Below are positions 1 through 64,000 of a stretch of 64,000 bases of DNA, piece after piece. The stretch spans positions 1 to 64,000 of the forward strand of contig NW_005434498.1 of assembly GCF_000315625.1 (NCBI RefSeq), read 5' to 3'. Position 1 is the stretch's first letter. The number at the start of each line of letters is the position of its first letter. The notes beneath the pieces were generated by a model. That model saw only the letters and a list, made by a program, of their open reading frames with translations. It was not told the DNA's origin and ran no database searches. The translations under genes and the position numbers were made by a program. The DNA is from Guillardia theta CCMP2712 (Eukaryota > Protista > Cryptophyta).

Positions 1-1733
1 CATCTTACCCTTTCTCCCCTCCCCTGCACCTTTCGTCATGAACACTCGGTAGCATCCCCATTCTTTCTTGATCATCATTCGGAGATCTGCCTCCTTTCGT
101 TTCCCCCGATTGGAAGTAGCACGACTGTTGGTTGATATGTTTCAATCAGGTATCCTAGGATGTGTTTCAGCACAAATTGACTGCATCCATTGACATTGTG
201 AGAAATGATGTTGCCAGGGGCGTTGTCCTTCCTGTGCGTTTCCACCCATGCTGATTGCACTGACCTGTCGGTGGTAGTCGTGGATGGTTTGCTGCCTGCT
301 GGCAGGATTTGCTCCTCCGCCCCCGTTGCCCATTGAAGGTGAGACGAGTTCCCATCTTGCATCTTTGTTGGGCCTGGTAGCTCCTCCTCTCCCCTTGTCT
401 CCTTGTCGTTCTTCGAGATTGGCGCTGTGTGCATTGCTTGTGGCGGAGGAGGTGGCTGGAGTGGAGAGACGGGGCATGAAGCAGGAGGTGGGGGAGGGGA
501 GGACGTCAGGATGTCTACCTGTGCTGACCTGTCTTGTAGTTGCAGGACCGTCGCGGCTATGAGCTTCGTTGATCCTTGTCCTCCTTGCTCCTGCTCGTCT
601 TCCAATCTCTCCTGTAGCCGTGCATCTTCAGATGCCTGGGTCGCCTGTAGATCGCCTGCGCGTTCTTGGCCGTCTTCTCGCCTTTCCATCCGGTTAGGTA
701 TACGTTCCATGGTGAGCTCTGCAGCTTGCCATTCCTTGTAACCTGTATCTTGCGCGTGCTGTGGAGCTCTGCAGATGCGTTGTATTGTTTCTCGCGTGTG
801 CACATGTTCCATACCCCCCCCCCAGAGCCCATCCAGCAGCAGATGTCTTGTTCGCATGAGCCATTGCTGATGGGGGGGGACGCCTTGTTGCCTCCCTGTG
901 TTGAAGATATCTTGTTGTTGTGTTTTCCTTCGTGTCTTTGCGATCAGCAGCAGATGCAGCAAAACGAAAATTCCACAATTGTAGCCGTCTGTTTGTTGCA
1001 GCCCAGTTGACACACATGCCCTCCATGCCGTGTCGTCACAGTGTTCTTGTTGATCGCTAATTGCCTCGGTGATAATCGTCGCCATGAGTGATGCTAGGTC
1101 CATTCGCTGTGCGCCCCCCAATTGAAACTGTGCCTCCCTTTGGCTTCTGACTGTCCCCAGGTCTCTCTCAAGGGCCGTGCTAAGCGAGTCGACGATGTGT
1201 ATTCTTTTTGTGTTAACATCTGCCACGATTAGAATCCAATGATTGCCGTTCTCTACGCAAGGGAATAAGAATGGTTGAGCTGCCCCGGCTAGCAGTCGTT
1301 TTGCTCTCCGTGCCCTTCCCTCCTGATCTCTCAAACCCGCTACTATTCTCGGGAGAACAATGGTCCCTCTCTGCAGCCCAAATTGGTTTCTAGTTTGCTC
1401 GCTGGCATACCTCGTGCCTTGGGGCCATGCTATTTGAAATCTGTCTTCCGCTGGTTCTAAATTGCGGTTTACCTCAACGATTAATGCCTCCATAACGTCC
1501 TCAGAGAGAAATCCATCTTCTCCTGAGTTGAGCAGCGCCGCTGCTCCGTACTCTCTATTGTTTTCCCGTAGACTCCAGGGGATCTCCCCTATCAAGTCGA
1601 ATGTTTGTATTTTTCTGTTTTTTGGATTTTTTTTGTCATTCTTTTTCTCACCTTCTTGTCTCGTTCTGCTTGATTCCACCACGCCCTGGTGCCCACTGTC
1701 CCACCTGCCCTCTCCTCCTCCTCCTGCTTCCAT
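1..1733 (-). pseudogene. ORF2 N-terminus of family A: Ulp1/C48-like cysteine protease plus start of APE endonuclease, frameshifted
   Basis: Protease motifs FLFPCVENGNHWILI...VDSL and QQTDGYNCGIF. APE start ISHNVNG...VVLL, then a frameshift near 110 that removes the QE motif. Another frame resumes LRMMIKKEWGCYRVF, matching D-ORF2 LRKMIKENWACYRIF. Confidence 0.88.
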
Positions 1734-3850
1734 TAGGCGTCAAGCGGCGCGGTTGGGGAGGAGTCAAGCGACATCTCTTCCACTTCTACCGCTCTGCTCC
1801 CTGCTTCGGGTGCATCTTCCACTCGCGCGTCTTCCATCTGTATCTCACTGCTCAAAACAAGTTTCAATTCGTTTCTGTCTCCCAGCATTCCTACGAGGGA
1901 GAGCGCCGTTTCCTCCAGGAATTTATTCAAAGCAATGAAGAGAAGGTCAGTTTTCAAGGGCTTCTCCTCATTTGGTGCGAAAGCGCTGCTCTTGCGTTTC
2001 GCTACCTTCCACGTATGCTTGCCTGCAATCACCCTGACTCGTTCACGCAGTCGCTTGCTCACGGCATTCTCTGCCGCGTTGGCCCCCTTATCAGCCCACT
2101 CTTGTAGCGTGGGGAAGGATGCATTTCCTGGGCTCTCCGGAGCCATCTCTTGCACCGCGTCATCAAGATGGAGTTGAAGCTGTCCTTGCTGTTGCAGCTC
2201 GCTCCTAGTTACGTCAGCAATAGTTTCCTTAAGTTCTTCGACGACCACGTCCGTTCCCGCATCTGGGAGGTTTATTTCATTGATAATGGAACTGAGCTCG
2301 ATCTCTTTCCACACAGTTCCTTCTGCTCTGGTCCCCGTCGTTTGTGACCTGGCCTCAGGGTTAGACTGATCGCGAGTTGCCTGAGGCGACACTTGGAGGT
2401 TCAGACTGCTCGCTGTCGTTTGGATTTCAACTGTGCCTTGTCAGCAGAGGAGCTGTGTGGGGAATTCAGCCATCATCTTTCTTGCACTACTTTCACTGCG
2501 TAGCCGGAGAATGATACCAGACCCATCCCAGATCCCTGTTTCTGGATCGCATTGGAGGTGGATCCGTTGGAGGTCTCTTTCCACCTGTGGATCAAAGCAA
2601 GCGACAGCTCTCCGAATGTTTCGGATGACTTTTGCTCTGCCCGTTTCGTCACTTGCACAGATTTTTTCGATCTCATTTCGGGAGAACTTCCCTGACGGCA
2701 CAGGAGAGGAGATTTGTACCGAGTACAGCATCTCTGCTCCCGTTGCCATTGCCGTGCCCTCTTGCCGCACCGCATTCTTCATATTCTTGTGCAGCGCCGT
2801 TGCTTCCATCTGCACTGAGAACCATTTCAGTATTTTGTCATTCTCTGAGACCAGTCCCAAAGTGACTCCTGCACGATCCTTTCCATGTCGATCGAATGCT
2901 TGAAGAACGATGTCCGCTGCTTCAAGGCTCGAGCACGTTGCGATCCAGTCGACCTCTCTGTTCTGGTTGACTGTTTCTATTCCTACCGCAGCGAACACCT
3001 TCTTTGGCGGTAGGTTCCTCTTGGGGGGGAGGTTCACTGTCATTCCCGCATTTGGGATCAGATCAATGATCGCTAATCCCTGCTTCAGGCATAGCTGCCT
3101 GTAGATCTCACATATGTCACCTGTGCTCGAATCGTTGAGCATCAGGAGTTGGGCCACCTCAGCTAGGATTCCAACTCTGCCCATGTTCTCCTTCTTTGGC
3201 CGCATCTTGAACGAGATCGGTGGGTTGGCTGCTGGGTTCACTGCTAGGATCCTCCTGCCTGCCACCTTGAAGGTACCTTCTCCTTTCCAGAGTTTCTCAG
3301 CCGCCTCATTGCGGACAAAGGTGATCACTGCTGGGATCTCCGCTGCCTGCACAAGGTCAGGCTTCAAGGGAGCCTTGAAGATCAGGCTCCTGCTGTCTTG
3401 CGTCTGATCGACGATCAAGCCTTGCTCTTCAAGCTTGAGGCATAAGTTTTCCACCTGTCTGGAAAAGTATGCAGGGATCCCAAGTACCTTCATGGTAATC
3501 GTCTGCATCTGCCTTTGTCTGTCAGCTTGGACCTCTGACAGGTACCACTGCTTGACATCGTCACCCCACTGCCTGAGCCCTTTCGGATTCTCCAGTGACG
3601 AGGGTTCAGCGAAGCTGCATGTCTGACTGATGGCTTCGGCTAAGGCTTCCAAGGAAATTTCTTTTGCTTTCAGAGCTTTGCTCGTCCTGCTTTTGGGGTT
3701 CTGCCTTGCGAATTCATCCAGTCTCCGCATCAGTTCGGCTGATGACGGCATCGTTGCAGCTTCCGTCTGCCTCTTGAGGTAGCTGGAGGTACGGTACTGC
3801 ACGATCTCGTCAGGATTCACAATAGATATTGGCCACATGTTTCGAAGCAT
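1733..3850 (-). pseudogene. ORF1 of family A, interrupted by one in-frame TGA (2441-2443)
   Basis: ORFs 2441-3850 and 1733-2392 are in the same frame and align end to end with D-ORF1 (NPKSRTSKAL, FKAPLK, AEKLWKG, SPGNASFPTLQEWA, LLFIALNK). Its stop overlaps the ORF2 start as TAATG. Confidence 0.88.
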
Positions 3851-3925
3851 TCTCGATGGTTTCCCGAGCTTCCTGCGTTCCTGGCGACTCTTGCTCTACC
3901 ACGCAGGGACCCCGCTGATCTGCAT

Positions 3926-4003
3926 GCCTCAGATAAAGGGATCCTGCCTCAGATAAAGGGATCCTGCCTCAGATAAAGGGATCCTCTCAGATAAAGGGAT
4001 CCT
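3926..4003 (-). repeat. 5'-terminal tandem repeat of family A: 3 x 20 bp (GCCTCAGATAAAGGGATCCT on +) plus one 18-bp copy
   Basis: Read directly from the sequence. Confidence 0.95.
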
Positions 4004-4020
4004 CCTAAACCCTAAACCCT
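4004..4020 (-). repeat. Short telomeric tract (CCCTAAA)~2.5
   Basis: cctaaaccctaaaccct. Confidence 0.9.
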
Positions 4021-4197
4021 TCAAGCTCTCCCCACCTCCGCGCTTCCGCCGTCGGACTTTTCTGATTCAGACAATTGATCCTTGTCGCCGATCCTCATGT
4101 GACAGCGAAGGACAAGATGGAACTATGTTGTCAAGCGCAGATGGGAGCGATGTTGTATCCGTGAGGATCCGGACGTCTCGGATACTCGTACGGGTAC

Positions 4198-6354
4198 TTA
4201 GTATCCGCCCTGACATCTAAATACGGCCTCCCTTTGACGCGCATGCGCTACCGTGCGCAGTGCGTGTGTGCAGTTTACCTTAAGTAAACGTAGTCTACCT
4301 TTGTTCTCTTGGTCCTTCTTGTCCACCTTCAGCGAGCAGGCCAGCACATGCATCTCTGCGAATTTACTCAGTGCTATGAACAGGAAGCTAAGAGATCGAC
4401 GCTCTATGTCGTCGCTCTCCGCCTCCTGCTCAAGCTCAGCAGCTGCCGTTGCCCGTGGCGAGAACGCGCTGCCCCTCCTTGCCTTCTTGCTCTCTCCTTG
4501 CACGCGAGTCCAGCGCTTGCTCTGCAGCCACTTCCCCAGCTTCTCCTTGAGAACGTTGCGCCCAACTCCCTGCTCCTCTGGCATCTTCGCCCACTCTCCC
4601 AGCGACATGAACTCCAGGCTCCCCGGAGAGTAGAACGTGTCGTGGAGGTTGCCAACGGCCTTGTCCAGGACCAGCTTGATCGGCTCGCTCGTCCCTGCCT
4701 CGTTCAAAGAAGCTGCATCTTCGATGACTGCTGACAGCTCGCTGACGAGCTGCATGTCCTCTTGGCTTGACGGAGATGCTGCCTCCATTGTGATCCTCTC
4801 CAGGTCTGTAAACTCCAGCCACTCTCCCTCGCTCTCCTCCTGTCGCTGCGCTGCGTCGCTGGTGCCCCGCTGACCAGCCGCCTCAGAGTCAGGCTCCTTG
4901 TCGAAGCCGACTGCTTCGAGCTTGGTTGCTGCGCCTTCGAGATAGAAGGGCAGCTCCTTCATCATGCGTCGAGCATCCTCCGTGGAGCCGAGGAGGATGC
5001 ATAGCTTGGACCCGTTCCAGGACTTGGTGTTCAAATCCTCCTCCATGTCGATGCCTTCAACGTTGATCTCGAGCCTGTTAGCGATCTCCAACAAGACTCT
5101 CTTGACTCTTGCGATGGACGTGTTGCCGCCGTTGCACAGCCCCTCCATCTCCTTCCTCGTGAAGCGACCAGATGCCGCCGTCGACTTGATGATGATCTTG
5201 ATCTCCTTGCCGTCCTTGCCGCCTGCCTTCTTCTGCATCCTTGATGCCTTCTTCAACTTATTTCTGGACACAAAGCGATCAGCTGTCAACTCGACTGCGA
5301 GCGCCTCTCTGATCTTCGGGTCCTCGCTGAACAGAGTCAGGTGTACTCCCTCCATCGCTTCGCTCTCTCGGAAAGCTCGAAATGCTGTATCATTCGCCTC
5401 TGGGCAGCTCGAGGAGACGATCCACTCCACCTCCCTCTGTCTCCAGATGACGTTGGCCCCTACAGCGATGAAGCCTTTCTGACCTAAGCCTTTGTGGACT
5501 TGCTGTCCTGGCGCCCCAGCGACCAGCATGCCTGCCAGCGGCTGGAGTTGGACCGCTGCAAGGGACTGGCGCAGCAGCTGATAGCGATAGACGGCAGCTA
5601 TCTCAGCCGTTGTCATGCCGCCCAAGGTTAGCAGGTGAGTCAGCTCTGCCAAGCTGCCCCCTTTGCCCCAGGGTCCTCTCTTGGCTCGAATCTTGAAAGA
5701 TCGATCGTGCACGATGCTCACATGTACAGCTGTGAACTTGCGACCATCGATCGCGAAGTCCTCTCTTCCCTGCCAGAGCTTCTCCGCTTGTGCATTGCGG
5801 AGGAAGGAAACAGTCACCGGGATCTCCTCAGCACTCGCTATCTCGGGTCTATACGGGGCCTTCCACATGATTGCTTTACTCTCTTGCACTGAGTCTACGA
5901 TCAGTCCGATCTCTTCAAATTTCTTCTTCAGCTTTTCTTCATGGTTGACATACACCGAGGAGATGCCCAGGAGAGTCATGGAGATGAAGGAAGTCACCTC
6001 GTTGCCTGCTGAGGCGGTGTATGTCTCGACCTTCTCCTTCTTGGCTTCTTCAATCTGCTGCATAAACCACTCTCTGGATGCGTCACTCCATCCAGTCATC
6101 GCTTCTTGCAGAAACTCACGTCGTGCCTGCTGACATGTCGAGCGGATGGCTTCTGCGATAGCGTCGGGGGTGCATCCCTCCACAGCCTTGCAAGCCTGGG
6201 CTGTCCTGCTGTTCGGATAACGCTTCGCGAAGCTCTTCACCCTCTCGACGAGATCAGCTTCGAGGACAGAGGCATCCACAAGTCCGCTCTGCGTGTATTG
6301 GCATGATCTCCGATACAGCAGGTTGCGAACATTTTCATCATACTGAAGAACCAT
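4198..6354 (-). CDS. Retrotransposon ORF1 protein, family B (~718 aa from first ATG)
   Basis: Open frame with blocks shared with A and D ORF1: YPNSRTAQA, WKAP, EIPVTVSFLRN, AEKLWQG, SFKIR, QREVEWI, GRFTRKE, SPGSLEFMSLGEWA, FLFIALSK. Confidence 0.85.
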   Translation of the reverse strand: MVLQYDENVRNLLYRRSCQYTQSGLVDASVLEADLVERVKSFAKRYPNSRTAQACKAVEGCTPDAIAEAIRSTCQQARREFLQEAMTGWSDASREWFMQQIEEAKKEKVETYTASAGNEVTSFISMTLLGISSVYVNHEEKLKKKFEEIGLIVDSVQESKAIMWKAPYRPEIASAEEIPVTVSFLRNAQAEKLWQGREDFAIDGRKFTAVHVSIVHDRSFKIRAKRGPWGKGGSLAELTHLLTLGGMTTAEIAAVYRYQLLRQSLAAVQLQPLAGMLVAGAPGQQVHKGLGQKGFIAVGANVIWRQREVEWIVSSSCPEANDTAFRAFRESEAMEGVHLTLFSEDPKIREALAVELTADRFVSRNKLKKASRMQKKAGGKDGKEIKIIIKSTAASGRFTRKEMEGLCNGGNTSIARVKRVLLEIANRLEINVEGIDMEEDLNTKSWNGSKLCILLGSTEDARRMMKELPFYLEGAATKLEAVGFDKEPDSEAAGQRGTSDAAQRQEESEGEWLEFTDLERITMEAASPSSQEDMQLVSELSAVIEDAASLNEAGTSEPIKLVLDKAVGNLHDTFYSPGSLEFMSLGEWAKMPEEQGVGRNVLKEKLGKWLQSKRWTRVQGESKKARRGSAFSPRATAAAELEQEAESDDIERRSLSFLFIALSKFAEMHVLACSLKVDKKDQENKGRLRLLKVNCTHALRTVAHARQREAVFRCQGGY

Positions 6355-6444
6355 ACTTAGAAAGCTATTTGAAGTATACAAACCTCTTGCTTGCAGCTTC
6401 CTTGGCGCCCTGGCGGCTTCCCCTACACCTGACGAGGAGCCATG

Positions 6445-6505
6445 CTGCCGAAAATAACGGCGCCTGCCGAAAATAACGGCGCCTGCCGAAAATAACGGCG
6501 CCTGC
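6445..6505 (-). repeat. 5'-terminal tandem repeat of family B: 3.2 x 19 bp (CTGCCGAAAATAACGGCGC on +)
   Basis: Read directly from the sequence. Confidence 0.95.
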
Positions 6506-6591
6506 CCCTAAACCCTAAACCCTAAACCCTAAACCCTAAACCCTAACCCTAAACCCTAAACCCTAAACCCTAAACCCTAACCCTAACCCTA
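6506..6591 (-). repeat. Telomeric tract (CCCTAAA)n with some CCCTAA variants
   Basis: Read directly from the sequence. Confidence 0.95.
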
Positions 6592-7011
6592 TATTATATA
6601 TATTGAGTTTATTAGACTCTTAGTCAAGAGTTTCATAGCNNNNNNNNNNNNNNNNNNNNNNNNNNNNNNNNNNNNNNNNNNNNNNNNNNNNNNNNNNNNN
6701 NNNNNNNNNNNNNNNNNNNNNNNNNNNNNNNNNNNNNNNNNNNNNNNNNNNNNNNNNNNNNNGCGCTGCCTGAAATAACCGGGGCTGCCTGAATAACCGG
6801 CGCTGCCTGAAATAACCGGCGCTGCCTGAAATAACCGGCGCTGCCTGAAATAACCGGCGCTGCCTGAAATAACCGGCGCTGCCTGAAATAACCGGCGCTG
6901 CCTGAAATAACCGGCGCTGCCTGAAATAACCGGCGCTGCCTGAAATAACCGGCGCTGCCTGAAATAACCGGCGCTGCCTGAAATAACCGGCGCTGCCTGA
7001 AATAACCGGCG
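6592..7011 (-). mobile_element. Ends of a further element spanning an assembly gap (3' end 6592-6639; N gap 6640-6762; 5' repeats 6763-7011)
   Basis: 6603-6639 is identical to the 3' terminus at 7165-7201. The other side of the gap is a 19-bp tandem array joined to telomeric repeats. Confidence 0.75.
6763..7011 (-). repeat. 5'-type tandem array, >=13 x 19 bp (GCGCTGCCTGAAATAACCG on +)
   Basis: Read directly from the sequence; the left end is hidden by the gap. Confidence 0.95.
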
Positions 7012-7148
7012 CCTAAACCCTAAACCCTAAACCCTAAACCCTAAACCCTAAACCCTAAACCCTAAACCCTAAACCCTAAACCCTAAACCCTAAACCCTAA
7101 ACCCTAAACCCTAAACCCTAAACCCTAAACCCTAAACCCTAAACCCTA
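7012..7148 (-). repeat. Telomeric tract (CCCTAAA)~19
   Basis: Perfect heptamer array. Confidence 0.97.
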
Positions 7149-8330
7149 TTATTATTATTATTATTTGAGTTTATTAGACTCTTAGTCAAGAGTTTCATAG
7201 CTAAGAACTATTGCTCTTCGCTCATCTCTCGCCTAATGATCCGTCTAAAGGGGTTCCCAACCTTGGGAGGTTGGCCCATTTTCCTATAGGCCCCTTAGGC
7301 CTGGTTGCTTCCGTATTACTTGTTTTCAGTAACGATGTCCTCCGGGCCCGTTCCAATTCCGATCCCGGTCCCCTTCCTTATTTTCGCTAAGTTCCATTGC
7401 ATCTTCCTGCCCCTTCCCCCCCCAGCATGCAGTCGCCCACTGTGGCATGGCTGTATCTTCTCCTGCTGGCTAGCCCTTCTCTTCTTCCCTTCATGCAGCC
7501 CATGACCATGCGCCATGGGTGGCTTGTCCATGAGCCGCGCCTGCCCCCATCGGACTACATCGACTCTCTTACCCTTCTTGCCGTCCATAGCGTATGTTGT
7601 ACCGCCAGCAGTTGCTTGATTGCTGCTGTCTTGATGCCTTCCCATTCCGTGTCATCCACCCTTAGCCTCCTGAAATTCTCATGCCATTCCCTCTCCATGA
7701 TCGATCCTTTCACTCCAGCTATGAATGTTGCTTGTTCCACTTCATGGTCAGGTAGCAAAGCTGTGATTTCTGCTCGTAGGGGGGCATATTTCTCTTCCTT
7801 TTCCTGAAATTTCTTCTTCAGGCATTCCAGACTTGTTTGTTCGACTCCGTCATATTCCGATGTCCTTGCAAATTCGATGAGGACAATGCGTTTGATGCTT
7901 GCAAAGTAGCAGCAACCGTCTGGTATCCATTGCCCTTCTCGGTGCATTGAAGTCCCCATCGCTTCCATCACGATGCGTATTGGAGTGTCCCACCATGAAT
8001 TGACCTGTACCCTTTGTTTCCTCCAGCTCTGCTGCAGTCTTACCTTGATCTTCTTCATGACTTCGTTGTGTGCTTTTTGGATCATATCTTGGAATTGCCT
8101 ACACGCAAGCTGAACATGTCCCCAGGTTTCTTCTCGGTCTGGACAGTGAGGACAACATGGTGAGTTAGTCTTCCCCCATTGAAAGAGCTTCTTCCTCGTC
8201 GGTGCTGAGAAGGTAAACCTAAACCCTAAACTGTGCCTCCCTTTGGCTAAGCATAATCTGAACGCTCTCCCTAGTAAATCTCTTCCCACATGCATTTCGA
8301 GCATGAATTTCTCTGTCAAGGTGAGGTCTC
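7147..8330 (-). mobile_element. Family C element, 5'-truncated 3' fragment: ORF2 C-terminus (CCHC + restriction-like endonuclease, 7555-8319), 3'UTR and (TAA)n tail
   Basis: Motifs CPHCPDREETWGHVQLAC, AHNEV, IPDG...VLIEFARTSE, KEEKY and ATFIAGVKGSI align with the D-ORF2 C-terminus. The (TAA)n tail runs into TAGGGTTTAGGG. Confidence 0.92.
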
Positions 8331-8594
8331 AAGCCTGACTGTGAGTCCGACTCATGATCACTGGCAGCGGCCTCCGACTGAGCGGAGTGACCGGGTCGGA
8401 CGGTCCCGGCCCTGCAGTGCCCGGCCCCGGCGCTCCCGGTCACAGCTGAGCGCTTCTTTATAGGCTCCCGGCCCCTCCGACCGTCGCACTCCCTCCGATT
8501 CCCGGGCCTCCGGGCCACGACTCTCAAGGTACCGTACGGTCTGACTTTCGCCTCCCACTTGTATGGCCGCTGAGTCCCGGCGGGCACCGCCAAC

Positions 8595-8955
8595 CACCTG
8601 CTTGCCGTTGGCAGACAGGTTCCCCAGCACATAGCAGGCATACTTCTGTACGTCCTCGCTCCCCGGATGCTTCTCCATAGCCGCCAAGATCGCCTCGATG
8701 CCCCCTGCCTTCCTGATCTTCTCTTTGTTCGCGTCGTTTTTTCCCGCCAGGTTCCCAAGCGCCAAGCAGGCATACTCCTGCACCTCCTTGATGTCAAGAT
8801 GCTTCTCCATAGCTTCTCTTTGTTCGCGTTGTTGTCCGCCAGGTGCCCCAGCGCCACCCTGCCTTCCTGATCTTCTCACAGTTTGCATTGCTGTTTTCTG
8901 CCAGGTTCGCCAGCGCCAAGCAGGCATAATGCTGTACCGTGTCCTCGCTCATGCT
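8595..8955 (-). pseudogene. Armadillo-repeat gene fragment, frameshifted
   Basis: Repeated units VQ(H/E/K)YAC(L/Y)(A/V)L(A/G)NL(A/S)..N.ANxEKIRKAGGIEAILAAMEKH are spread over several frames. Confidence 0.75.
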
Positions 8956-9120
8956 CTTGGAGACATCAGAGGAGGAGCTGCTAGCTGGCAAGCCGATCTC
9001 CCTGGAGCTAGACAAGAGTGTTGGCAAGCTGCATGACACCTTCTGCTCGCCGGGCAACGTGGAGTTCATGACGCTCGGAGCTTGGGCAGCCACGCCGACG
9101 CTGGGAACGAAGCGGCTTGG
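8950..9120 (+). pseudogene. Short fragment of another ORF1 paralogue
   Basis: PISLELDKSVGKLHDTFCSPGNVEFMTLGAWA compared with B-ORF1 PIKLVLDKAVGNLHDTFYSPGSLEFMSLGEWA. Confidence 0.75.
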
Positions 9121-9212
9121 TGAATTCGTTGCCAGTGTAGTTCCATCTCTTGAACACAATGATCCCACAGCAGGGGCCACGGAGGCCGCAGTACCTTTGA
9201 CCTCCACCACCC

Positions 9213-10005
9213 ATCAGAGAGGCGCTCGCAGTCGAGTTGACAGCTGATCGCTTTGTGTCCAGAAATAAGTTGAAGAAGGCATCAAGACTGCAGAAGAAGG
9301 CAGGCGGCAAGGACGGCAAGGAGATCAAGATCATCATCAAGTCGACGGCGGCATCTGGTCGCTTCACGAGGAAGGAGATGGAGGGGCTGTGCAACGGCGG
9401 CAACACTTCCATCGCAAGAGTCAAGAGAGTCTTGTTGGAGATCGCTAACAGGCTCGAGATCAAAGTTGAAGGCATCGACATGGAGGAGGATTTGAACGCT
9501 GGAGTTTACAGACCTGGAGAGGATCACAATGGAGGCAGCATCTCCGTCAAGCCAAGAGGACATGCAGCTCGTCAGCGAGCTGTCAGCAGTCATCGAAGAT
9601 GCAGCTTCTTTGAACGAGGCAGGGACGAGCGAGCCGATCAAGCTGGTCCTGGACAAGGCCGTTGGCAACCTCCACGACACCTTCTACTCTCCGGGGAGCC
9701 TGGAGTTCATGTCGCTGGGAGAGTGGGCGAAGATGCCAGAGGAGCAGGGAGTTGGGCGCAACGTTCTCAAGGAGAAGCTGGGGAAGTGGCTGCAGAGCAA
9801 GCGCTGGACTCGCGTGCAAGGAGAGAGCAAGAAGGCAAGGAGGGGCAGCGCGTTCTCGCCACGGGCAACGGCAGCTGCTGAGCCGCCGAGCAGGCTCGGA
9901 GGCGGAGAGCGACGACATAGAGCGTCGATCTCTTAGCTTCCTGTTCATAGCACTGAGTAAATTCGCAGAGATGCACTGTGCTGGCCTGCTCGCTGAAGGT
10001 GGACA
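9213..10005 (+). pseudogene. Near-identical inverted copy of B-ORF1 3' half (reverse complement of ~4320-5313, with a ~210-bp internal deletion)
   Basis: Nucleotide-level match read by eye. It ends abruptly at ...GAAGGTGGACA, where telomeric repeats begin. Confidence 0.92.
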
Positions 10006-10049
10006 GGGTTTAGGGTTTAGGGTGTAGGGTGTAGGGTTTAGGGTTTAGG
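10005..10049 (+). repeat. Telomeric tract (TTTAGGG)~6 with two TGTAGGG variants, opposite orientation to the tracts at 4-7 kb
   Basis: Read directly from the sequence. Confidence 0.95.
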
Positions 10050-10129
10050 AGACCGCCGGAGTAACAGCCAGACCGCCGGAGTAACAGTCAGACCGCCGGA
10101 GTAACAGTCAGACCGCCGGAGTAACAGCC
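10050..10129 (+). repeat. 5'-terminal tandem repeat of family D: 4 x 20 bp (AGACCGCCGGAGTAACAG(C/T)C)
   Basis: Read directly from the sequence. Confidence 0.95.
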
Positions 10130-10217
10130 ATGCTATCCCCCCCTGCAGTTTGAGGGGATCTCTGCGAGCTAGGGTGCTGAACAGGATATCTTTCTGTGCA
10201 GAAACGGTTGTTTGATC

Positions 10218-12350
10218 ATGTCACGGTATCTATCCAAAGAGGAAAGGAAACAGATTGCTGGTGTCCGAGTTTCCCAGTTCCTAAACAAGGACACGACACC
10301 TTCAGCACCTTCGCTAGGAGAGCTGATCCGAAGATTGGAACACTTCGTCAGGCAGTACCCTCAGAGCAGGACAGGCAGAGCCTTGCAGTCCAAGGAAGTC
10401 TCGATGAACGCCTTAGCCGAAGCCATTCGACAGACCTGCAAACATGCTGAAGTCAGGAGCCAGGAGGATGCCATCAAAGAATGGGGGGAAGAAGGACAGT
10501 CGTGGTATGTCTCTGCATGGAACGCAGACAAACAGGAGGTACTAGACAAGAGTGCCTGCATCGATGCTTCAGGAGCGTCCCCCGAGAGTGGTAAACTGAT
10601 TACCATGGCTATCCTCGGAGTTCCTACCCAGTACATAAAACAAGTTGAGGTACTGTGTGAGAAGTTGAAGGATCAAGGACTCTTGGTGCACGAGGAGCAG
10701 GGCAAGAAATGCATCTCGTGGAGAGCCCCGATCAAGAAAGATTTGATTCCGACAGTGGATGAAATCCCAGTCGTGGCAACACTCCAATTGAACGACGCAG
10801 CAGAACTGCTGTGGAAAGGACAGACGAACTTCAGGATCGACGGAAAGATGATCCGCGCGGCGAACGCGCATTCGAAGCATCCTTGCTCCTTCAAGATAAG
10901 GCCACAGAAGGATAAGCACTCTGGCAAGGCGGGGGCCCTAGCTGAGTTCTCTCACCTCCTCAAGATGAATGGCATGAACTCAGCTGGGATTACGGAGATC
11001 TATCGTCAATACCTGCTGCAACAAGGAATAGCTGTGTTGGAGGTGCAGCCGGAAGCGGGCATGCAGCTAGAGGTCAAGACGAAGAGGAGACCTCAAGGTC
11101 AGCCCAACAAACGCACTTTCGCAGCAGCCGGAGTGGACGAGATACGACAAGGAAGAGAGATCGATTGGATTGCGAGATGCTCTTCGACGGACGTCCTGAG
11201 CACCACGCTACGGATGTTTGAGGGAGACGACAGGAATGGAGGAGGCATACACCTCGGACTGATGTCGGAAGATGAAAAGATCCTCAAATGGTTCACTACT
11301 CAGGTTAGTGCAATCACCAGGGTATCGAGACAGCATCCAATTAGGTTGGACTTATTGCCCGACGCGCTAGGAGCAGTACCACGAAGAGTGACCTATGAGG
11401 TGCTGGTCAAGAGTAAAGCACAGAAGGGAAGGTTCACCAGAGAGGAAGCTGAACAGATCTGCGACGGGGAGGATCTCTCTATGGGCATGACAATTCGAGG
11501 ACTGAGACGGATCGTGGCGAGCTGGAAGGAGTCAGCGGCTGAGCACATCGTCAAGATCTCCTCGAAGGAAGATGTCGAGACCAACAGCTGGAACGGTGAA
11601 CATCTAGTGCTCAGCTTCTCAGAAAAAGAAACGGCGATCGACATACTCAGATCCTTTGCGCCATGGGACAGGGCGGGGAAACTTCTTCTCCTAGAGCCAG
11701 GCAGTGCCAACATCTGGGAAGCAATCGCTACAGAACCCCCCACGGAGCCTCTGTGGGCACAGGTAGATCTCGAACGGATCGAGAATGAGATCAACATCCC
11801 AGAACCAGAGGCAAACGTGGTCCTCGAAGACATCTACAAAGTTCTGGAGGAGACTGTCAACCAGGGACAGAGTGCAGAAAACCAAGCTTGCAAACTCAGG
11901 CTCGATGGAGCCATAGTCGGCCTGTACGACAGCTTGTCATCTCCTGGAAATGCATGTTTTCCGACGTTGAAGGAATGGGCGGAATCATCCTCGGCAACCC
12001 AGGACGACGACATGCAAATTTTGAAGAGTAAGATTGCAAGAGTAAGCGAGCAGCATGCGTGGGAGACGGTAGCATCAAGAAGACGCCAGGGAGCCTTTGC
12101 AAAAGCAACAGGGAGAGGAGGGGAGAAACAACAAAAAGAATTTCGAACTGACTTGTTGTTTCTTGCCCTGAATAAATTAGTTCTCACAGCCACGCTAACC
12201 TACCAAGGCAGCGTAGGCTCGGGAGACGAAATTGAGTTTCTCTTGAGCAAGGCAGAGGAGGAGATGGGACTGGAGATGTGCCTCTCAACTCTAAAACCGA
12301 ATCATGACAGGAGGAGGAAGGGAGGAGGAAGGGGGGAGTGCCGGGAGTAG
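10218..12350 (+). CDS. Retrotransposon ORF1 protein, family D (~710 aa, no recognisable Gag knuckle)
   Basis: Long ORF upstream of and overlapping ORF2, homologous to A and B ORF1. Confidence 0.88.
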   Translation: MSRYLSKEERKQIAGVRVSQFLNKDTTPSAPSLGELIRRLEHFVRQYPQSRTGRALQSKEVSMNALAEAIRQTCKHAEVRSQEDAIKEWGEEGQSWYVSAWNADKQEVLDKSACIDASGASPESGKLITMAILGVPTQYIKQVEVLCEKLKDQGLLVHEEQGKKCISWRAPIKKDLIPTVDEIPVVATLQLNDAAELLWKGQTNFRIDGKMIRAANAHSKHPCSFKIRPQKDKHSGKAGALAEFSHLLKMNGMNSAGITEIYRQYLLQQGIAVLEVQPEAGMQLEVKTKRRPQGQPNKRTFAAAGVDEIRQGREIDWIARCSSTDVLSTTLRMFEGDDRNGGGIHLGLMSEDEKILKWFTTQVSAITRVSRQHPIRLDLLPDALGAVPRRVTYEVLVKSKAQKGRFTREEAEQICDGEDLSMGMTIRGLRRIVASWKESAAEHIVKISSKEDVETNSWNGEHLVLSFSEKETAIDILRSFAPWDRAGKLLLLEPGSANIWEAIATEPPTEPLWAQVDLERIENEINIPEPEANVVLEDIYKVLEETVNQGQSAENQACKLRLDGAIVGLYDSLSSPGNACFPTLKEWAESSSATQDDDMQILKSKIARVSEQHAWETVASRRRQGAFAKATGRGGEKQQKEFRTDLLFLALNKLVLTATLTYQGSVGSGDEIEFLLSKAEEEMGLEMCLSTLKPNHDRRRKGGGRGECRE

Positions 12351-15300
12351 GCAAGGGGGGGAGAGGGAAACGGTTTCAAAGGAAACGCAACATGTAGATA
12401 GAACATTATATTTTTTTGATTGGATCGAGGAGATCCCATGGTCAGACAAACGAGGCGACAAGGAATTTGGCATCACTGCCCTGAACAATCGAGGAGTAAG
12501 CGGATTTTTATGCGAGAACATGATCGAAGTTACTCTCAATGAGATGAGCAAGGCTCTTCAAGGAGGAAGAGCAATACATATGGTACGCAAAGGGAGAGCT
12601 CGTGAGGACCAGCAAACGCGGAACATCATCTTCTTGCCAAGGGTAACATCCAGTCTGCGAGACGAGGCGTCCCGCTTGAGAGTCGGGAACAGATTTCACC
12701 TCAGCAGCTTGAGAGATGAGCAACACACCTTCCTGTTCCCAACTATCATCCACAGCAACCACTGGATTCTAATTGCATTAAGATATGATCGGCGATGCGC
12801 GTACATCTTGGACCCCCTCTGCGAGGACAGAACGAGCACAACGAGGGACCCACGAGGGATCGAGGGAGCGAGGAATCTTGTAACAACGGGGGAGCACGCA
12901 AAAGGAGCAAGAGAAATGGCTGAGCTGACAATCGGAGTGATCGAACACATCTTTGACGATCAGACCAATGCCCCATGGCAGATACAGTGGTGCTCAGCCT
13001 TCCAACAGGAAGATAACTTCAACTGCGGAGTGTTCGCTATCCTTCACACCTTACTGCTCTGCGAGACAAATCAAGACGGGCTAGCAACGATGGAAACGAG
13101 GACAAGACTAAGACTTCCGCAAGAATGGCTGATGCAAACCAGAACACAACTGATTGCAGCTCTCACCCATCTGGAGAAGATGGAGGAAACGGCCCAGGTA
13201 ATTCTGCGATCTCTGCCGAAGGAGGCGAGGGTGCAAGAGAGCTTGAAATCGACGACAAAGCCGGAGGAGGAGGTACAGTCGAACGCAATCCAGCGGCTGA
13301 TGACCTCGGCGACAAAGCTTGAGGAGGAGGTACAGCCAAACGCAATCCAGCGGCTGATGAACTCGACGTCAAAGCTTGAGGAGGAGGTACAGCCAAACGC
13401 AATCCAGCGGCCGATGACCGCGACGGCAAAGCCTGAGGAGAAGGTACAGCCGATCGCAATCCAGCGGCAGGCGACCACCACGAAGCCCCAACCAAGACCT
13501 TTTGGTGAGGAAATGGAGGAGAATGCACATTCAGGAGAGAAAACCTCCCAGAGAGGGAAGGAGCGGAGGGGGAAAAGGCAGGAGGAGCAAAGGGGCAATG
13601 ATTGGGCGCAGATGCATCGAAAAAGCTCAGACCCAGGTTTCCTCATCTCACAAAATGTGAATGGTTGCAATCACTTTGTTCTCAAGCACATCCTCGCATA
13701 CTTAATCCAGTCCTTCCAACCTGGGGTTGTGCTACTACAAGAGGTAAGGGTCTCGGCCCGCGACGAGAACAAATTAAGGAAGATGATCAAGGAGAACTGG
13801 GCCTGCTACAGAATCTTCCTGGGGCCTGCGAAGATCAATGCGAAGAAGGGGAAAGGAGACCTGAGGTTGGTAACGCTGGTCCACGCTTCCCTCTCGCCTT
13901 CCCCTTCCCATGCCGCTCAGGCGTGCAACAAAGAAAAGAAATATCGAAACCGAGTGTTTTCGATCAAAGTCGGAACAGGGAAAAATTCTTTTTTAGTCAC
14001 GAACCTCCATCAGGTACCGGCGGAAAATGCGATTCGAGAGCAAGGGGAACTGTGGGCAGAGCTGCTACACCTCGCTCTGGGAACGAGAGAGACGCACATC
14101 ATAGCCGGAGACTTTAATGCAGCAAGAACCAACACAACAACACCAATGCGGAGAGGATATTCCCCCTCATCTATCACCGCAAAAGCAGATGAGAGATTCG
14201 AGAAATTCCTGGCAGACCTTTCCGCACACCGTACACTCTCATATGAACAGATCAGCGGGACGGGGACGACTTTTACCTTCTCAACATGGTACAAACAAGA
14301 ATTGATAGAAGCCAAACTCGATGCAGTTCTCGCTATCCACCCCCCATCTAATGAGGACAACTTCCCCAACATCTCCCTTCAATCGTGGACGGTCGACGGC
14401 TGTGTGATAGGGGGAGCAGTTGATCACAGAGCCCTGGTGGTGCAAGTGCACACCAAGTTCACATCCGAGGAGACGCAGCTAATCCCACGAGTGGAAGTGC
14501 ATCAGATGAATTCACGACAGAAGAGGGGGGAAACCCCTAAAAGCAGATGGGTGCTGGATCGCGATACGTGGGAGGAGAAGAAGATCGAATGGGCACAACA
14601 ACTAGATGCAAACATACGAGACATGCGAGCTAAGGCGCAAGAATGTAACATTTGTGAGATGCTCGCCAACTCTCTACCACTAAAGGAGGTAAAAATCAGA
14701 AAGGGACGGAGGCGACATTCGAACAAAGAACAAATGGATTTGAAGAGATCGATCCGCAACTTGCGGACTAAACTTAGGGAAGCATCACAGCAAAGACCAG
14801 CGACTGGAGTACCTACGGAAGCTACATTACAACGAGAATTGCGAACTAAGATCGAGAGGTTCAGAACGATATGTGAAGAACGAAACAACGAAGTTTTCCA
14901 AGAGATCTGCCAACAGCAGCAAAGACGGCTTGGCACGGTAGGCAGCCGTGAATCCCAGAATGCAATGGGACGCAAGAATGATTTCACTCCCAAAGAACCG
15001 ATGATAAGTCAAGACATCAAGAAAAAACACCCTAACTCCCTTCGTTGCCACAAAGGCTTGGCTCTTAGACTGCTCGGCAAGATAGTCGACAATGCCGACG
15101 AGCTCATCAACCAACTCGAAGCAACCCTATCTAGCGAAGACACGAGGGGTGTTAGAGCATTTTGGAGTGCAAACCAGCAACTGATGATTGGGATCGAGCG
15201 AGAGGGGACAGATGACTGGCTCTTTCTATCACTGCTACCTGCAAACACAATCACGAAAGCAATTGTAGCACTAGAAGAATTGGATAAAACAACATGGGAG

Positions 15301-18300
15301 ATAGCAGGATACCGTGATCTCACGGATCATCTCCCAATGCAGAAGGTTAGAGAGCTTGAGGACGCGGACCATACACGATTCTTCTTCAGCGTCAACGCAT
15401 GCACGAAACAAGGGACCTGCTCAAAATGCTCAAACATCGGATGTATGCTCCCCTTGGCTGACTCAAGCGACGAGACCATCGGAGGGGGAGGGATGACCCC
15501 GTACTGCACAAAATGTAAGTCGTTCACAACCGTGGCCCCAAGACGGATCACACCGCCTGAGGGGGTGCAGCTTTCAAGGAGACAACAACAGGAAATCACC
15601 AGACCCCTGGCACCGGGAGAGATTGATGTCTGGCTCGCCTCGGCGCCGAGACGAAAGGCTGCAGGACTTGACCTCATTTCGAACGAAGTGCTGCGGGCGC
15701 TGCCACCAGCATGCCGAGAGGAAGTTGGCAAGTTAGTCAACGCAGCCCTAGAAGGCAAAGCTGAGGTTCTCAACAAGACAGCGAGAGTACGCCTCCTGCC
15801 AAAAAATCAATTCTGTCACATTCTCGAAAACATGCGGCCTATACGCGTCATGTCAACGCTTACTCGGCTGGTTCAGGCAATCCTGGCGCATCGTCTGAGT
15901 AAGACAGTAGAAGCAAACAACGTCCTCACAAACTTCCAGGAGGGGTTCCGTCCAGGCAGAAGCACAAGTCGGCAGGCTCATCGACTGATCTCGATCGTAG
16001 AAGAAGCAGAAGAGGCCAAAACGTCCCTAATTCTCTTGTACCTGGACTTTGCGAACTTCTTTAACAATGTGGCAATCGAGGTGGTCGAGCAGGCAATGAA
16101 CAGCCTAGGCTTCCATCCTGAGGACATTAGAACTGTGATAGCCTGCAACAGTGGAGTCGAGCTGCAAATACAAACAAACGAGTTCAACACAGGGAAAATA
16201 CCTCTAATGATCGGGCTGCCTCAAGGTGGAGCAAGTAGCCCACAACTGGCCAACTTGGTGCTATGCATCCTCTCTAGACAATTGGACAAGTGCAGCACAG
16301 GAACAACAAACAACCTGTCCTTCGCCGATGACATGGTACTCATCGCACACACGATGAAAGAAATGCGAGAATTGGTAGCAGTGGTGGATTCCTTCTGCAA
16401 ATGGTCAGGACTGCAAATCAACAATAAGAAATCAGAGATAACCAGCTTCGACTATGCTCGCAAGGGAGAGGTTCCTGGTGCGAACAAAATAACGGTCATG
16501 GGGGAACCTGTCGAAGCCCTACCGGCTACTAAACCGTTCAAATATCTCGGCTATCGCATCTCTCTGTGGAAGGAAGAAAGACGAAGAATAAAGGGCTGCC
16601 CTTTCACTTGGGGAGAACGAGCATACGTCTTTGAAAAAACCAAAGAACTGATCAACAATATCAGCTCGTCGAGTTATACTCCTGCGCAAAAATTCTACCT
16701 GGTGAAAGTTGGAATTCTCAACGTCTTTCGCTACTCCGCAGTCATGACTGGATGGACTTGGCGAGATCTACAAGAATTAGATCAACTGTGGATCAGAGCT
16801 TTTAAAAAAGCCTTAGGACTGAGCAAAAGTACAGGGAATGGTATATTCTACCTGCCAACAGAGAATGGAGGGCTGCAAGTCCCTCATCCTGCCCCAATCC
16901 TAGGGCGAGCAGCGCTACGATACATCGAACGAGAAGTGAATAGTAAGCAAGGTGGAGACATCCAAGATAGACTGATATCTAAACTCAGAAACTGGTTTGC
17001 GGAATGGGGATGCCAAACAATCATCGAGCTCCAAAAAGAAATGAATTTTCGAACTATGGAGCGTGATGTGGTGCGGGGACCCGAAGCTTTAGCAGTCTGG
17101 CTGGCGGAAAAACTAAACACGAGGATCAGCTGGGCCCACATAGAAGCAGGTCACCTACCTGGAAGCATCTCCCTCCTTCATAGGATGGAGGATATGGTGG
17201 CAAACTTGAACGACAGCGACAGACCACAAGGCTGGACGAACTTCCAAGCCTTATGGAGGCAACTCCCGAAACTCCAATTCTCCTTGCTACGCAATATACG
17301 ACCTATCGCTGACGAAGAACTGCATTTGCCAAGGAAGCTCTGGCCTTTCCCAAGGCAACGCGAGGAGGCGGAGGGGATCGTAATGCAACTGCTACAAGAA
17401 AATGTCATCTGGGTAAGCAGCGTCAACAGAGCATCAGGAACAAAGAGGAAAAGACGAGAGGTTGCCACGCAGGATAGTGCTACAACCCGAAAACGAAAGT
17501 CACACCTGCAATCAGAGGAGGACCGGGAGGAGACATCCAAAAAGCATCGGGAAGCAGCAGAAGAGAGAAGGCCACACCCAGCTCATGCAAACACAAGATC
17601 CCTCATGGCTAAACTACTAGGCAATCTGGATCAACAGGAACACCTAATCCTAAAAGGTAAGGAAAGTTTCAAAATCAAGGGCGACATAGCAATCATGGAC
17701 CGGCCCAGAAGTCACACGGGCCAAGAACAAGACATCAAAGAAGCTGAACCTTCCCTTCGCTCGGCGCCATTTGCGAGGAAAGAAGATGAAGATGGAGCCA
17801 AGAACCCAGAGAAGACAGAGATCCTACTGCAAATTGCTAAGTATATCAGCAAAACACATAACAGCTCACTCAACTCGCAAGCTTGGTGGGAACATCTGAC
17901 CACCGCCATGGCTGAAATTCGAGATAGACAACAAGGCCTTCCGCTGTCGTACGAATTTCTAGAACACTTGGGGACGCTCGCTGAAACAAAACAGTTCAGC
18001 AACTGGCCCACCCTCTATCACCCGACAATCCAGGCCGCAACCGATAGCTTGCAGGAAGACGAGGTTCGACGTGAAATAATATGGATCGACCAACAGGAAC
18101 AATACCTCAGCTACGCCGCATGCGAGTCTGGAACAATCTTGATCGGATGGAACCAAACTTGCTTCAGGAAAGAAATCCCTGACGGCTTCATGCTAGTCGG
18201 TAAGGTACCTAAAGGATCAGAAATATGCTACGCTGCAAATTTCTGGAGGACGGGCGATCGGAGCCTCAGGAAGTCACAAGACGACCTGATTGTCTACTGC

Positions 18301-19809
18301 AAGGAGTCGGAACAAGAGAGAATAATTGTCCAACTCACAGTACACCTGATCCCTGAACAGGAGGAGCTACAAGAATACCGAAGGAAGCAAAACGAAAACT
18401 ATCAAGCCTCGGCCAAACAGGAGAAGAACAGGAACCAAGTGTGGTCCGCAATCCACGGCGACATACCACGAAACAGGAAGGGTCGATCAATGTCGATAGG
18501 ATACAGCACGCAAGACAAGGAAGGAGAGCAGGAACTCGGAGCGATCAAGATACACGGAAAATGCAGCGTCATCAGAGCACATACCATCGCACTCTGCATA
18601 CTCCTACAAGCGATTTGGGAACAAAGAGGCAAACAGAAAACAATCAGGAAAATCTTCGTCCTCTTTAAATCAACCCGAATGCATCGCTTTCTTACGGACA
18701 CCCTCAGATGGTCTATCATGCAGTATGAAGACGAGCTCGTATACGACTTGGCAGGAAGACTGCAGGAATGCCTGAGCAAATTTCAGCGGGAGGGCATTGA
18801 GATCAACCTCTCTATGATCGCAGACCACACCGTAGTGCAAGAAGCTGCAGAAGAAGCCCGCAAGGGAAAATCCTCCTTCTCCTCCACGTGGGAACGGGCC
18901 CTCATCGACAACGACTTGGGATTCTGCATTGCAGACGAAGAGAACTTCAAGCCGGGGATGGATCGATTGAAAATATGGGATAAGATAATCAGAGAAGAAC
19001 AACTGGAACTGAGGAGGAAAGAAGCCCCCCTCACCTTGACGGAAACCTTTCTCCTGGAACCACAAGTGGGCAGAAGGATCCTAGGTCGAGCCTTACAGAG
19101 GTGTCGCGGATCAGTACTTCGGACAGCTATCCAAGCCATTACCTGGTCAGCACCAACGAGGAAAAAGCTGTTCCAGTGGAAGAAGACGACATCCCCCTGT
19201 TGCCCATGGTGCGAAGGCAGGGGAGAAAGCTGGGTGCATGTTCAGCTAGCCTGCAAAGAATTTGAGCTCATGATCGCGTTGGCACACAACAGAGTAATGG
19301 AGACAATCAAGGGATGTCTGACAGAGAGCTGGAAGAAGAAAAGTGTTGAACAGGAGAGTTGGTGGCAAACGCCAATCAACTCTATGACAGGGCTAGGACT
19401 GACTGCACCAGAGCACGGCAATCTCATACCAGATGGGCTCTGCTACTTCAGAGGGAGCAATCGCATTGTGCTGGTGGAGATAGCGAGAACTTCAGAGTTC
19501 ACGGGCGAGGGAAGCAGTCTGGCAAACCTGAAAGCAAAGTTTCAGGAGAAAGAACAGAAATATGCAGCACTGCGGGCAGAGATGACAAGCAGGAGCGACA
19601 ACACAGAGGTCATACAAGCCACGTTCATTGCAGGAGTGAGAGGCAGTATTATGGAGCGGGAATGGACCACAAATTTCCGGAACTTGCTCATGGACGAGGA
19701 TATGATTGACAGAGCCATGACCAAGATAGTCATCCAGCTGCTCGAAGTGCAACACATGCTGTGGACCTCAAGGAGACGAGGAGACACGACTAACAGAGAA
19801 CAAGCATGA
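12304..19809 (+). CDS. ORF2 polyprotein: Ulp1/C48-like protease - APE endonuclease - C4 Zn motif - reverse transcriptase - degenerate RNase H-like - CCHC - restriction-like endonuclease
   Basis: Protease: NHWILI/ILDPL/QQEDNFNCGVF. APE: SQNVNG, LLQEV, AGDFNA, KLDAVL, VDHRAL. RT: KAAGLD, MRPIRV, QEGFRPGRST, LDFANFF, GLPQG, FADD, GLQINNKKS, KYLG. C-terminus: CPWC..HVQLAC, AHN, IPDG..VEIARTSE, KEQKY. Confidence 0.95.
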   Translation: MTGGGREEEGGSAGSRQGGERETVSKETQHVDRTLYFFDWIEEIPWSDKRGDKEFGITALNNRGVSGFLCENMIEVTLNEMSKALQGGRAIHMVRKGRAREDQQTRNIIFLPRVTSSLRDEASRLRVGNRFHLSSLRDEQHTFLFPTIIHSNHWILIALRYDRRCAYILDPLCEDRTSTTRDPRGIEGARNLVTTGEHAKGAREMAELTIGVIEHIFDDQTNAPWQIQWCSAFQQEDNFNCGVFAILHTLLLCETNQDGLATMETRTRLRLPQEWLMQTRTQLIAALTHLEKMEETAQVILRSLPKEARVQESLKSTTKPEEEVQSNAIQRLMTSATKLEEEVQPNAIQRLMNSTSKLEEEVQPNAIQRPMTATAKPEEKVQPIAIQRQATTTKPQPRPFGEEMEENAHSGEKTSQRGKERRGKRQEEQRGNDWAQMHRKSSDPGFLISQNVNGCNHFVLKHILAYLIQSFQPGVVLLQEVRVSARDENKLRKMIKENWACYRIFLGPAKINAKKGKGDLRLVTLVHASLSPSPSHAAQACNKEKKYRNRVFSIKVGTGKNSFLVTNLHQVPAENAIREQGELWAELLHLALGTRETHIIAGDFNAARTNTTTPMRRGYSPSSITAKADERFEKFLADLSAHRTLSYEQISGTGTTFTFSTWYKQELIEAKLDAVLAIHPPSNEDNFPNISLQSWTVDGCVIGGAVDHRALVVQVHTKFTSEETQLIPRVEVHQMNSRQKRGETPKSRWVLDRDTWEEKKIEWAQQLDANIRDMRAKAQECNICEMLANSLPLKEVKIRKGRRRHSNKEQMDLKRSIRNLRTKLREASQQRPATGVPTEATLQRELRTKIERFRTICEERNNEVFQEICQQQQRRLGTVGSRESQNAMGRKNDFTPKEPMISQDIKKKHPNSLRCHKGLALRLLGKIVDNADELINQLEATLSSEDTRGVRAFWSANQQLMIGIEREGTDDWLFLSLLPANTITKAIVALEELDKTTWEIAGYRDLTDHLPMQKVRELEDADHTRFFFSVNACTKQGTCSKCSNIGCMLPLADSSDETIGGGGMTPYCTKCKSFTTVAPRRITPPEGVQLSRRQQQEITRPLAPGEIDVWLASAPRRKAAGLDLISNEVLRALPPACREEVGKLVNAALEGKAEVLNKTARVRLLPKNQFCHILENMRPIRVMSTLTRLVQAILAHRLSKTVEANNVLTNFQEGFRPGRSTSRQAHRLISIVEEAEEAKTSLILLYLDFANFFNNVAIEVVEQAMNSLGFHPEDIRTVIACNSGVELQIQTNEFNTGKIPLMIGLPQGGASSPQLANLVLCILSRQLDKCSTGTTNNLSFADDMVLIAHTMKEMRELVAVVDSFCKWSGLQINNKKSEITSFDYARKGEVPGANKITVMGEPVEALPATKPFKYLGYRISLWKEERRRIKGCPFTWGERAYVFEKTKELINNISSSSYTPAQKFYLVKVGILNVFRYSAVMTGWTWRDLQELDQLWIRAFKKALGLSKSTGNGIFYLPTENGGLQVPHPAPILGRAALRYIEREVNSKQGGDIQDRLISKLRNWFAEWGCQTIIELQKEMNFRTMERDVVRGPEALAVWLAEKLNTRISWAHIEAGHLPGSISLLHRMEDMVANLNDSDRPQGWTNFQALWRQLPKLQFSLLRNIRPIADEELHLPRKLWPFPRQREEAEGIVMQLLQENVIWVSSVNRASGTKRKRREVATQDSATTRKRKSHLQSEEDREETSKKHREAAEERRPHPAHANTRSLMAKLLGNLDQQEHLILKGKESFKIKGDIAIMDRPRSHTGQEQDIKEAEPSLRSAPFARKEDEDGAKNPEKTEILLQIAKYISKTHNSSLNSQAWWEHLTTAMAEIRDRQQGLPLSYEFLEHLGTLAETKQFSNWPTLYHPTIQAATDSLQEDEVRREIIWIDQQEQYLSYAACESGTILIGWNQTCFRKEIPDGFMLVGKVPKGSEICYAANFWRTGDRSLRKSQDDLIVYCKESEQERIIVQLTVHLIPEQEELQEYRRKQNENYQASAKQEKNRNQVWSAIHGDIPRNRKGRSMSIGYSTQDKEGEQELGAIKIHGKCSVIRAHTIALCILLQAIWEQRGKQKTIRKIFVLFKSTRMHRFLTDTLRWSIMQYEDELVYDLAGRLQECLSKFQREGIEINLSMIADHTVVQEAAEEARKGKSSFSSTWERALIDNDLGFCIADEENFKPGMDRLKIWDKIIREEQLELRRKEAPLTLTETFLLEPQVGRRILGRALQRCRGSVLRTAIQAITWSAPTRKKLFQWKKTTSPCCPWCEGRGESWVHVQLACKEFELMIALAHNRVMETIKGCLTESWKKKSVEQESWWQTPINSMTGLGLTAPEHGNLIPDGLCYFRGSNRIVLVEIARTSEFTGEGSSLANLKAKFQEKEQKYAALRAEMTSRSDNTEVIQATFIAGVRGSIMEREWTTNFRNLLMDEDMIDRAMTKIVIQLLEVQHMLWTSRRRGDTTNREQA
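13249..13486 (+). repeat. In-frame 60-bp (20-aa) tandem repeat x4 in the protease-APE linker
   Basis: (T/S/A)K(P/L)EE(E/K)VQxxAIQRxx units. Confidence 0.9.
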
Positions 19810-19896
19810 AGGATATAAGATGGTTGGAAGATGAATGGGTAAAGATCAACGAGGAAGGATCAAAAGGGAAGCCTCAAAAGCAAGCAACCAGGATCA

Positions 19897-20096
19897 GCAT
19901 GGCAGGGAAGGGGCAAGGACACAGAAGACAGATGGAAGACGAAAGGGCAACGGTCAACGAGGACAGACCGAAGGGGAAGCCTCACAGGCGAAAAACAACC
20001 AACATGGCAAGGAAGGGGCAAGGACACAGGAGACAGATGGATGACGACAGGGGAAAGGGCAACGAGGACAGACCGATGGGGAAGCTTCACAAGCGG
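19897..20096 (+). repeat. ~105-bp direct repeat x2 (plus a partial upstream copy) in the 3'UTR of element D
   Basis: GGAAGGGGCAAGGACACAG...AACGAGGACAGACCGA.GGGGAAGC occurs twice. Confidence 0.8.
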
Positions 20097-21519
20097 TGAC
20101 TTATCAAAGGGGTTCAATATATAATTGAAGATTGGTCATTCACGGGTACTAATTCTGAAACGAGGTTCCTCAATGGGGTGGGGGTTTATTGGTTGGGGTG
20201 CATAATCCCGTAGGTAGATTGTGCTCAAGGGTAGGGTGGCCTTCAACCAAGGGTATAAAAAATTGAAGGAACTTTGCTGTCACGTGAGGGGGTGGGGGTT
20301 CAGTTCTCGAAAACGAGTCTTTTTGTTGACCAACAGGAGAGTACCCTACCTCTCCCATTTGGGCGACCCTAATAATAATATTAATGCAAAGGTTGTGGAA
20401 CAGATCCGGAAGTACCCTCCCTCATGATGGTACCCACCCTACTTCCATCTGCTTTTCTTTCTGTCGCAGCCCGGAGCTCACCTGCACCGATTCTATCCTC
20501 AAAGAAGTCACTACCCCACCTACCCTGAGTCAAGACTCGGGTCCTGCTGCCAACACCCCTACTGTTCAAACCGTATCTATGCCCCTTACTTTTTATATAA
20601 GTTTTTACCCTAGCCTCAATTTTGAAAGCATAAAATGGCAGTAAACGTTTTTGCATCGCAGCCGCAGAAGCAATAAACAATATTGATCGTCTTTCTGTTT
20701 CTATTGAAACATTAAATTTCTCGCTTTTGTTTCTTGCCAAGTTGGGTCCGGGGGACGTACGGGGGCTGCACGTTCGGGACATGAAAAGACTTTATTTCAA
20801 TCGAGTACCTACCCTATGACCTGAGTAAATAATTCTAGCAGCACTTCCCCTGCGACTCTCATCAAACTCAAGGCTTGAAATCATCAGTGGACAAATTATC
20901 ATTAAAAAAAAAAATCACTGAAAGAGGAGGCGGTGTATGCTAGCGCTACTCTCTTTGTCCTGATCCTTGTTCCCCTGCTTGTCGTGCATGCTGTCGCTTG
21001 CGTGCTTGGAGTAGCGGTTTTCGCTGCCTCCTACGTTTCCTAGTCACTTTTATTGAGGCGGGTTTGTAGGCTTTATTCTCGTCCACTTCTTGTTTGCTCC
21101 GGTTTGCAAGTTTCTTTTTCACTCAGTCAATAAAGAAGTATATCCTGCAGCTTGCTAAAACACCTTTCAGCCTCGCACACTTCATTTCAATAAGGGTTGA
21201 GTGTCTTTTTCTTATATACATTTGCCCCTTCTTTTCTCATCAGGATTTTTCACTGTTATGCTGTGTAAAATATTTTCACTCTGTTGTGCTGCGAAAACTT
21301 TTAAGAGAATGTGAGAAATCCTTAGCAGAAAGTGTCGTGAGCCTGAAAAAATTCAAAAAAAGACATTCTCTGGGATAGATTCAGCGATCATCTTCTCGAA
21401 GCAGCCACACTTTACACGAATGATCCAGTCTTGCTTGTTTCAAGTTTGCATCGGCGTGTATCATGTCCAACCAACCAAACTCAGAACTGAAAACATGCAA
21501 GTTGTGCAAGCGCAAGCAG

Positions 21520-22095
21520 CTCTTCCATCACGTCTGTGCGTCTGTGGTGACCCAGGCAGGCGAGGTAAACCATTGCGGCAAATGTGACAAACCAGCTGCA
21601 CCGGAGAAGGAGAGCAGACCTTTGAGGCGCCGCCGGGCAGGGAATCGTGGGAGGGTGATCAGTACAGGGAAGCTTTCCATGATCTGGCGTCTCCAAGTGG
21701 GTCAATATCAGCACCCAGAGGAATGACGCGAGGTGCTTGAGTTGTCCAAATCCTCCAAGGCTCACGAGGTGGGCGCCCTATTCGCCGTAGGCGGCTCCTA
21801 TCTTTGAAGCACGAATACACGACAGTCTGAGGGTGCCATTGCCTTACTTCGCTCTTGAGGCAGCCTGTACCGAAGTGAACCTGTATTAGCACATGGAATA
21901 CTACAAGGTTGTGGACATTGACAAGTATGGGGCGACAAAGAATTGTTATCGATGCAAATCGAAGAGAAACGGCGGGGCTTTGAAGCAGTGGCAACTGAGG
22001 TACGAGGTTTGAAATGGTGTGGATCCACCAGATGTTCAAGAGGTCGGATATTATCTCGCCGCATGTAAATGTTGAACTGAACATCCTGCTCATAG
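21520..22095 (+). pseudogene. Highly decayed Fanzor (eukaryotic TnpB-like RuvC nuclease) relic
   Basis: Across frameshifts: VCGDPGR (RuvC-I, 21540-21560), YKVVDIDKYGATKNCYRC (RuvC-II + Zn), EVRGLKWCGSTRC..ILSR/HVNVELNILL (RuvC-III). These are collinear with the 41-42 kb copy. Confidence 0.7.
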
Positions 22096-22467
22096 AGTAA
22101 TCAGTGACGTGAGTTGAAAGCAGGTCACGGCAGCAACTCACACCATCATTGCAAAACAAACTTCCTTCTGCGTATTGCCAGCACGGTTTGTCAGTGGAAG
22201 AGTCTATCGGATAGCGTCTAGTCATTTCACTGAGGAAGGCGCCACGTCGTGACGAATGTCCTCATCTCAAAACGCAAAGATTGCTGGGCACTGGCAACTT
22301 TGTATATTTCGAAATGATCGCCTACATGTGCAAAACAGGAATTCTGACGATTCTAAAGTCTTTGAAGCACAATCTTGCAAGGCGACTGTCTACGTGCAAA
22401 AACTTCTCTTCTTCTGTCGCGTCCTCCCAGGTTCCAACTACTCCCTTGGCGCTGCTCTTACGATTGA

Positions 22468-24805
22468 CTACGTATGCTGCGGAGCGAAACTCATCCATCC
22501 CCTTGGCCTCCGCATCGCATCCTCCTTCGAAAGCATCATGATATACTGAGTTACTCCCCTCATTTGACTCTCCTGCTCCTGGTTTGCCTTCACTCCCTGA
22601 GATGTCAAGCCTTGATCTCGTCCCCAGCAGGGCATTTCCTCATGCCCTGAAGGTACAACGAACAAAAAGTTTACCCTCTCAAACTTGTTCTTGGCTTGCA
22701 GAGCTTTCAAGATGCTGAGCAATGAGTCCACTTTGATAGGATGTTTCCCCGCTCGTGTTATCTGGAACATGTAGAGAACCCCGCTGGCAGACAATGACAT
22801 CCCATCCATGCAAGCGAAGTTTAATGCCTTTGGCTTACAGTATGCATTCGGCATGATCACCCACTCCTCCAAGTCTCTGATTGATGATGCAAATTCAATG
22901 TACGGTTGCGATCTCTTCAACTTCAGCTTCTTTAACCCGTTTCTATCGCCCTTATCCTTCTCCAGCCTTCGCAGATTGTATTTTCCTCCTCCCTTCAGCA
23001 CCTCATGCGCAATGTGTTCAAAAGCTACACCTGCTGCTGACTCATAGCCAGAATTAGGACTCGAAAAAGCCAAGTCGACAACATGATCCCAATCCCTTTT
23101 CACAAGGGCCTCAAATATCATCGTCTCGGCCTTCTTCGAGCATATTCGAGCGGTAAAGGATCTGTAGTCAGTGCTGGGGGAAAGGTGAATCAGTTTCGAT
23201 GGCATTCCAAGGTCTTCATTCACTGCTGCATCCATCTTCCTCTTGAGTGATGACACTGATTCTATTCCTTCAACAGCCTGCTCAAGTGTCTCTAAAGGTT
23301 TCACGACGATATTTCTCGGCACATTGCCCCAATCCTCTACGATCTTCATCACTTCATCGGAGTCAATACGCCCCCATTGCATCATGATGAAGAGTGACAT
23401 CTCATCGTCTGACCACAACGGCAAGAAATATCTCTTCGCCGATCCAGTATTCACAATGTCCTTGAACATCCCATACTTCGGTGAAGAGATTATGATTGTT
23501 TTGGCGGTTCGTGACATTGAATAGCTCCCCTGGTTTTTGTACAGATCACAGATATACCAGCGCCTAAACATTTGGAGAAAGCGTTGCGCTACGGATCCAT
23601 CCATGAACAGGTTCCATGCTTCTCCATCAAAGTACCAATATTCACTCCCTATCTGATACACTACTTCCTCACCAGGCCGGAGGAGCTGAAGAAGTAAGAA
23701 GTATGCGAAGCAGGACTTCCCGATCCCTGGAGTACCTGTGAGGATCACTTGATGGCATCCTTGATTGGTGTCCATGCCCTCTAGCGTCTCTGGGTCCAAC
23801 TTGAAATCCTCTGCAATTTTCCGCCTCATCTCCAAGTAGCACTCTCGTATGAAGAGCTTGTTTCCAAGTGTCTCGTGGCCTCCTAAGCATGCGGAGAAGC
23901 TGACGTATTCATTAGCCCGTAAAACCTTTCCTGCGCATGCGGTAGTCCAGAGCTCTTTCAAGAAACTTAGCATGCCAACTAGCATAAGTCCTGTTAGTAC
24001 CCATGATAGCCACATTCAATTCTGTTTCACCTTCAGGTCTTGACACACTGTCTCTAAGTTGCACAGGACGTGGAATAAGCCTCTCAACCTGCTTATCCTT
24101 GTCCAAGAGCAGCTTCTCCCTGTCTATAAGGTGCTGCTGGTACGCTACAAGCTGCTTCTTGTCCTCTACAAGCTGCTGCTGGTACGCTACAAGCTGCTGC
24201 ACAAGCTGCATGTGGACCTCCTTCAGCATTTGGTCATTTTGATCTTGCATCCTTCTCAACACATCTGTGATCTCTTGTTGTACACCTTCGATCTTTCCTT
24301 GTACACCTTTGATCTCTTGTTGTACACCTTTGATCTCTTGTTGTACATCTCCGATCTCTTCAATTTTCATCTCTTGTTGTTCTCCCTCGATTTCTGATTG
24401 CACCCCCTCGATCCCTTCGTCCTGCTTTGTCAGAATCTCGAGATCAAGAATGTTGGAGCTCCCCTGCATGACGGCATTTGTGAATTGTTTTCTTGATTTT
24501 TTGCAATTCTTATCTGCAGCGTCAATGGCTATGTCATAGACACTCAACATGTGTGGAGCTCCCTCTTGAACAGAAGCGTTCTTCTCATCTCCGCCATCAT
24601 TTCCTCCCCGTATCCCAAGACAAGAGCGCTGACAAACAGCACTCTGCTCGCGATGGAACCGAGTCCACTGAAGGCAACACAATCCCTGCAGTAACAACAC
24701 AAGTTCAAAAAGCTTTTATCTAGCACTGAGGATTATGCCTACCTCTGAGCTCGAAATGATAATTGAGCTCAACCAAAGGAATCCAAGAGGCGACACGAGC
24801 GACAT
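22468..24805 (-). CDS. Crinkler/RHS-type protein: signal-like N-terminus, coiled coil, P-loop NTPase and PD-(D/E)xK REase (3 exons; introns 24686-24742, 23991-24030)
   Basis: Motifs VILTGTPGIGKS, IISSPK, FLPLWS, GVAFEHIAH, YCKPKALNFACMDG, MFQIT..KHPIK. The GT...CTAACAG 40-nt intron joins the two ORFs in frame. Confidence 0.82.
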
Positions 24806-24898
24806 GGCACCCAAGACGCACTTTCCCCCCTGCTGGCAAAGAGCAAACTTAGGCTTGACAAGAAGGCTTGTTTGACGTGGAGGTTGCCTGTATTCCCA

Positions 24899-25262
24899 TC
24901 TGCCTCTGCCTCTGCCTCTGCCTCTGCCTCTGCCTCTGCCTCTGCCTCTGCCTCTGCCTCTGCCTCTGCCTCTGCCTCTGCCTCTGCCTCTGCCTCTGCC
25001 TCTGCCTCTGCCTCTGCCTCTGCCTCTGCCTCTGCCTCTGCCTCTGCCTCTGCCTCTGCCTCTGCCTCTGCCTCTGCCTCTGCCTCTGCCTCTGCCTCTG
25101 CCTCTGCCTCTGCCTCTGCCTCTGCCTCTGCCTCTGCCTCTGCCTCTGCCTCTGCCTCTGCCTCTGCCTCTGCCTCTGCCTCTGCCTCTGCCTCTGTCTC
25201 TGTCTCTGTCTCTGTCTCTGTCTCTGTCTCTGTCTCTGTGTCTGTCTCTGTCTCCGTCTCTC
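24899..25262. repeat. Microsatellite (GCCTCT)n grading into (GTCTCT)n
   Basis: Read directly from the sequence. Confidence 0.97.
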
Positions 25263-25794
25263 AGTTTTTCTCTCACTCGCTCGCTCGCTCTCCCTCCTTC
25301 CCTCTCGCATCCACCCATTTACACATACACCATCGCTCGCTCGCAAATTTTTATCTTTCGGGGACACAGGGCCCCTTGAGGGCCCGAAAGGCCCCGATTT
25401 GAAGACCCTCATACAGCATCTTCCGAACTTGAAACGGAGAGGGCGCGAAAATGGTGGCGGCATACTATGATACGAAAGAGGAGGACGGGCACGTTCCGTT
25501 GATGAAAACCGCACAAGAAGAGACCCATCCATTGCTGAGATAAGACAACTTGAAGATGACAAAATCTGGGAAATCGCTATGAAAGTGCTTGCAGCCATGT
25601 CGCGCTGTGTGAAACGGTTGTATGAAGGACTAGAATTGAATCATAGGTACTTAATCGAACTTCAGATAGTGAAAACTGGATCATCAGAGCTATATTCATT
25701 GTTTTTTGTGCGATCGAAAACAGCAAATTCACAAAATTTGCTTTTTTCTGCCGGGCGAGTTTGTCACGCGTTCTAAATGCTCACTGGCATGTAC

Positions 25795-26337
25795 CGCCAG
25801 TCCCTGGCAGCGGTACAGCTCCAGCCGCTGGCTGAGGCATGCTGGTCGCTGGGCCAGAAAGGTTTCGTCACGATCGATGGTCGCAAGTTCACAGCTGTAC
25901 ATGTGAGCATCGCGAAGTCCTCTCTTCCCTGCCAGAGCTTCTCCGCTTGTGCAATGATTGCGGAGGAAGGAAACAGTCACCGGGATCTCATCAGCACTCA
26001 GTGACTCGGGTCTATCATACGGAGCCTTCCACATGATCGCTTTACTCTCTTGCACTCAGTGCAAGAGAGTAAGTAGACTCAGTGACTGACTCAGTGAGTC
26101 TACGATCAGTCCTATCTCTCTTCATGGTTCAACGGTTGACATAGGAAAACGCTTCGCGAAGCTCTTTACCCTCTCGACCAGGTCAGCTTCGAGGACAGAG
26201 GCATCCACAAGCTCGCCCTTAAGCGTGTATTGGCATGATCTCCGATACAGCATGTTGCGAACCATTCAGGCTTAGAAAGCTGTTTGTACTATACGAACCT
26301 CTTGCTCGCAGCTTCCTTCGCGCCCTGGCGGCTTCCG
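25795..26337 (-). pseudogene. Decayed, internally inverted relic of family B 5'UTR/ORF1
   Basis: 25795-25911 matches the reverse complement of parts of ~5520-5753. 25912-26337 matches ~5753-6421 directly, with many small deletions. Confidence 0.85.
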
Positions 26338-27099
26338 GGGGTCAGCAAACATATCCTATCAGTAAACTACGCACAACCACCACAGTGACACTCACTGTGC
26401 AACGGATGCTCTCGAGAGTCGGAACTTGACACAAATGGTTCATACAGACCCGGGCCTTGTCTGTCGGCCGGTCACCTTGTTGCCACCAGCCCGCGAGCAC
26501 TGACAGTGAATTTGATCTAGAAGAGACTCGTTGGAATGAGAGCCTGGGGGTCAATCACGCTCCGCCGGGCCTGGCAACGCCAAGGTACATACCCCTCCCC
26601 CCTCCCCTGTCTGTCTATCCACTCCCTATATCACCCTACCACCCAATTCTCCTTCAACTCATCAAGACATTGACCAGGACAAGGAACAAACAAATGACCC
26701 TACCCGCTCATATATAATGCACTGGCAGGCTTCCATTCTCCACCCCCCTGACCCTTCAAGTACCTCTACCATCTTCTTTACCTATGAACCCCCCCCCCCC
26801 CCCCCCCCCCCCCAGATAAGAAGTCCTCACAACCCTACCCTCATTCGATCGAGTCAGTCAATTGCAACTCTCTATTATTAGTGTTGACTGACGATTTGAG
26901 GAGATGAACAGTGCCGACGAACAAAGATAAAATCATGCTGCAAGAGGATGGAGAGGCGGGGGTAACGGAAAGACAGGAACTTAAGTGAAGAGAGAACAGA
27001 GGATGGCATGATAGTATCACTCCTGATAGAGCTAGAAATAACGTACAATTTGTCGGAACGAAATTCATTTCAAAAATATATTACTGAGAATAACCGAAA

Positions 27100-29900
27100 T
27101 CGATGTTTTTGATTCAAAGAAGGTCGGTGGATAAGATTTTTGAAGATTGGACCGGAGAAGTGACTGATCCAGCATTGCCAGACGAGACTCTACCTTCAAA
27201 ATATGCAATCATGACCAAGAATTTCTTATGCACGGATCCAAATAGACTGAGTTGACATGTCCGAGAATCCTTTGCATGGTCGTCGAAGATCATCAATTAC
27301 TGGTTCTGGTTCTTTGAATTCATCGTTGGACGAGTGGATAAATCAAAGTAGAGACGCTGCTGGTCTTGAAAGGTTTGGTGGATTTCATTGCTTTCGGTTG
27401 ACATTGACATATAATACGTCTAGTTTTGATAAGGCGGAAGAAATCCAGAGAGAGCAGAAGGAAGAAGACGCAAGAGTGATACATTTTTAACTGGTTTTGC
27501 TGGTCTTGGAGACTTAAATTTGTCATCAGGCTGCATTCGAAGCAGATGGTCAGAGGAACATTGACGCAGCGAAACATTTCTTGGCCAAGAACAAGTATCT
27601 AAAAGATTTAGTTTTCTGATAAAAATTCAGCCTCTTTCCCATGCAGGTTTGCAGACGCACGACTCAGCATCCAGCGGGCTCGTGCAGTGCTGAAAAAAGC
27701 AAAGGTGGGGAGAGAACCCGAACTGAGAGCTCTTGAGGGGAGTATAGAGCAGGCAGAGGTGAAGGCAGCAAGGTCAACTTTCCTCTTCCATTTTTATCGT
27801 GTAAAGCTGTGCAGGAACGATGGAAAATCCGCACTTTCCCAAGCAGAGGAGTTTGTATACGCAAAACGGCATGAAATGATGTATTGTCAATTTTCTTTTT
27901 TAACGTGATGCAGGTATGAGATGGCTCGAGAAAAACTTGCTGAAGCAAGGTGCTTTTCCAAATCCATTCTCTCTAGTCTCTTGGTTCACTCAATCTGCTG
28001 GAATCAGAATTGCATTCAGCCGTGGCCCTTCGGATGAGGTATACATTTGATTCGTGGTTTCATTTGAATTGCTAGAACAGGAGCAAGTGCTAGCGCTGCA
28101 GCAAATTCGCGATCTGGATGTTAAAGTTGAGGTCAACCCTGATCGCCCCTAGTCTCTCTCATCAGAGTTGATTGCAGTCATCGCAATGGTGGAATACAGC
28201 AGCTCCTGGCAATGGCGGCAACTCACAATCAGTTCGAGATCCCAACATTGAAAGCTGCAGACCACGATCCTCAGAGGAGCTCAGGTACCTTGATACCTTT
28301 GTTAACAATTCAACATGACTGAACTCACAATCAGGACGAAAGATGCACTCGCTAAACAAACTGCATTACAACGAGCGACGATGGATGCAAAGAACGCTTT
28401 GCTAGCGCGAATTCGGAAAAAAGGTGAAACTCCTTTCAAGTCTCAATCGTGCACAAAGCCCGACAATTGCTTCAAGGTCAGGTAGCTCCCGGTGATAATG
28501 GAGAGAAGAATGAGGAACCACAAAAAATGGTAGAAGCCTATTCTCAGTGTCCATCACTCTTTAATCATTCTTGGAAGTCTCTCGCTGATGCAGGATCATC
28601 ACACGACTCTTCACGAAATCTTACGGCAAAGCAGACAGAAGATTCAAATCTGATACAGGAGAAATTTGCAGAAGGAATTTCGCTCTATGCCGATTTTGAG
28701 AAAGCTTTGAAAGATGAGGACACTGTTCTTGCACGGTTCGACCGACCTCCTACTAATTCGAGCAAAACTTTGACAATTGTTGATAGAGAAAAGTTGAAGT
28801 TAACAAGGGAAGCGTTTCGACAAAGCGGTAAATTTTTACATGTCACAAACTGGAAAAAATGAATATGATGCCCCGACAGGAAGAATCTCCGAAAAGGAAT
28901 GAGAAGATCCTTTTTCACTGCTTGCATATTGATGTCTTTGAATTCTTATTGACAATCAAATTTCAGGCTGAAGTTCTTCGAAAAGCAGAAGGCCGTCTGC
29001 TCTCCTTAAATGTATTCCCATATTTACCCCAAACCCAAAGAATCTACAGCTTAGCTGTGAATACAGGAAAAAAAGGAGAGGGATCAACTAACCAAGTGGC
29101 AAGAGAAAAATGAGCAGGAGCGACAAAGGTATGAGTTTATTTCCGTCCACAAAGATCTTTACAGTCTCTTTCCCAGATTTGAAGAAGAGTTTGCGAGGAA
29201 GCAATCAACTTTTTCCAAAGAAGAGCTTGATGAAGGCAAAGATACACAATTGTCATTTACTAGCTTCTGACTTTTGCTCATCAAGTTTTGAAGAAGAGAA
29301 AGGAGTTGGAGGAAGAGGCATGTCATGTGATTGAGGATTAAATCTGATTTCAAAGGTTTTGTGTAGGCTGCTGCGCTTGCAATGAAGCAGCTTGAACTGG
29401 ACAAGAGGCAGCATGAAGCATCCCAACCAGAAGAATCAGTTGCAGAATCCAACCAAGGACAGCCAGTTTTGAACCACAATTTCAGCAAAAAATCTTTTCA
29501 AAGTCAGAGTGCTCGTTCATCTGTCGCAGCTTGGGAGCTTGAGGTATAAGAGGACAACTGCAACAGAAGCTGACAGGTACTACAGAATAGACAAGTGTTC
29601 GCCGAAGAACAGGGAGAGATAATCAGTAGTCCGACGTCCATGGCAAGAAATTATCATCAATACGCTCTCCAGGATTTGAATTAAACCTGTAGGAGCCTAA
29701 GCTGCTGGGGGTTCCGATAGTGGTTTCAACCAAGGTGCTCGTTTCTTCTTCTGGGTTCTCACTAATCAGCCTCAAGGACCTAATAGACGCTGAAAAGGAA
29801 AGAGGATTTCTCTACTCCACGATGGGAAGAAAGGTGAGGGATCATTCAATGGGGTTGAACAGTCCCCGACTGAAACTTGATAGGTGTCACTTCGATGCTC
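27100..29900 (+). CDS. Probable multi-exon hypothetical (coiled-coil-rich) gene; boundaries uncertain
   Basis: Short E/K/Q-rich coding-like segments are separated by GT-AG intron-like stretches. DAAGLERF faintly resembles the small-GTPase G3 motif. Confidence 0.4.
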
Positions 29901-30159
29901 CACTCGTCTTATTGCAATCATAGGGCTTAGTAAGGTATTTCTACTCTAATTCAAAAAGTCACTCTTCTCCCAGGCTGTATCATCTTCTCAATCATGTTCG
30001 TTGGCTTAGCGTCGTTTCATGTCATATAGTTTTTGTTGGTATGAAGGTAAAGGTCATTATGTTGCTTGTGAAATCACCCGACATGAAGACAAGTGGATGG
30101 GTCAATAGTGCACGGGAAGGAGAAGAAGACGACAATTTACTCATTGTCATCTGCACCGC

Positions 30160-32170
30160 TTAATTTGGACGACAAACAGATCTGGTCTCAGAGCTTGCTC
30201 GTAGAATTTGGCTCGATGAGATTTTGAGGGCTGACGACGAGCAGATCGGATTGCCTTGTGACAAAGTCGATGACTGGCAGACAACAGACTGCAAGTCGTA
30301 TGCGGAATCTCGCAGAGGTTGTCCAGCCAGCGTAACCCAAGGAGCATACTCGTGAGGAGGATTAAGATTCTCTGTTGCTCTTGCCGCATCCATGGCCAGG
30401 CGCTTGCCCTCATCGCCTCGGGCGCATGTCATGATTCTATCGTAGTCAAGCTTGCCCTCTTGTGAGCATCTCTTCGCCTCCTCTGCAGGGAGCTTGTCAC
30501 TCTCCTCCATGCAGACAAAAGCTCGTGCAAAGCCAGGGTCTGTTTCGGTGACAGGATAAAGTGACTGCATGCAGGCCAGGATAGTGTTTCCTTCACACTC
30601 CGGTTCTCCATGCTGGCACTGGATGGAGTCTCCAGAGATGCGCCCATTGCCGTAGGGGTAGAGCTTAAAGTCAACCAGCTTGTTGAAGTCAGTGTTTGTG
30701 ATGAGATCCTTGAGCACAGTCGACGTGTAGTACTTGCAGCCAGGGCACATGCTCTCCATGTAGAAACCAAGCTCGACCTTGCCGTTAACCTTCTTGATCT
30801 GAAATGGCTTCTCCTCGTTTGATCTCTTTGTTGCTGACATGCGGCGCTTCAGTGCCCGTACCTTCGAGGTGATTTCAGATTGCTTTTCCTCCTCAGCTTC
30901 CTTCTCCTGCTTGTGTTTCTTGGTGATAGTGTCGAGGTACTGCTTCAAGTCATTCTTTTGCTCATCAAACTTTTCGATTTCTTCTTGCTTAGTCTTCTTC
31001 GCGGCATTGTTCTGAGCCTTGATCCAATCTCCAACCTTCTTGAGCTGATTCTTTTCTTTCTTCTCCTCATCAGCCTTCTCAGCATTGGCTCTTGCCCTTT
31101 GCGCTTCAACATACTTCTGAGTCTTGAGATTCTGAATCATTCGCATCTTCATCGAAGGAGCAGCTGGTTGGTGATTGGAATCTTTGGACAAATCGCGAAC
31201 TGCACGTTGCACTTGTTTATCGCGATTCTTCTCTTGTAGGTATCTCATCCTCTTCTCATGACCTTCTTCTCTGGATGCCTCCTCGGCCGCCCTGCGCTGG
31301 GCACGCTGAGCCAAGATTTTAGCCTGACTCTGCTGATCCTGCAATTCCCATATGTTAAACTCGAAGAAGGTGATCCTGGCATCATCACCAACGAGTTTTG
31401 AGCCAGATGATTAACGTGGTCCACAGCGCCAGTAAGGTCACCACTGTGTCCACCCATCTATTGCGCAAGCGTCACAAAAAACTCAAGGGGTCCGAGTAAA
31501 CACTTGAACCTCGGCGTGATGAAGCATTCCCGGATGGTTATGAAGTCTTGCGGAGTAGTGAGCCTAAAGAGAATTCAGAAGACCCAAACAGAGTCAAAGC
31601 ACTAGACCCGTCGCTCGGAGTGATACTTGTTCGCCAACTTGTCGAAATAGTTGTTCAACGAGCTGAAAGCGCATCAAAATGCACAACTTGCATATCCTAA
31701 CAAAATTTACTTGTCGCCACTAGAAGCAGTGTTCATAATTCGAACGTGTTCCATTTGTTGCTTCTTGCCTGATGCAATCGTAACGAGGAAAGAAAGGACG
31801 AGGCAGAGACGAAGCGATCAGGAATTCCTTACCGATGCTGTCAAAAAAGTCGTTCATGTTGGAACGAGCAGCAACGTCATCGAGCTGCTTCGAGGCTGCG
31901 AAGTGAGCCTGGCATATGTAGCATTAGCCAAGAAGAAGCCTGGAGCGGCTCACCTCCTCCGATTTGACAAACGACAAATCCTTCTCTGGAACAACCTGCA
32001 AATCCATAAGTTGAGATTTATCACTTTGTAGTACTTCAATTACCCCATCACCGCTCCCAATCGGGTTCTTGAAGGCGAGCACGGAGCCCCTTTGACTGCG
32101 AGTGAAATGCACTCCCACAAGGGCCAAGACAGCAACAAGGATCAAAGGAATCGCAAAGCGAATCCTCGTG
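30160..32170 (-). CDS. GILT-family (gamma-interferon-inducible lysosomal thiol reductase-like) protein with long N-terminal coiled coil and signal-peptide-like exon; 5' boundary approximate
   Basis: Motifs FYMESMCPGC, LYPYGNG, CQHGEPECEGNTILAC, HEYAPWVTL. Hydrophobic stretch IPLILVAVLALVGV near 32150. Confidence 0.85.
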
Positions 32171-32639
32171 GAGTTTCTGATTAAAAGTCAGACCTACAGC
32201 AGACCAAGGGAGGAGCACTCACATGTTTCCCAGCAAAGGAGTCAGCTCAGCCTGCAAGAACAATCAGACTGACGTCTGCGATGCTCATATCCGCCTGCTC
32301 CGTCTCCCTCTCCTCCTCACACTTGCTCCTTTGCCTCACCGCAGCCATGACGACTCTTCGCACTGACGGTTATGTGATGCAACGGTCAAATATAAACTAA
32401 ACCCGCTCAAGATGGCAGCCTAAACCCTCTCAATCCTAACTAAACCTATCTTTTAGTTTTCTGGTTAGAACCAAGGAGGTTACCAGTTAACGGAAACCGT
32501 TACGTCTTTGAAATTCAAAGCCTCGCTTTAGACTAGGGCGCCAGGCATGGCGGCCTGAGGTCCATTGGTTCGCTTGGACGTCTTGAATGAACTTTTTACG
32601 CGGACAATCATCAGATAACGAGTTTTGAAGCGAGCATCG

Positions 32640-34325
32640 ATGACCAAGGGCGTGTTCGAACACTACAGCCCAGATCTTGGGGATGGCTATGGTGGCAGGT
32701 TCATGGAACCCAAGTTGAAGGAACTGCTTAAGCGTCAAAACTTGAAGGCTTCAGGGGGACGAGTGAGCAGCTCACCCCCGAAAGATGACAACGCCCGACA
32801 GCCGTCTTGGGTCTTCAACAGCAGCAAAGCAGATTGTAGCGAATCGAGTCAAGACTCTGAAGATTTGACTGGGCTTATTGTTGATGAGCAACTCAAAAAG
32901 AAGCTCAGGCAGCAATATAAGAGAGCAGCCAGAGGGATAATCCTTGTCTCTTCGCTTCCAACAGATACTATGGCACTAGCAAAGCAACCATCCAGTCCAA
33001 TACAACCCACTGTAAATAGCATCAGAGAGAGAAGAGAGTTATTCACCAGCAATGGTTTACAATCATTCAAACAGAGCTACACCAAACCTCGCAAGGAAGC
33101 AACATCCATTCAGACAATTGACCGTCTCATGGAGGATGGCGACGGAAGTAGGAACGACGGAAATAGGAACGAGAAGACGGATGTCGATTACCACATCAGC
33201 CTCCTGAAGCAGATTGAAATAGAACATGCGAAAGTTCTTGCAGAAATGGAATTGATCGAAACATGTTCGGACTCGAACGACAATGAAGCAAAAAGCCAGA
33301 GTCATTCAAGTGCGTTCTCCTTGTATCAAGGCCTGCGGTCAGATGAAAGAAATTTCTTCATGTTTGCAGAAGACGGTGGTGGAAACTCTGCAAAACTTGA
33401 GAAGTGTGACCAAGACAGTGATAAAGGTACTTTGAAAGGTACTTTGGAGGAGCAAGAGATGAGTATGAAGTCTCCTGCTGCCCAAGAACGTGCGACGACA
33501 CCCGAGGATGTTTTAAGTGATTTTACGGCTTGCCTGACTCCAATCGTCGTCGATAACTCTCAGGCGATCGTGATCGTTACAAAAGGACAGCAAGAAGAAC
33601 TCTTTTCCTCCTACGATAACATCAATGCAAGCTACATGTATTGGACAGACAAAGAAAATCTACGTTGTACATTACAATATCCTTCTCAGAAACAGGACGC
33701 GATCGAATGTGAGTTGGATAATTCAAGTCTGGGACACATCTCATGTGACATAGTTGAGATCATCCACCAGCCAACTTGCCTCATCCAGACCAATCAAAGA
33801 AATCACATCCCTGCTGATGTTCACGTCTCGTTCTCCAGTCAGGAAAGCACGAACACCATTCTCTCTAAGGGAAGGCTTGTGCGGGCACATGCGCAGGGGC
33901 TGGTGGAGGAGCTGAAGCAGAATGTTTGCAAGATGAAAGCGAAGCCCTTCAGCTTAAAGAAGATGGAGGACTTGCCTCCGCACGAGCCTCCGTTTCCTCC
34001 GGAATCTTATGGGCTACAACCTGTGAAGCAAGACAAGGTGCCGGCTGTCAGTCGCAGAAGTATTCTCCGAGACCTCGACCGCGATTGGCTGCAGAACTTA
34101 CAAAACAGGCAGAATCCTAGGAGGAAGCAGGAAGACGCCGAAGCCATCCAGCGGCAATGGAGGCATACGAGCCTCATGATCCGAGGATCCGACTCCTGCC
34201 GCAGCATACCAGCCCTTCCCCTGCTGGAAGATTCCAGATTGGGAACCGACGGACAATGGATACTGCCATTCAGCCGGGGCGCTGCTGGGAGGCAGCAAGC
34301 AGGCTCTTCATGCTTCCGCTGCTGA
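32640..34325 (+). CDS. Hypothetical protein (~560 aa, low-complexity/disordered)
   Basis: Long uninterrupted ORF with no recognised motif. Confidence 0.6.
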   Translation: MTKGVFEHYSPDLGDGYGGRFMEPKLKELLKRQNLKASGGRVSSSPPKDDNARQPSWVFNSSKADCSESSQDSEDLTGLIVDEQLKKKLRQQYKRAARGIILVSSLPTDTMALAKQPSSPIQPTVNSIRERRELFTSNGLQSFKQSYTKPRKEATSIQTIDRLMEDGDGSRNDGNRNEKTDVDYHISLLKQIEIEHAKVLAEMELIETCSDSNDNEAKSQSHSSAFSLYQGLRSDERNFFMFAEDGGGNSAKLEKCDQDSDKGTLKGTLEEQEMSMKSPAAQERATTPEDVLSDFTACLTPIVVDNSQAIVIVTKGQQEELFSSYDNINASYMYWTDKENLRCTLQYPSQKQDAIECELDNSSLGHISCDIVEIIHQPTCLIQTNQRNHIPADVHVSFSSQESTNTILSKGRLVRAHAQGLVEELKQNVCKMKAKPFSLKKMEDLPPHEPPFPPESYGLQPVKQDKVPAVSRRSILRDLDRDWLQNLQNRQNPRRKQEDAEAIQRQWRHTSLMIRGSDSCRSIPALPLLEDSRLGTDGQWILPFSRGAAGRQQAGSSCFRC

Positions 34326-37300
34326 AGCTGTGCGGAAGAATTTCTCTGCGTCTTCAGGGACAGAAAAGAATTGTCCCTCCTCTTTTACAGCATCGATGAA
34401 TTGCGCCCAGTGCTCGTTCTGCAGCAACATCATCTCCCCTCCTCCCTCCCCATGCGCTTGGCTGTGACGTCACCTGCGACAAGACCGACGAGTTTCCGAG
34501 GACGATGAGCGAGCGCCTTGCTCGAGTCAGCGCGACATTCATGCGGCGAACGTCACTGACGAAGCCCAAGTTCTTCTCCTTGCCGGACCGCACGCAGCTC
34601 AGAAGCGCAACGTCAACCTCTCGTCCTTGAAAGGCGTCGATGGATGAGACTTGCAGGTCGAGCAGACGAGCCTCCTGCAGCTGCCGGCGGATCTCCGTGA
34701 CCTGCCGGCGGTAGGGCGACATGACTGCGATGCTCAGGGAAGAATTCTTCGCCTTGAGCTGCAGAAGTCTGAGAATGGCGGCGCAGGCTCTGGCCTCCCC
34801 CTTGTTGTATCGCGAGTTCCTCTGCGCTCCTTCCCCAAACATCTCAGCTGATTCGATGTCATACCACACCAAAGGTCCAAGCCGCGTGTCCGCATGCCTG
34901 CATGTACATCACTATCCATACTTGCACATTCCTCCTTGCTCTTCATCCCGCCTACCATGGCGCTGCCATCTCCTCTGCAGAAAAGAAATCCTTGAGTTTG
35001 TTCTCGTAGAAGTGGCGGGAAGGGAAGGCACGGATCTTGGGGTGCATGCGGTACTGAACGGTGAGCATGTGCGAGTCGTAGCCAGCAAGCTGAGGGAGAA
35101 GATGAGGAAGAGAAAGAGGAGGGTGAGAACAACTTGAAGGCGCTCAAACAGACTGCGCGTGAACTTGAGCTCCTCGGATCTCCTTGAGAAGACGGTCGCT
35201 GCAGCATCGGTCGGGAACCAAATTGACAAGCGAGGGCAAGGCATCGAGAAGGAGCCCGGGTGAAGAATCGAGGAGAAAGAAAAGAATGGGACGATACCGG
35301 GAAGCTGCCTCGGGTCACCAACGAGGATGTATTTCTTCGCTTGAAACTGCGAAAGTCAACCAGCGGAAAGGGAGGAGAAGGGAGAAGAAACCCACTTGGA
35401 GGGGGATGAGCGTGGAGGGCTCGATCGCCTGAGCTGCTTCATCGATTATGACAAAGTCGAATCCTCGCGTCAGCTTGCTCATGGCGGTGCTTCCTGCTCC
35501 ACTCAGCGTTGTGCATACCACCTGCACCTACTTAGTCAGTGACGCAAACAAGAGTCTGAGGAAGGAGGAGGGAAGGTGAGGACAAGGAAAAGGAGGAAGA
35601 GGTTTTCCTGCACGTGGTTTAGGATATGAGTACGAAGCTTGACTTTGACTGCGTTGAGCTCGGAGTTGATCTTTCCTTCTGACCCGGAGCGAACACTGAG
35701 CGCTGTCAACATTACGTTCCTCCTCTCCTGCAACTCTTTCTTTGCTTCTGAAGACAAACTTTCCATATCCTTGTCCAACTGCTCAGTGATCCTCTCTACC
35801 TCCTCCTTGAGATGCTTCAGGTCTACTCCCTTTCTCTTTGCGCTCTCTCGCTCCCCCTCCTCGCCTCCTTCGCCCTCCTTGTTCAGATGCGCCAAGCGCT
35901 TGGCGACGAGCGTTTCCAGACTCACTTGCTCCCACACGTCTCGGCGGACCTGCGACTTCGGTCCCACCCGCACAACCGACACTGAAAGCTTCTGCTGCTC
36001 CTTCCTCTCCTCCCCCTCCAGCTGCAGCCCTCCTGACAAACGACCTGCAACCTGATGGCTGCAGGTGAGCACAAGGGAAATACAGGAGGGGGTGGGGGAG
36101 ATGCTGAAAGATGATGAAAGTTGAGAACACCTCATCCACTGCTGCATTCGATGGTGCACAGATAAGAACACGGAGATCCGCAGCATCCTCCGCTCGGACT
36201 GTGGGAGCGAAGAGTGCAGCGACGAGAGCAAGGATTGTTCGCGTCTTGCCTGTTCCTGGCGGTCCCTGCATAACGAGGAGGAGAAATCAAGAGGTGCAGT
36301 AGTGAAGTGCATGGAAAGAGGCATAAAGTTCAAGGGAGCTGAGAAAAAGACCTGAATGAGATTGAAGCATCTGCGAGGATCAAGACAGGAGCGGATTGCT
36401 ATGAGCTGATCTTCGTTGAGGGAACCTTTCAAAAGGAAGCGAACCCTAGTGTCGGTAGGAACAGCAGCCTCTCTCTGTCCTGCTCCCACTGCCCCTCCTT
36501 CTAGGTACGACATAGGATCCAAGATCAGCCGCTGCATGTTGGCAGGTAGCGAGCGAACGCTGTGGAGAGCAACAAACTCCCGCAAGCCGGTTGAAAGGTT
36601 ATGGTTGAGCGGGACTAAGACAAGGTCGCCTTCTTCCTCCTCCTCTCCTCCTCCTCCTCCTCCTCCTTCACCACGACCCGCGCGAATTTCTCGTAGGATA
36701 CGAGAGTTGAGCCGCTTGAGCCGAGGATTAAGGTTTGCTCCTATCTTGACCCGACAAAGCGATTCTGTTCCTCCCCCTCCGACTGCTCTTCCTACACCTC
36801 GACTAGTACCTACCTGTTTCTCCACAATTCCAATCGCATGTTCGGGCTCGTCGTCATCTGGCAATCTTCCTGTTCTCTTCCTTCGCACATCTTCACACCT
36901 CCTTACCCAGGCCAAGAGGACGAGGTCGTTCTCCGACAGTTCGTCTAGCATGCTCTCCTCCTTGGCAACGGTCGAGGGGCCGACGAGAAAGCTGTTGAAG
37001 TTCTCCTGCTCCTCGCATGCAGACACGCACACTTTCAACCTGCTCGCATCCAGCAACAGACTACGTGCCTCGTCGAACGATCCTCTGATCTGCTCCCAGC
37101 TCTCTTCCAGCAGAAAGTTGGTAAGCATGTCTTCGTACTCGTCAAGCCCTACAAACTTGACGGGAACTTCGCGGTGCTTCTGCGCGTGCGGAAAACGATC
37201 AAGTCGGAGGTCCCAGGCCAGCACGAGTAGGAGAAACTCGACCTCGAGCTCCTCCGGCGACCTCTCGCTCCTCCTCGAGCGAGTGCCGAGGACGTCTCTG

Positions 37301-40300
37301 ACGACTGAATCCTTCATGCTGCTCGAGAGGTCCATGACTAGGTTGCCGACCGTGAGCTTGCATGAACTGCTCTGCTCTCCCTCGCTTTGCTGTGCCTTGG
37401 AGCCGCTGATGTCAGCGAGAATGGCTTGCAAGCCTCCTACACGCTGCTCCTTCACGCCTCGAGGCGTACTTTCCGCTTCCTCGCTCCTTGGCTTCTTCCT
37501 CTTTATCGTCGTCTCCTTCGCTTTGCTCGTCCTCTGACCCTCAACTCGAACATCCGGGTCCCTCTTCTGCGGTCCTTGATAGGTCCTCGAAGCTCTTGAG
37601 GAGGTAGGTACCGAGGCAGGCAGGGCATGCAGCGAGCTCTGCCCGAGATTTCCCAGCCCTGGGACCCCCAGGGGAACAAGCTCGCGACAAAGGGAGAGGA
37701 TCTGCTCGTCCGTCCACAGACTTCTCCGCTCCACCAGCCTCCGGAAAAGCTCTTTCTCCTCCTCCTCCAGCTGTTCTCCATGATGTCGAAAAGTCTGCAG
37801 GACATGGAGGATGCAGGCGCACCAAACTCGCCTAATCTGCAGGTTCGCTACTCCACCCCACTGGAAGAGGGAGAGAGAAGAGAGGGAACTATCAGCATTC
37901 AAGACAATAGGACCATGCCGCTTACCTTGGCAAGAGATCCCAGCCATTCCTCGTGCGCCGCCAGCAGCGTGCGGCAGTTTCTGGGGTCGAAGTCTTCGTC
38001 GTCGCTGTCCCTATCACCCTCATCGTCGGGTGTCATGTCTTTCAAGAACGTCCAGCTCGAGTGGAAGAGGAAGAAGAAGCTTTCGGTCACTCTGTCGAAG
38101 TACGCATGCTGAGGAGAAGACTGAAACCTTTCTCCGCGAAACCTACAGACAAAGAAGTGACGAGCAGTAGTGAGAGGTAGGACATGGCACCTCGACCGCG
38201 CCATCATGAAAGTCTTGAGAAGGCGCCACAGGAGGAGCAAAATTTTCTTACGCAGCTCCTGATGGATCAAAAGCATCATATCCGAGATGACATCTGCTGC
38301 GATCCTAAAGAGATGCTCGAGAAGAGGGAAAAATAATCCATCCAATCCAATCCCATCTACTTCCTCCAACACCTTGAAGAAACCGCGCGCAAAGGAATCA
38401 GGGCTGCTTGCAGCAGTATGCTTCATCGCAGTGCTCAGATCTGGTCGTTCCATCGGTGAAGGAGCAAAGCAGCTGATGAGGAGTCGGACGACGACGTCTC
38501 GGAGGCTCAGGTTTGCTATCACACTCAGAGCAAAGCAGCTCTGCTTCACGCCCTCCTCCTTTTTCACGTGCTCGAGAACCTCCTCATGGTACGTAAGCTG
38601 CTTTGCGTAGAGCAGGAAAAGCTGGGAAAACCTAACCAGGATCGCCTCCTTCATAGACAAATCTGCCATTGTCGCTATGTCGCCGTCCAGTCTCTGATCG
38701 ACGTCGAGCCACAGCAGCAGAGCGGAAGCTGTTCGAAGAATGGAAGCATGAATCTCACCAGGGATGCTGCGCACTCCTGCTCTGAGCAACAGCCAATCCC
38801 ACATGCTTCCCAGCCATTCGGGCGAGTCGGAGGAAAGGGGAGGAGAGTGCAAGGAATTCCGAGCAGGCTGTAAGCCACGTCGTAGGATGAGGAGAAGGTT
38901 GTTGGTTTGCAGTTCCATCAGCCTTTGGATGGTTTTGATTGGAGATAGACGGACAGAAGGCGGGAGATTGAGAGAGCAGGTGGCACCCAGCAGGTGAGGA
39001 ATCCACTGATGGGCGGAGACGAGAGGAAGCTTTCTCATGCTGCCAGCATCCAGCATCCTGTTGACCACCTGAACGAGCACTTTGATGCTCATGCTCCCGA
39101 TAGTAGGATCATTCGCAAACTGCATGGAGCTGCCGCTGAGGAAGAGAAAGAGCTCCTCGCTTACCTCTTGACCAAAGTGACCTGAGGATAAGCACGAGCA
39201 GGCAACTTCCTCGAGGATCTCAAGCGCGATCTTCTTCACAGGCATGCTGACACATCTCTCGACGAGCTCGCAAAGGATTCTCTTCATGAAGTGAGGACTG
39301 AAAGTGCTTCTCTCCCAGAATTCACTCCCGTGAGATTTCAGGAGATGCAGCAGGCACTGAGACGCCGCTAACACTGTCTTGGACCTCTCTACCACAGAGA
39401 CAGTCACAGTCGGAAGAAATCCAGGAAATCGTTCTGAAAATTGTGTTTTGATGGACTGCGGTCGCATTTGCCTCAAGATAACAAGGACGGCTGTCCAGAG
39501 CTGGAAAAAAGATCAGATTGGTCTCACAGCACAGAAGTCATGGCATGATTTTTCTCCTCACCACATTCTCATCATCGCTGAAGATGTAATCTTGTCCTTC
39601 ATCCAGTTGCTGCCGAAACTTCTGATCATTGTCAAGTCTATTCAGACCATTTATCGTCCTGTTGACTATCTCATCGACCACCCATTCCAGCGCAGGAGGT
39701 TCGTCGATGCAGTCCAAAGTTCCCATGCATCTCACCTGCAAACGCAAGTCAGCGAATGAAACTCTTCGTTCACGGCACCTGCGATCTCGCCCAATCTCGA
39801 ACGGTTTGATCGTGATGAGCACACAACATGTACACGCCTGGAAGCTTCAGAGCACCGGAGATTTGCAGGCCCTAGGTGCCAGAAACAAGACAATCAGAAG
39901 ACCCGGAAGGCGTCCGATTCCACCCACCTCTTTCCTGGTGATCAGGCATCGCATCACCCGATTGAAGCCCTCCCAAAGGTGCTTGTCGCAGATCAGCACT
40001 TGCGGCCTCAGAAGAATTTCGATGAGAGTGCAGAGAACTTGATCGAGGTTCTTTCCAGCCAATACATTCTCTGAAGACGCTGGCCTGAGAATTGCACTGA
40101 ATCTCTCACAATCCCATTCATCCAGGCATGTTGCAAGCCGTTTCCTGGTATCCGCTTTGTTGGCAAGGCCGAGATTGTCAAACTCACTTTGTTCATCATC
40201 TTGGACTGCTGCTGTTCTCGCCTGATGGAGGCGGAAGGCGCAATTGAGACATGTCGAGGCCTGAACTTTGATCTTGCTCTGCAAAAAATTCACAGTTGGC

Positions 40301-40650
40301 TGCCCAGCAAACTTCCATAGCCACAGCAGTTCTTTCACAATCGCAGTATTCTTGCAGATCCAATGAGCTTCACCTGTCTCAAGAAGATACGCTGTTGGCG
40401 CATGATGGTCAGGTTCGCGAAACACCTGATGGAGTGATACTCACAGGTTGCCTGCTCGAAGTATGCTTGACGATCGCTCTTGAGAAGCGAAGGATCCGGC
40501 ACTGTCATCGTTGGTGCAAGAAGGTAGAGACCGCTAAGGGTCCAAAGGGAGCCAAAGAGGACCAGCAAGCAAGCAGGAAGGTGACAGATCTATTTCAGAT
40601 ACGCCCTCCAATGTGCTCGCCTGCAAGTCTTCGCCCCCATCGTCTTTCAT
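34308..40650 (-). CDS. SEN1: SEN1/senataxin-like Upf1-family SF1 helicase, multi-exon
   Basis: Motifs QGPPGTGKT, CAPSNAAVDE, CTTLSGAG, IIDEAAQAIEPSTLIPL, QYRMHPKI, SPYRRQV, SIDAFQGREVD, RRMNVALTRAR, plus a long helical N-terminal region. The start at 40650 is inferred. Confidence 0.88.
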
Positions 40651-40875
40651 GATCGCCCCTAAGAGCTTATCGCTTGGCCTGACCGAGTCCCCCTCAGCCA
40701 AAAGAGTTTCCTCTCGTGAGGGCAGGAACATAACATTAATAAGCGTGTGGTTGAGTGACACACGGTGACCAATGGTGACAGATCAATTCTTCCGAAGTCC
40801 AACTACCCATGTTTATCCTGTGTCTGTCAGAGTAGGGGTGGGTACCAAGTTTGTGCTTCATTTTCCCGCTTTTCT

Positions 40876-41087
40876 GCCTTCCCTCCCTCCTTCCCGCCCT
40901 CCTTCCCTCCCTCCTTCCCGCCCTCCCTCCCTCCCTGTTTCCCGCCCTCCTTCCCGCTCTCCTCCCTCCTTCCCGCCCTCCTTCCCGCTCTCCTTCCCTC
41001 CTTCCCTCCCTCCCTGTTTCCCGCCCTCCTCCCTCCCTCCTTCCCTCCCTCCTTCCCTCCCTGTTTCCCGCCCTCCCTCCCTCCCGC
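40876..41087. repeat. Pyrimidine-rich degenerate (CCCT/CCTT) low-complexity repeat
   Basis: Read directly from the sequence. Confidence 0.92.
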
Positions 41088-41103
41088 GTTCTTCCTGATC
41101 AAA

Positions 41104-42400
41104 TATGGAAAAAAGGAAAAGAAAGAAGCATAAAAACCTCTTGTTCTGATTCACATACGACGGTCAGGATATGTTGGAAAAAACATCTCCAACAACAAAA
41201 AATGCTCGATGTGATTGACGATTGGGTGAAACACATAAGCAAAATAAGCCATCGAAGTAGTTTGATCTTCAATCGATCTGTTGTTATGGTGTTTTGAGAA
41301 ACATTCAAGTCAAGGTGATGATACTTACATCACAAGACTGTTTGATCAAACATACAATCGGACCTGTTTTTTGATGGGTGAAAAACGCAGAGGTAACGCA
41401 ATTCAGTTGGATGTTTTAGATGAGTTTTGGCGAGAAAGAGGGAACAAGTATCAACCCATACAACGCAGGAAAGAAGGGGATGTTCGAGTGCTGTACTATT
41501 CTGCTGATCAGTATGCAACAAACTTTCAAAACTACATGTTCTATGCAATTGGACCGAAACAGACTAAATACATCAAGGAATGGGGAAAGCTCAACGGAAT
41601 TTCTTCAGAAAAGGAGATACAGGATATACGGAATATTGTGAATGGATGGAGTTTTCCACCAAAAACTCGTGTTCTCGAAAGACAGGATGTCGTGGATTTC
41701 ATAAGGGAGCAAAATGAGATCATTGGATGGGACAATCATTACAACTTGGCATGGAACCCTGACAAAATCAAGAGAAACTCTGAACAAAAGAATTGGATGA
41801 AAGCATTTTGGAGATTCATGGTATATCTGATCGATATACCATTGCACCTATTTTCAAAATACGCAAACAATCTATTCGCGTAGACATCATTGATTTGTTT
41901 CACATCATGGATCAGTCTTGTCTGTTGCAATATTCAAAAGGGTGGAAAAAGCAAATAGCGAGATCCTGTTCGAACATAATTGTCAAAACAAGTTTGCAAG
42001 CCTGAAGATGGAGAATTACATCCACAAACACAAGGCGATTGATAAGTTCTTCATGAAGATGAAAGGTGATCGTTCAAATCAAAGTCCATTGATTGCATAC
42101 GGTGATGCATCATTCGGTTGTACTGGACATGGAGAGAAATCAGTGCCTGTAAAATGGATCAAAAGGCAATGTCAGAATTCTTCGAGGTGAAGGAAGTTGA
42201 CGAATTCAGAACAACAAAATATTGCAATCAAAGCCATCAAGAATTGTATGATTTGGAACGAAAACAAATCAAAAAGAATGGTATAATGGCTGACGAAGTC
42301 TCAGTGGTGCGGTGTTTGAAATAGTGCAGATCCACCAATTGTATTCAAAACCGTATCAAGTCTCGTGATATCAATGCTGCTATGAATATTCTATTGTGCT
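41104..42400 (+). pseudogene. Fanzor1-like (eukaryotic TnpB) pseudogene with frameshifts and internal deletion of RuvC-I
   Basis: Segments WVKHISKISHRSSLIFN, YSADQYATNFQN, IAPIFKIRKQSIRVD, LIAYGDASF, VDEFRTTKYC, CRSTNC..SRDINAAMNILLC. Intronless and AT-richer than its neighbours. Confidence 0.85.
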
Positions 42401-42662
42401 ACTTGTCTCTTTTATATTGGCGCGTGGGTCTTCAATGATCCATAATTTCGACGGAAAACTTAGAATTTTGAAATTTTATGTTTTGTGTCGTTTAGCTAAT
42501 AATCCTCTACCCACCCATTCCATCAAATTCCTTCCGCAATAGAAACAAGAGAGAACCACGACTTTTACTAAGTTGTCAAACATCGCAACATGTTGCCGTG
42601 ACGAGCCATCATCACTGATTGAAAGTGACTTGGTAGACGGGGTCATCATCCCGGATGAATAG

Positions 42663-44405
42663 TTATGCAGTCGCGCCTTGGCACGATGATCCATTTCCAG
42701 CTGTACCTGTTGGAAACCATCACAATCTATCGGACACAGAAGAAAGACTCACATCCGAAGCAATGGCTGTCAGCTACCACAGCAAGTCCTCTGAGCTCTT
42801 CCAAGCTTTGAACATCGAAAACCGTTGGCGAGCTAAAGCGAAAAATGAGATAAAGGCCACTAAAAGGAGGACAGACTCAACCTCAACTTGTTGACTTTCA
42901 TCCCCAACGCCAATTGCTGATTGAAGTCACAATCATACATCTTCCCGTCATACCCGACGGACACCTACTTTGGAGTTACTCTTCGCGCTAGCTGCACTTC
43001 AAGCAAACATCACAAGATTCGTGCACATCAACCCATCCACGGTTGCGAGGTTGAAGTTGCGGACCAGGAGGTCCATATACCTGATGGCAGATCAAAGAGA
43101 AGGTACAGAGATAATGGAATGCTCACTCTTGAAGTTCTCCCCGTCGATACAGAAAGTCAGCAAATCTCTTGATGGGCATATTCGAAAGTGTGAACAAGGA
43201 GTTGAACACGATCCCAAAATGGGTAGAAAGCTCCGTTTTGTATCTAGCTCATTGACCGTTCAGACACTCAAATTTCGACAAAAAGACAGACTTTTCTTCA
43301 AGGGCTTTCTGTTCTGGTGGGAGAAAACCTCCAAGCGGGTTGTAGATGAGATCCAACACAAGGCCGCTACCTTCTGCACCGTAGCCAGCCTGGTTCCTGC
43401 ACAAGAATAAGCATCGAGTACAGCATCACAAAGGAAAAACAAACAATTTCATTAGGCCATGAATGCTCTTCTCAAACACTCCACTCCCACGCTGAGTGTC
43501 CACATTCTTGAGGCTGTAACAGGGAAGTGAAGCAATGACTCGAACCTATTGACGTATGAGTGATTCTAATTGATTTGCGACAGTGACACTCACTTTGTGC
43601 TTGACTAAGAAATCTACAAGGTCTTCCTGACCTGGTTCTGTCAATACCTGCTTATAGTTTACAAATGAACCTGGTAGATATTCTCTCATTTGCAAACCGT
43701 GAGATTGCATCGGTCAATAATCTCTTTGTTTCGAGCGCTTGCTTCCGAGACCAAGAATCTGAACTGATCGTTAAGCTCAGGAGCACCTCCAGTAAGATCA
43801 ATTGTCTTGATAGAAGGCGATTTGTCCAACAGTTCAATGCATCTTTTTGCAACTTCCTTCGACATCATTTCTTTCCTTTTGGGAGAGCTCTCTACATGGC
43901 AATGATTGCATGCCTGGTTGCAGTACAAACCAATGTTCAGCTGCAATATTTCAACTTCCGATTTCTTAAGAGAAACATTTCTATCAGCGAGGAACTTATC
44001 GAAAGAAGGAACGCCGAGGTTGTCGAGGGCCCGCCTTCTATTCTTTCGTTCCTCCATTGTTAGCCGCTGCTGACCAAGTTCCTTGAGATTTCTTGCAGTT
44101 GTTTTGTGATCTTCATCCTCTTCAACATGCCTCATACTATCTGGTATTAGAGATGCTGAAGTTCTGCCTCTGATTTCTTCGATTTTTTTCTCCCTGACCT
44201 TCCTCAACTCAATTCTATGTTGATGTACGTTGACATCTGTGTTGAAATCTGGTGTGACATTGAACATTCTGGACAACGAGGGAGATCGAGCAGAAAGGGG
44301 AGTCGAAGAAACAGAGTCAAATGGAAGAACACATTGACGAAGTGCTTGGTTTCCTTGTCGCCATATTCCTCGCGCAGAGCAAGCTCCAGGCATCCCCCGC
44401 ACCAT
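42663..44405 (-). CDS. arsS: Radical SAM protein, ArsS (arsenosugar biosynthesis)/DUF3641-like, multi-exon, with N-terminal extension
   Basis: Motifs ILQLNIGLYCNQACNHCHVESSP, DLTGGAPELN, IIDRCNLTV. C-terminal SHCFGC|TAGNGSSCQGATA*. Confidence 0.82.
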
Positions 44406-45599
44406 CACAGCAACCACTGCGAGGGCCTTGTGAGTGCGGCCTCCGGGCCGGGAGACCGGGAGATCCCCTAATTTCTTTGACCATTGGATAACTTAACTTT
44501 AGTGAGTAAAATATAAGTACTGAAAATCACTACTGCCCTCTGTGGCATTGCAGCTCCCCGTGAGACCGCCCCCTTCCCCCAGCAATCGAACACTAAACAA
44601 CAGGTGGGGTATCATTGCTACCATACTAGGGTGGGGGTGGATGCTGGATGCTCAGGGACTACCCCCACCAAACTCCTGATTTGATCCACTACCGCTCGTA
44701 CCAATTGTATTGCGCCAGAGACGGAACCCCTACCCTGCTCCTTGAATGCTCACCACCCCTCTTTATACTATCAGAGAGGACAGTGAATAAAAAGGTGGGG
44801 TTACGCGAAGAGACATTCCCCAAGCGCCGCGACCATGATCTTCGCCCTTGTTCCCTTGAAGTAAGAAATGCAGTTAAACGAGTCCTGTTGGTGTACAGAC
44901 CCTCCAATATCCATGTCGAATCTCTTCTGATTTGATTCGTCCCTCTACTGTTCTTCGTGCGTGCGTCACCTTGAACAATTCATCTGGAATGATCCATTTG
45001 AATTGGACGACGTTTTGTGCCCCGATCTCCTTTTCTACCCTGCTGATCTTGCCTCATTCCATCTTCTTTATGCGTTTGCTTGTATTCGGTTGGAATTTAA
45101 CAAAGATTTTACTGTGGTATTGTTGCTTGCCTTGGCGATGACTACTTCATTTTGTTTCTGGATTCTTTGCACCAAACAGCATTGATGTTGTGGCTCTAAA
45201 TGTTTTGCACCCCTGCTTCAAATGTGTCTACTTTTGATTAAACCTTATAGATTATACATAATCTCTGTGTATGTTGCAACATTCATTATTTGTTTGCAAA
45301 AAATAATTCTAGATGTCTCGTGATAATCTGCAGTTCAGTCCTTTCCTGGTGTGAATTTGACAAATCTACCATGAAAATCATGGTCATCTCGTGGCATTGA
45401 TTTGAACTTGTAGGGCTCTCTCTTCCTCCTTCACTAGGATGGACGACACCACCTTGGACGGAACCCCTGGTATCCCTCTGTGGTATGATGGCTTTGGTTT
45501 GATTGGCGTATTTTACAGCTTCGGGCGCCTGGTCCATCGTCGACTCCTTCCATGCTCCGTAAGCTTCAGATGTAGTCGTTTAAGATTTTTAATCTGATC

Positions 45600-47166
45600 A
45601 TTCAGGTTGGACAATCCTTCGTACACGACCTCCGTTCCCATCGACACCCGCTACGGTGGAGGAGCCGGCACTGGTTATTCCGCTGGCTACTTCAGCGGTG
45701 GCAGCACCCCTGTTGGTGATGGAATTTCTCCTGCAAGCTACGGAACTAGCCTCCCGTATTACGGCTACTAAATGTTGTGCAACAACTTGCATCAAGTTAC
45801 TTGATTCAGTGAAGTGTACTATCTGGACCCCTGAAAAAAACACTGATTTATTGTAAAGCAAGAAATCCATGTGAATGGTAAATGAATTAAGTCGATAGAT
45901 GCTAACTCGTCGAAAGGCGCTGCTTCTGTCGGAAGAATCCATGACTGCAATTGTGAGAACGCCTTCAGTTCAAAGGAATCTTTTGCGTTTGCATAGCACG
46001 TTCCAACTGAATTGCGCTGAAACATAAATTTCAGCTAGAGCAGATACATATGAAACAGGATACCTTCTTTGATTCTCCATCTCGAGGGTACGGATACCTG
46101 ACAACAATTTTCAGAGAAGGTAATCTAGGAAATGAAATGTCGTTACGTTCGACAAGCATATCGATTTGAGCCTTGCCATCCGCGATAACTTGTTTGAGGA
46201 CCTGGCTCTCCTCGCTCTCCACTTGGAATCGCATACAACTGTGTAAGTTTTGTGAGATTGCTACAACCCAGCTCCTATAGAGAGTAGCAACCTGTCCTCA
46301 AGCTGAGCGCATTTGTTGCGATATTCATCAACTTGTTCTCCGAGTGAAGAAATGACTTTATCCTGCCCCTCAAACAAGCGGATTCTGTGCAGATTCATAA
46401 ATTTTCGATGAAAAGTCAATTAAGAAGTTACAGTTCACCTCTCTTTCAACTCCTGATTTTGACGTTCGTACAATTGGCAGCTCATCTCCAACTTCGCACA
46501 TTTCTCGTTGACCTCAGTGTAAGCTTTGCCGAGCTCATCAACCTATTTTCGCCTCAAATCAGAACTCAAACAGAAGACGAAATACAATATGATCTACACC
46601 ATGTTCTGACGAGTGAGGTTGGAATCGAGCTCTTTCTTGTACTGCTGGCAAGCCGCATCGAGCTTCGTGCACTCGCCCCTGTACTTGCTGAGCTGTCTGT
46701 TGAGCTGCATCACAACATTCTTCGCGTTGTTGGCAAAAGAGGTTTTTTCTTGGAGTTTGTCTGAGAGATCCTGTATGGTCCTCATGGCTTCACGAAGCTT
46801 CTCTTCCGGGTTGGCTCTTACTCCAAGATCTGAGTTGAATGAACCAGGCATAGCTGGTGGCATACTCAGGCCAGAAAATCCCATACCCGCATTCATAACA
46901 GCTTGATTTGCACCAAGATCATAGGAGATGTACTGCATGGGCACCGTTTGCGTCGGGACGGCGGCGCTGACGCCGACCTGCGATGGCTGAACCTGCACAG
47001 CGCCTGGCAAAAATGCGAACTGCTGCTGCACTCCCATGTCTGTTGCAGAAAGACCAAAAGGAATCTGAGTGGAGTAGATGGAGGGATCGAACTGCTGGAC
47101 TGGCATGCCAGGGTAGTAGATAGTCTGAACGTCTCCAGTCTGCTGGGCACTAAGGGGAAGCGGCAT
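45600..47166 (-). CDS. Hypothetical multi-exon coiled-coil protein; 3' boundary uncertain
   Basis: 190-aa first ORF with a P/Q-rich head and heptad-rich tail, followed by further short exon-like segments. Confidence 0.55.
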
Positions 47167-47916
47167 TGTGCGCCTCCGTTCCTGCCGCGTCGGCCACCCC
47201 CAAGGACAGAGAAAGGGGAAGGGGGTGCAGATTTCCGATAATTTGTGATAGCAATTTCAAATAGTTTGCTGAATTTGATTGTTGTGCGTTGTCCAATCAC
47301 ACAGCTTCAAAGAAACTATTACAGCAGTATGTAAAAAACATTTCGTGGAGCAACAATTGGAAACAAAGATTTGGTATTTTCAAATAATACTGGGAAAGGA
47401 TACAAAGCTATCTTGATGACTACCTATCTCGGAATGAACATGCAGCCACCCCACCCCTTCCAACATACCCCGCTTCCCACCACCGTACCACCACTCCGTC
47501 AGAGGATCTCGCTGTCACTTGACCCTTGCTCCATAAGCTTGAATACCCACCGGTACACTGCAGGTACACAATCTATAGAAATGACCCGTTTTCTAAGTAC
47601 CCTACCCCGTTTCAATCCACAACTGAGCCAATCATTTGAAATCAGCCGTTATACCTCATCCCACCCTACCCCCTCACGAGTCAATAACGCTAAAAGAGTA
47701 CCCTATTGAGGCAATACAGGGGACCCCACAACATCCTATTTCAACTCAGGGAACCCCATGTGATGGGTCCAGTCCAGTCAACGGTACAAGGTACAAGGAC
47801 TGTCATGAAATATAGTGAGCCCTCATCCGCATGAATGCAACCAGACTCAACGTGACTACGGCCTGCCGCAACTTGAACCGGGCCCGGCGCCCTCAGGAGT
47901 TTCAGCACCGCGGCCT

Positions 47917-49670
47917 CTTGTACTAGTCCAAAGTCACGCAGATATCACATCGACCTTAATCTCAACAAGACAGTTTTTGCTCAAGACCGAGTTTAATTAA
48001 TCAATCGCGGCACACGAAACCAGAATTGAGGAGCACATGAGAGATAGACTGCCACGGTATGCTAGGATGTGAAACCCAAGCATCCAGACATGAGGGGACC
48101 TTAGCAAGACGGCTAGGAAGGCCTCCTCTTCGTCACACGTACTACATTGCCGCCTGCCACGTAACGGTCGTCTTGGTTTACAGGAGAGTTTTTGTTAACT
48201 CGGCGCTATCTGACTGGCACGGCTGGCATACGTTCCATCCTCCCCCCGAGTTTCTGAAATAGTACGTTAAATCGGACGTCAGAAAGTCACACAACAAGAA
48301 TGTCAGCAGATCCAAGTCAAGATACGATGATACAACGTCAAGTTCACAGTCATGCTGAGTGGGCAATAACCATTCAAGGATTGTCCATTCTGAAGAAGAT
48401 TTTCATGCAGGGCTATTACTCGGATGTGCAGTGCAGAGATAAGGGAGATGCCTGGCGAGCTGATGCAATAACGAGAGAAGGAGGATAAGATAAGAGAGTC
48501 TGAGGAGAGAACTTCGGAGTTCAGATAACAGAGAGAGAGAGACTCCCGAGAGACGGCGTGCCCGCCGGCATTTGAAGACCAAAAGATAAATTTTGAACCG
48601 TAAAGAACTTGTGACCAGAGATTGCTGCCGCGAGATGGAACATCCGTTTCAAGGCATTCGAAGATTGTTGTGCAGTTGTACCTTGTTCGCCGATCCAGAA
48701 GTAGCTCCAGTTATGCATGCCACAGCCTAGCTCCATGACATGAAAACTTCAATAAGAATCGAATCAGCTTCAAGTGCGTTTCCACACGGTTAAGCAGATA
48801 TTCGACCGACCAATCTGGCTGGGGAAAGGCTTGTTTTTCCTATTCGAAGATCAATCAAACAAATTGAGGCTGAGATGAGACTCCTAAACAACTTGGCTTG
48901 CGGCTAGAAAGAGAGCCTGATTGAAGAGAGGAGTCATCCGAATGTGTAAAGCTTGATAGAATTTGCATGAATTTTCAACAGCAACGGGAAAACAATACCA
49001 AGAAAGAAAAAACTCCAGTAAACAATTCAACTAACCAAATATAAGATCAACATGATTGAGCATGTAATCGAGGCTCATAACCGACGTAATACAAGTTTGT
49101 TAGACTTGTACTAGTCCAAAGTCACGCAGATATCACATCGACCTTAATCTCAACAAGACAGTTTTTGCTCAAGACCGAGTTTAATGCACACGAAACCAGA
49201 ATTGAGGAGCACATGAGAGATAGACTGTATGCTAGGATGTGAAACCCAAGCATCCAGACATGAGGGGACCTTAGCAAGACGGCTAGGAAGGCCTCCTCTT
49301 CGTCACACGTACTACATTGCCGCCTGCCACGTAAGTCGTCTTGGTTTACAGGAGAGTTTTTGTTAACTCGGCGCTATCTGACTGGCCGGGCTGGCATACG
49401 TTCCATCAACAGGCTTTGCCGCACTGCGCTGCGCCGTACCGTCACTCTGTTCCGAAGTAAGGCGGCCCTTCAACTAACCAAACAAAGATCAACATGATTA
49501 ACTTGTACTAGTCCAAAGTCACGCAGATATCCGAGTTCCGCCGGGCCCCGGTGACGGACGAAGCACAAGTTTGTTAGACTTGTACTGTGCCAAAGTCACG
49601 CAGATATAGTTGTAACAAGCCTGAAGACAGGCCCAAGTTTTTGCTCAGCCAAGACCGAGTTTAATGCCGC
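47917..49670 (+). repeat. Local direct duplication: 47917-48239 repeated at 49105-49407, with further fragments at 49502-49670
   Basis: CTTGTACTAGTCCAAAGTCACGCAGATATC...CATACGTTCCATC is repeated with small indels. Confidence 0.9.
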
Positions 49671-50079
49671 ACAGTGGCACTGCGAAACTTGACCGTACTG
49701 AGAATTGCTGAGGGATAGCACTGCTGAGTAGAAAACTGAGCCCTGCATGAAACTTTCAAAATCCGTCGGAGTTCAAGGCTTCAAGAAATGATCACCGGGA
49801 CAAATTTTGAAACCGTCACGTTTCGGCCTTGAACACTGAAAAAACTTGTACACCGAGGCTCCGTCAGAAATCGCGCGTCACGATGACAAGGCTTACCGGG
49901 GGCCGGCGTACCGGGTAGGCTCCGACTCGTCAGATAGCGCCTGACCGACACCCGGCCCGGCGCCCCCGGGCCGCCGCCCGGCCCCGGGCCCCGAACTTGT
50001 ACTTTTCCCAAAAGTTTTAGTCATATTCTTTGAGTAATTCTATCGCTGTTGGGCCGAATGGCGGGATAACGGGCGGAGG

Positions 50080-53000
50080 ATGGAAGGAAGTGGCAGAGAA
50101 CTTGGAGGAGGAGGTGGTGGCGGCGGTGGAGGATCTGTAGCTGGAGCAGCAGGAGTTTCTACTCAGGTAAGGCTCAACGCAATGAATAGGATTTACTTAC
50201 TGCTGCTCATCAGGATAAACCAAAGCCAGGACAAGCAGCAGCAAAAGGGATGGACGTGGTTAGTTCTCGTCTCCAAGTGTTTCCATATAGTCATTTCGAT
50301 ATCCTGCAGGAAAACCTCAAAAAGAGATTTGAACAAGCTCACAAGACGGGAAAGTTAGACATGATCAATATGGGTCTGCCCATCTTCCCAAAAGATATTT
50401 TTTCCATTCCCAGTTTGAAGTCCTTATCCCTTTCAGACAATCAGATCAAAGTAATCCCAAAGGAGATTGGCATGCTCACGGCCCTTTTTCAATTGCGATT
50501 GAATGGCAATCAATTGTCCAGTTTACCATCAGAGATGGGAAATCTAACAAACTTGCAAACTTTATGGGTTCAGAACAACAAATTCGTTGATGTTCCGAGT
50601 GAGATCCAAACCCTGACGGGGCTCACTGCACTTTCCATAAGTGGCAACAAATTTTCTTACCTTCCTTCTTTCTTTTGTGATATGACTTCCCTCAAGGATC
50701 TGCATGTTGAAAGTTCTAATCTGAAATCTCCACCCCTCGCAATCGCTTCCAAGGGTGCAAAGGCCATCATCGATTACCTTGCCACAATAGTCAGAAGTGC
50801 TACTTCTGGAAGCCTTGTCCTCTCAGGCCTACTTCTTGACTTTTTCCCTCCGGATGCAGGAATGTTATCGACGCTCACACGACTGGACATTTCGGACAAT
50901 CAAATACAAGCTTTGTCTGACGATATAGCAGGACTTATCTCACTCATCTCTCTTGATGCAAGCAAGAACAAGATCAAAACTATCTCGGGTGAAATCAAGA
51001 ACCTTACTAGTCTGACGCTTCTATCCCTTGAAAAGAACCAAATACAAGAACTGCCCTTTCAGCTTTGCTTCTGCAGCCGTCTCTTGGACCTCCGCATAAA
51101 GGACAACCCCTTGCAGTCTCCTCCACCAAATGTAGTATCTAAAGGTTGTTTCGATTTGGTTTGCTTTGCAAATTGAACATGATATTTGGTGAACAGGTAT
51201 ACACTTCGTCCTTGAGTATGGAAGGAGGTATTACAACGCTTTGGAGGACAAAGTATTGAACCTGAGTGGAATGGATTTGAACGAAGTTCCCAATGAAGTT
51301 TCAAAAGTGCCAAAATTGAATTCTATAATTCTGGATGAAAATAATCTTGAAAAATTGTCAACCAAGGGATCAGATATCTTGTCCATGATTCCTGCTCTAA
51401 AATCTCTCAGCCTGAGTAAGAATCCGTGGACAAATGTTCTGATTGATAGTTTGCAGAAGTTGAGCGCACTTGAGTCTTTAACGTTCGATTACATTGCATT
51501 CAAGCAGCTTGGTGACGTTGTGAACAGTCTCAAGAATGTTAAAGAGCTGACACTAAGAGGAAATGGGATAAATTCAATACCCCAGGAAGTGGGGAAAGTT
51601 GGACAACTGAACAAACTTGATCTTGGATCCAATCAGTTGCAAGATTTACCAGCATTCATTGGCCACTTGACAGCATTGAAATCTCTCATACTGGATAAAA
51701 ATGTCTTCTTCACAGTACCTGACATTTTGAAAATTGTTGGGACAAGATTATCAAGCCTTAATTTTGCAAATAACATGATATCTGAAATTCCTGGATTTTT
51801 TTATTCTTTTTCTGATCTTGTTTCCTTGAATCTGTCTGCAAACAGAATATCAAAAATTGATTCAGCAATAATGAATCTATCTTCATTAGAATGTTTCTAT
51901 TTTGAAGATAATGCCATAGAGAATCTTCCGGTACAGTTTGGTTATCTTTCGAAACTGAAAGATATTTCCTGGAGGGGAAATAAACTTCGTGTCCCTCCGG
52001 AAGTTCTTGATGGAGGATTGATTTTGTCATGTTCACCTTCTACAAATGAGATTGGTGCCCAAAAATGTGTACAGTATTACAGTATTTTATTGAAGGCCAT
52101 GGAATCAAACGACCTCGATTTGCATGGGTTCGAGCTTTGCTCATTTCCTCACGACATCGAACAATTGACAGCATTGACGAAGTTATCTTTGCAAGACAAC
52201 AAATTGAATTTTATCTCCGAAACTGTTCATGTTCTTCGAAACTTGAAAGTGTTCTCTGTAAGCTCAAATCGCATTGAAGTTTTGCCATCCTCCCTTGGAT
52301 CATTGTCAGAATTGGAGGAATTGGATCTCAGTTCTAATTGCATACAAACGTTGCCAGTTGAAATCGGACTTCTGAAAAACTTGAAGACTTTGAATCTTCA
52401 AGACAACCCGCTCACCGGACCCTTGCAAGACTTGGCTCTGAGAGGAATTCCTGATATTTTGGCATATTTTCGATTAATTCTTGACGCGAGAAGAACCAAA
52501 GAGCTAAATTTAGCTTTTCAAGGCTTTCGATATTTTCCCATTGAAGCATTGTACATTAATGGACTCAAAACTCTCTTTGTAAATGATAATCAGATCAAAA
52601 GCATACCAGAATCACTTGGACCTATGTTGACTTCTCTTGTACATTTGGATGTCTCAAATAACGAAATCGATCTATTACCTTTCACCTTGGCTGAACTTAC
52701 CTCCCTGACAATTCTCAACCTATCTGGCAACACTTTCAAAAATCTACCACCAACTCTTGGTAAAATCACTTCGATTAAGGAGCTCAAACTTGCAAATAGT
52801 GTATTAGAAGCACCACCGGAAGATGTTATAGATCGTGGTGGAGCTGCAATTATGGCGTATTTGCGCTCTTTTCATGTTGGGAATAGAACAGGTGTCCTTT
52901 CTCTAAGTCGGATGAGTTTAGCTCTGTTGCCTCTCACAATGGCGGTCAAAGAAAGGATCACAGAACTTGATTGCAGCAAGAATCAATTGGAGGTTTTACC

Positions 53001-56000
53001 TGATGAAATTGGATTGTTAGTCAATTGCAAGACCATGCTTTTAGATTATAACCTTCTTACATCAATACCCGACAGTTTGCAACAATTACAAAGTCTCGAA
53101 AATCTAAGTATGGATGGAAACAGGCTGTTGAATCTGCCTCGCAACCTGCACATGTTGACTTCGCTAAAAGATATTTCTTTCGTCGATAACAAAATTACAA
53201 ACCTTCCGACGTCCATGGCAAATTTGACGAATCTTACAAGAATAGGATTGGATGCAAGTAAGATGAATTCTCCCCCTCGAGAAGTGTGCATGCAGGGAAC
53301 AAAGAAAATCCTCCAATTCTGCAGCATAATCTTGGAAGCTCCGTATACAGATGCCATTGACTTGGGAGGTTTTGGTTTGAGATCGTTGCCAGAAGAGGTA
53401 AATTACATGTCGACGTTGCAAACCCTCAAATTGTACAACAATTACATTACGGTGGTCTCAAATGAGCTGGGAAGTGTAACAAGCCTGACAGAGCTATGGC
53501 TGTCCTTCAACCAGTTGAAAAAGCTGCCCCAAGCAATCGGTCAACTTGCTGGCTTGATCCGCCTAAACGTGGAGAACAATCAAATTAGTTCCTTACCGCC
53601 TCAAATAGGACAATTGACGACTCTGAGGGAATTATGGGCCAATGACAATGCAATAACACAAATCCCTCCAGTCATTGGTTTGCTTGTTGAGCTACGTGAA
53701 GTTCGACTATCCAATAACTCTCTTTCTAATTTACCAAACGAAGTTTGTCAGCTTGGGGAACTCAAACAATTGCGAATTTCAAACAATCAAATCAGAGCAT
53801 TGCCAAATAACTTTCACCTCTTGACGTCTTTGACGGAATTATCGCTTTCTGGAAATCCTATCACAGCATTACCTGTGAGTATGGGAGCAATGGCAGATCA
53901 TTTACGTAAATTGCACATTGATCCAAAGTACATCGAACTACCTCCAGCTGAAATTGCAGTTAGAGGGGTTTCCCAAGCACTAGGCTTTCTCCAGCTTGTA
54001 AAATCTGCGGAGAGTTCTCTGCACTTGAGTCTTGATGGTTTGGGTCTCACTGAATTTCCGAAAGGGGTCTTGTGGATGACAGATTTGACCAACTTATCCA
54101 TCCAGTCAAATGCATTGACTGAATTGCCGGAAGACATTGGAATCTTCACTGAATTAAAGAATTTGGACCTTGAGAGTAACCAGTTGAAAACTCTCCCCGC
54201 AGCAATCGGCCAACTCACAAAGCTTCAGGTGTTGAATTTGTACAAAAATCCTATGCAAATCCTGCCGCCGGAAGTCGGTCAGCTGAAAATGTTGAAAACT
54301 TTAGACGTTGATTTTCAAAACTTGCAAGTGCCACCAAAGGAAGTCGTTCAGGAAGGGGACGCTTCGAGGGTTCTTAAATATCTTCGCCTGTTTGTGACCG
54401 CAAGGGAGACAGGAGAGCTTTTAGTAGACAAGTACGGGCTCTTGACTGTTCCTCCAGATGTCATGTCGTTCACCTTTGTGAAGAGGATTGTTCTCAGTTA
54501 CAACAAGCTCAAGATTTTGCCAATGGATTTTGGTGTCTTTGTGGAGTTAGAAGAACTTCTCTTAGATCACAATCAGCTGCAGAAGCTGAATGCTAGTGTC
54601 GGCTCACTGTTGCAATTGAAGACGTTGCACCTACAGTCAAATAACCTTCACGACTTACCGAATTCGATTCGAAAGCTGAAGAATTTAGAAGAATTGTGTT
54701 TACATGACAACCAGTTGGAAAGTCTCCCGTCTGGCCTTTGGACGTTGAACAATCTCAAAACAATAAGCCTCGAGAACAATCAATTGCGAGTTCCTCCTGA
54801 TGTAGTGATCACAAAGGGGACGCGAGCAATCATGTCTTATCTTAAGATGATCGACTCTGCAGTGACAACGTTCCGGGTGGATTTGAGTTCAATGGGGCTC
54901 ACGGATTTTCCAACAGAAGTCCTTAGCATGAGTGGGATCACAGACCTGAAACTGTCAAATAATTACCTGCAGAGGATTCCTCCAGAGATTGCTGGGATGG
55001 CCTATTTGTCGAGGCTGCAAGTAGCTTATAATCAGTTGACGAGCTTGCCAACGAATATCGGTTTGTTACCTGCCCTCTCGCGTTTGAATCTGGAAGGCAA
55101 TCAGTTGAGCCTTTTGTCTCCTGCCATCGGAATGTTGACTTTGCTGGAAGCTTTGAAGGTGGACTTCAATATGATCCAAATTCTTCCGCCAGAAATTGGC
55201 AACCTGAGAAACCTTGAAGATCTGAGTATCTGCAACAATCAGGTCAAGACCCTTCCGCCTGAGCTCTTCAAATTAACTAAACTGCGGCGTTTGGCGATCT
55301 CAAATAACAGTTTAAATTCCATTTCTGGAGAGATTTCGCTTCTGACAGGTTTGCAAAGTTTGGTGACAACGGGAAACCGCATTCGGATTCTTCCTCCTTC
55401 AGTTTGGCGTCTTGTGAACCTTCGAGAAATAGATGTAGGGGGGGAGGGTACTGAATCGCCCCCCCCCGAGATTGTTGAGCGTGGCCCTGCTGCCTTCCTA
55501 GCCTTCCACAAGTCAATAGAAGACAGTTGGAAAGATTATGAATTGCACATGGTCAACATTGGTCTCAAAGGCTTGCCCAATGCGGTAGCTGAACTAGTCA
55601 AAGTCACGAAGTTGAATTTGTCTAACAATGAGATTGAGAGCATCTCTGATAGAATTGGTGAGATGTACAACCTGCAGCAGATAGACTTTAGCAACAATCA
55701 AATATCCAGCATTTCGTATAGCATAGGATTGCTGACTGCATTGACCAGCCTAAATCTAAAGAACAATCGGCTGAGTAGTTTGCCTTTCTCTTTAGGAAAT
55801 CTGCCCACTCTGAACTTTCTTGATCTGGAAGGAAACAACTTGGAGTCACCCATCAAGGAGATATGGCCGAATGGAACAGAGGTTGTCATTGAGTACCTGA
55901 GAAGTGTCTTTGTCGGTGCCAAGACGCGTGAGTTGGATTTGAGCAACATGAATCTAAGTTCATTCCCTCCTGAGATCGCAGATGTGCAGGGACTGAGATA

Positions 56001-59000
56001 TCTCAGCCTCAATTCTAACAATATCAATGGAATTCCAGGGAAGATTGGCATGCTTACCGATTTGACTTATCTCTCAGTCCACTCCAACCAAGTAGCGATG
56101 TTGCCCCCAGAGCTGGGGCTTCTCACGAATCTAACTGAATTGTACCTACATGATAATTCCTTGACTCACTTTCCCGAGGAAGTAGGGACGATGTATTCTT
56201 TGAAAACAATTACTCTGAACAATAATAAGCTCAAGGAAATCAGCGCAGGTTTCATGAGAGTCACCTCTTTGACATCCATGCAATTAGCGGACAACAAAAT
56301 TCAAATTGTGCCTACCTGGATGTGGAAAGTCAGCAAATTGTCAAGCCTAAATTTGGACGGAAATCCTTTGTCATCTCCGCCAGAGAGGATACTTGAGAGA
56401 GGAACGAAGGCTGTCTTGGCTTACCTTCAGCTTGTCGATAGATCAAGAGTTAGTGGAAAGCTTTCCCTTGAGTCTCTTGCATTGGATGTTTTACCGAATG
56501 AATTGACTTCTCTTCAGGAGTTGTCGCTGCTGTCGCTGAATGTTAATGACATTGTGAGGCTCAAACCGGAAGTTCTCAAGACTTTGACATCATTGAAACA
56601 ACTCGAAATATCTCGGAATAAATTGATGGAGATTCCGTCTGTCATTGGGAAGCTTATCAACTTATCCAGTCTTGACTTGAGCTCAAATTACCTCAAATCT
56701 TTGCCCGTTACAATCGGAAATCTGAAATCACTTGTGTATCTGAATGTTCGTGACAACCATCTCGATATGTTACCGCCTCACATCGGCGATCTCAACTTGC
56801 TTCGAGAACTCATTTTGGATGAGAACCCGTTGCTTGCTCCGCCGCCTGAGATTGTGAGTGGAGGAACCGATGCAATCCTGGAATATTTGAGGAGATTTTC
56901 GGAAGCTAACAAGACGGGAACTTTAAAACTTATCGGACTGAACCTCACCAGTCTCCCTCGAGAAATCCCCTTCTTGACAGGTGTGACTGAACTTATGCTT
57001 ACCAACAACTCTATCACGGAGCTGCCGTTAGAAATCGGATCTCTGACATGTTTGAAGCGATTGAGGTTGGATAAGAACAAGCTCCAAGCTGTCCCACACA
57101 CACTTGCCGATTGTATAGAGCTCGAAGAACTCATGTTAGGAGAGAATCAACTTACAGATTTGCCTGATGATTTTGAGAAACTTTCCAATTTGAATGTCTT
57201 AACTATGGGCCAGAATTTGATGAAGGTTATGCCTCCAGAAGTACAGCACATGAGCAATCTTACCAAGCTTTCTATCCGTGGAAATTTGATTACTTCTCTT
57301 CCAAGGTGGATAGGGACTCTGACTCGACTCTCAGTGCTCAATGTTGTCGGAAATCCTATCAATATGTTGCCCCCTGAACTAGGCTTGCTGAAAAATTTGT
57401 CTCAGTTTGAATATGATGAAAGCATTCAATATCCAAAACCAGAAATTACGAACCGTGGAACATCATACATCATGGAATACTTACGGAAGATACTGGAGGG
57501 TAAGAACACTGGAAAAGTTGACCTTAGTGACTTGGAACTGGAATCATTTCCTGCTGAAGTGAGTAGTATTGAGAATATCAAGGAACTTGACGCATCGAGG
57601 AATCGCATTGTTCAATTTTCAAATGAAGTGTCTCACTTGACAGGACTCGAAAAGTTGCATCTTCATCATAACGCTCTAGAAGGACTTCCTGATGCAGTCA
57701 AGGCGTTGAGAAGCCTCACTTACCTCGATCTTTCGCACAATAGGATAATTTCGCTCAATCCTAACATCGGTAAATTGTCCAAGCTCAAAGCTTTGAATAT
57801 TTCGCAAAATCTAATACAAACTCTACCCTTCGACTTGAAGAACAACACCGACTTAGAGCAGCTGATTGTGGATGAAAACCCTCTGATATCTCCTCCAAAG
57901 GAAATAGTCAAACAAGGGACTGCACGCATGTGTCGATATTTGAACAAGATGCATATGGGCGCTGTGTCCGGGAAGTTGGATCTGAGTCAAATGAACCTTC
58001 GTTCATTTCCAGAGGATTCAGAGAGACTTGCATCTGTGACTTCTCTTGACCTAAAAGGAAATCATCTTCGCGGAATTCCAGGTGTCATCGGAAACTTTAG
58101 TGGGCTGAAGGAGCTCAAAGTGGAGAACAACGAGTTGATATCAATCAGTCCCATGATTGGCAATATCGTTTCTCTTCTTGTCGTGATGCTAGACAATAAT
58201 TTGCTTAGTGAGCTTCCTGCTACCTTTGGCAGCTTAACTTTGCTTCAGAGGCTCTCTCTCATGGACAATCAACTTTCTGAGCTTCCGTCCTGTGTAAAGT
58301 CACTCACAAGGCTCCGGCGTTTGAATGTGGAAAACAACTCGATCCAGACGATTCCAGAATGGATAGGAGAGTTAAGACTGATGGAGGAGCTTTCCTTTTC
58401 AAAAAACAAGATAAGCAATTTTCCCTCCACCGTCGGTTCCTTGAAATACTTGACGGACTTGAGAGTAGCTCACAATCATATGACTCAGGTGCCAACTGAG
58501 CTTGGGCAAGCTCTCTCCTTGTTAAGGCTGAGGTTGTCTGGCAACATGTTCACGGATCTTCCCGATTCTATCACAGATTTGACTAACCTGACAGATCTCT
58601 CCGTTGCCGACAACAACCTTCAACGGTTACCCCCTGGCCTTGGAACGATGACACAGCTGCAAAACCTGATCATGGAAAACAACCCATCACTGTTTGCTTA
58701 CATTCCTCCAGACATTCTGAACAAGGGGGTGGAATCTACAAGAGGCTTTCTCCGAGCCTTGGCTTTAGCCAAAGAGACTTTGCAATTGACTTTGATGGAC
58801 CTACAAATATCGGTCCTATCTCCATCGATCACTGAGCTTACTGCAATTACGAGTCTTAGGCTGGACAGAAATTCAATTGTTGAGCTTCCTGATCATTTAT
58901 TTGGAATGACAAATTTGACAAGCCTGTCGCTCAAGACCAATAAGATTGACTACATTCCCGTTGGACTACTCAAGTTGACAAGCCTTACTTACCTGAATTT

Positions 59001-62000
59001 CGATGAGAACCCGTTCAAGTCATTCCCTATTGAGATTATCCGCGAAGGGAAGGACTTGCTTTACGAGTATCTTGCCAGGGTGGAGACCTCTTACAGAACA
59101 GATCACTTGGATTTGAGCAATCTTGGCTTGAACGCGATGCCACAAGAAGTGCCGAAGTTGTCAGGTCTTACTGGTCTATCGTTGGCTAACAATCGTATCA
59201 CGTCTGTGCAAGATATTCAAAAACTGAAACATCTAGTCTCATTGGATTTGAGCCACAATCAGATTTCAAGTCTTATTGCTGACTTTGGTACTTTGACCGA
59301 AATGAGGAAGTTGAATTTGGAAAGCAACAAATTGACCTTTCTGCCTCTTAGCATGGCGAATATGGTGAACCTGCAGGCTCTTGACTTGGACGACAATCCC
59401 TTTGAGTCACCGCCAAGTGAGATAATCGCAAAAGGCAAAGATGCTGTCATCGATTACCTTCGAAGTTTGTCCTTCGGGGCCCATTCTGACAGTGTCGACC
59501 TTCGAAATCAAGGTCTTGAGAAGATCCCAGCATATGTATTGCAGTTTCACACGTTACAGACACTCTTGTTGGATCAAAATAGTCTATCTGCTTTACCAAG
59601 CGATATCAATGTACTAGCTAACTTGAAAACTCTAACATTTACAGACAACAAGATTAGAGAGCTTCCAGATGCTATAGGACTGCTGGAAAACTTGACAGAG
59701 CTCAGATGCGACAAGAATTCGCTTGAAGTGATCCCACAGACCATAGGCAATCTAGCCCGTCTCGAATGCTTCTCACTGAGATCAAACAAGCTTAGGGTGC
59801 TCCCGCCTGAAGTGGGAGGATTGATCCGTTTGAGTGAATTTGACATCCGCGACAATGAAGAGTTGCACCTTTTTCCCATCGAACTAGGAAAGATAACCAC
59901 CTTCAAGATCTTCTGGTTCGACGCCGATTCCATCACCTTCCCGCAAAAGGAAATCATTTCTGAGGGCCCTAAGTACACTATGAAGTTCCTTCGTCTGTTG
60001 TATGATGCAACAAAGTCTGGGAATCTAGACTTGTCAAGTCCGGATTACAGCCTGAAGGTGATTGAATTTCAACTTGTATCTCTTTTCTTGACTTTTCTGT
60101 TTCCAGGCTCTGGAAATTCCGGAAGAAAGATTTTCGAGTCTTACACTCCTAAATCTGTCAAAGAATTTTTTCCCTGCTATTCCAGAGTTCATCTATAATT
60201 TCACAGAAATTCGAGAACTTTCAGTGGAAGAAAACAAGATAGATGCTATTTCCAATGAGATAATCCAACTGATCCATCTTAGAGTGCTGGACCTGAGAGA
60301 AAATAATCTTGCAGTCCTGCCGAATCAAATAGGACGTTTGACGGAACTGCGTCGATTGCTCTTGGATCGAAATGAGTTGACTATCTTACCAGAGAGTATA
60401 GGAGATCTCGTGAATCTTCAAGATCTGTATGTCAGCGAGAATCACTTAGGAGCTATTCCTTCATCCATTGGCAATCTATCCAACCTGCAAGATTTGCGTC
60501 TTCAGTACAACGATTTGCATACGCTCGTTCCAAGCATCGCAGGGCTTGTTTCCGTTACTCAGATGAATGTTTCTTTCAACAAATTGATGGAAATTCCAGA
60601 TTCTTTAGGTTTCATGACCTCGCTCAAACAGCTGCAACTGGATTCAAACGTATTGAGGTCATTACCTTCGTCGGTAGGAATGTTGTCAAACTTGGCACAT
60701 GTCTCTCTCGTGGGTAACGATGTCACCGAGCTGCCCCCTGACATGGGTGATCTCATCAGTTTGAGATCCATCAGGTGCGATGTCGAGAGATTTACTTCGC
60801 CCCCACCAGAGGTATTTGCCCAGGGTGCAGATGTTTTGATCGAATATCTGGGAAGGATGAGAGTTGCTAGAGAGACAAATAGGCTGACTTTGAATGATTT
60901 TGGTCTGCAAACTTTGCCTTCTGCTATCTTTCAGATGCCTTCTCTTCAATCTCTGATTCTCGACGGTAACAACATTAAATCGTTTCCGCTCGCTTTCACA
61001 AAACTCGAGAGCCTCACTGAGCTTTCTCTGACCGGGAATCCTATGATCGCGCTACCTCCGGAAATAGGAACAATCAAAGTACTACAGGAATTGAGATACG
61101 ACAATTCTCTTATCAAAAATCCTCCACAAGAGATTTTGGATCGAGGGTTGCATGTGATTGTGAGCTTTCTTCGGCGACTTTTTGATGCAAGGTACACAGG
61201 CGTCGTTGACCTGCATGGCATGGCGTTAGAAAATTTGGTGGCAGCTGAAGTTTGGACTACCCAAATCGTGACAACAAATATAACGAAGCTTAACTTCAAA
61301 GGAAACAATTTGACTTCTTGGCCGACCTTCATGTGTGATCGGATTTCAAACAATGTTTCAAAATTATCTTTGGCTGGAAACTCTCTCGTTTCACTCCCTC
61401 TTACATTTGGAAACCTTCAAGGACTGACGAAGTGCAATTTAAGCTCAAACAGACTTAAATCTCTGCCAGCTTCATTTGCAGATTTGACAAAACTGCACAA
61501 ATTGAAACTCAACAACAATGAGTTCAATATGATTCCGGCTCCTGTATTCCAACTACACAGTTTGCTCCATCTCGAAGGTTTCGGGAACGAATTAACGGCG
61601 TTGCCTTCCCTAATTGGAAATCTTAGCAAATTGGTACATCTCAATCTCTCAAACAATCAATTGAGAACTTTGGCTCCAGAAATTGGATTTCTTACAAATA
61701 CAACAGAATTGCTACTTGCCCACAACGATCTTGACATGCTACCAGACGAGATTGGGGGCATGCATGCACTTACTGCTGTGCAGCTGGCCCACAACCGATT
61801 GGAAAGTTTACCAGCAGAAATAGGATTTTGGTCAGCACTAACGGAACTAAATCTCGCTACGAATCGATTGACGGCATTGCCTGTAGAACTGGGACTCCTA
61901 ACACTCCTATCAAGACTTGACATTGAAAACAATGAGATCACTGTTCCTCCGGTTGAGGTTGTTGCCCGCGGTCCAGCCGATGTTGTTGATTTCATGAGGA

Positions 62001-64000
62001 GAATCTGCGACTCTCGACATACTGGAGTGCTGAACTTGAGTGGTCGAGGTCTACGGTTTGTAAACCCTGAGATCTTCAATATACAAGGGTTGAGAATTTT
62101 GAATCTAAGTGACAATCTTATTTTGAATATGCCTGACGCCTTTCAAGAGATGACAGTACTTAGTGAATTGATCCTGGCAAACAACCAGCTCTCTACTTTA
62201 CCGCCTTCGATATCCTCATGTCTGAAGTTAGAGAGATTGGATATCAGTGGCAATAGAATGATCTCTCTGCCCGCCGAGATCGGTTCTTTGAACCAACTGA
62301 GTCGATTTGAATATCAACAAGGCGTTGAGTTGATCTCACCCCCTGATACCATCCTCAAACAAGGTACGCAATCAATCCTCGAATTCTTGGCTTCGATACA
62401 TTTCGCACACAGAACTCAAAGATTGGATCTTTCTAAGATGGGACTAACTCAAATTCCGCCAGAAGTTCTTCATTTATCTGGACTTAGACGACTGGCTCTT
62501 GATAACAATTTGTTGAACTCTCTGCCTGCAGAGATTGGGCTGATGACAAGTCTGGAGGAGCTGACTCTATTCTCGAATGGGCTCGCCGAGCTGCCGCCCG
62601 AGATTAGCAAACTGACGAATCTTACAGAGTTGGATATCAGGAAAAACGAGATCAGAGTCGTTCCTGTGGCAGTTGGAAATTTATCGAATCTTACGATTCT
62701 TTCTATTGACAACGAACGTATTACGTCTCCTCCCAAAGAGATCGTAGCAGCTGGAACGACTATCATGGTGGACTACTTGAGGAGAATCTTTGAATCAAAG
62801 GTCTCCGGAGTTCTAGATCTCAGCAACCTGAGTATCTGGTCGTTGCCTGAAGAAGTTATTGAATTGCGAAATTTGCTTGAGATGAGCATTGCTGACAATC
62901 AGATTGTGCACCTTCCAGCATCCATTGGAATGCTGTCTTCGCTTGCTACTCTTTGGGTCGATCACAACCAAATCTCTGAACTTCCTCCCTCCATCGGCCA
63001 GCTCAATAATGTGCAATCCCTTGCTCTCGACTTTAACCAGTTGAATTCTCTTCCTAATCAGTTCGGCGACATGACAGCCCTTGTCACTCTGACAATTTCT
63101 CACAATTTATTGAAGTACTTGCCTACAAGTATTGGAAATCTGCCGAATCTTCGCATTCTAGATTTGAATCACAACATGCTGAGGTCTCTTCCTCAGACTG
63201 TTGGCTTTTTGAGGCTTATGTCTGAACTCAAGTGCAACGCAAACCAGTTGACAACAGTTCCAACAACCATTGGTGAATGTACAGCATTGAGGCAACTTGA
63301 TCTGTCCTTCAATGCCATATCTGCCCTGCCATTAGAGATTGGTCGGCTGACAAAGATGAAACAACTGCTTCTGAACAACAATCGATTGGACTCCATCCCT
63401 GCTTCCATTGGCACCATGACCTTGTTGCAAGAGCTCAATTTGTTCGAAAATCCTCTCAAGGGTCTTCCAACAGAGTTGGGTAATATTCAAAAGCTCAAAA
63501 CGTTGGTTGTCGACGTGTCAGCAGTCAATACAATTCCGGGAACTACTCACAAACAATCTTCACAAGCAGAGGGAAATAAAATCATCGATGGTGGCATGAT
63601 TTCGAAGCAAAGCGAAGCCGACGGAGCAAGCATCATGGAAAGCTTACAGCGAATGTTCCATGCCAAGAAATCAGGTATTCTCTTTCAACATTTGTTTTCA
63701 AGTATTTGACAACTTTGCGCAGGTTTTCTTGATCTCAGCAACATGGGGCTGTCACGGATCCCCACAGAGATCCATACCATGACTTCATTGACACAGTTGG
63801 CATTAGATCACAATTCTTTGACTGAGTTATCTGAAGCTATTGCTGGGCTGCAAGCGCTCTTGAGATTGTCAATTGCTCATAATCATCTAACAAAGCTGCA
63901 CCCGGCCTTCGTTGAATTGACTATGTTAAAAGAATTGACCTTGAGCTACAACGAATTCGCGATTTTTCCTCCTGAGGTGGTGGAGCTGACAGGCTTGAAA
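50080..64000 (+). CDS. Giant leucine-rich-repeat protein (>4,500 aa, continues beyond the window), ~25 capped LRR modules
   Basis: ORFs 50250-51176, 51241-60198 and 60224-63709 are joined by short GT-AG introns (~51145-51196, ~60058-60107, ~63675-63723). LxxLxLxxNxLxxLPxxIG repeats run throughout. Confidence 0.93.

Follow-up and report, generated by a model that had tools for sequence, protein, structure and literature searches.

A probable chromosome-end array of Dualen/RandI-like LINEs within TTTAGGG repeats of Guillardia theta CCMP2712

Arrangement of elements in the window

The window, that is, the whole stretch of 64,000 nt of Guillardia theta CCMP2712 DNA that was analysed, begins with long interspersed nuclear elements (LINEs) of several families, here termed A, B, C, and W1, interleaved with TTTAGGG telomere repeats. 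Their layout is as follows.

1..4003, minus: family-A autonomous element, 5' part, truncated by the contig start
75-1733, minus: N-terminus of family-A ORF2 (from the ORF list)
1733-2392 and 2441-3850, minus: family-A ORF1, broken in two (from the ORF list)
3925-4003, minus: family-A 5' repeat, 20-bp unit (tandem-repeat reading)
4004..4020, minus: telomere tract, about 2.4 TTTAGGG units (read directly)
4021..6505, minus: family-B element, ORF1 only (ORF similarity to W1 ORF1)
4198-6381, minus: family-B ORF, 727 aa, with 29% identity to ORF1 of W1 across 664 aa (E 1e-83)
6445-6505, minus: family-B 19-bp 5' repeat
6506..6591, minus: telomere tract, 12.7 units
6592..6639, minus: family-A-type 3' end (final 48 nt), (TA)n-tailed, interrupted by the assembly gap
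6640..6762, no strand: assembly gap, flanked by two distinct element families
6763..7011, minus: family-C 19-bp 5' repeat, 13.2 copies
7012..7148, minus: telomere tract, 19.6 perfect units
7149..8330, minus: family-A-type 3' fragment, 5'-truncated, with the ORF2 C-terminus and 3' UTR, (TAA)n and then TAGGG
8951..10004, plus: short telomeric element debris, made up of the next two features
8951-9114, plus: multicopy fragment, 164 bp
9213-10004, plus: family-B-like ORF1 piece, ending inside ORF1 (from translation)
10005..10049, plus: telomere tract, 6.4 units, with two TGTAGGG variants
10050..20097, plus: family-W1 autonomous element, 3'-truncated
10050-10130, plus: W1 20-bp 5' repeat
10212-12350, plus: W1 ORF1, 712 aa, open
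12304-19809, plus: W1 ORF2, 2501 aa, open
19825-20095, plus: part of the W1 3' UTR, with 105-bp repeats

The features at 8951-20097 form an interstitial fragment of an array on the plus strand. Its orientation is opposite to that of the minus-strand array at 1-8330, from which about 620 nt of single-copy DNA separate it. In the minus-strand array, the segment 1..4003 shares 87% DNA identity with the full-length relative L056 (its positions 1-3936), and the fragment at 7149..8330 is 84-86% identical to L056 9199-10729. The tract at 4004..4020 separates the family-A 5' repeat from the truncated end of the family-B copy, which lacks the usual family-B 3' tail; complete family-B copies elsewhere are about 2.9 kb long, with their own repeat and a (TAA)n tail. 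Similarly, the tract at 10005..10049 caps the truncated family-B-like piece, which carries an internal deletion at 9497/9498 (where loose ends of reads occur), and stands ahead of W1. The order seen at both tracts, a 3'-eroded copy followed by telomere repeats and then by a new element, is also found in L046 and C15.

To the left of the assembly gap lie the terminal 48 nt of a family-A 3' end, and to its right the 5' repeat of the short, ORF1-only family C, whose unit is related to that of family B and which is found at many further contig ends. Since the two sides come from different families, they cannot be read as one continuous element, and the real distance must differ from 123 nt; no ORFs span 6640-6762. 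Elsewhere in the genome, family C terminates with a TAGCATTCTAATAAA-type tail.

All four 5' ends in the window consist of a 19-20 bp tandem repeat placed directly after TTTAGGG repeats, the G-strand being the sense strand in each case: 4003 (minus; 4.1 repeat copies, 2.4 telomere units), 6505 (minus; 3.3 copies, 12.7 units), 7011 (minus; 13.2 copies, 19.6 units), and 10050 (plus; 4.1 copies, 6.4 units). Both 3' ends, at 6592 and 7149 (minus), have (TA)n or (TAA)n tails that run into TAGGGTT(T)AGGG. These direct readings bear out the initial annotation, in which every 5' end abutted a telomere tract and both 3' ends entered TAGGG repeats. In the window, a 21-mer of telomere repeat is found 25 times, and in shuffled sequence 0 times.

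The W1 element and its predicted proteins

W1 had been described as an intact copy within a system reaching to 20380. ORF1 and ORF2 are indeed open, but the element is not whole: its match with about 15 other copies stops at 20097, past the equivalent of which those copies continue with about 300 nt of 3' UTR absent here. In addition, 32 nt are missing at 12278/12279 that are present in other genomic copies and in contigs of two public runs, and because this loss falls at the end of ORF1, neither the ORF1 end nor the 47-nt ORF1/ORF2 overlap in the window represents the normal W1 state. In undeleted W1 copies, an in-frame stop is followed 9 nt later by an ATG in frame; in family A, the ORFs meet in a UAAUG stop/start overlap. 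The separate large ORF1 noted at the outset proved to be conserved in at least three families, standing before ORF2 with 712-716 aa in both W1 and family A, and no similarity between it and single-ORF relatives was detectable. The signs of transcription are tentative: matches from the raw RNA-seq run are scattered and for the most part incomplete, and the covering contigs come from runs whose RNA status is a guess.

The following domains are predicted in ORF2 of W1.

12691..13083, plus: Ulp1/C48-like cysteine protease (about aa 130-260)
13648..14433, plus: APE-type endonuclease (about aa 449-710)
15391..15558, plus: CxxC...CxxC motif upstream of the RT, its four Cys conserved across 11 relatives
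15799..16560, plus: reverse transcriptase (RT) with FADD motif (aa 1166-1419; Pfam PF00078 (RVT_1), E 1e-34)
18451..18828, plus: RNase H-like domain, aligning to relatives that pass Pfam PF00075
19195..19713, plus: CCHC zinc knuckle and restriction-like endonuclease (RLE)

The co-occurrence of protease, APE, RT, RNase H-like domain, and RLE in one ORF, as initially proposed, was upheld, with the Cys4 and CCHC motifs as additional components and with catalytic residues of the RNase H lost. The protease of the window copy scores 18.2 bits against Pfam PF02902, under the cut-off of 20.7, and matches PDB 6dg4 at E 0.01; its relatives P0021 and P0038 exceed the Pfam cut-off, and the alignment with relatives shows conserved His, Asp, Gln, and Cys positions. 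The APE is recognized by Pfam PF03372 (aa 449-660, E 9.5e-8, 32.5 bits against a cut-off of 24.5), matches solved LINE endonuclease structures weakly, and retains the N, E, and GDFN motifs in the alignment with relatives. The CxxC...CxxC motif is possibly a zinc ribbon and may act in DNA binding. In the RNase H-like domain, both W1 and family A have other residues in place of the glutamate and the second aspartate of the DEDD set; the first aspartate has given way to H (W1) or E (family A), and the last to E. At least two of the four catalytic positions are non-acidic in both families, and the domain is thus probably inactive. The C-terminal part comprises the CCHC residues C2300, C2303, H2312, and C2317 and the RLE residues P2376-D2377, E2392, and K2416. 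Across the 19 sequences of alignment A1, no variation occurs at the C, C, H, C, PD, R, K, and Y, and the A1 profile matches, at E about 4e-23, the CCHC and RLE part of two solved R2 proteins, 9nl3 and 9dou.

By these matches, a C48/Ulp1-type protease, an APE N-terminal to the RT, and a CCHC plus PD-(D/E)xK RLE C-terminal to it share one ORF, the arrangement characteristic of Dualen/RandI. The Dualen-like assignment first made from APE and RLE is accordingly backed by the Pfam APE and the R2-profile RLE, and the clade placement is probable from domain architecture. The single-ORF organization of known Dualen/RandI members, which is not a defining character, is not found in W1 and A. The nearest database proteins are metagenomic ORFs with the same domain order.

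Telomere-repeat junctions across the genome

W1 and A, at about 10.4 kb and about 10.7 kb, are the autonomous families: each carries ORF1 and an ORF2 of 2500-2575 aa. They are outnumbered by the short families B and C (about 2.7-2.9 kb), which encode ORF1 alone. The 3'-terminal motif TCTAATAAA and a (TAA)n or (TAC)n tail are common to short and autonomous families. An ORF1 fragment is annotated in Guillardia theta CCMP2712 as GUITHDRAFT_111706 (93% identity). The succession of repeat, ORF1, ORF2, tail, telomere repeats, and following element is seen again at over 20 contig ends and in four contigs assembled independently from other samples, namely L070 and L071 (ENA project) and L056 and L074 (two JGI samples), the latter two being 84-87% identical to the genome's family A.

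Targeting of the telomere repeat, suggested from the window, holds genome-wide in Guillardia theta CCMP2712 and in three independent assemblies from other samples. Twenty of the 22 distinct W1 5' ends follow TTTAGGG repeats and two do not, and 64 of 73 TAGCATTCTAATAAA 3' ends (73 listed of 154) are followed by TAGGGTT within 33 nt. By pattern search, 18 of 30 family-A-type 3' ends run into TAGGGTT and 12 have no telomere flank; five of six inspected ends of the latter kind sit at internal, non-telomeric sites. Targeting is strong without being absolute, and some short copies occur off target at internal sites. Every one of the 56 RT-bearing copies is close to a contig end, with about 52 directed outward, and none of these 56 RT matches is deep within a large contig. 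Telomere sequence and polarity are shown by CCCTAAA at the beginnings of contigs and TTTAGGG at their ends (1775 matches, against 0 in the control), and the genome contains a telomerase RBD match (51 bits).

The copies follow one another head to tail; their sense strand is the G-strand, and their 3' end faces the chromosome tip. The 3' junctions are uniform, the tail being followed by TAGGGTTTAGGG, and their register is the same at dozens of ends despite differing tail lengths and families, as well as in diverged relatives from other samples. At the 5' junctions, TTTAGG is mostly followed by AGG, the start of the 19-20 bp repeat, which is present in 1 to 42 copies; this constant 5' junction could be inherited rather than remade at each insertion. 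In one inspected case of off-target insertion, the element lies at an internal TTTAGGGTTTAG motif, which is telomere-like, in the right orientation, and appears to be flanked by an AGATC duplication.

Known telomeric elements and the proposed mode of insertion

A cryptophyte Dualen element with a C48 peptidase, APE-like endonuclease, RT, RNase H, CCHC finger, and RLE was reported earlier, and the protease/APE/RT/RNase H/RLE architecture is therefore not new (PMC5029228). The combination of APE and RLE is said to be unique to the Dualen/RandI clade, active Chlamydomonas copies of which have dispersed insertion sites and very long target duplications (PMC9977147). In RepeatMasker-level counts, Dualen is expanded in all cryptophytes except G. 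theta (PMC12747079). Although Dualen has the same domain set in one protein as Guillardia ORF2, telomere targeting is unreported for it, and Dualen-1_GCr encodes one protein of 5287 aa with an extra SET domain, whereas W1 places a separate 712-aa ORF1 before ORF2. Guillardia further differs in its ORF1-only partners and in the lost RNase H catalytic residues.

SART1 and TRAS1 of Bombyx mori, members of the R1 clade, occupy a fixed position and orientation in a persisting telomerase-type repeat (PMC7265360), and insertion at a fixed position and in a fixed orientation is likewise observed in Guillardia. SART1 also has two ORFs, as do the Guillardia autonomous elements. It reportedly uses the same UAAUG stop/start overlap as family A, and its tail presumably adjoins the TTAGG strand, as Guillardia tails adjoin TAGGG. 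However, SART/TRAS belong to an unrelated clade in a different kingdom; they rely on one nuclease, APE, and end in a poly(A) tail, whereas the Guillardia elements possess RLE and C48, (TAA)n or (TAC)n tails, and a variable 19-20 bp 5' repeat.

Non-LTR elements embedded in telomere repeats are also known in fungi as MoTeR and FoTeR (PMC12857005). Like the Guillardia elements, they have an RLE, variable tandem repeats located mainly 5', asymmetric junctions, and truncated copies that retain telomere repeats on the intact side, but they contain a single RT ORF and are flanked at both ends by repeats on the C-rich strand (TAACCC), unlike the Guillardia elements, whose sense strand is the G-strand. 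MoTeR and FoTeR are CRE-like, with RLE only, and are not known to carry an APE. Drosophila, which has no telomerase repeats (PMC7265360), maintains HeT-A, TART, and TAHRE, a mixed community in head-to-tail chromosome-end arrays that resembles the one in Guillardia. Guillardia differs in having repeats between elements, a telomerase RBD match, and a distal 3' end. HeT-A codes for Gag alone and is more numerous than the autonomous elements that encode an RT, a relation also seen for the ORF1-only elements of Guillardia, and Drosophila telomeric elements are added to the chromosome end with the 3' end proximal.

Judged from sequence, the region is very probably a chromosome-end array of Dualen/RandI LINEs that integrate by target-primed reverse transcription specifically into (TTTAGGG)n. 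An accumulation of LINEs without sequence specificity, tolerated in subtelomeres and spread by recombination between chromosome ends, would fit with the exchange of subtelomeric sequence, such as the low-copy 0.8-kb segment at 20101-20910 common only to the window and contig C11, with the 97-100% identity of many genomic copies, and with the 3' fragments at internal sites. Such a build-up is nevertheless highly improbable in view of the shared 3' junction register in several families and diverged relatives, the lack of RT-bearing copies deep inside large contigs, and the telomere-like motif, in the right orientation, at the inspected internal insertion. A still smaller probability attaches to an assembly chimera of a gap-containing draft with little bearing on real chromosome ends: the gap does join parts of different families, and the junctions of the inverted fragment at 8330, 10004, and 20097 are bridged by no read or contig among the matches listed, but the unit structure recurs at the other contig ends and in the independently assembled contigs.

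Least probable is attachment of the Drosophila type, in which reverse transcription onto a free chromosome end would use the terminal 3' overhang as primer. It would account for one-orientation arrays at chromosome ends, for an ORF1-only partner beside autonomous elements, and for some junctions without telomere units, where a truncated element is joined directly to the next 5' repeat (C160). If the G-strand overhang served as primer, however, the G-strand would be the antisense strand and the 3' end would be proximal, the opposite of what is seen; telomere repeats in a fixed register on both sides of the elements and the apparent target-site duplication at the internal insertion also argue against it.

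In target-primed insertion into (TTTAGGG)n, an element nuclease would make a nick in the C-strand at a constant site, CCC^TA or CCCTA^A, and the freed 3' end would pair with the UA-rich RNA tail and prime cDNA synthesis. The G-strand would be cut next, near TTTAGG^G, and the two nucleases may split the C-strand and G-strand cuts between them. ORF2 would be translated by termination-reinitiation, through UAAUG in A and through the stop and ATG in W1, and the autonomous elements may mobilize the ORF1-only elements in trans through the common 3' end. With the 3' end lying distally, erosion of the chromosome tip would shorten elements from the 3' side, after which telomerase would re-cap them and new copies would enter the fresh repeats. 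The LINE group with two different DNA-cutting domains is a rare one, and the new points in the Guillardia elements are the ORF1-only partners of about 2.9 kb, the types of ORF junction, the 5' repeat range of 1-42 copies, and the eroded, re-capped copies.

The host telomere and the layout of the array

An ORF1 fragment of these elements is annotated in Guillardia theta CCMP2712 as GUITHDRAFT_111706 (93% identity). Across the genome searched (87.1 Mb, 669 contigs), in which the window makes up the first 64 kb of contig C176, a four-unit telomere pattern occurs 1775 times, versus 0 for the control, and a telomere 21-mer is found 25 times in the window versus 0 in shuffles. Contig starts carry CCCTAAA and contig ends TTTAGGG, and TTTAGGG is therefore the real telomere, whose G-strand has its 3′ end on the side of the chromosome tip; a match to the telomerase RBD lies on contig C21 (51 bits against a cut-off of 25). 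The four 5′ ends proposed for the window, at 4003, 6505 and 7011 (−) and at 10050 (+), are borne out by tandem-repeat and pattern scans and by direct reading, each with a 19–20 bp tandem repeat directly after TTTAGGG units on the element sense strand. Both proposed 3′ ends do run into telomere repeats, with (TA)n or (TAA)n tails followed, on direct reading, by TAGGGTT(T)AGGG; position 6592 is kept, and 7147 is corrected to 7149. The families involved are W1 (autonomous, ~10.4 kb, represented in the window by the copy at 10050–20097), A (autonomous, ~10.7 kb), and the short ORF1-only elements B and C, arranged as follows:

1–8330, minus strand: elements directed to the contig start, as expected of a left chromosome end
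8331–8950: single-copy DNA between two opposed element arrays, with spliced contigs in one run
8951–20097, plus strand: fragment with short-element debris, a capped family-B piece and W1, directed inward and stopping at low-copy DNA

The array structure recurs in independently assembled contigs, which bears on the earlier concern that the array might be an assembly chimera. Two ENA contigs carry complete W1 from the 5′ repeat through (TAC)n and more than 15 telomere units. The JGI locus L056 has two 20-bp repeat units at its start and (TAA)n, TAGGGTTTAGGGTTTAGG, then AG at its end, and the JGI locus L074 runs from a family-B 3′ end through three telomere units, one repeat unit and a complete family-A element to a long telomere tract. 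Given that ENA and JGI contigs have the same structure, it is not an artefact of this assembly, and it is kept in relatives only 84–87% identical. In one metagenome scan for the family-A 3′ junction, the only match was the contig already known. The inverted plus-strand fragment at 8951–20097 could still be explained by a local misassembly, or else by a recent rearrangement. Among the reads and contigs listed for 8000–13999, none bridges the junctions at 8330 and 10004; these are mostly partial fits (1116 of the 1175 reads of the raw RNA run) and, from the other runs, contigs of uncertain kind. In a contig of one public run, 62 nt bounded by GT..AG are skipped at 8838–8899, and a second 62-nt GT..AG skip lies at 8211–8272, within a family-A 3′ fragment; the single-copy DNA at 8331–8950 may be a gene remnant that is transcribed.

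Read along the minus (sense) strand, the assembly gap at 6640–6762 has a family-C 5′ repeat before it and the terminal 48 nt of a family-A-type 3′ end after it, and family C outside the window carries the other tail type. Because the flanks come from different families, at least one element junction must lie inside the gap, and the estimate of 123 nt for its length is not credible; reading frames are not affected. The copy regarded as intact in the initial annotation is not a whole element. Its match to other W1 copies stops at 20097, past which these run on for ~300 nt and finish with a motif that ends in TTCTAGCATTCTAATAAA, then a (TAC)n tail, then TAGGG, and it is without 32 nt at 12278/12279 that are present in other genomic copies and in contigs of two public runs. 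Likewise, the end once placed at 20380 falls in a low-copy segment (20101–20910) that is common to C11 and does not belong to W1. This 0.8-kb segment, 97% identical to G000:C11:14783-15516, is common to just two subtelomeric regions and lies in opposite orientation relative to the respective arrays, which points to exchange between chromosome ends. A SINE-like element with a (TAA)n tail at 20098–20380 was rejected, since the genome has just two copies and their similarity extends to 20910.

Telomere targeting across the genome

The targeting claimed from the window holds for the genome. Telomere units lie directly upstream of a 5′ repeat of 1 to 42 units at 20 of 22 distinct W1 5′ ends, and the junction reads TTTAGG then AGG in 15 of those 20. 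After the (TAA)n or (TAC)n tail, TAGGGTT is found at 64 of the first 73 listed of 154 sites with the W1/B-type 3′ motif, and likewise at 18 of 30 sites with the family-A-type motif; whether most copies lack telomeric flanks was a point left to be checked, and flanks are present at most of the listed ends of both types. The 56 reverse transcriptase (RT) matches either have low coordinates if on the minus strand and high ones if on the plus strand, or belong to small contigs, distance to the end being inferred for part of the contigs from size-ordered contig numbering. The few exceptions (the window copy, C86, C154, and perhaps C321) are inverted and still near contig ends.

Telomere specificity is strong, though short of absolute: of six family-A-type 3′ ends that lack a telomere flank and were inspected, five lie at internal sites. 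At one of these, a ~115-nt fragment in the usual orientation follows an internal TTTAGGGTTTAG motif immediately, with what looks like an AGATC duplication on its two sides. Element 3′ ends also occur hundreds of kb from contig ends (G000:C6:355785-356086, locus L023; C19:810359; C31:424005; C3:943700), with telomere units where shown and, on C6, a W1 5′ end next; these are either relics of interstitial arrays or contig joins.

Families, reading frames and protein domains

Several co-resident families had been proposed, and four can be told apart. W1 has ~20 copies that are 97–100% alike, and family A has ~30 RT matches with 52–59% protein identity to W1; the full-length relatives L056 and L074, from two JGI samples, encode an ORF2 45% identical to that of W1. 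Family B is a discrete element of ~2.9 kb on C15 with its own 5′ repeat, ORF1 (29% identical to W1 ORF1), 3′ UTR and (TAA)n tail, and family C, whose repeat unit links it to B, is ~2.7 kb by its coordinates on C4. The 3′ motif TAGCATTCTAATAAA occurs at 154 sites versus ~20 W1 RT copies, and ORF1-only elements therefore outnumber autonomous ones; the terminal motif in common with W1 suggests that they are mobilised in trans. One 5′ array, L066 (G000:C15:1046580-1047173), changes from a family-B unit to family-C units and on to a TTATTCCAGG variant, and 5′ repeats appear, from such order, to evolve by unit turnover inside a single array.

A separate ORF1 was correctly recognized, with two ORFs present in four other W1 copies examined and in three diverged family-A copies. 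In the former (C15, C64, C231, and C160), ORF1, 716 codons long from stop to stop, shares its frame with ORF2; one TAA parts them, and the ORF2 ATG comes 9 nt after it. C15 and C64 have a fully open ORF2 of ~2503 codons; in C231 and C160 it is broken. The family-A copies have an overlapping TAATG stop/start. These junctions show that the two-ORF organisation is real, and ORF2 is likely translated by termination-reinitiation. Many invariant residues are common to the ORF1 proteins of W1, A and B. For ORF1 function, no Pfam hits or language-model neighbours were found, homologues being only self and near-self. The AlphaFold model (six-sequence alignment) has a mean pLDDT of 46, and Foldseek returned nothing below E 0.001, with a scatter of RRM domains at E ~0.1, a possible resemblance that serves as a lead rather than a finding. 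A weak likeness of ORF1 aa 366–414 to the RNase H region of relatives was set aside (E 0.4–7, hits not independent). For the family-A 3′ UTR, RNAalifold on ten 3′ ends gave no covariation support (term +0.83), the sequences being too alike.

All five segments attributed to ORF2 in the initial annotation (protease, APE, RT, RNase H-like and restriction-like endonuclease, RLE) were found. In W1, Pfam places APE at aa 449–660 (32.5 bits) and RT at aa 1166–1419 (E 1e-34), and C48/Ulp1 matches at the N-terminus are below threshold. An exhaustive HMMER search recovered many metagenomic relatives of 2000–3900 aa, in which APE, RT, a CCHC region and a C-terminal block are co-linear; four scanned relatives together show Pfam C48, APE, RT, RNase H and zf-RVT. 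In a 19-sequence alignment, C, C, H, C, PD, R, K and Y are invariant in the C-terminal block, whose profile matches the CCHC and restriction-like endonuclease part of solved R2 proteins (E 3.6e-23). A Cys4 motif (CxxC...CxxC) upstream of RT is kept in all relatives. The RNase H segment aligns with the canonical domain found in relatives. In both W1 and family A, H or N stands in place of the catalytic glutamate and K or Q in place of the second aspartate, and at the position of the first aspartate W1 has H and family A has E; judging from these residues, the domain is probably dead in both. Motifs of both nucleases, RT (FADD) and protease are retained. Between protease and APE, a 57-bp (19-codon) repeat (13249–13468, 3.9 copies) encodes a K/E/Q-rich linker. 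By domain architecture, ORF2 has the Dualen set, as in the cryptophyte Dualen-1_GCr (PMC5029228), which supports the assignment to a Dualen-like lineage, with APE and RLE in one ORF. This combination is reported to be unique to the Dualen clade (PMC9977147), a group placed between RLE- and APE-bearing LINEs (PMC4640811).

Insertion mechanism and the chromosome end

With the G-strand as sense strand and the 3′ end distal, only a nicked C-strand can serve as primer; element orientation excludes the Drosophila mode, in which the terminal overhang primes. The nick, read from the uniform 3′ junction, would fall at CCC^TA or CCCTA^A, where RNA tails starting with UA could anneal to the primer terminus. 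On the 5′ side, the largely constant junction would reflect a second cut at TTTAGG^G, or else AGG microhomology. At the W1 5′ junctions L003 and L013, partial repeat units alternate with telomere units (e.g., TTTAGG, AGACCGCT, then AGGGTTTAGG), mosaics that may stem from template switching, or from more than one round of cutting, as the 5′ end is joined. At 4004–4020, at 10005–10049 and in locus L046, a copy has lost its 3′ part and gives way to telomere units and then to a new element, and on C15 a family-B copy cut inside ORF1 is followed in the same way. Such sequence order fits erosion or breakage, then telomerase capping and re-insertion. On C160, a truncated W1 directly abuts a partial family-B repeat unit, perhaps through a deletion of the target.

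The telomere-specific LINEs of insects belong to the R1 clade and carry APE, those of fungi are CRE-like and carry RLE, and others are known from Giardia and Chlorella; the G. theta elements would add a lineage of the Dualen group. In the literature searched on Dualen or Guillardia with telomeres or retrotransposons, no telomere-specific Dualen, no such arrays and no target specificity for the Dualen group were found; a Repbase entry may exist. A tentative and rather doubtful proposal is that G. theta chromosome ends are the joint product of telomerase and a specialised retrotransposon community (two autonomous Dualen families and ORF1-only partners) whose nucleases share the work, one nicking the C-strand to prime reverse transcription and the other cutting the G-strand at TTTAGG^G. 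If true, this would be the first dual-nuclease LINE system in which a defined target shows what the two nucleases are for, and a telomere community like HeT-A/TART or SART/TRAS would have arisen independently a third time, outside animals and fungi. With a simple 7-bp repeat as target and junctions fixed on both sides, the role of each nuclease is testable with short oligonucleotides. Guillardia theta is cultured and has a reference genome, and its ORF1-only partners, hypervariable 5′ repeats and copies that seem eroded and re-capped would offer, in a protist, a model for the sharing of one chromosome end between telomerase and retrotransposons.

Follow-up and report, generated by a model that had tools for sequence, protein, structure and literature searches.

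The short tandem arrays that precede the elements in our window, a stretch of 64,000 nucleotides from Guillardia theta CCMP2712 (contig NW_005434498.1, positions 1 to 64,000), are probably reiterations of the first ~20 nt of the element's own RNA that were made during retrotransposition and are not a fixed part of the element. We put the probability of this reading at about 65%. The window holds four such 5' arrays, associated with telomere-specific LINEs. The initial annotation had offered two origins for them, reiterative, telomerase-like recopying of the RNA 5' end and portable promoter monomers with an orientation-independent Myb-type site. Variable unit boundaries, units anchored at the terminus, truncated ends that duplicate themselves, mixed arrays, and a drop in RNA coverage together point to reiterative copying or template switching and not to inherited monomers or a free satellite; the recopying proposal thus fits the origin of the arrays, and the promoter-monomer proposal is not supported as such.

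The elements are APE-type non-LTR retrotransposons. ORF2 of the family D element (12304-19809, 2501 aa) carries an APE endonuclease (Exo_endo_phos, 9.5e-8) N-terminal to the reverse transcriptase (RVT_1, 1e-34), together with weak Ulp1-like and zf-RVT matches; the domain search found no RNase H and, in Pfam, no restriction-enzyme-like (REL-type) endonuclease of the MoTeR/FoTeR group. In phmmer searches the RT matches the solved L1 ORF2p and R2 structures at ~1e-19 each, equal scores that cannot separate the clades. ORF1 encodes a protein of ~710 aa in which no Pfam family was found and whose homologues, 94-100% identical, carry GUITHDRAFT names. No LTR-type terminal repeats were seen in the elements, 5' truncation is frequent, and a 3' tail marks the insertion junction: copies with 5' truncation, 124-634 nt in length, terminate in (TAA)n or (CTA)n, after which the telomere begins. 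The sense strand corresponds to the telomeric G strand (TTTAGGG), the upstream flank ends in TTTAGG at 39 of 86 5' ends and in TTTAG at 13 of 86, and all copies near contig ends have their 3' end outward. These elements are therefore telomere-repeat-specific LINEs that, like TRAS/SART, insert in one orientation and in a preferred register within telomeric repeats.

All four arrays of the window adjoin TTTAGGG tracts, as Tandem Repeats Finder (TRF) and the sequence itself show. The initial annotation had placed each of them between a telomeric tract and a 5'UTR; this is correct for A, B, and D, which run through CATG into the 5'UTR and ORF1, whereas the UTR side of the family C array (the "gap element") is lost in an assembly gap. 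In the A array on the minus strand (3925-4003; TRF 20 bp x 4.1), one unit of 18 nt and two of 20 nt lie upstream of the final unit, which runs into the UTR (L031) and is directly followed by a GCATGC box (3922-3927, with CATG at 3923-3926) identified from the alignment and the sequence. A short minus-strand TTTAGGG tract (4004-4020) separates the array from a family B copy on the same strand (4017-6444) comprising the 5'UTR and ORF1 (4198-6381). The 3' side of this copy is truncated at ~4017-4020, a truncation found at no other of the 90 loci that we compared, and is therefore a break followed by telomere addition and not the native 3' end. Its CATG box (6441-6444, minus) adjoins the B array (6445-6506, minus; TRF 19 bp x 3.3), which holds three 19-nt units and a 2-3 nt remnant (GC) at the telomeric tract lying upstream in the sense direction (6506-6591, minus).

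Beyond that tract, a C-type element is represented by its 3' end with an A/T-rich tail (6592-6639, minus; matching 7165-7199) and is cut by the assembly gap (6640-6762), after which comes the C array (6763-7012, minus; TRF 19 bp x 13.2). With a C-type 3' end on its left and the UTR-proximal side of the C array on its right, the gap must replace at least one whole element body in addition to the UTR-proximal array end. The 19-nt units of this array number at least 13, the pair that borders the gap being variant, and the count of 13.2 is a lower bound; elsewhere in the genome, other C copies join the C unit to a CCATGG 5'UTR. A telomeric tract (7012-7148, minus) lies upstream of the array in the sense direction. 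It is followed by a 5'-truncated C-type element (7149-8215, minus), of which the 3' portion of ORF2, weakly matching zf-RVT, and a (TAA)n tail remain. A unit cap is absent from this element, and a short telomere tract (8216-8233) precedes it. On the plus strand, a telomeric tract (10005-10049, with the G strand on plus) has been added to a truncated, inverted B fragment and lies upstream of the array of family D, subfamily D3 (10050-10130; TRF 20 bp x 4.1). This array comprises four 20-nt units with a C/T variant 2 nt from the unit 3' boundary, and passes through its CATG box (10129-10132, plus) towards the D element body (10212-19809, plus), in which ORF1 (10212-12350) and ORF2 lie.

To place these arrays in context, we compared 90 loci of the same genome selected by 5'UTR similarity. 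They yielded 86 distinct 5' ends, which belong to at least nine families (A, A2, B, C, D, D2, D3, E, and F were aligned); 66 of these ends bear repeats and 20 have a single unit. Copy number ranges from 1 to 44 units per insertion (median 3); it is thus not fixed and, it seems, not encoded in the transcript. More than 99% of units have a period of 17-26 nt. Of the arrays, 23 are uniform and 14 are mixed. Arrays show a block structure and filler at the resets; in one insertion, for example, three canonical 19-nt units are preceded on their 5' side by 34 units of 21 nt (L052). Uniform arrays of 39-44 units would demand remarkable processivity of a reiterating enzyme; growth subsequent to insertion, by slippage or unequal exchange of the kind common in subtelomeres, could account for them instead. 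Two loci (L004 and L005) have in common an inner block of a variant and six units and differ in their outer units alone, which may reflect RNA-borne inheritance of arrays or subtelomere duplication. The higher-order patterns of two further loci (L034 and L050) resemble DNA-level duplication.

In every case the unit starts at the insertion's own terminus, including truncated termini. Internal units begin at +1 in 513 of 572 cases, and 46 further ones belong to a D subfamily with AGACC that was parsed against an AGGCC reference. In three insertions that lack the original 5' end, the duplicated segment is the truncated end itself (A, 11-34; B, 16-36; B, 2-63). The 3' boundary, in turn, differs between insertions of the same family, which is not the fixed, transcript-inherited boundary of L1-type monomers. 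Family B units measure 18, 19, 20, 21, 22, 25-26, and once 61 nt despite near-identical UTRs: the B 5'UTR alone gave 295 first-look candidates genome-wide, of which 40 were scored, and 40 of the 42 matches listed are 99-100% identical. Family A units are 18, 20, 21-24, or 26 nt long, and those of 26 nt include the CATG box (L037).

The junctions between units often contain 1-3 extra bases, with filler such as G, GA, C, or AG. The reset does not rest on a microhomology search by the polymerase, as a perfect AGG match at +16 in family A is never used. Such filler is expected of template jumping with untemplated addition. Some products combine different sources: 16 E units are joined to 3.5 A2 units, eight A2 units are followed only by TAATA and then by telomere without any element body, and A units cap the terminal 45 or ~130 nt of a 3'UTR. 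All six landing points of such mixed or capped products lie within +21 of the acceptor. Independent data agree with this anatomy, since a Logan contig from another run (L091) leads from telomere into C units of 23 and 22 nt and then into a CCATGG UTR.

The array border is also visible in RNA. Sense RNA-seq depth of the B copy (2026 run) is ~16x at 6344-6441 and 0.15x at 6442-6520, a drop of more than 100-fold at the boundary between UTR and array. The run consists of short 60-nt reads, with ends carrying poly(A), and no pile-up of read starts was reported in it.

Alignment of the nine family termini identified A(+1) and CATG at +19 to +22 as the only invariant positions, and from this conservation a core-promoter role for both is plausible. 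Other motifs proposed by the initial annotation fared less well. The spaced core TTAT.T..GGCAG is common to A, B, and C, and also to A2, but is absent from D, D2, D3, E, and F. Part of it, GGCAG, arises partly from the unit junction, where the GCA of a unit end meets the GG of the next unit start, and its sharing largely reflects common descent, given that B and C, like A and A2, are close relatives whose UTRs also align. An inverted core in D is superfluous because the direct orientation aligns at least as well (CGCCGG ... CAG), and the match does not exceed chance. Similarly, the TAACNG Myb-type site is a weak match not above chance and occurs in three of the nine aligned families, in antisense in B and C, which form one lineage, and in sense in the D lineage.

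These observations can be accommodated by a model in which a LINE inserts into TTTAGGG repeats with its sense strand on the G strand. The endonuclease would nick the C strand, and first-strand cDNA would be extended from the 3' tail towards the 5' end of an RNA that would start at the invariant A(+1) and carry the conserved CATG at +19 to +22. On reaching the template end, or on leaving it early, the polymerase would resume ~17-26 nt back; its template might then be the same RNA, a different copy, or a short RNA fragment from the 5' terminus. Before resumption, 1-3 untemplated bases would often be added, after which copying would again proceed to the end, and the cycle might run 0 to ~40 times before the cDNA joins the upstream TTTAG(G) end. 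The polymerase would probably be the element's RT, acting either at the end of first-strand or at the onset of second-strand synthesis. One possible ruler for the ~20-nt distance lacks support, since no RNase H domain was found in ORF2. A possible benefit is that a complete 5' end and start site may be regenerated. The initial annotation had suggested that the arrays buffer 5' loss, which is unproven; it is the 3' ends and not the 5' ends that face the chromosome end, so terminal erosion cannot be buffered, and at most the arrays could buffer incomplete copying.

A bolder version, which we regard as possible but doubtful, grants the element RT a true repeat-addition mode. A discrete ~20-nt RNA reaching from the 5' terminus to CATG would be reused in cis and in trans, laying family-specific 19-20-nt satellites at nicked telomeres, sometimes without an element body, and the enzyme would represent a natural intermediate between LINE RT and telomerase. 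Orphan arrays next to telomere repeats can also be explained by breakage and telomerase healing, which are frequent here: among 87 distinct sequences that precede telomere tracts, about 40 are not native 3' ends.

Inheritance of the arrays as promoter or 5'UTR monomers that are transcribed with the element, as in rodent L1, and change in number through start-site choice, 5' truncation, slippage, or unequal exchange, appears rather unlikely to us. Each canonical unit junction does rebuild C-A-G-G, a pyrimidine-A initiator-like step, and A(+1) and CATG are as invariant as a core promoter would be. The block common to L004 and L005 and the higher-order repeats of L034 and L050 would fit inheritance as well, and the 5' VNTRs of the fungal FoTeR elements have been ascribed to slippage (PMC12857005). 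However, inherited monomers would not be expected to change their boundaries among B insertions with identical or near-identical 5'UTRs, to begin at the terminus of each insertion even where this is truncated, to be interrupted by filler or joined across two families, or to lie beyond a steep fall in RNA depth, and slippage gives no reason to anchor every duplication at the element terminus.

The position of the repeats exactly at the 5' junction would also suit a host repair polymerase that builds them while sealing it, by repeated annealing, extension, and dissociation on the cDNA end. This would be theta-type end joining, whose known signature of templated insertions of ~5-30 nt, microhomology of 0-3 nt, and filler counts in favor of this proposal. 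We nevertheless consider host repair improbable, because tens of uniform rounds far exceed its usual yield, one period recurs in nine families, and units also occur beside 3' tails (L055), which points to the polymerase of target-primed synthesis. A reading of the arrays as ordinary subtelomeric minisatellites, simply adjacent to the elements, has a very small chance of being true. Orphan arrays without an element body exist, but the genuine ones occur in the same context, as truncated, capped, or mixed products. Every family has a unit of its own, which reproduces exactly the first ~20 nt of that family's 5'UTR, all arrays share the orientation of the telomere, and 79 of 96 unit clusters run into CATG and UTR, some of the other 17 being counting artefacts caused by a variant unit or the N gap. 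The arrays are thus not a free satellite, and neither outcome that the initial annotation named as refuting was borne out, copy number being variable and, it seems, not set by the transcript. Reiterative copying of the RNA 5' end remains our preferred explanation.

How LINE insertion is completed and how a full 5' end is kept is a long-standing open question in retrotransposition. The repeat-bearing junctions sampled here record the behavior of a polymerase at the template end, with its ~20-nt reset, untemplated bases, and family switches. If the element's own RT is responsible, this would amount to telomerase-like repeat addition in a telomere-specialized LINE. It would then have consequences for the proposed relationship between telomerase and retrotransposons, for how 5' monomer arrays originated in other LINEs, and for gene-insertion tools that rely on an RT and have their weak point in the 5' junctions. 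Reiterative copying predicts that transcription begins at A(+1) in the unit next to CATG, that a +19/20-nt ladder forms in vitro, and possibly that 5' RNAs of 18-26 nt are abundant.

The closest counterparts in target choice are the TRAS/SART elements of Bombyx mori, R1-clade LINEs of the APE type that are reportedly specific for TTAGG, keep a fixed register and orientation, and form head-to-tail arrays with telomere repeats between them. The Guillardia elements resemble them as APE-type LINEs in telomeric repeats with one orientation and a preferred register, and differ in an RT that scores equally against L1 ORF2p and R2, in the long ORF2 with its weak Ulp1-like match, and in an ORF1 without a Pfam family. 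We know of no variable tandem reiteration of the 5' terminus in TRAS/SART. Rodent L1 monomers are ~200 bp long, with fixed boundaries and proven promoter activity. Both systems show LINE 5' tandem repeats of variable copy number with a truncated outermost unit, but the Guillardia units are 17-26 nt long, vary in boundary by insertion, and are anchored at the terminus. The (TAA)n of the I factor and the 3' repeats of CR1/L2 are likewise short tandem repeats that an RT builds at a template end, and 3' tails of (TAA)n or (CTA)n are variable in Guillardia too. Those repeats form at the 3' end, at initiation, whereas the reiteration described here is at the 5' end and has a ~20-nt unit.

MoTeR of Magnaporthe and FoTeR of Fusarium are telomere-targeted and carry variable short 5' repeats, TTCGGG(TTTGGG)n in MoTeR and VNTRs in FoTeR (PMC7367193; PMC12857005). 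They share with Guillardia telomere specificity, variable 5' repeats, and a setting of interstitial telomere tracts, breaks, and healing (PMC7367193; PMC12857005). In contrast, they use a restriction-enzyme-like endonuclease (CRE/SLACS group), their 5' ends and not their 3' ends face the chromosome end, and the repeats of MoTeR are telomere-like 6-nt units that do not copy the first 20 nt of the element. Insertion-specific unit boundaries have not been reported for either. In vitro, an R2 RT that has reached the 5' end of its template can pass to a second RNA, adding untemplated bases and needing little microhomology, and R2-mediated transgene insertion yields "extra template" 5' junctions (PMC11331408). 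Continuation past the template 5' end with untemplated bases is what the Guillardia junctions suggest; R2 jumps, however, are occasional and lead onto unrelated or full-length templates, whereas in Guillardia they would be the rule, at 66 of the 86 ends, with landing points no more than ~21 nt from the 5' end and up to ~40 repetitions. With telomerase, finally, the arrays would share the repeated copying of a short RNA segment by an RT with a reset, giving tandem repeats at telomeric DNA. The template would be the end of an mRNA-like element RNA and not an internal segment with a defined boundary, the ~20-nt unit would be copied with imprecise resets, and extension would take place on the C-strand side at a nick.

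Tandem Repeats Finder called four arrays in the window: A at 3925-4003 (20 bp x 4.1), B at 6445-6506 (19 bp x 3.3), C at 6763-7012 (19 bp x 13.2) and D at 10050-10130 (20 bp x 4.1). All four adjoin a (TTTAGGG)n tract, and telomere matches number 33 in the window against 0.02 expected by chance. On the ORF strand, the elements read (TTTAGGG)n, array, CATG, 5'UTR and ORF1, which means that their sense strand is the telomeric G strand. The elements point their 3' ends towards the chromosome end, so terminal erosion cannot be buffered by the arrays. The assembly gap next to array C is flanked on the left (6592-6639) by the 3' end of a C-type element, which matches 7165-7199; the right flank is the array's own UTR-proximal side. 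The gap therefore conceals one element body or more, and the 13 C units in the window are a lower bound. In other C copies and in an independent Logan contig, the C units are joined to a CCATGG 5'UTR.

The ORF2 of the intact element (12304-19809) encodes an apurinic-type endonuclease and a reverse transcriptase (RT), the latter matching the solved L1 ORF2p and R2 proteins about equally well. ORF2 has a match to the Ulp1/SUMO-protease family in its N-terminal part, at 1.1e-7 in the A element (75-1733, minus strand) and weak in the D element (12304-13650, plus strand); this putative domain would be unusual for a LINE. ORF1 has homologues at 94-100% identity among the annotated hypothetical proteins of Guillardia theta CCMP2712, and the cryptophyte Hanusia phi has a homologue with 37% identity. 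Besides a Hanusia phi homologue, proteins P0014 and P0037 include a fragment of B ORF1 at 100% identity that is filed under the dinoflagellate Heterocapsa arctica. This entry is probably a carry-over in a transcriptome and incidentally shows that B ORF1 is expressed. Exact look-up of B ORF1 in public contigs gave no match, and a homology search with the endonuclease-RT piece returned a single paralogue and nothing else. In the papers searched, we found no description of telomere-specific LINEs in Guillardia and no account of insertion-specific 5' units.

Genome searches with the 5' regions as queries yielded 34 matches for D and 50 for A. For B, 42 matches were listed (295 first-look candidates, 40 of them scored), and 40 of the 42 listed are 99-100% identical. 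Nearly all copies lie near contig ends in telomere orientation. The C unit junction occurs 437 times, also near contig ends, and its arrays hold from 2 to more than 26 units. A D copy with three units at locus L011 sits in non-telomeric DNA and lacks the telomeric upstream flank. In 90 loci chosen by 5'UTR similarity, we counted 107 distinct telomere-to-sequence junctions and resolved the structure of 86 distinct element 5' ends, which belong to at least nine families. Family-specific 5' arrays beside telomere tracts, first noticed in the window, are thus real and general in this genome.

The first ~20 nt are specific to each family, and an alignment of nine termini leaves only A(+1) and CATG at +19 to +22 invariant. 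Of the hidden motif that the initial annotation had seen in the arrays, these positions hold; the remainder reflects shared descent. The Myb-type TAACNG site is weak, occurring in three of the nine aligned families and on differing strands, and the proposed inverted core in D is weak and unnecessary. By analogy with LINEs that have internal promoters, A(+1) and CATG might act as an initiator and a downstream positioning element.

The number of units per insertion ranges from 1 to 44 among the 86 5' ends, with a median of 3 and a single unit at 20 ends. All but three of 524 unit periods fall within 17-26 nt, the commonest being 19 nt (250), 20 nt (190) and 21 nt (47). The 5' boundary of the unit is almost always the element terminus, and its 3' boundary varies among insertions within one family. 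B arrays contain units of 18, 19, 20, 21, 22 and 25/26 nt, and once of 61 nt, joined to UTR copies that are identical or nearly so; A arrays contain units of 18, 20, 21-24 and 26 nt, the longest of which include the CATG box. Three 5'-truncated insertions (A 11-34, B 16-36 and B 2-63) carry repeats of the truncated end itself, and in A 11-34 and B 16-36 the return point moved along with the end and again lies 20-23 nt back. One to three extra bases are frequent at the junctions. In make-up, 23 arrays are uniform and 14 mixed, with a tendency towards blocks of one period; at locus L052, for example, 34 units of 21 nt lie outside (5' of) three units of 19 nt. At locus L082, a B array of 16 units has no telomeric upstream flank and comes directly after another B 5' region, of which the first ~240 nt are present; this stretch is in effect one long unit.

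The variable 3' boundaries, the self-repeated truncated ends and the mixed arrays support reiterative recopying of the RNA 5' end, one of the two origins that had been suggested. We assign a probability of about 0.65 to the reading that the arrays are reiterated copies of the terminal ~20 nt of the template, made during insertion. The polymerase would reach the RNA 5' end, or quit early, restart 17-26 nt back, on that template or a different one, and copy to the end again; these cycles would go on until the cDNA joins the upstream TTTAG(G) end. They would take place either as first-strand synthesis ends or as second-strand synthesis begins, with a complete RNA or a short 5' fragment as acceptor.

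Several products combine families or lack an element body. At one locus, 16 family E units run into 3.5 family A2 units, with the join in mid-unit, and 11 nt of a 3' end and telomere repeats come next; beside this product lie eight A2 units with nothing but TAATA between them and telomere repeats. Elsewhere, A units cap 3'UTR remnants (the last 45 nt or ~130 nt), and a 100-nt internal fragment is flanked by B units. The landing point is at most 21 nt from the acceptor 5' end in all six such joins. Such products are hard to obtain by slippage and simple if the polymerase switches template onto the 5'-terminal segment of an element RNA. As a limit on this reading, growth after insertion may account for long uniform arrays. 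An inner variant block is common to loci L004 and L005, and higher-order repeats are present at L034 and L050. Near the A2 arrays of L051 (minus orientation), a short inverted C-strand telomere piece, AACCCTAA, sits between G-strand repeats and partial A2 units and may be a snap-back or strand-switch product.

As to what sets the return point in reiterative recopying, realignment guided by microhomology is ruled out as the sole rule. In family A, the AGG at +16 matches the terminus perfectly over 3 nt yet is never used; the return point is therefore not chosen by base pairing alone. Many junctions, moreover, contain filler. The 61-nt unit, at B locus L078, falls where the terminus and +58 to +63 share a 5-nt match (GCGCC); base pairing may therefore serve longer resets. 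An element-encoded RNase H acting as a ~20-nt ruler is unsupported, since Pfam (E<=1) detects no such domain in the ORF2 pieces; a cryptic domain or a host enzyme is possible. A conserved 5' hairpin in the unit was rejected as well: in eight families, ViennaRNA folding of the 5'-terminal 21, 26 and 60 nt gave weak and inconsistent z-scores (mostly -2 to +1.6).

Transcription of family B was followed in one 2026 RNA-seq run of short reads, some with poly(A), mapped over 3600-6520. Sense-strand depth falls from ~16-18x in the two bins that border the array (6246-6441) to 0.15x across the array plus telomere tract (6442-6520), and this short-read library gave no reported pile-up of read starts over 3600-6520. 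On this moderate evidence, B transcripts start in the last unit or close to it, and the arrays are not part of them. At 5861, ~580 nt from the B 5' end, 31 reads in minus-strand sense carry a poly(A) run absent from the genome, and depth just upstream in sense is 400-490x. Family B thus seems to produce a short 5' transcript that is polyadenylated and abundant.

Native 3' ends are of three types in the 90 loci: they finish in AATAAACTC and a (TAA)n or (CTA)n tail that varies from ~3 to more than 15 repeats, and TA/GGGTTTA always comes next. The variable tail length suggests reiteration at initiation too. Of 87 distinct sequences that precede telomere tracts, about 40 are something other than native 3' ends; they include the B copy of the window, with its unique end at about 4017. 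Breakage followed by telomerase healing is frequent in this genome. Orphan arrays followed by telomere repeats can be explained by healing, and the case for reiteration was therefore not rested on them. Within 9210-10004 (plus strand), the 3' part of B ORF1 is present as an inverted copy with an internal deletion. The copy stops abruptly at GGTGGACA, followed by TTTAGGG repeats with TGTAGGG variants; it looks like a healed break at which the D element arrived later.

The telomere target and array architecture are shared with TRAS and SART, in which we know of no 5' reiteration. Rodent L1 monomers are about 200 bp long and have fixed boundaries. MoTeR elements carry variable 6-nt telomere-like 5' repeats (PMC7367193) and FoTeR elements 5' VNTRs ascribed to slippage (PMC12857005), but both differ from the Guillardia elements in endonuclease and have the opposite orientation (PMC7367193, PMC12857005). 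R2 now and then forms "extra template" junctions (PMC11331408). The Guillardia elements are telomere-specific LINEs, a known kind, and preserve an unusually clear record of how a polymerase behaves at the end of its template.
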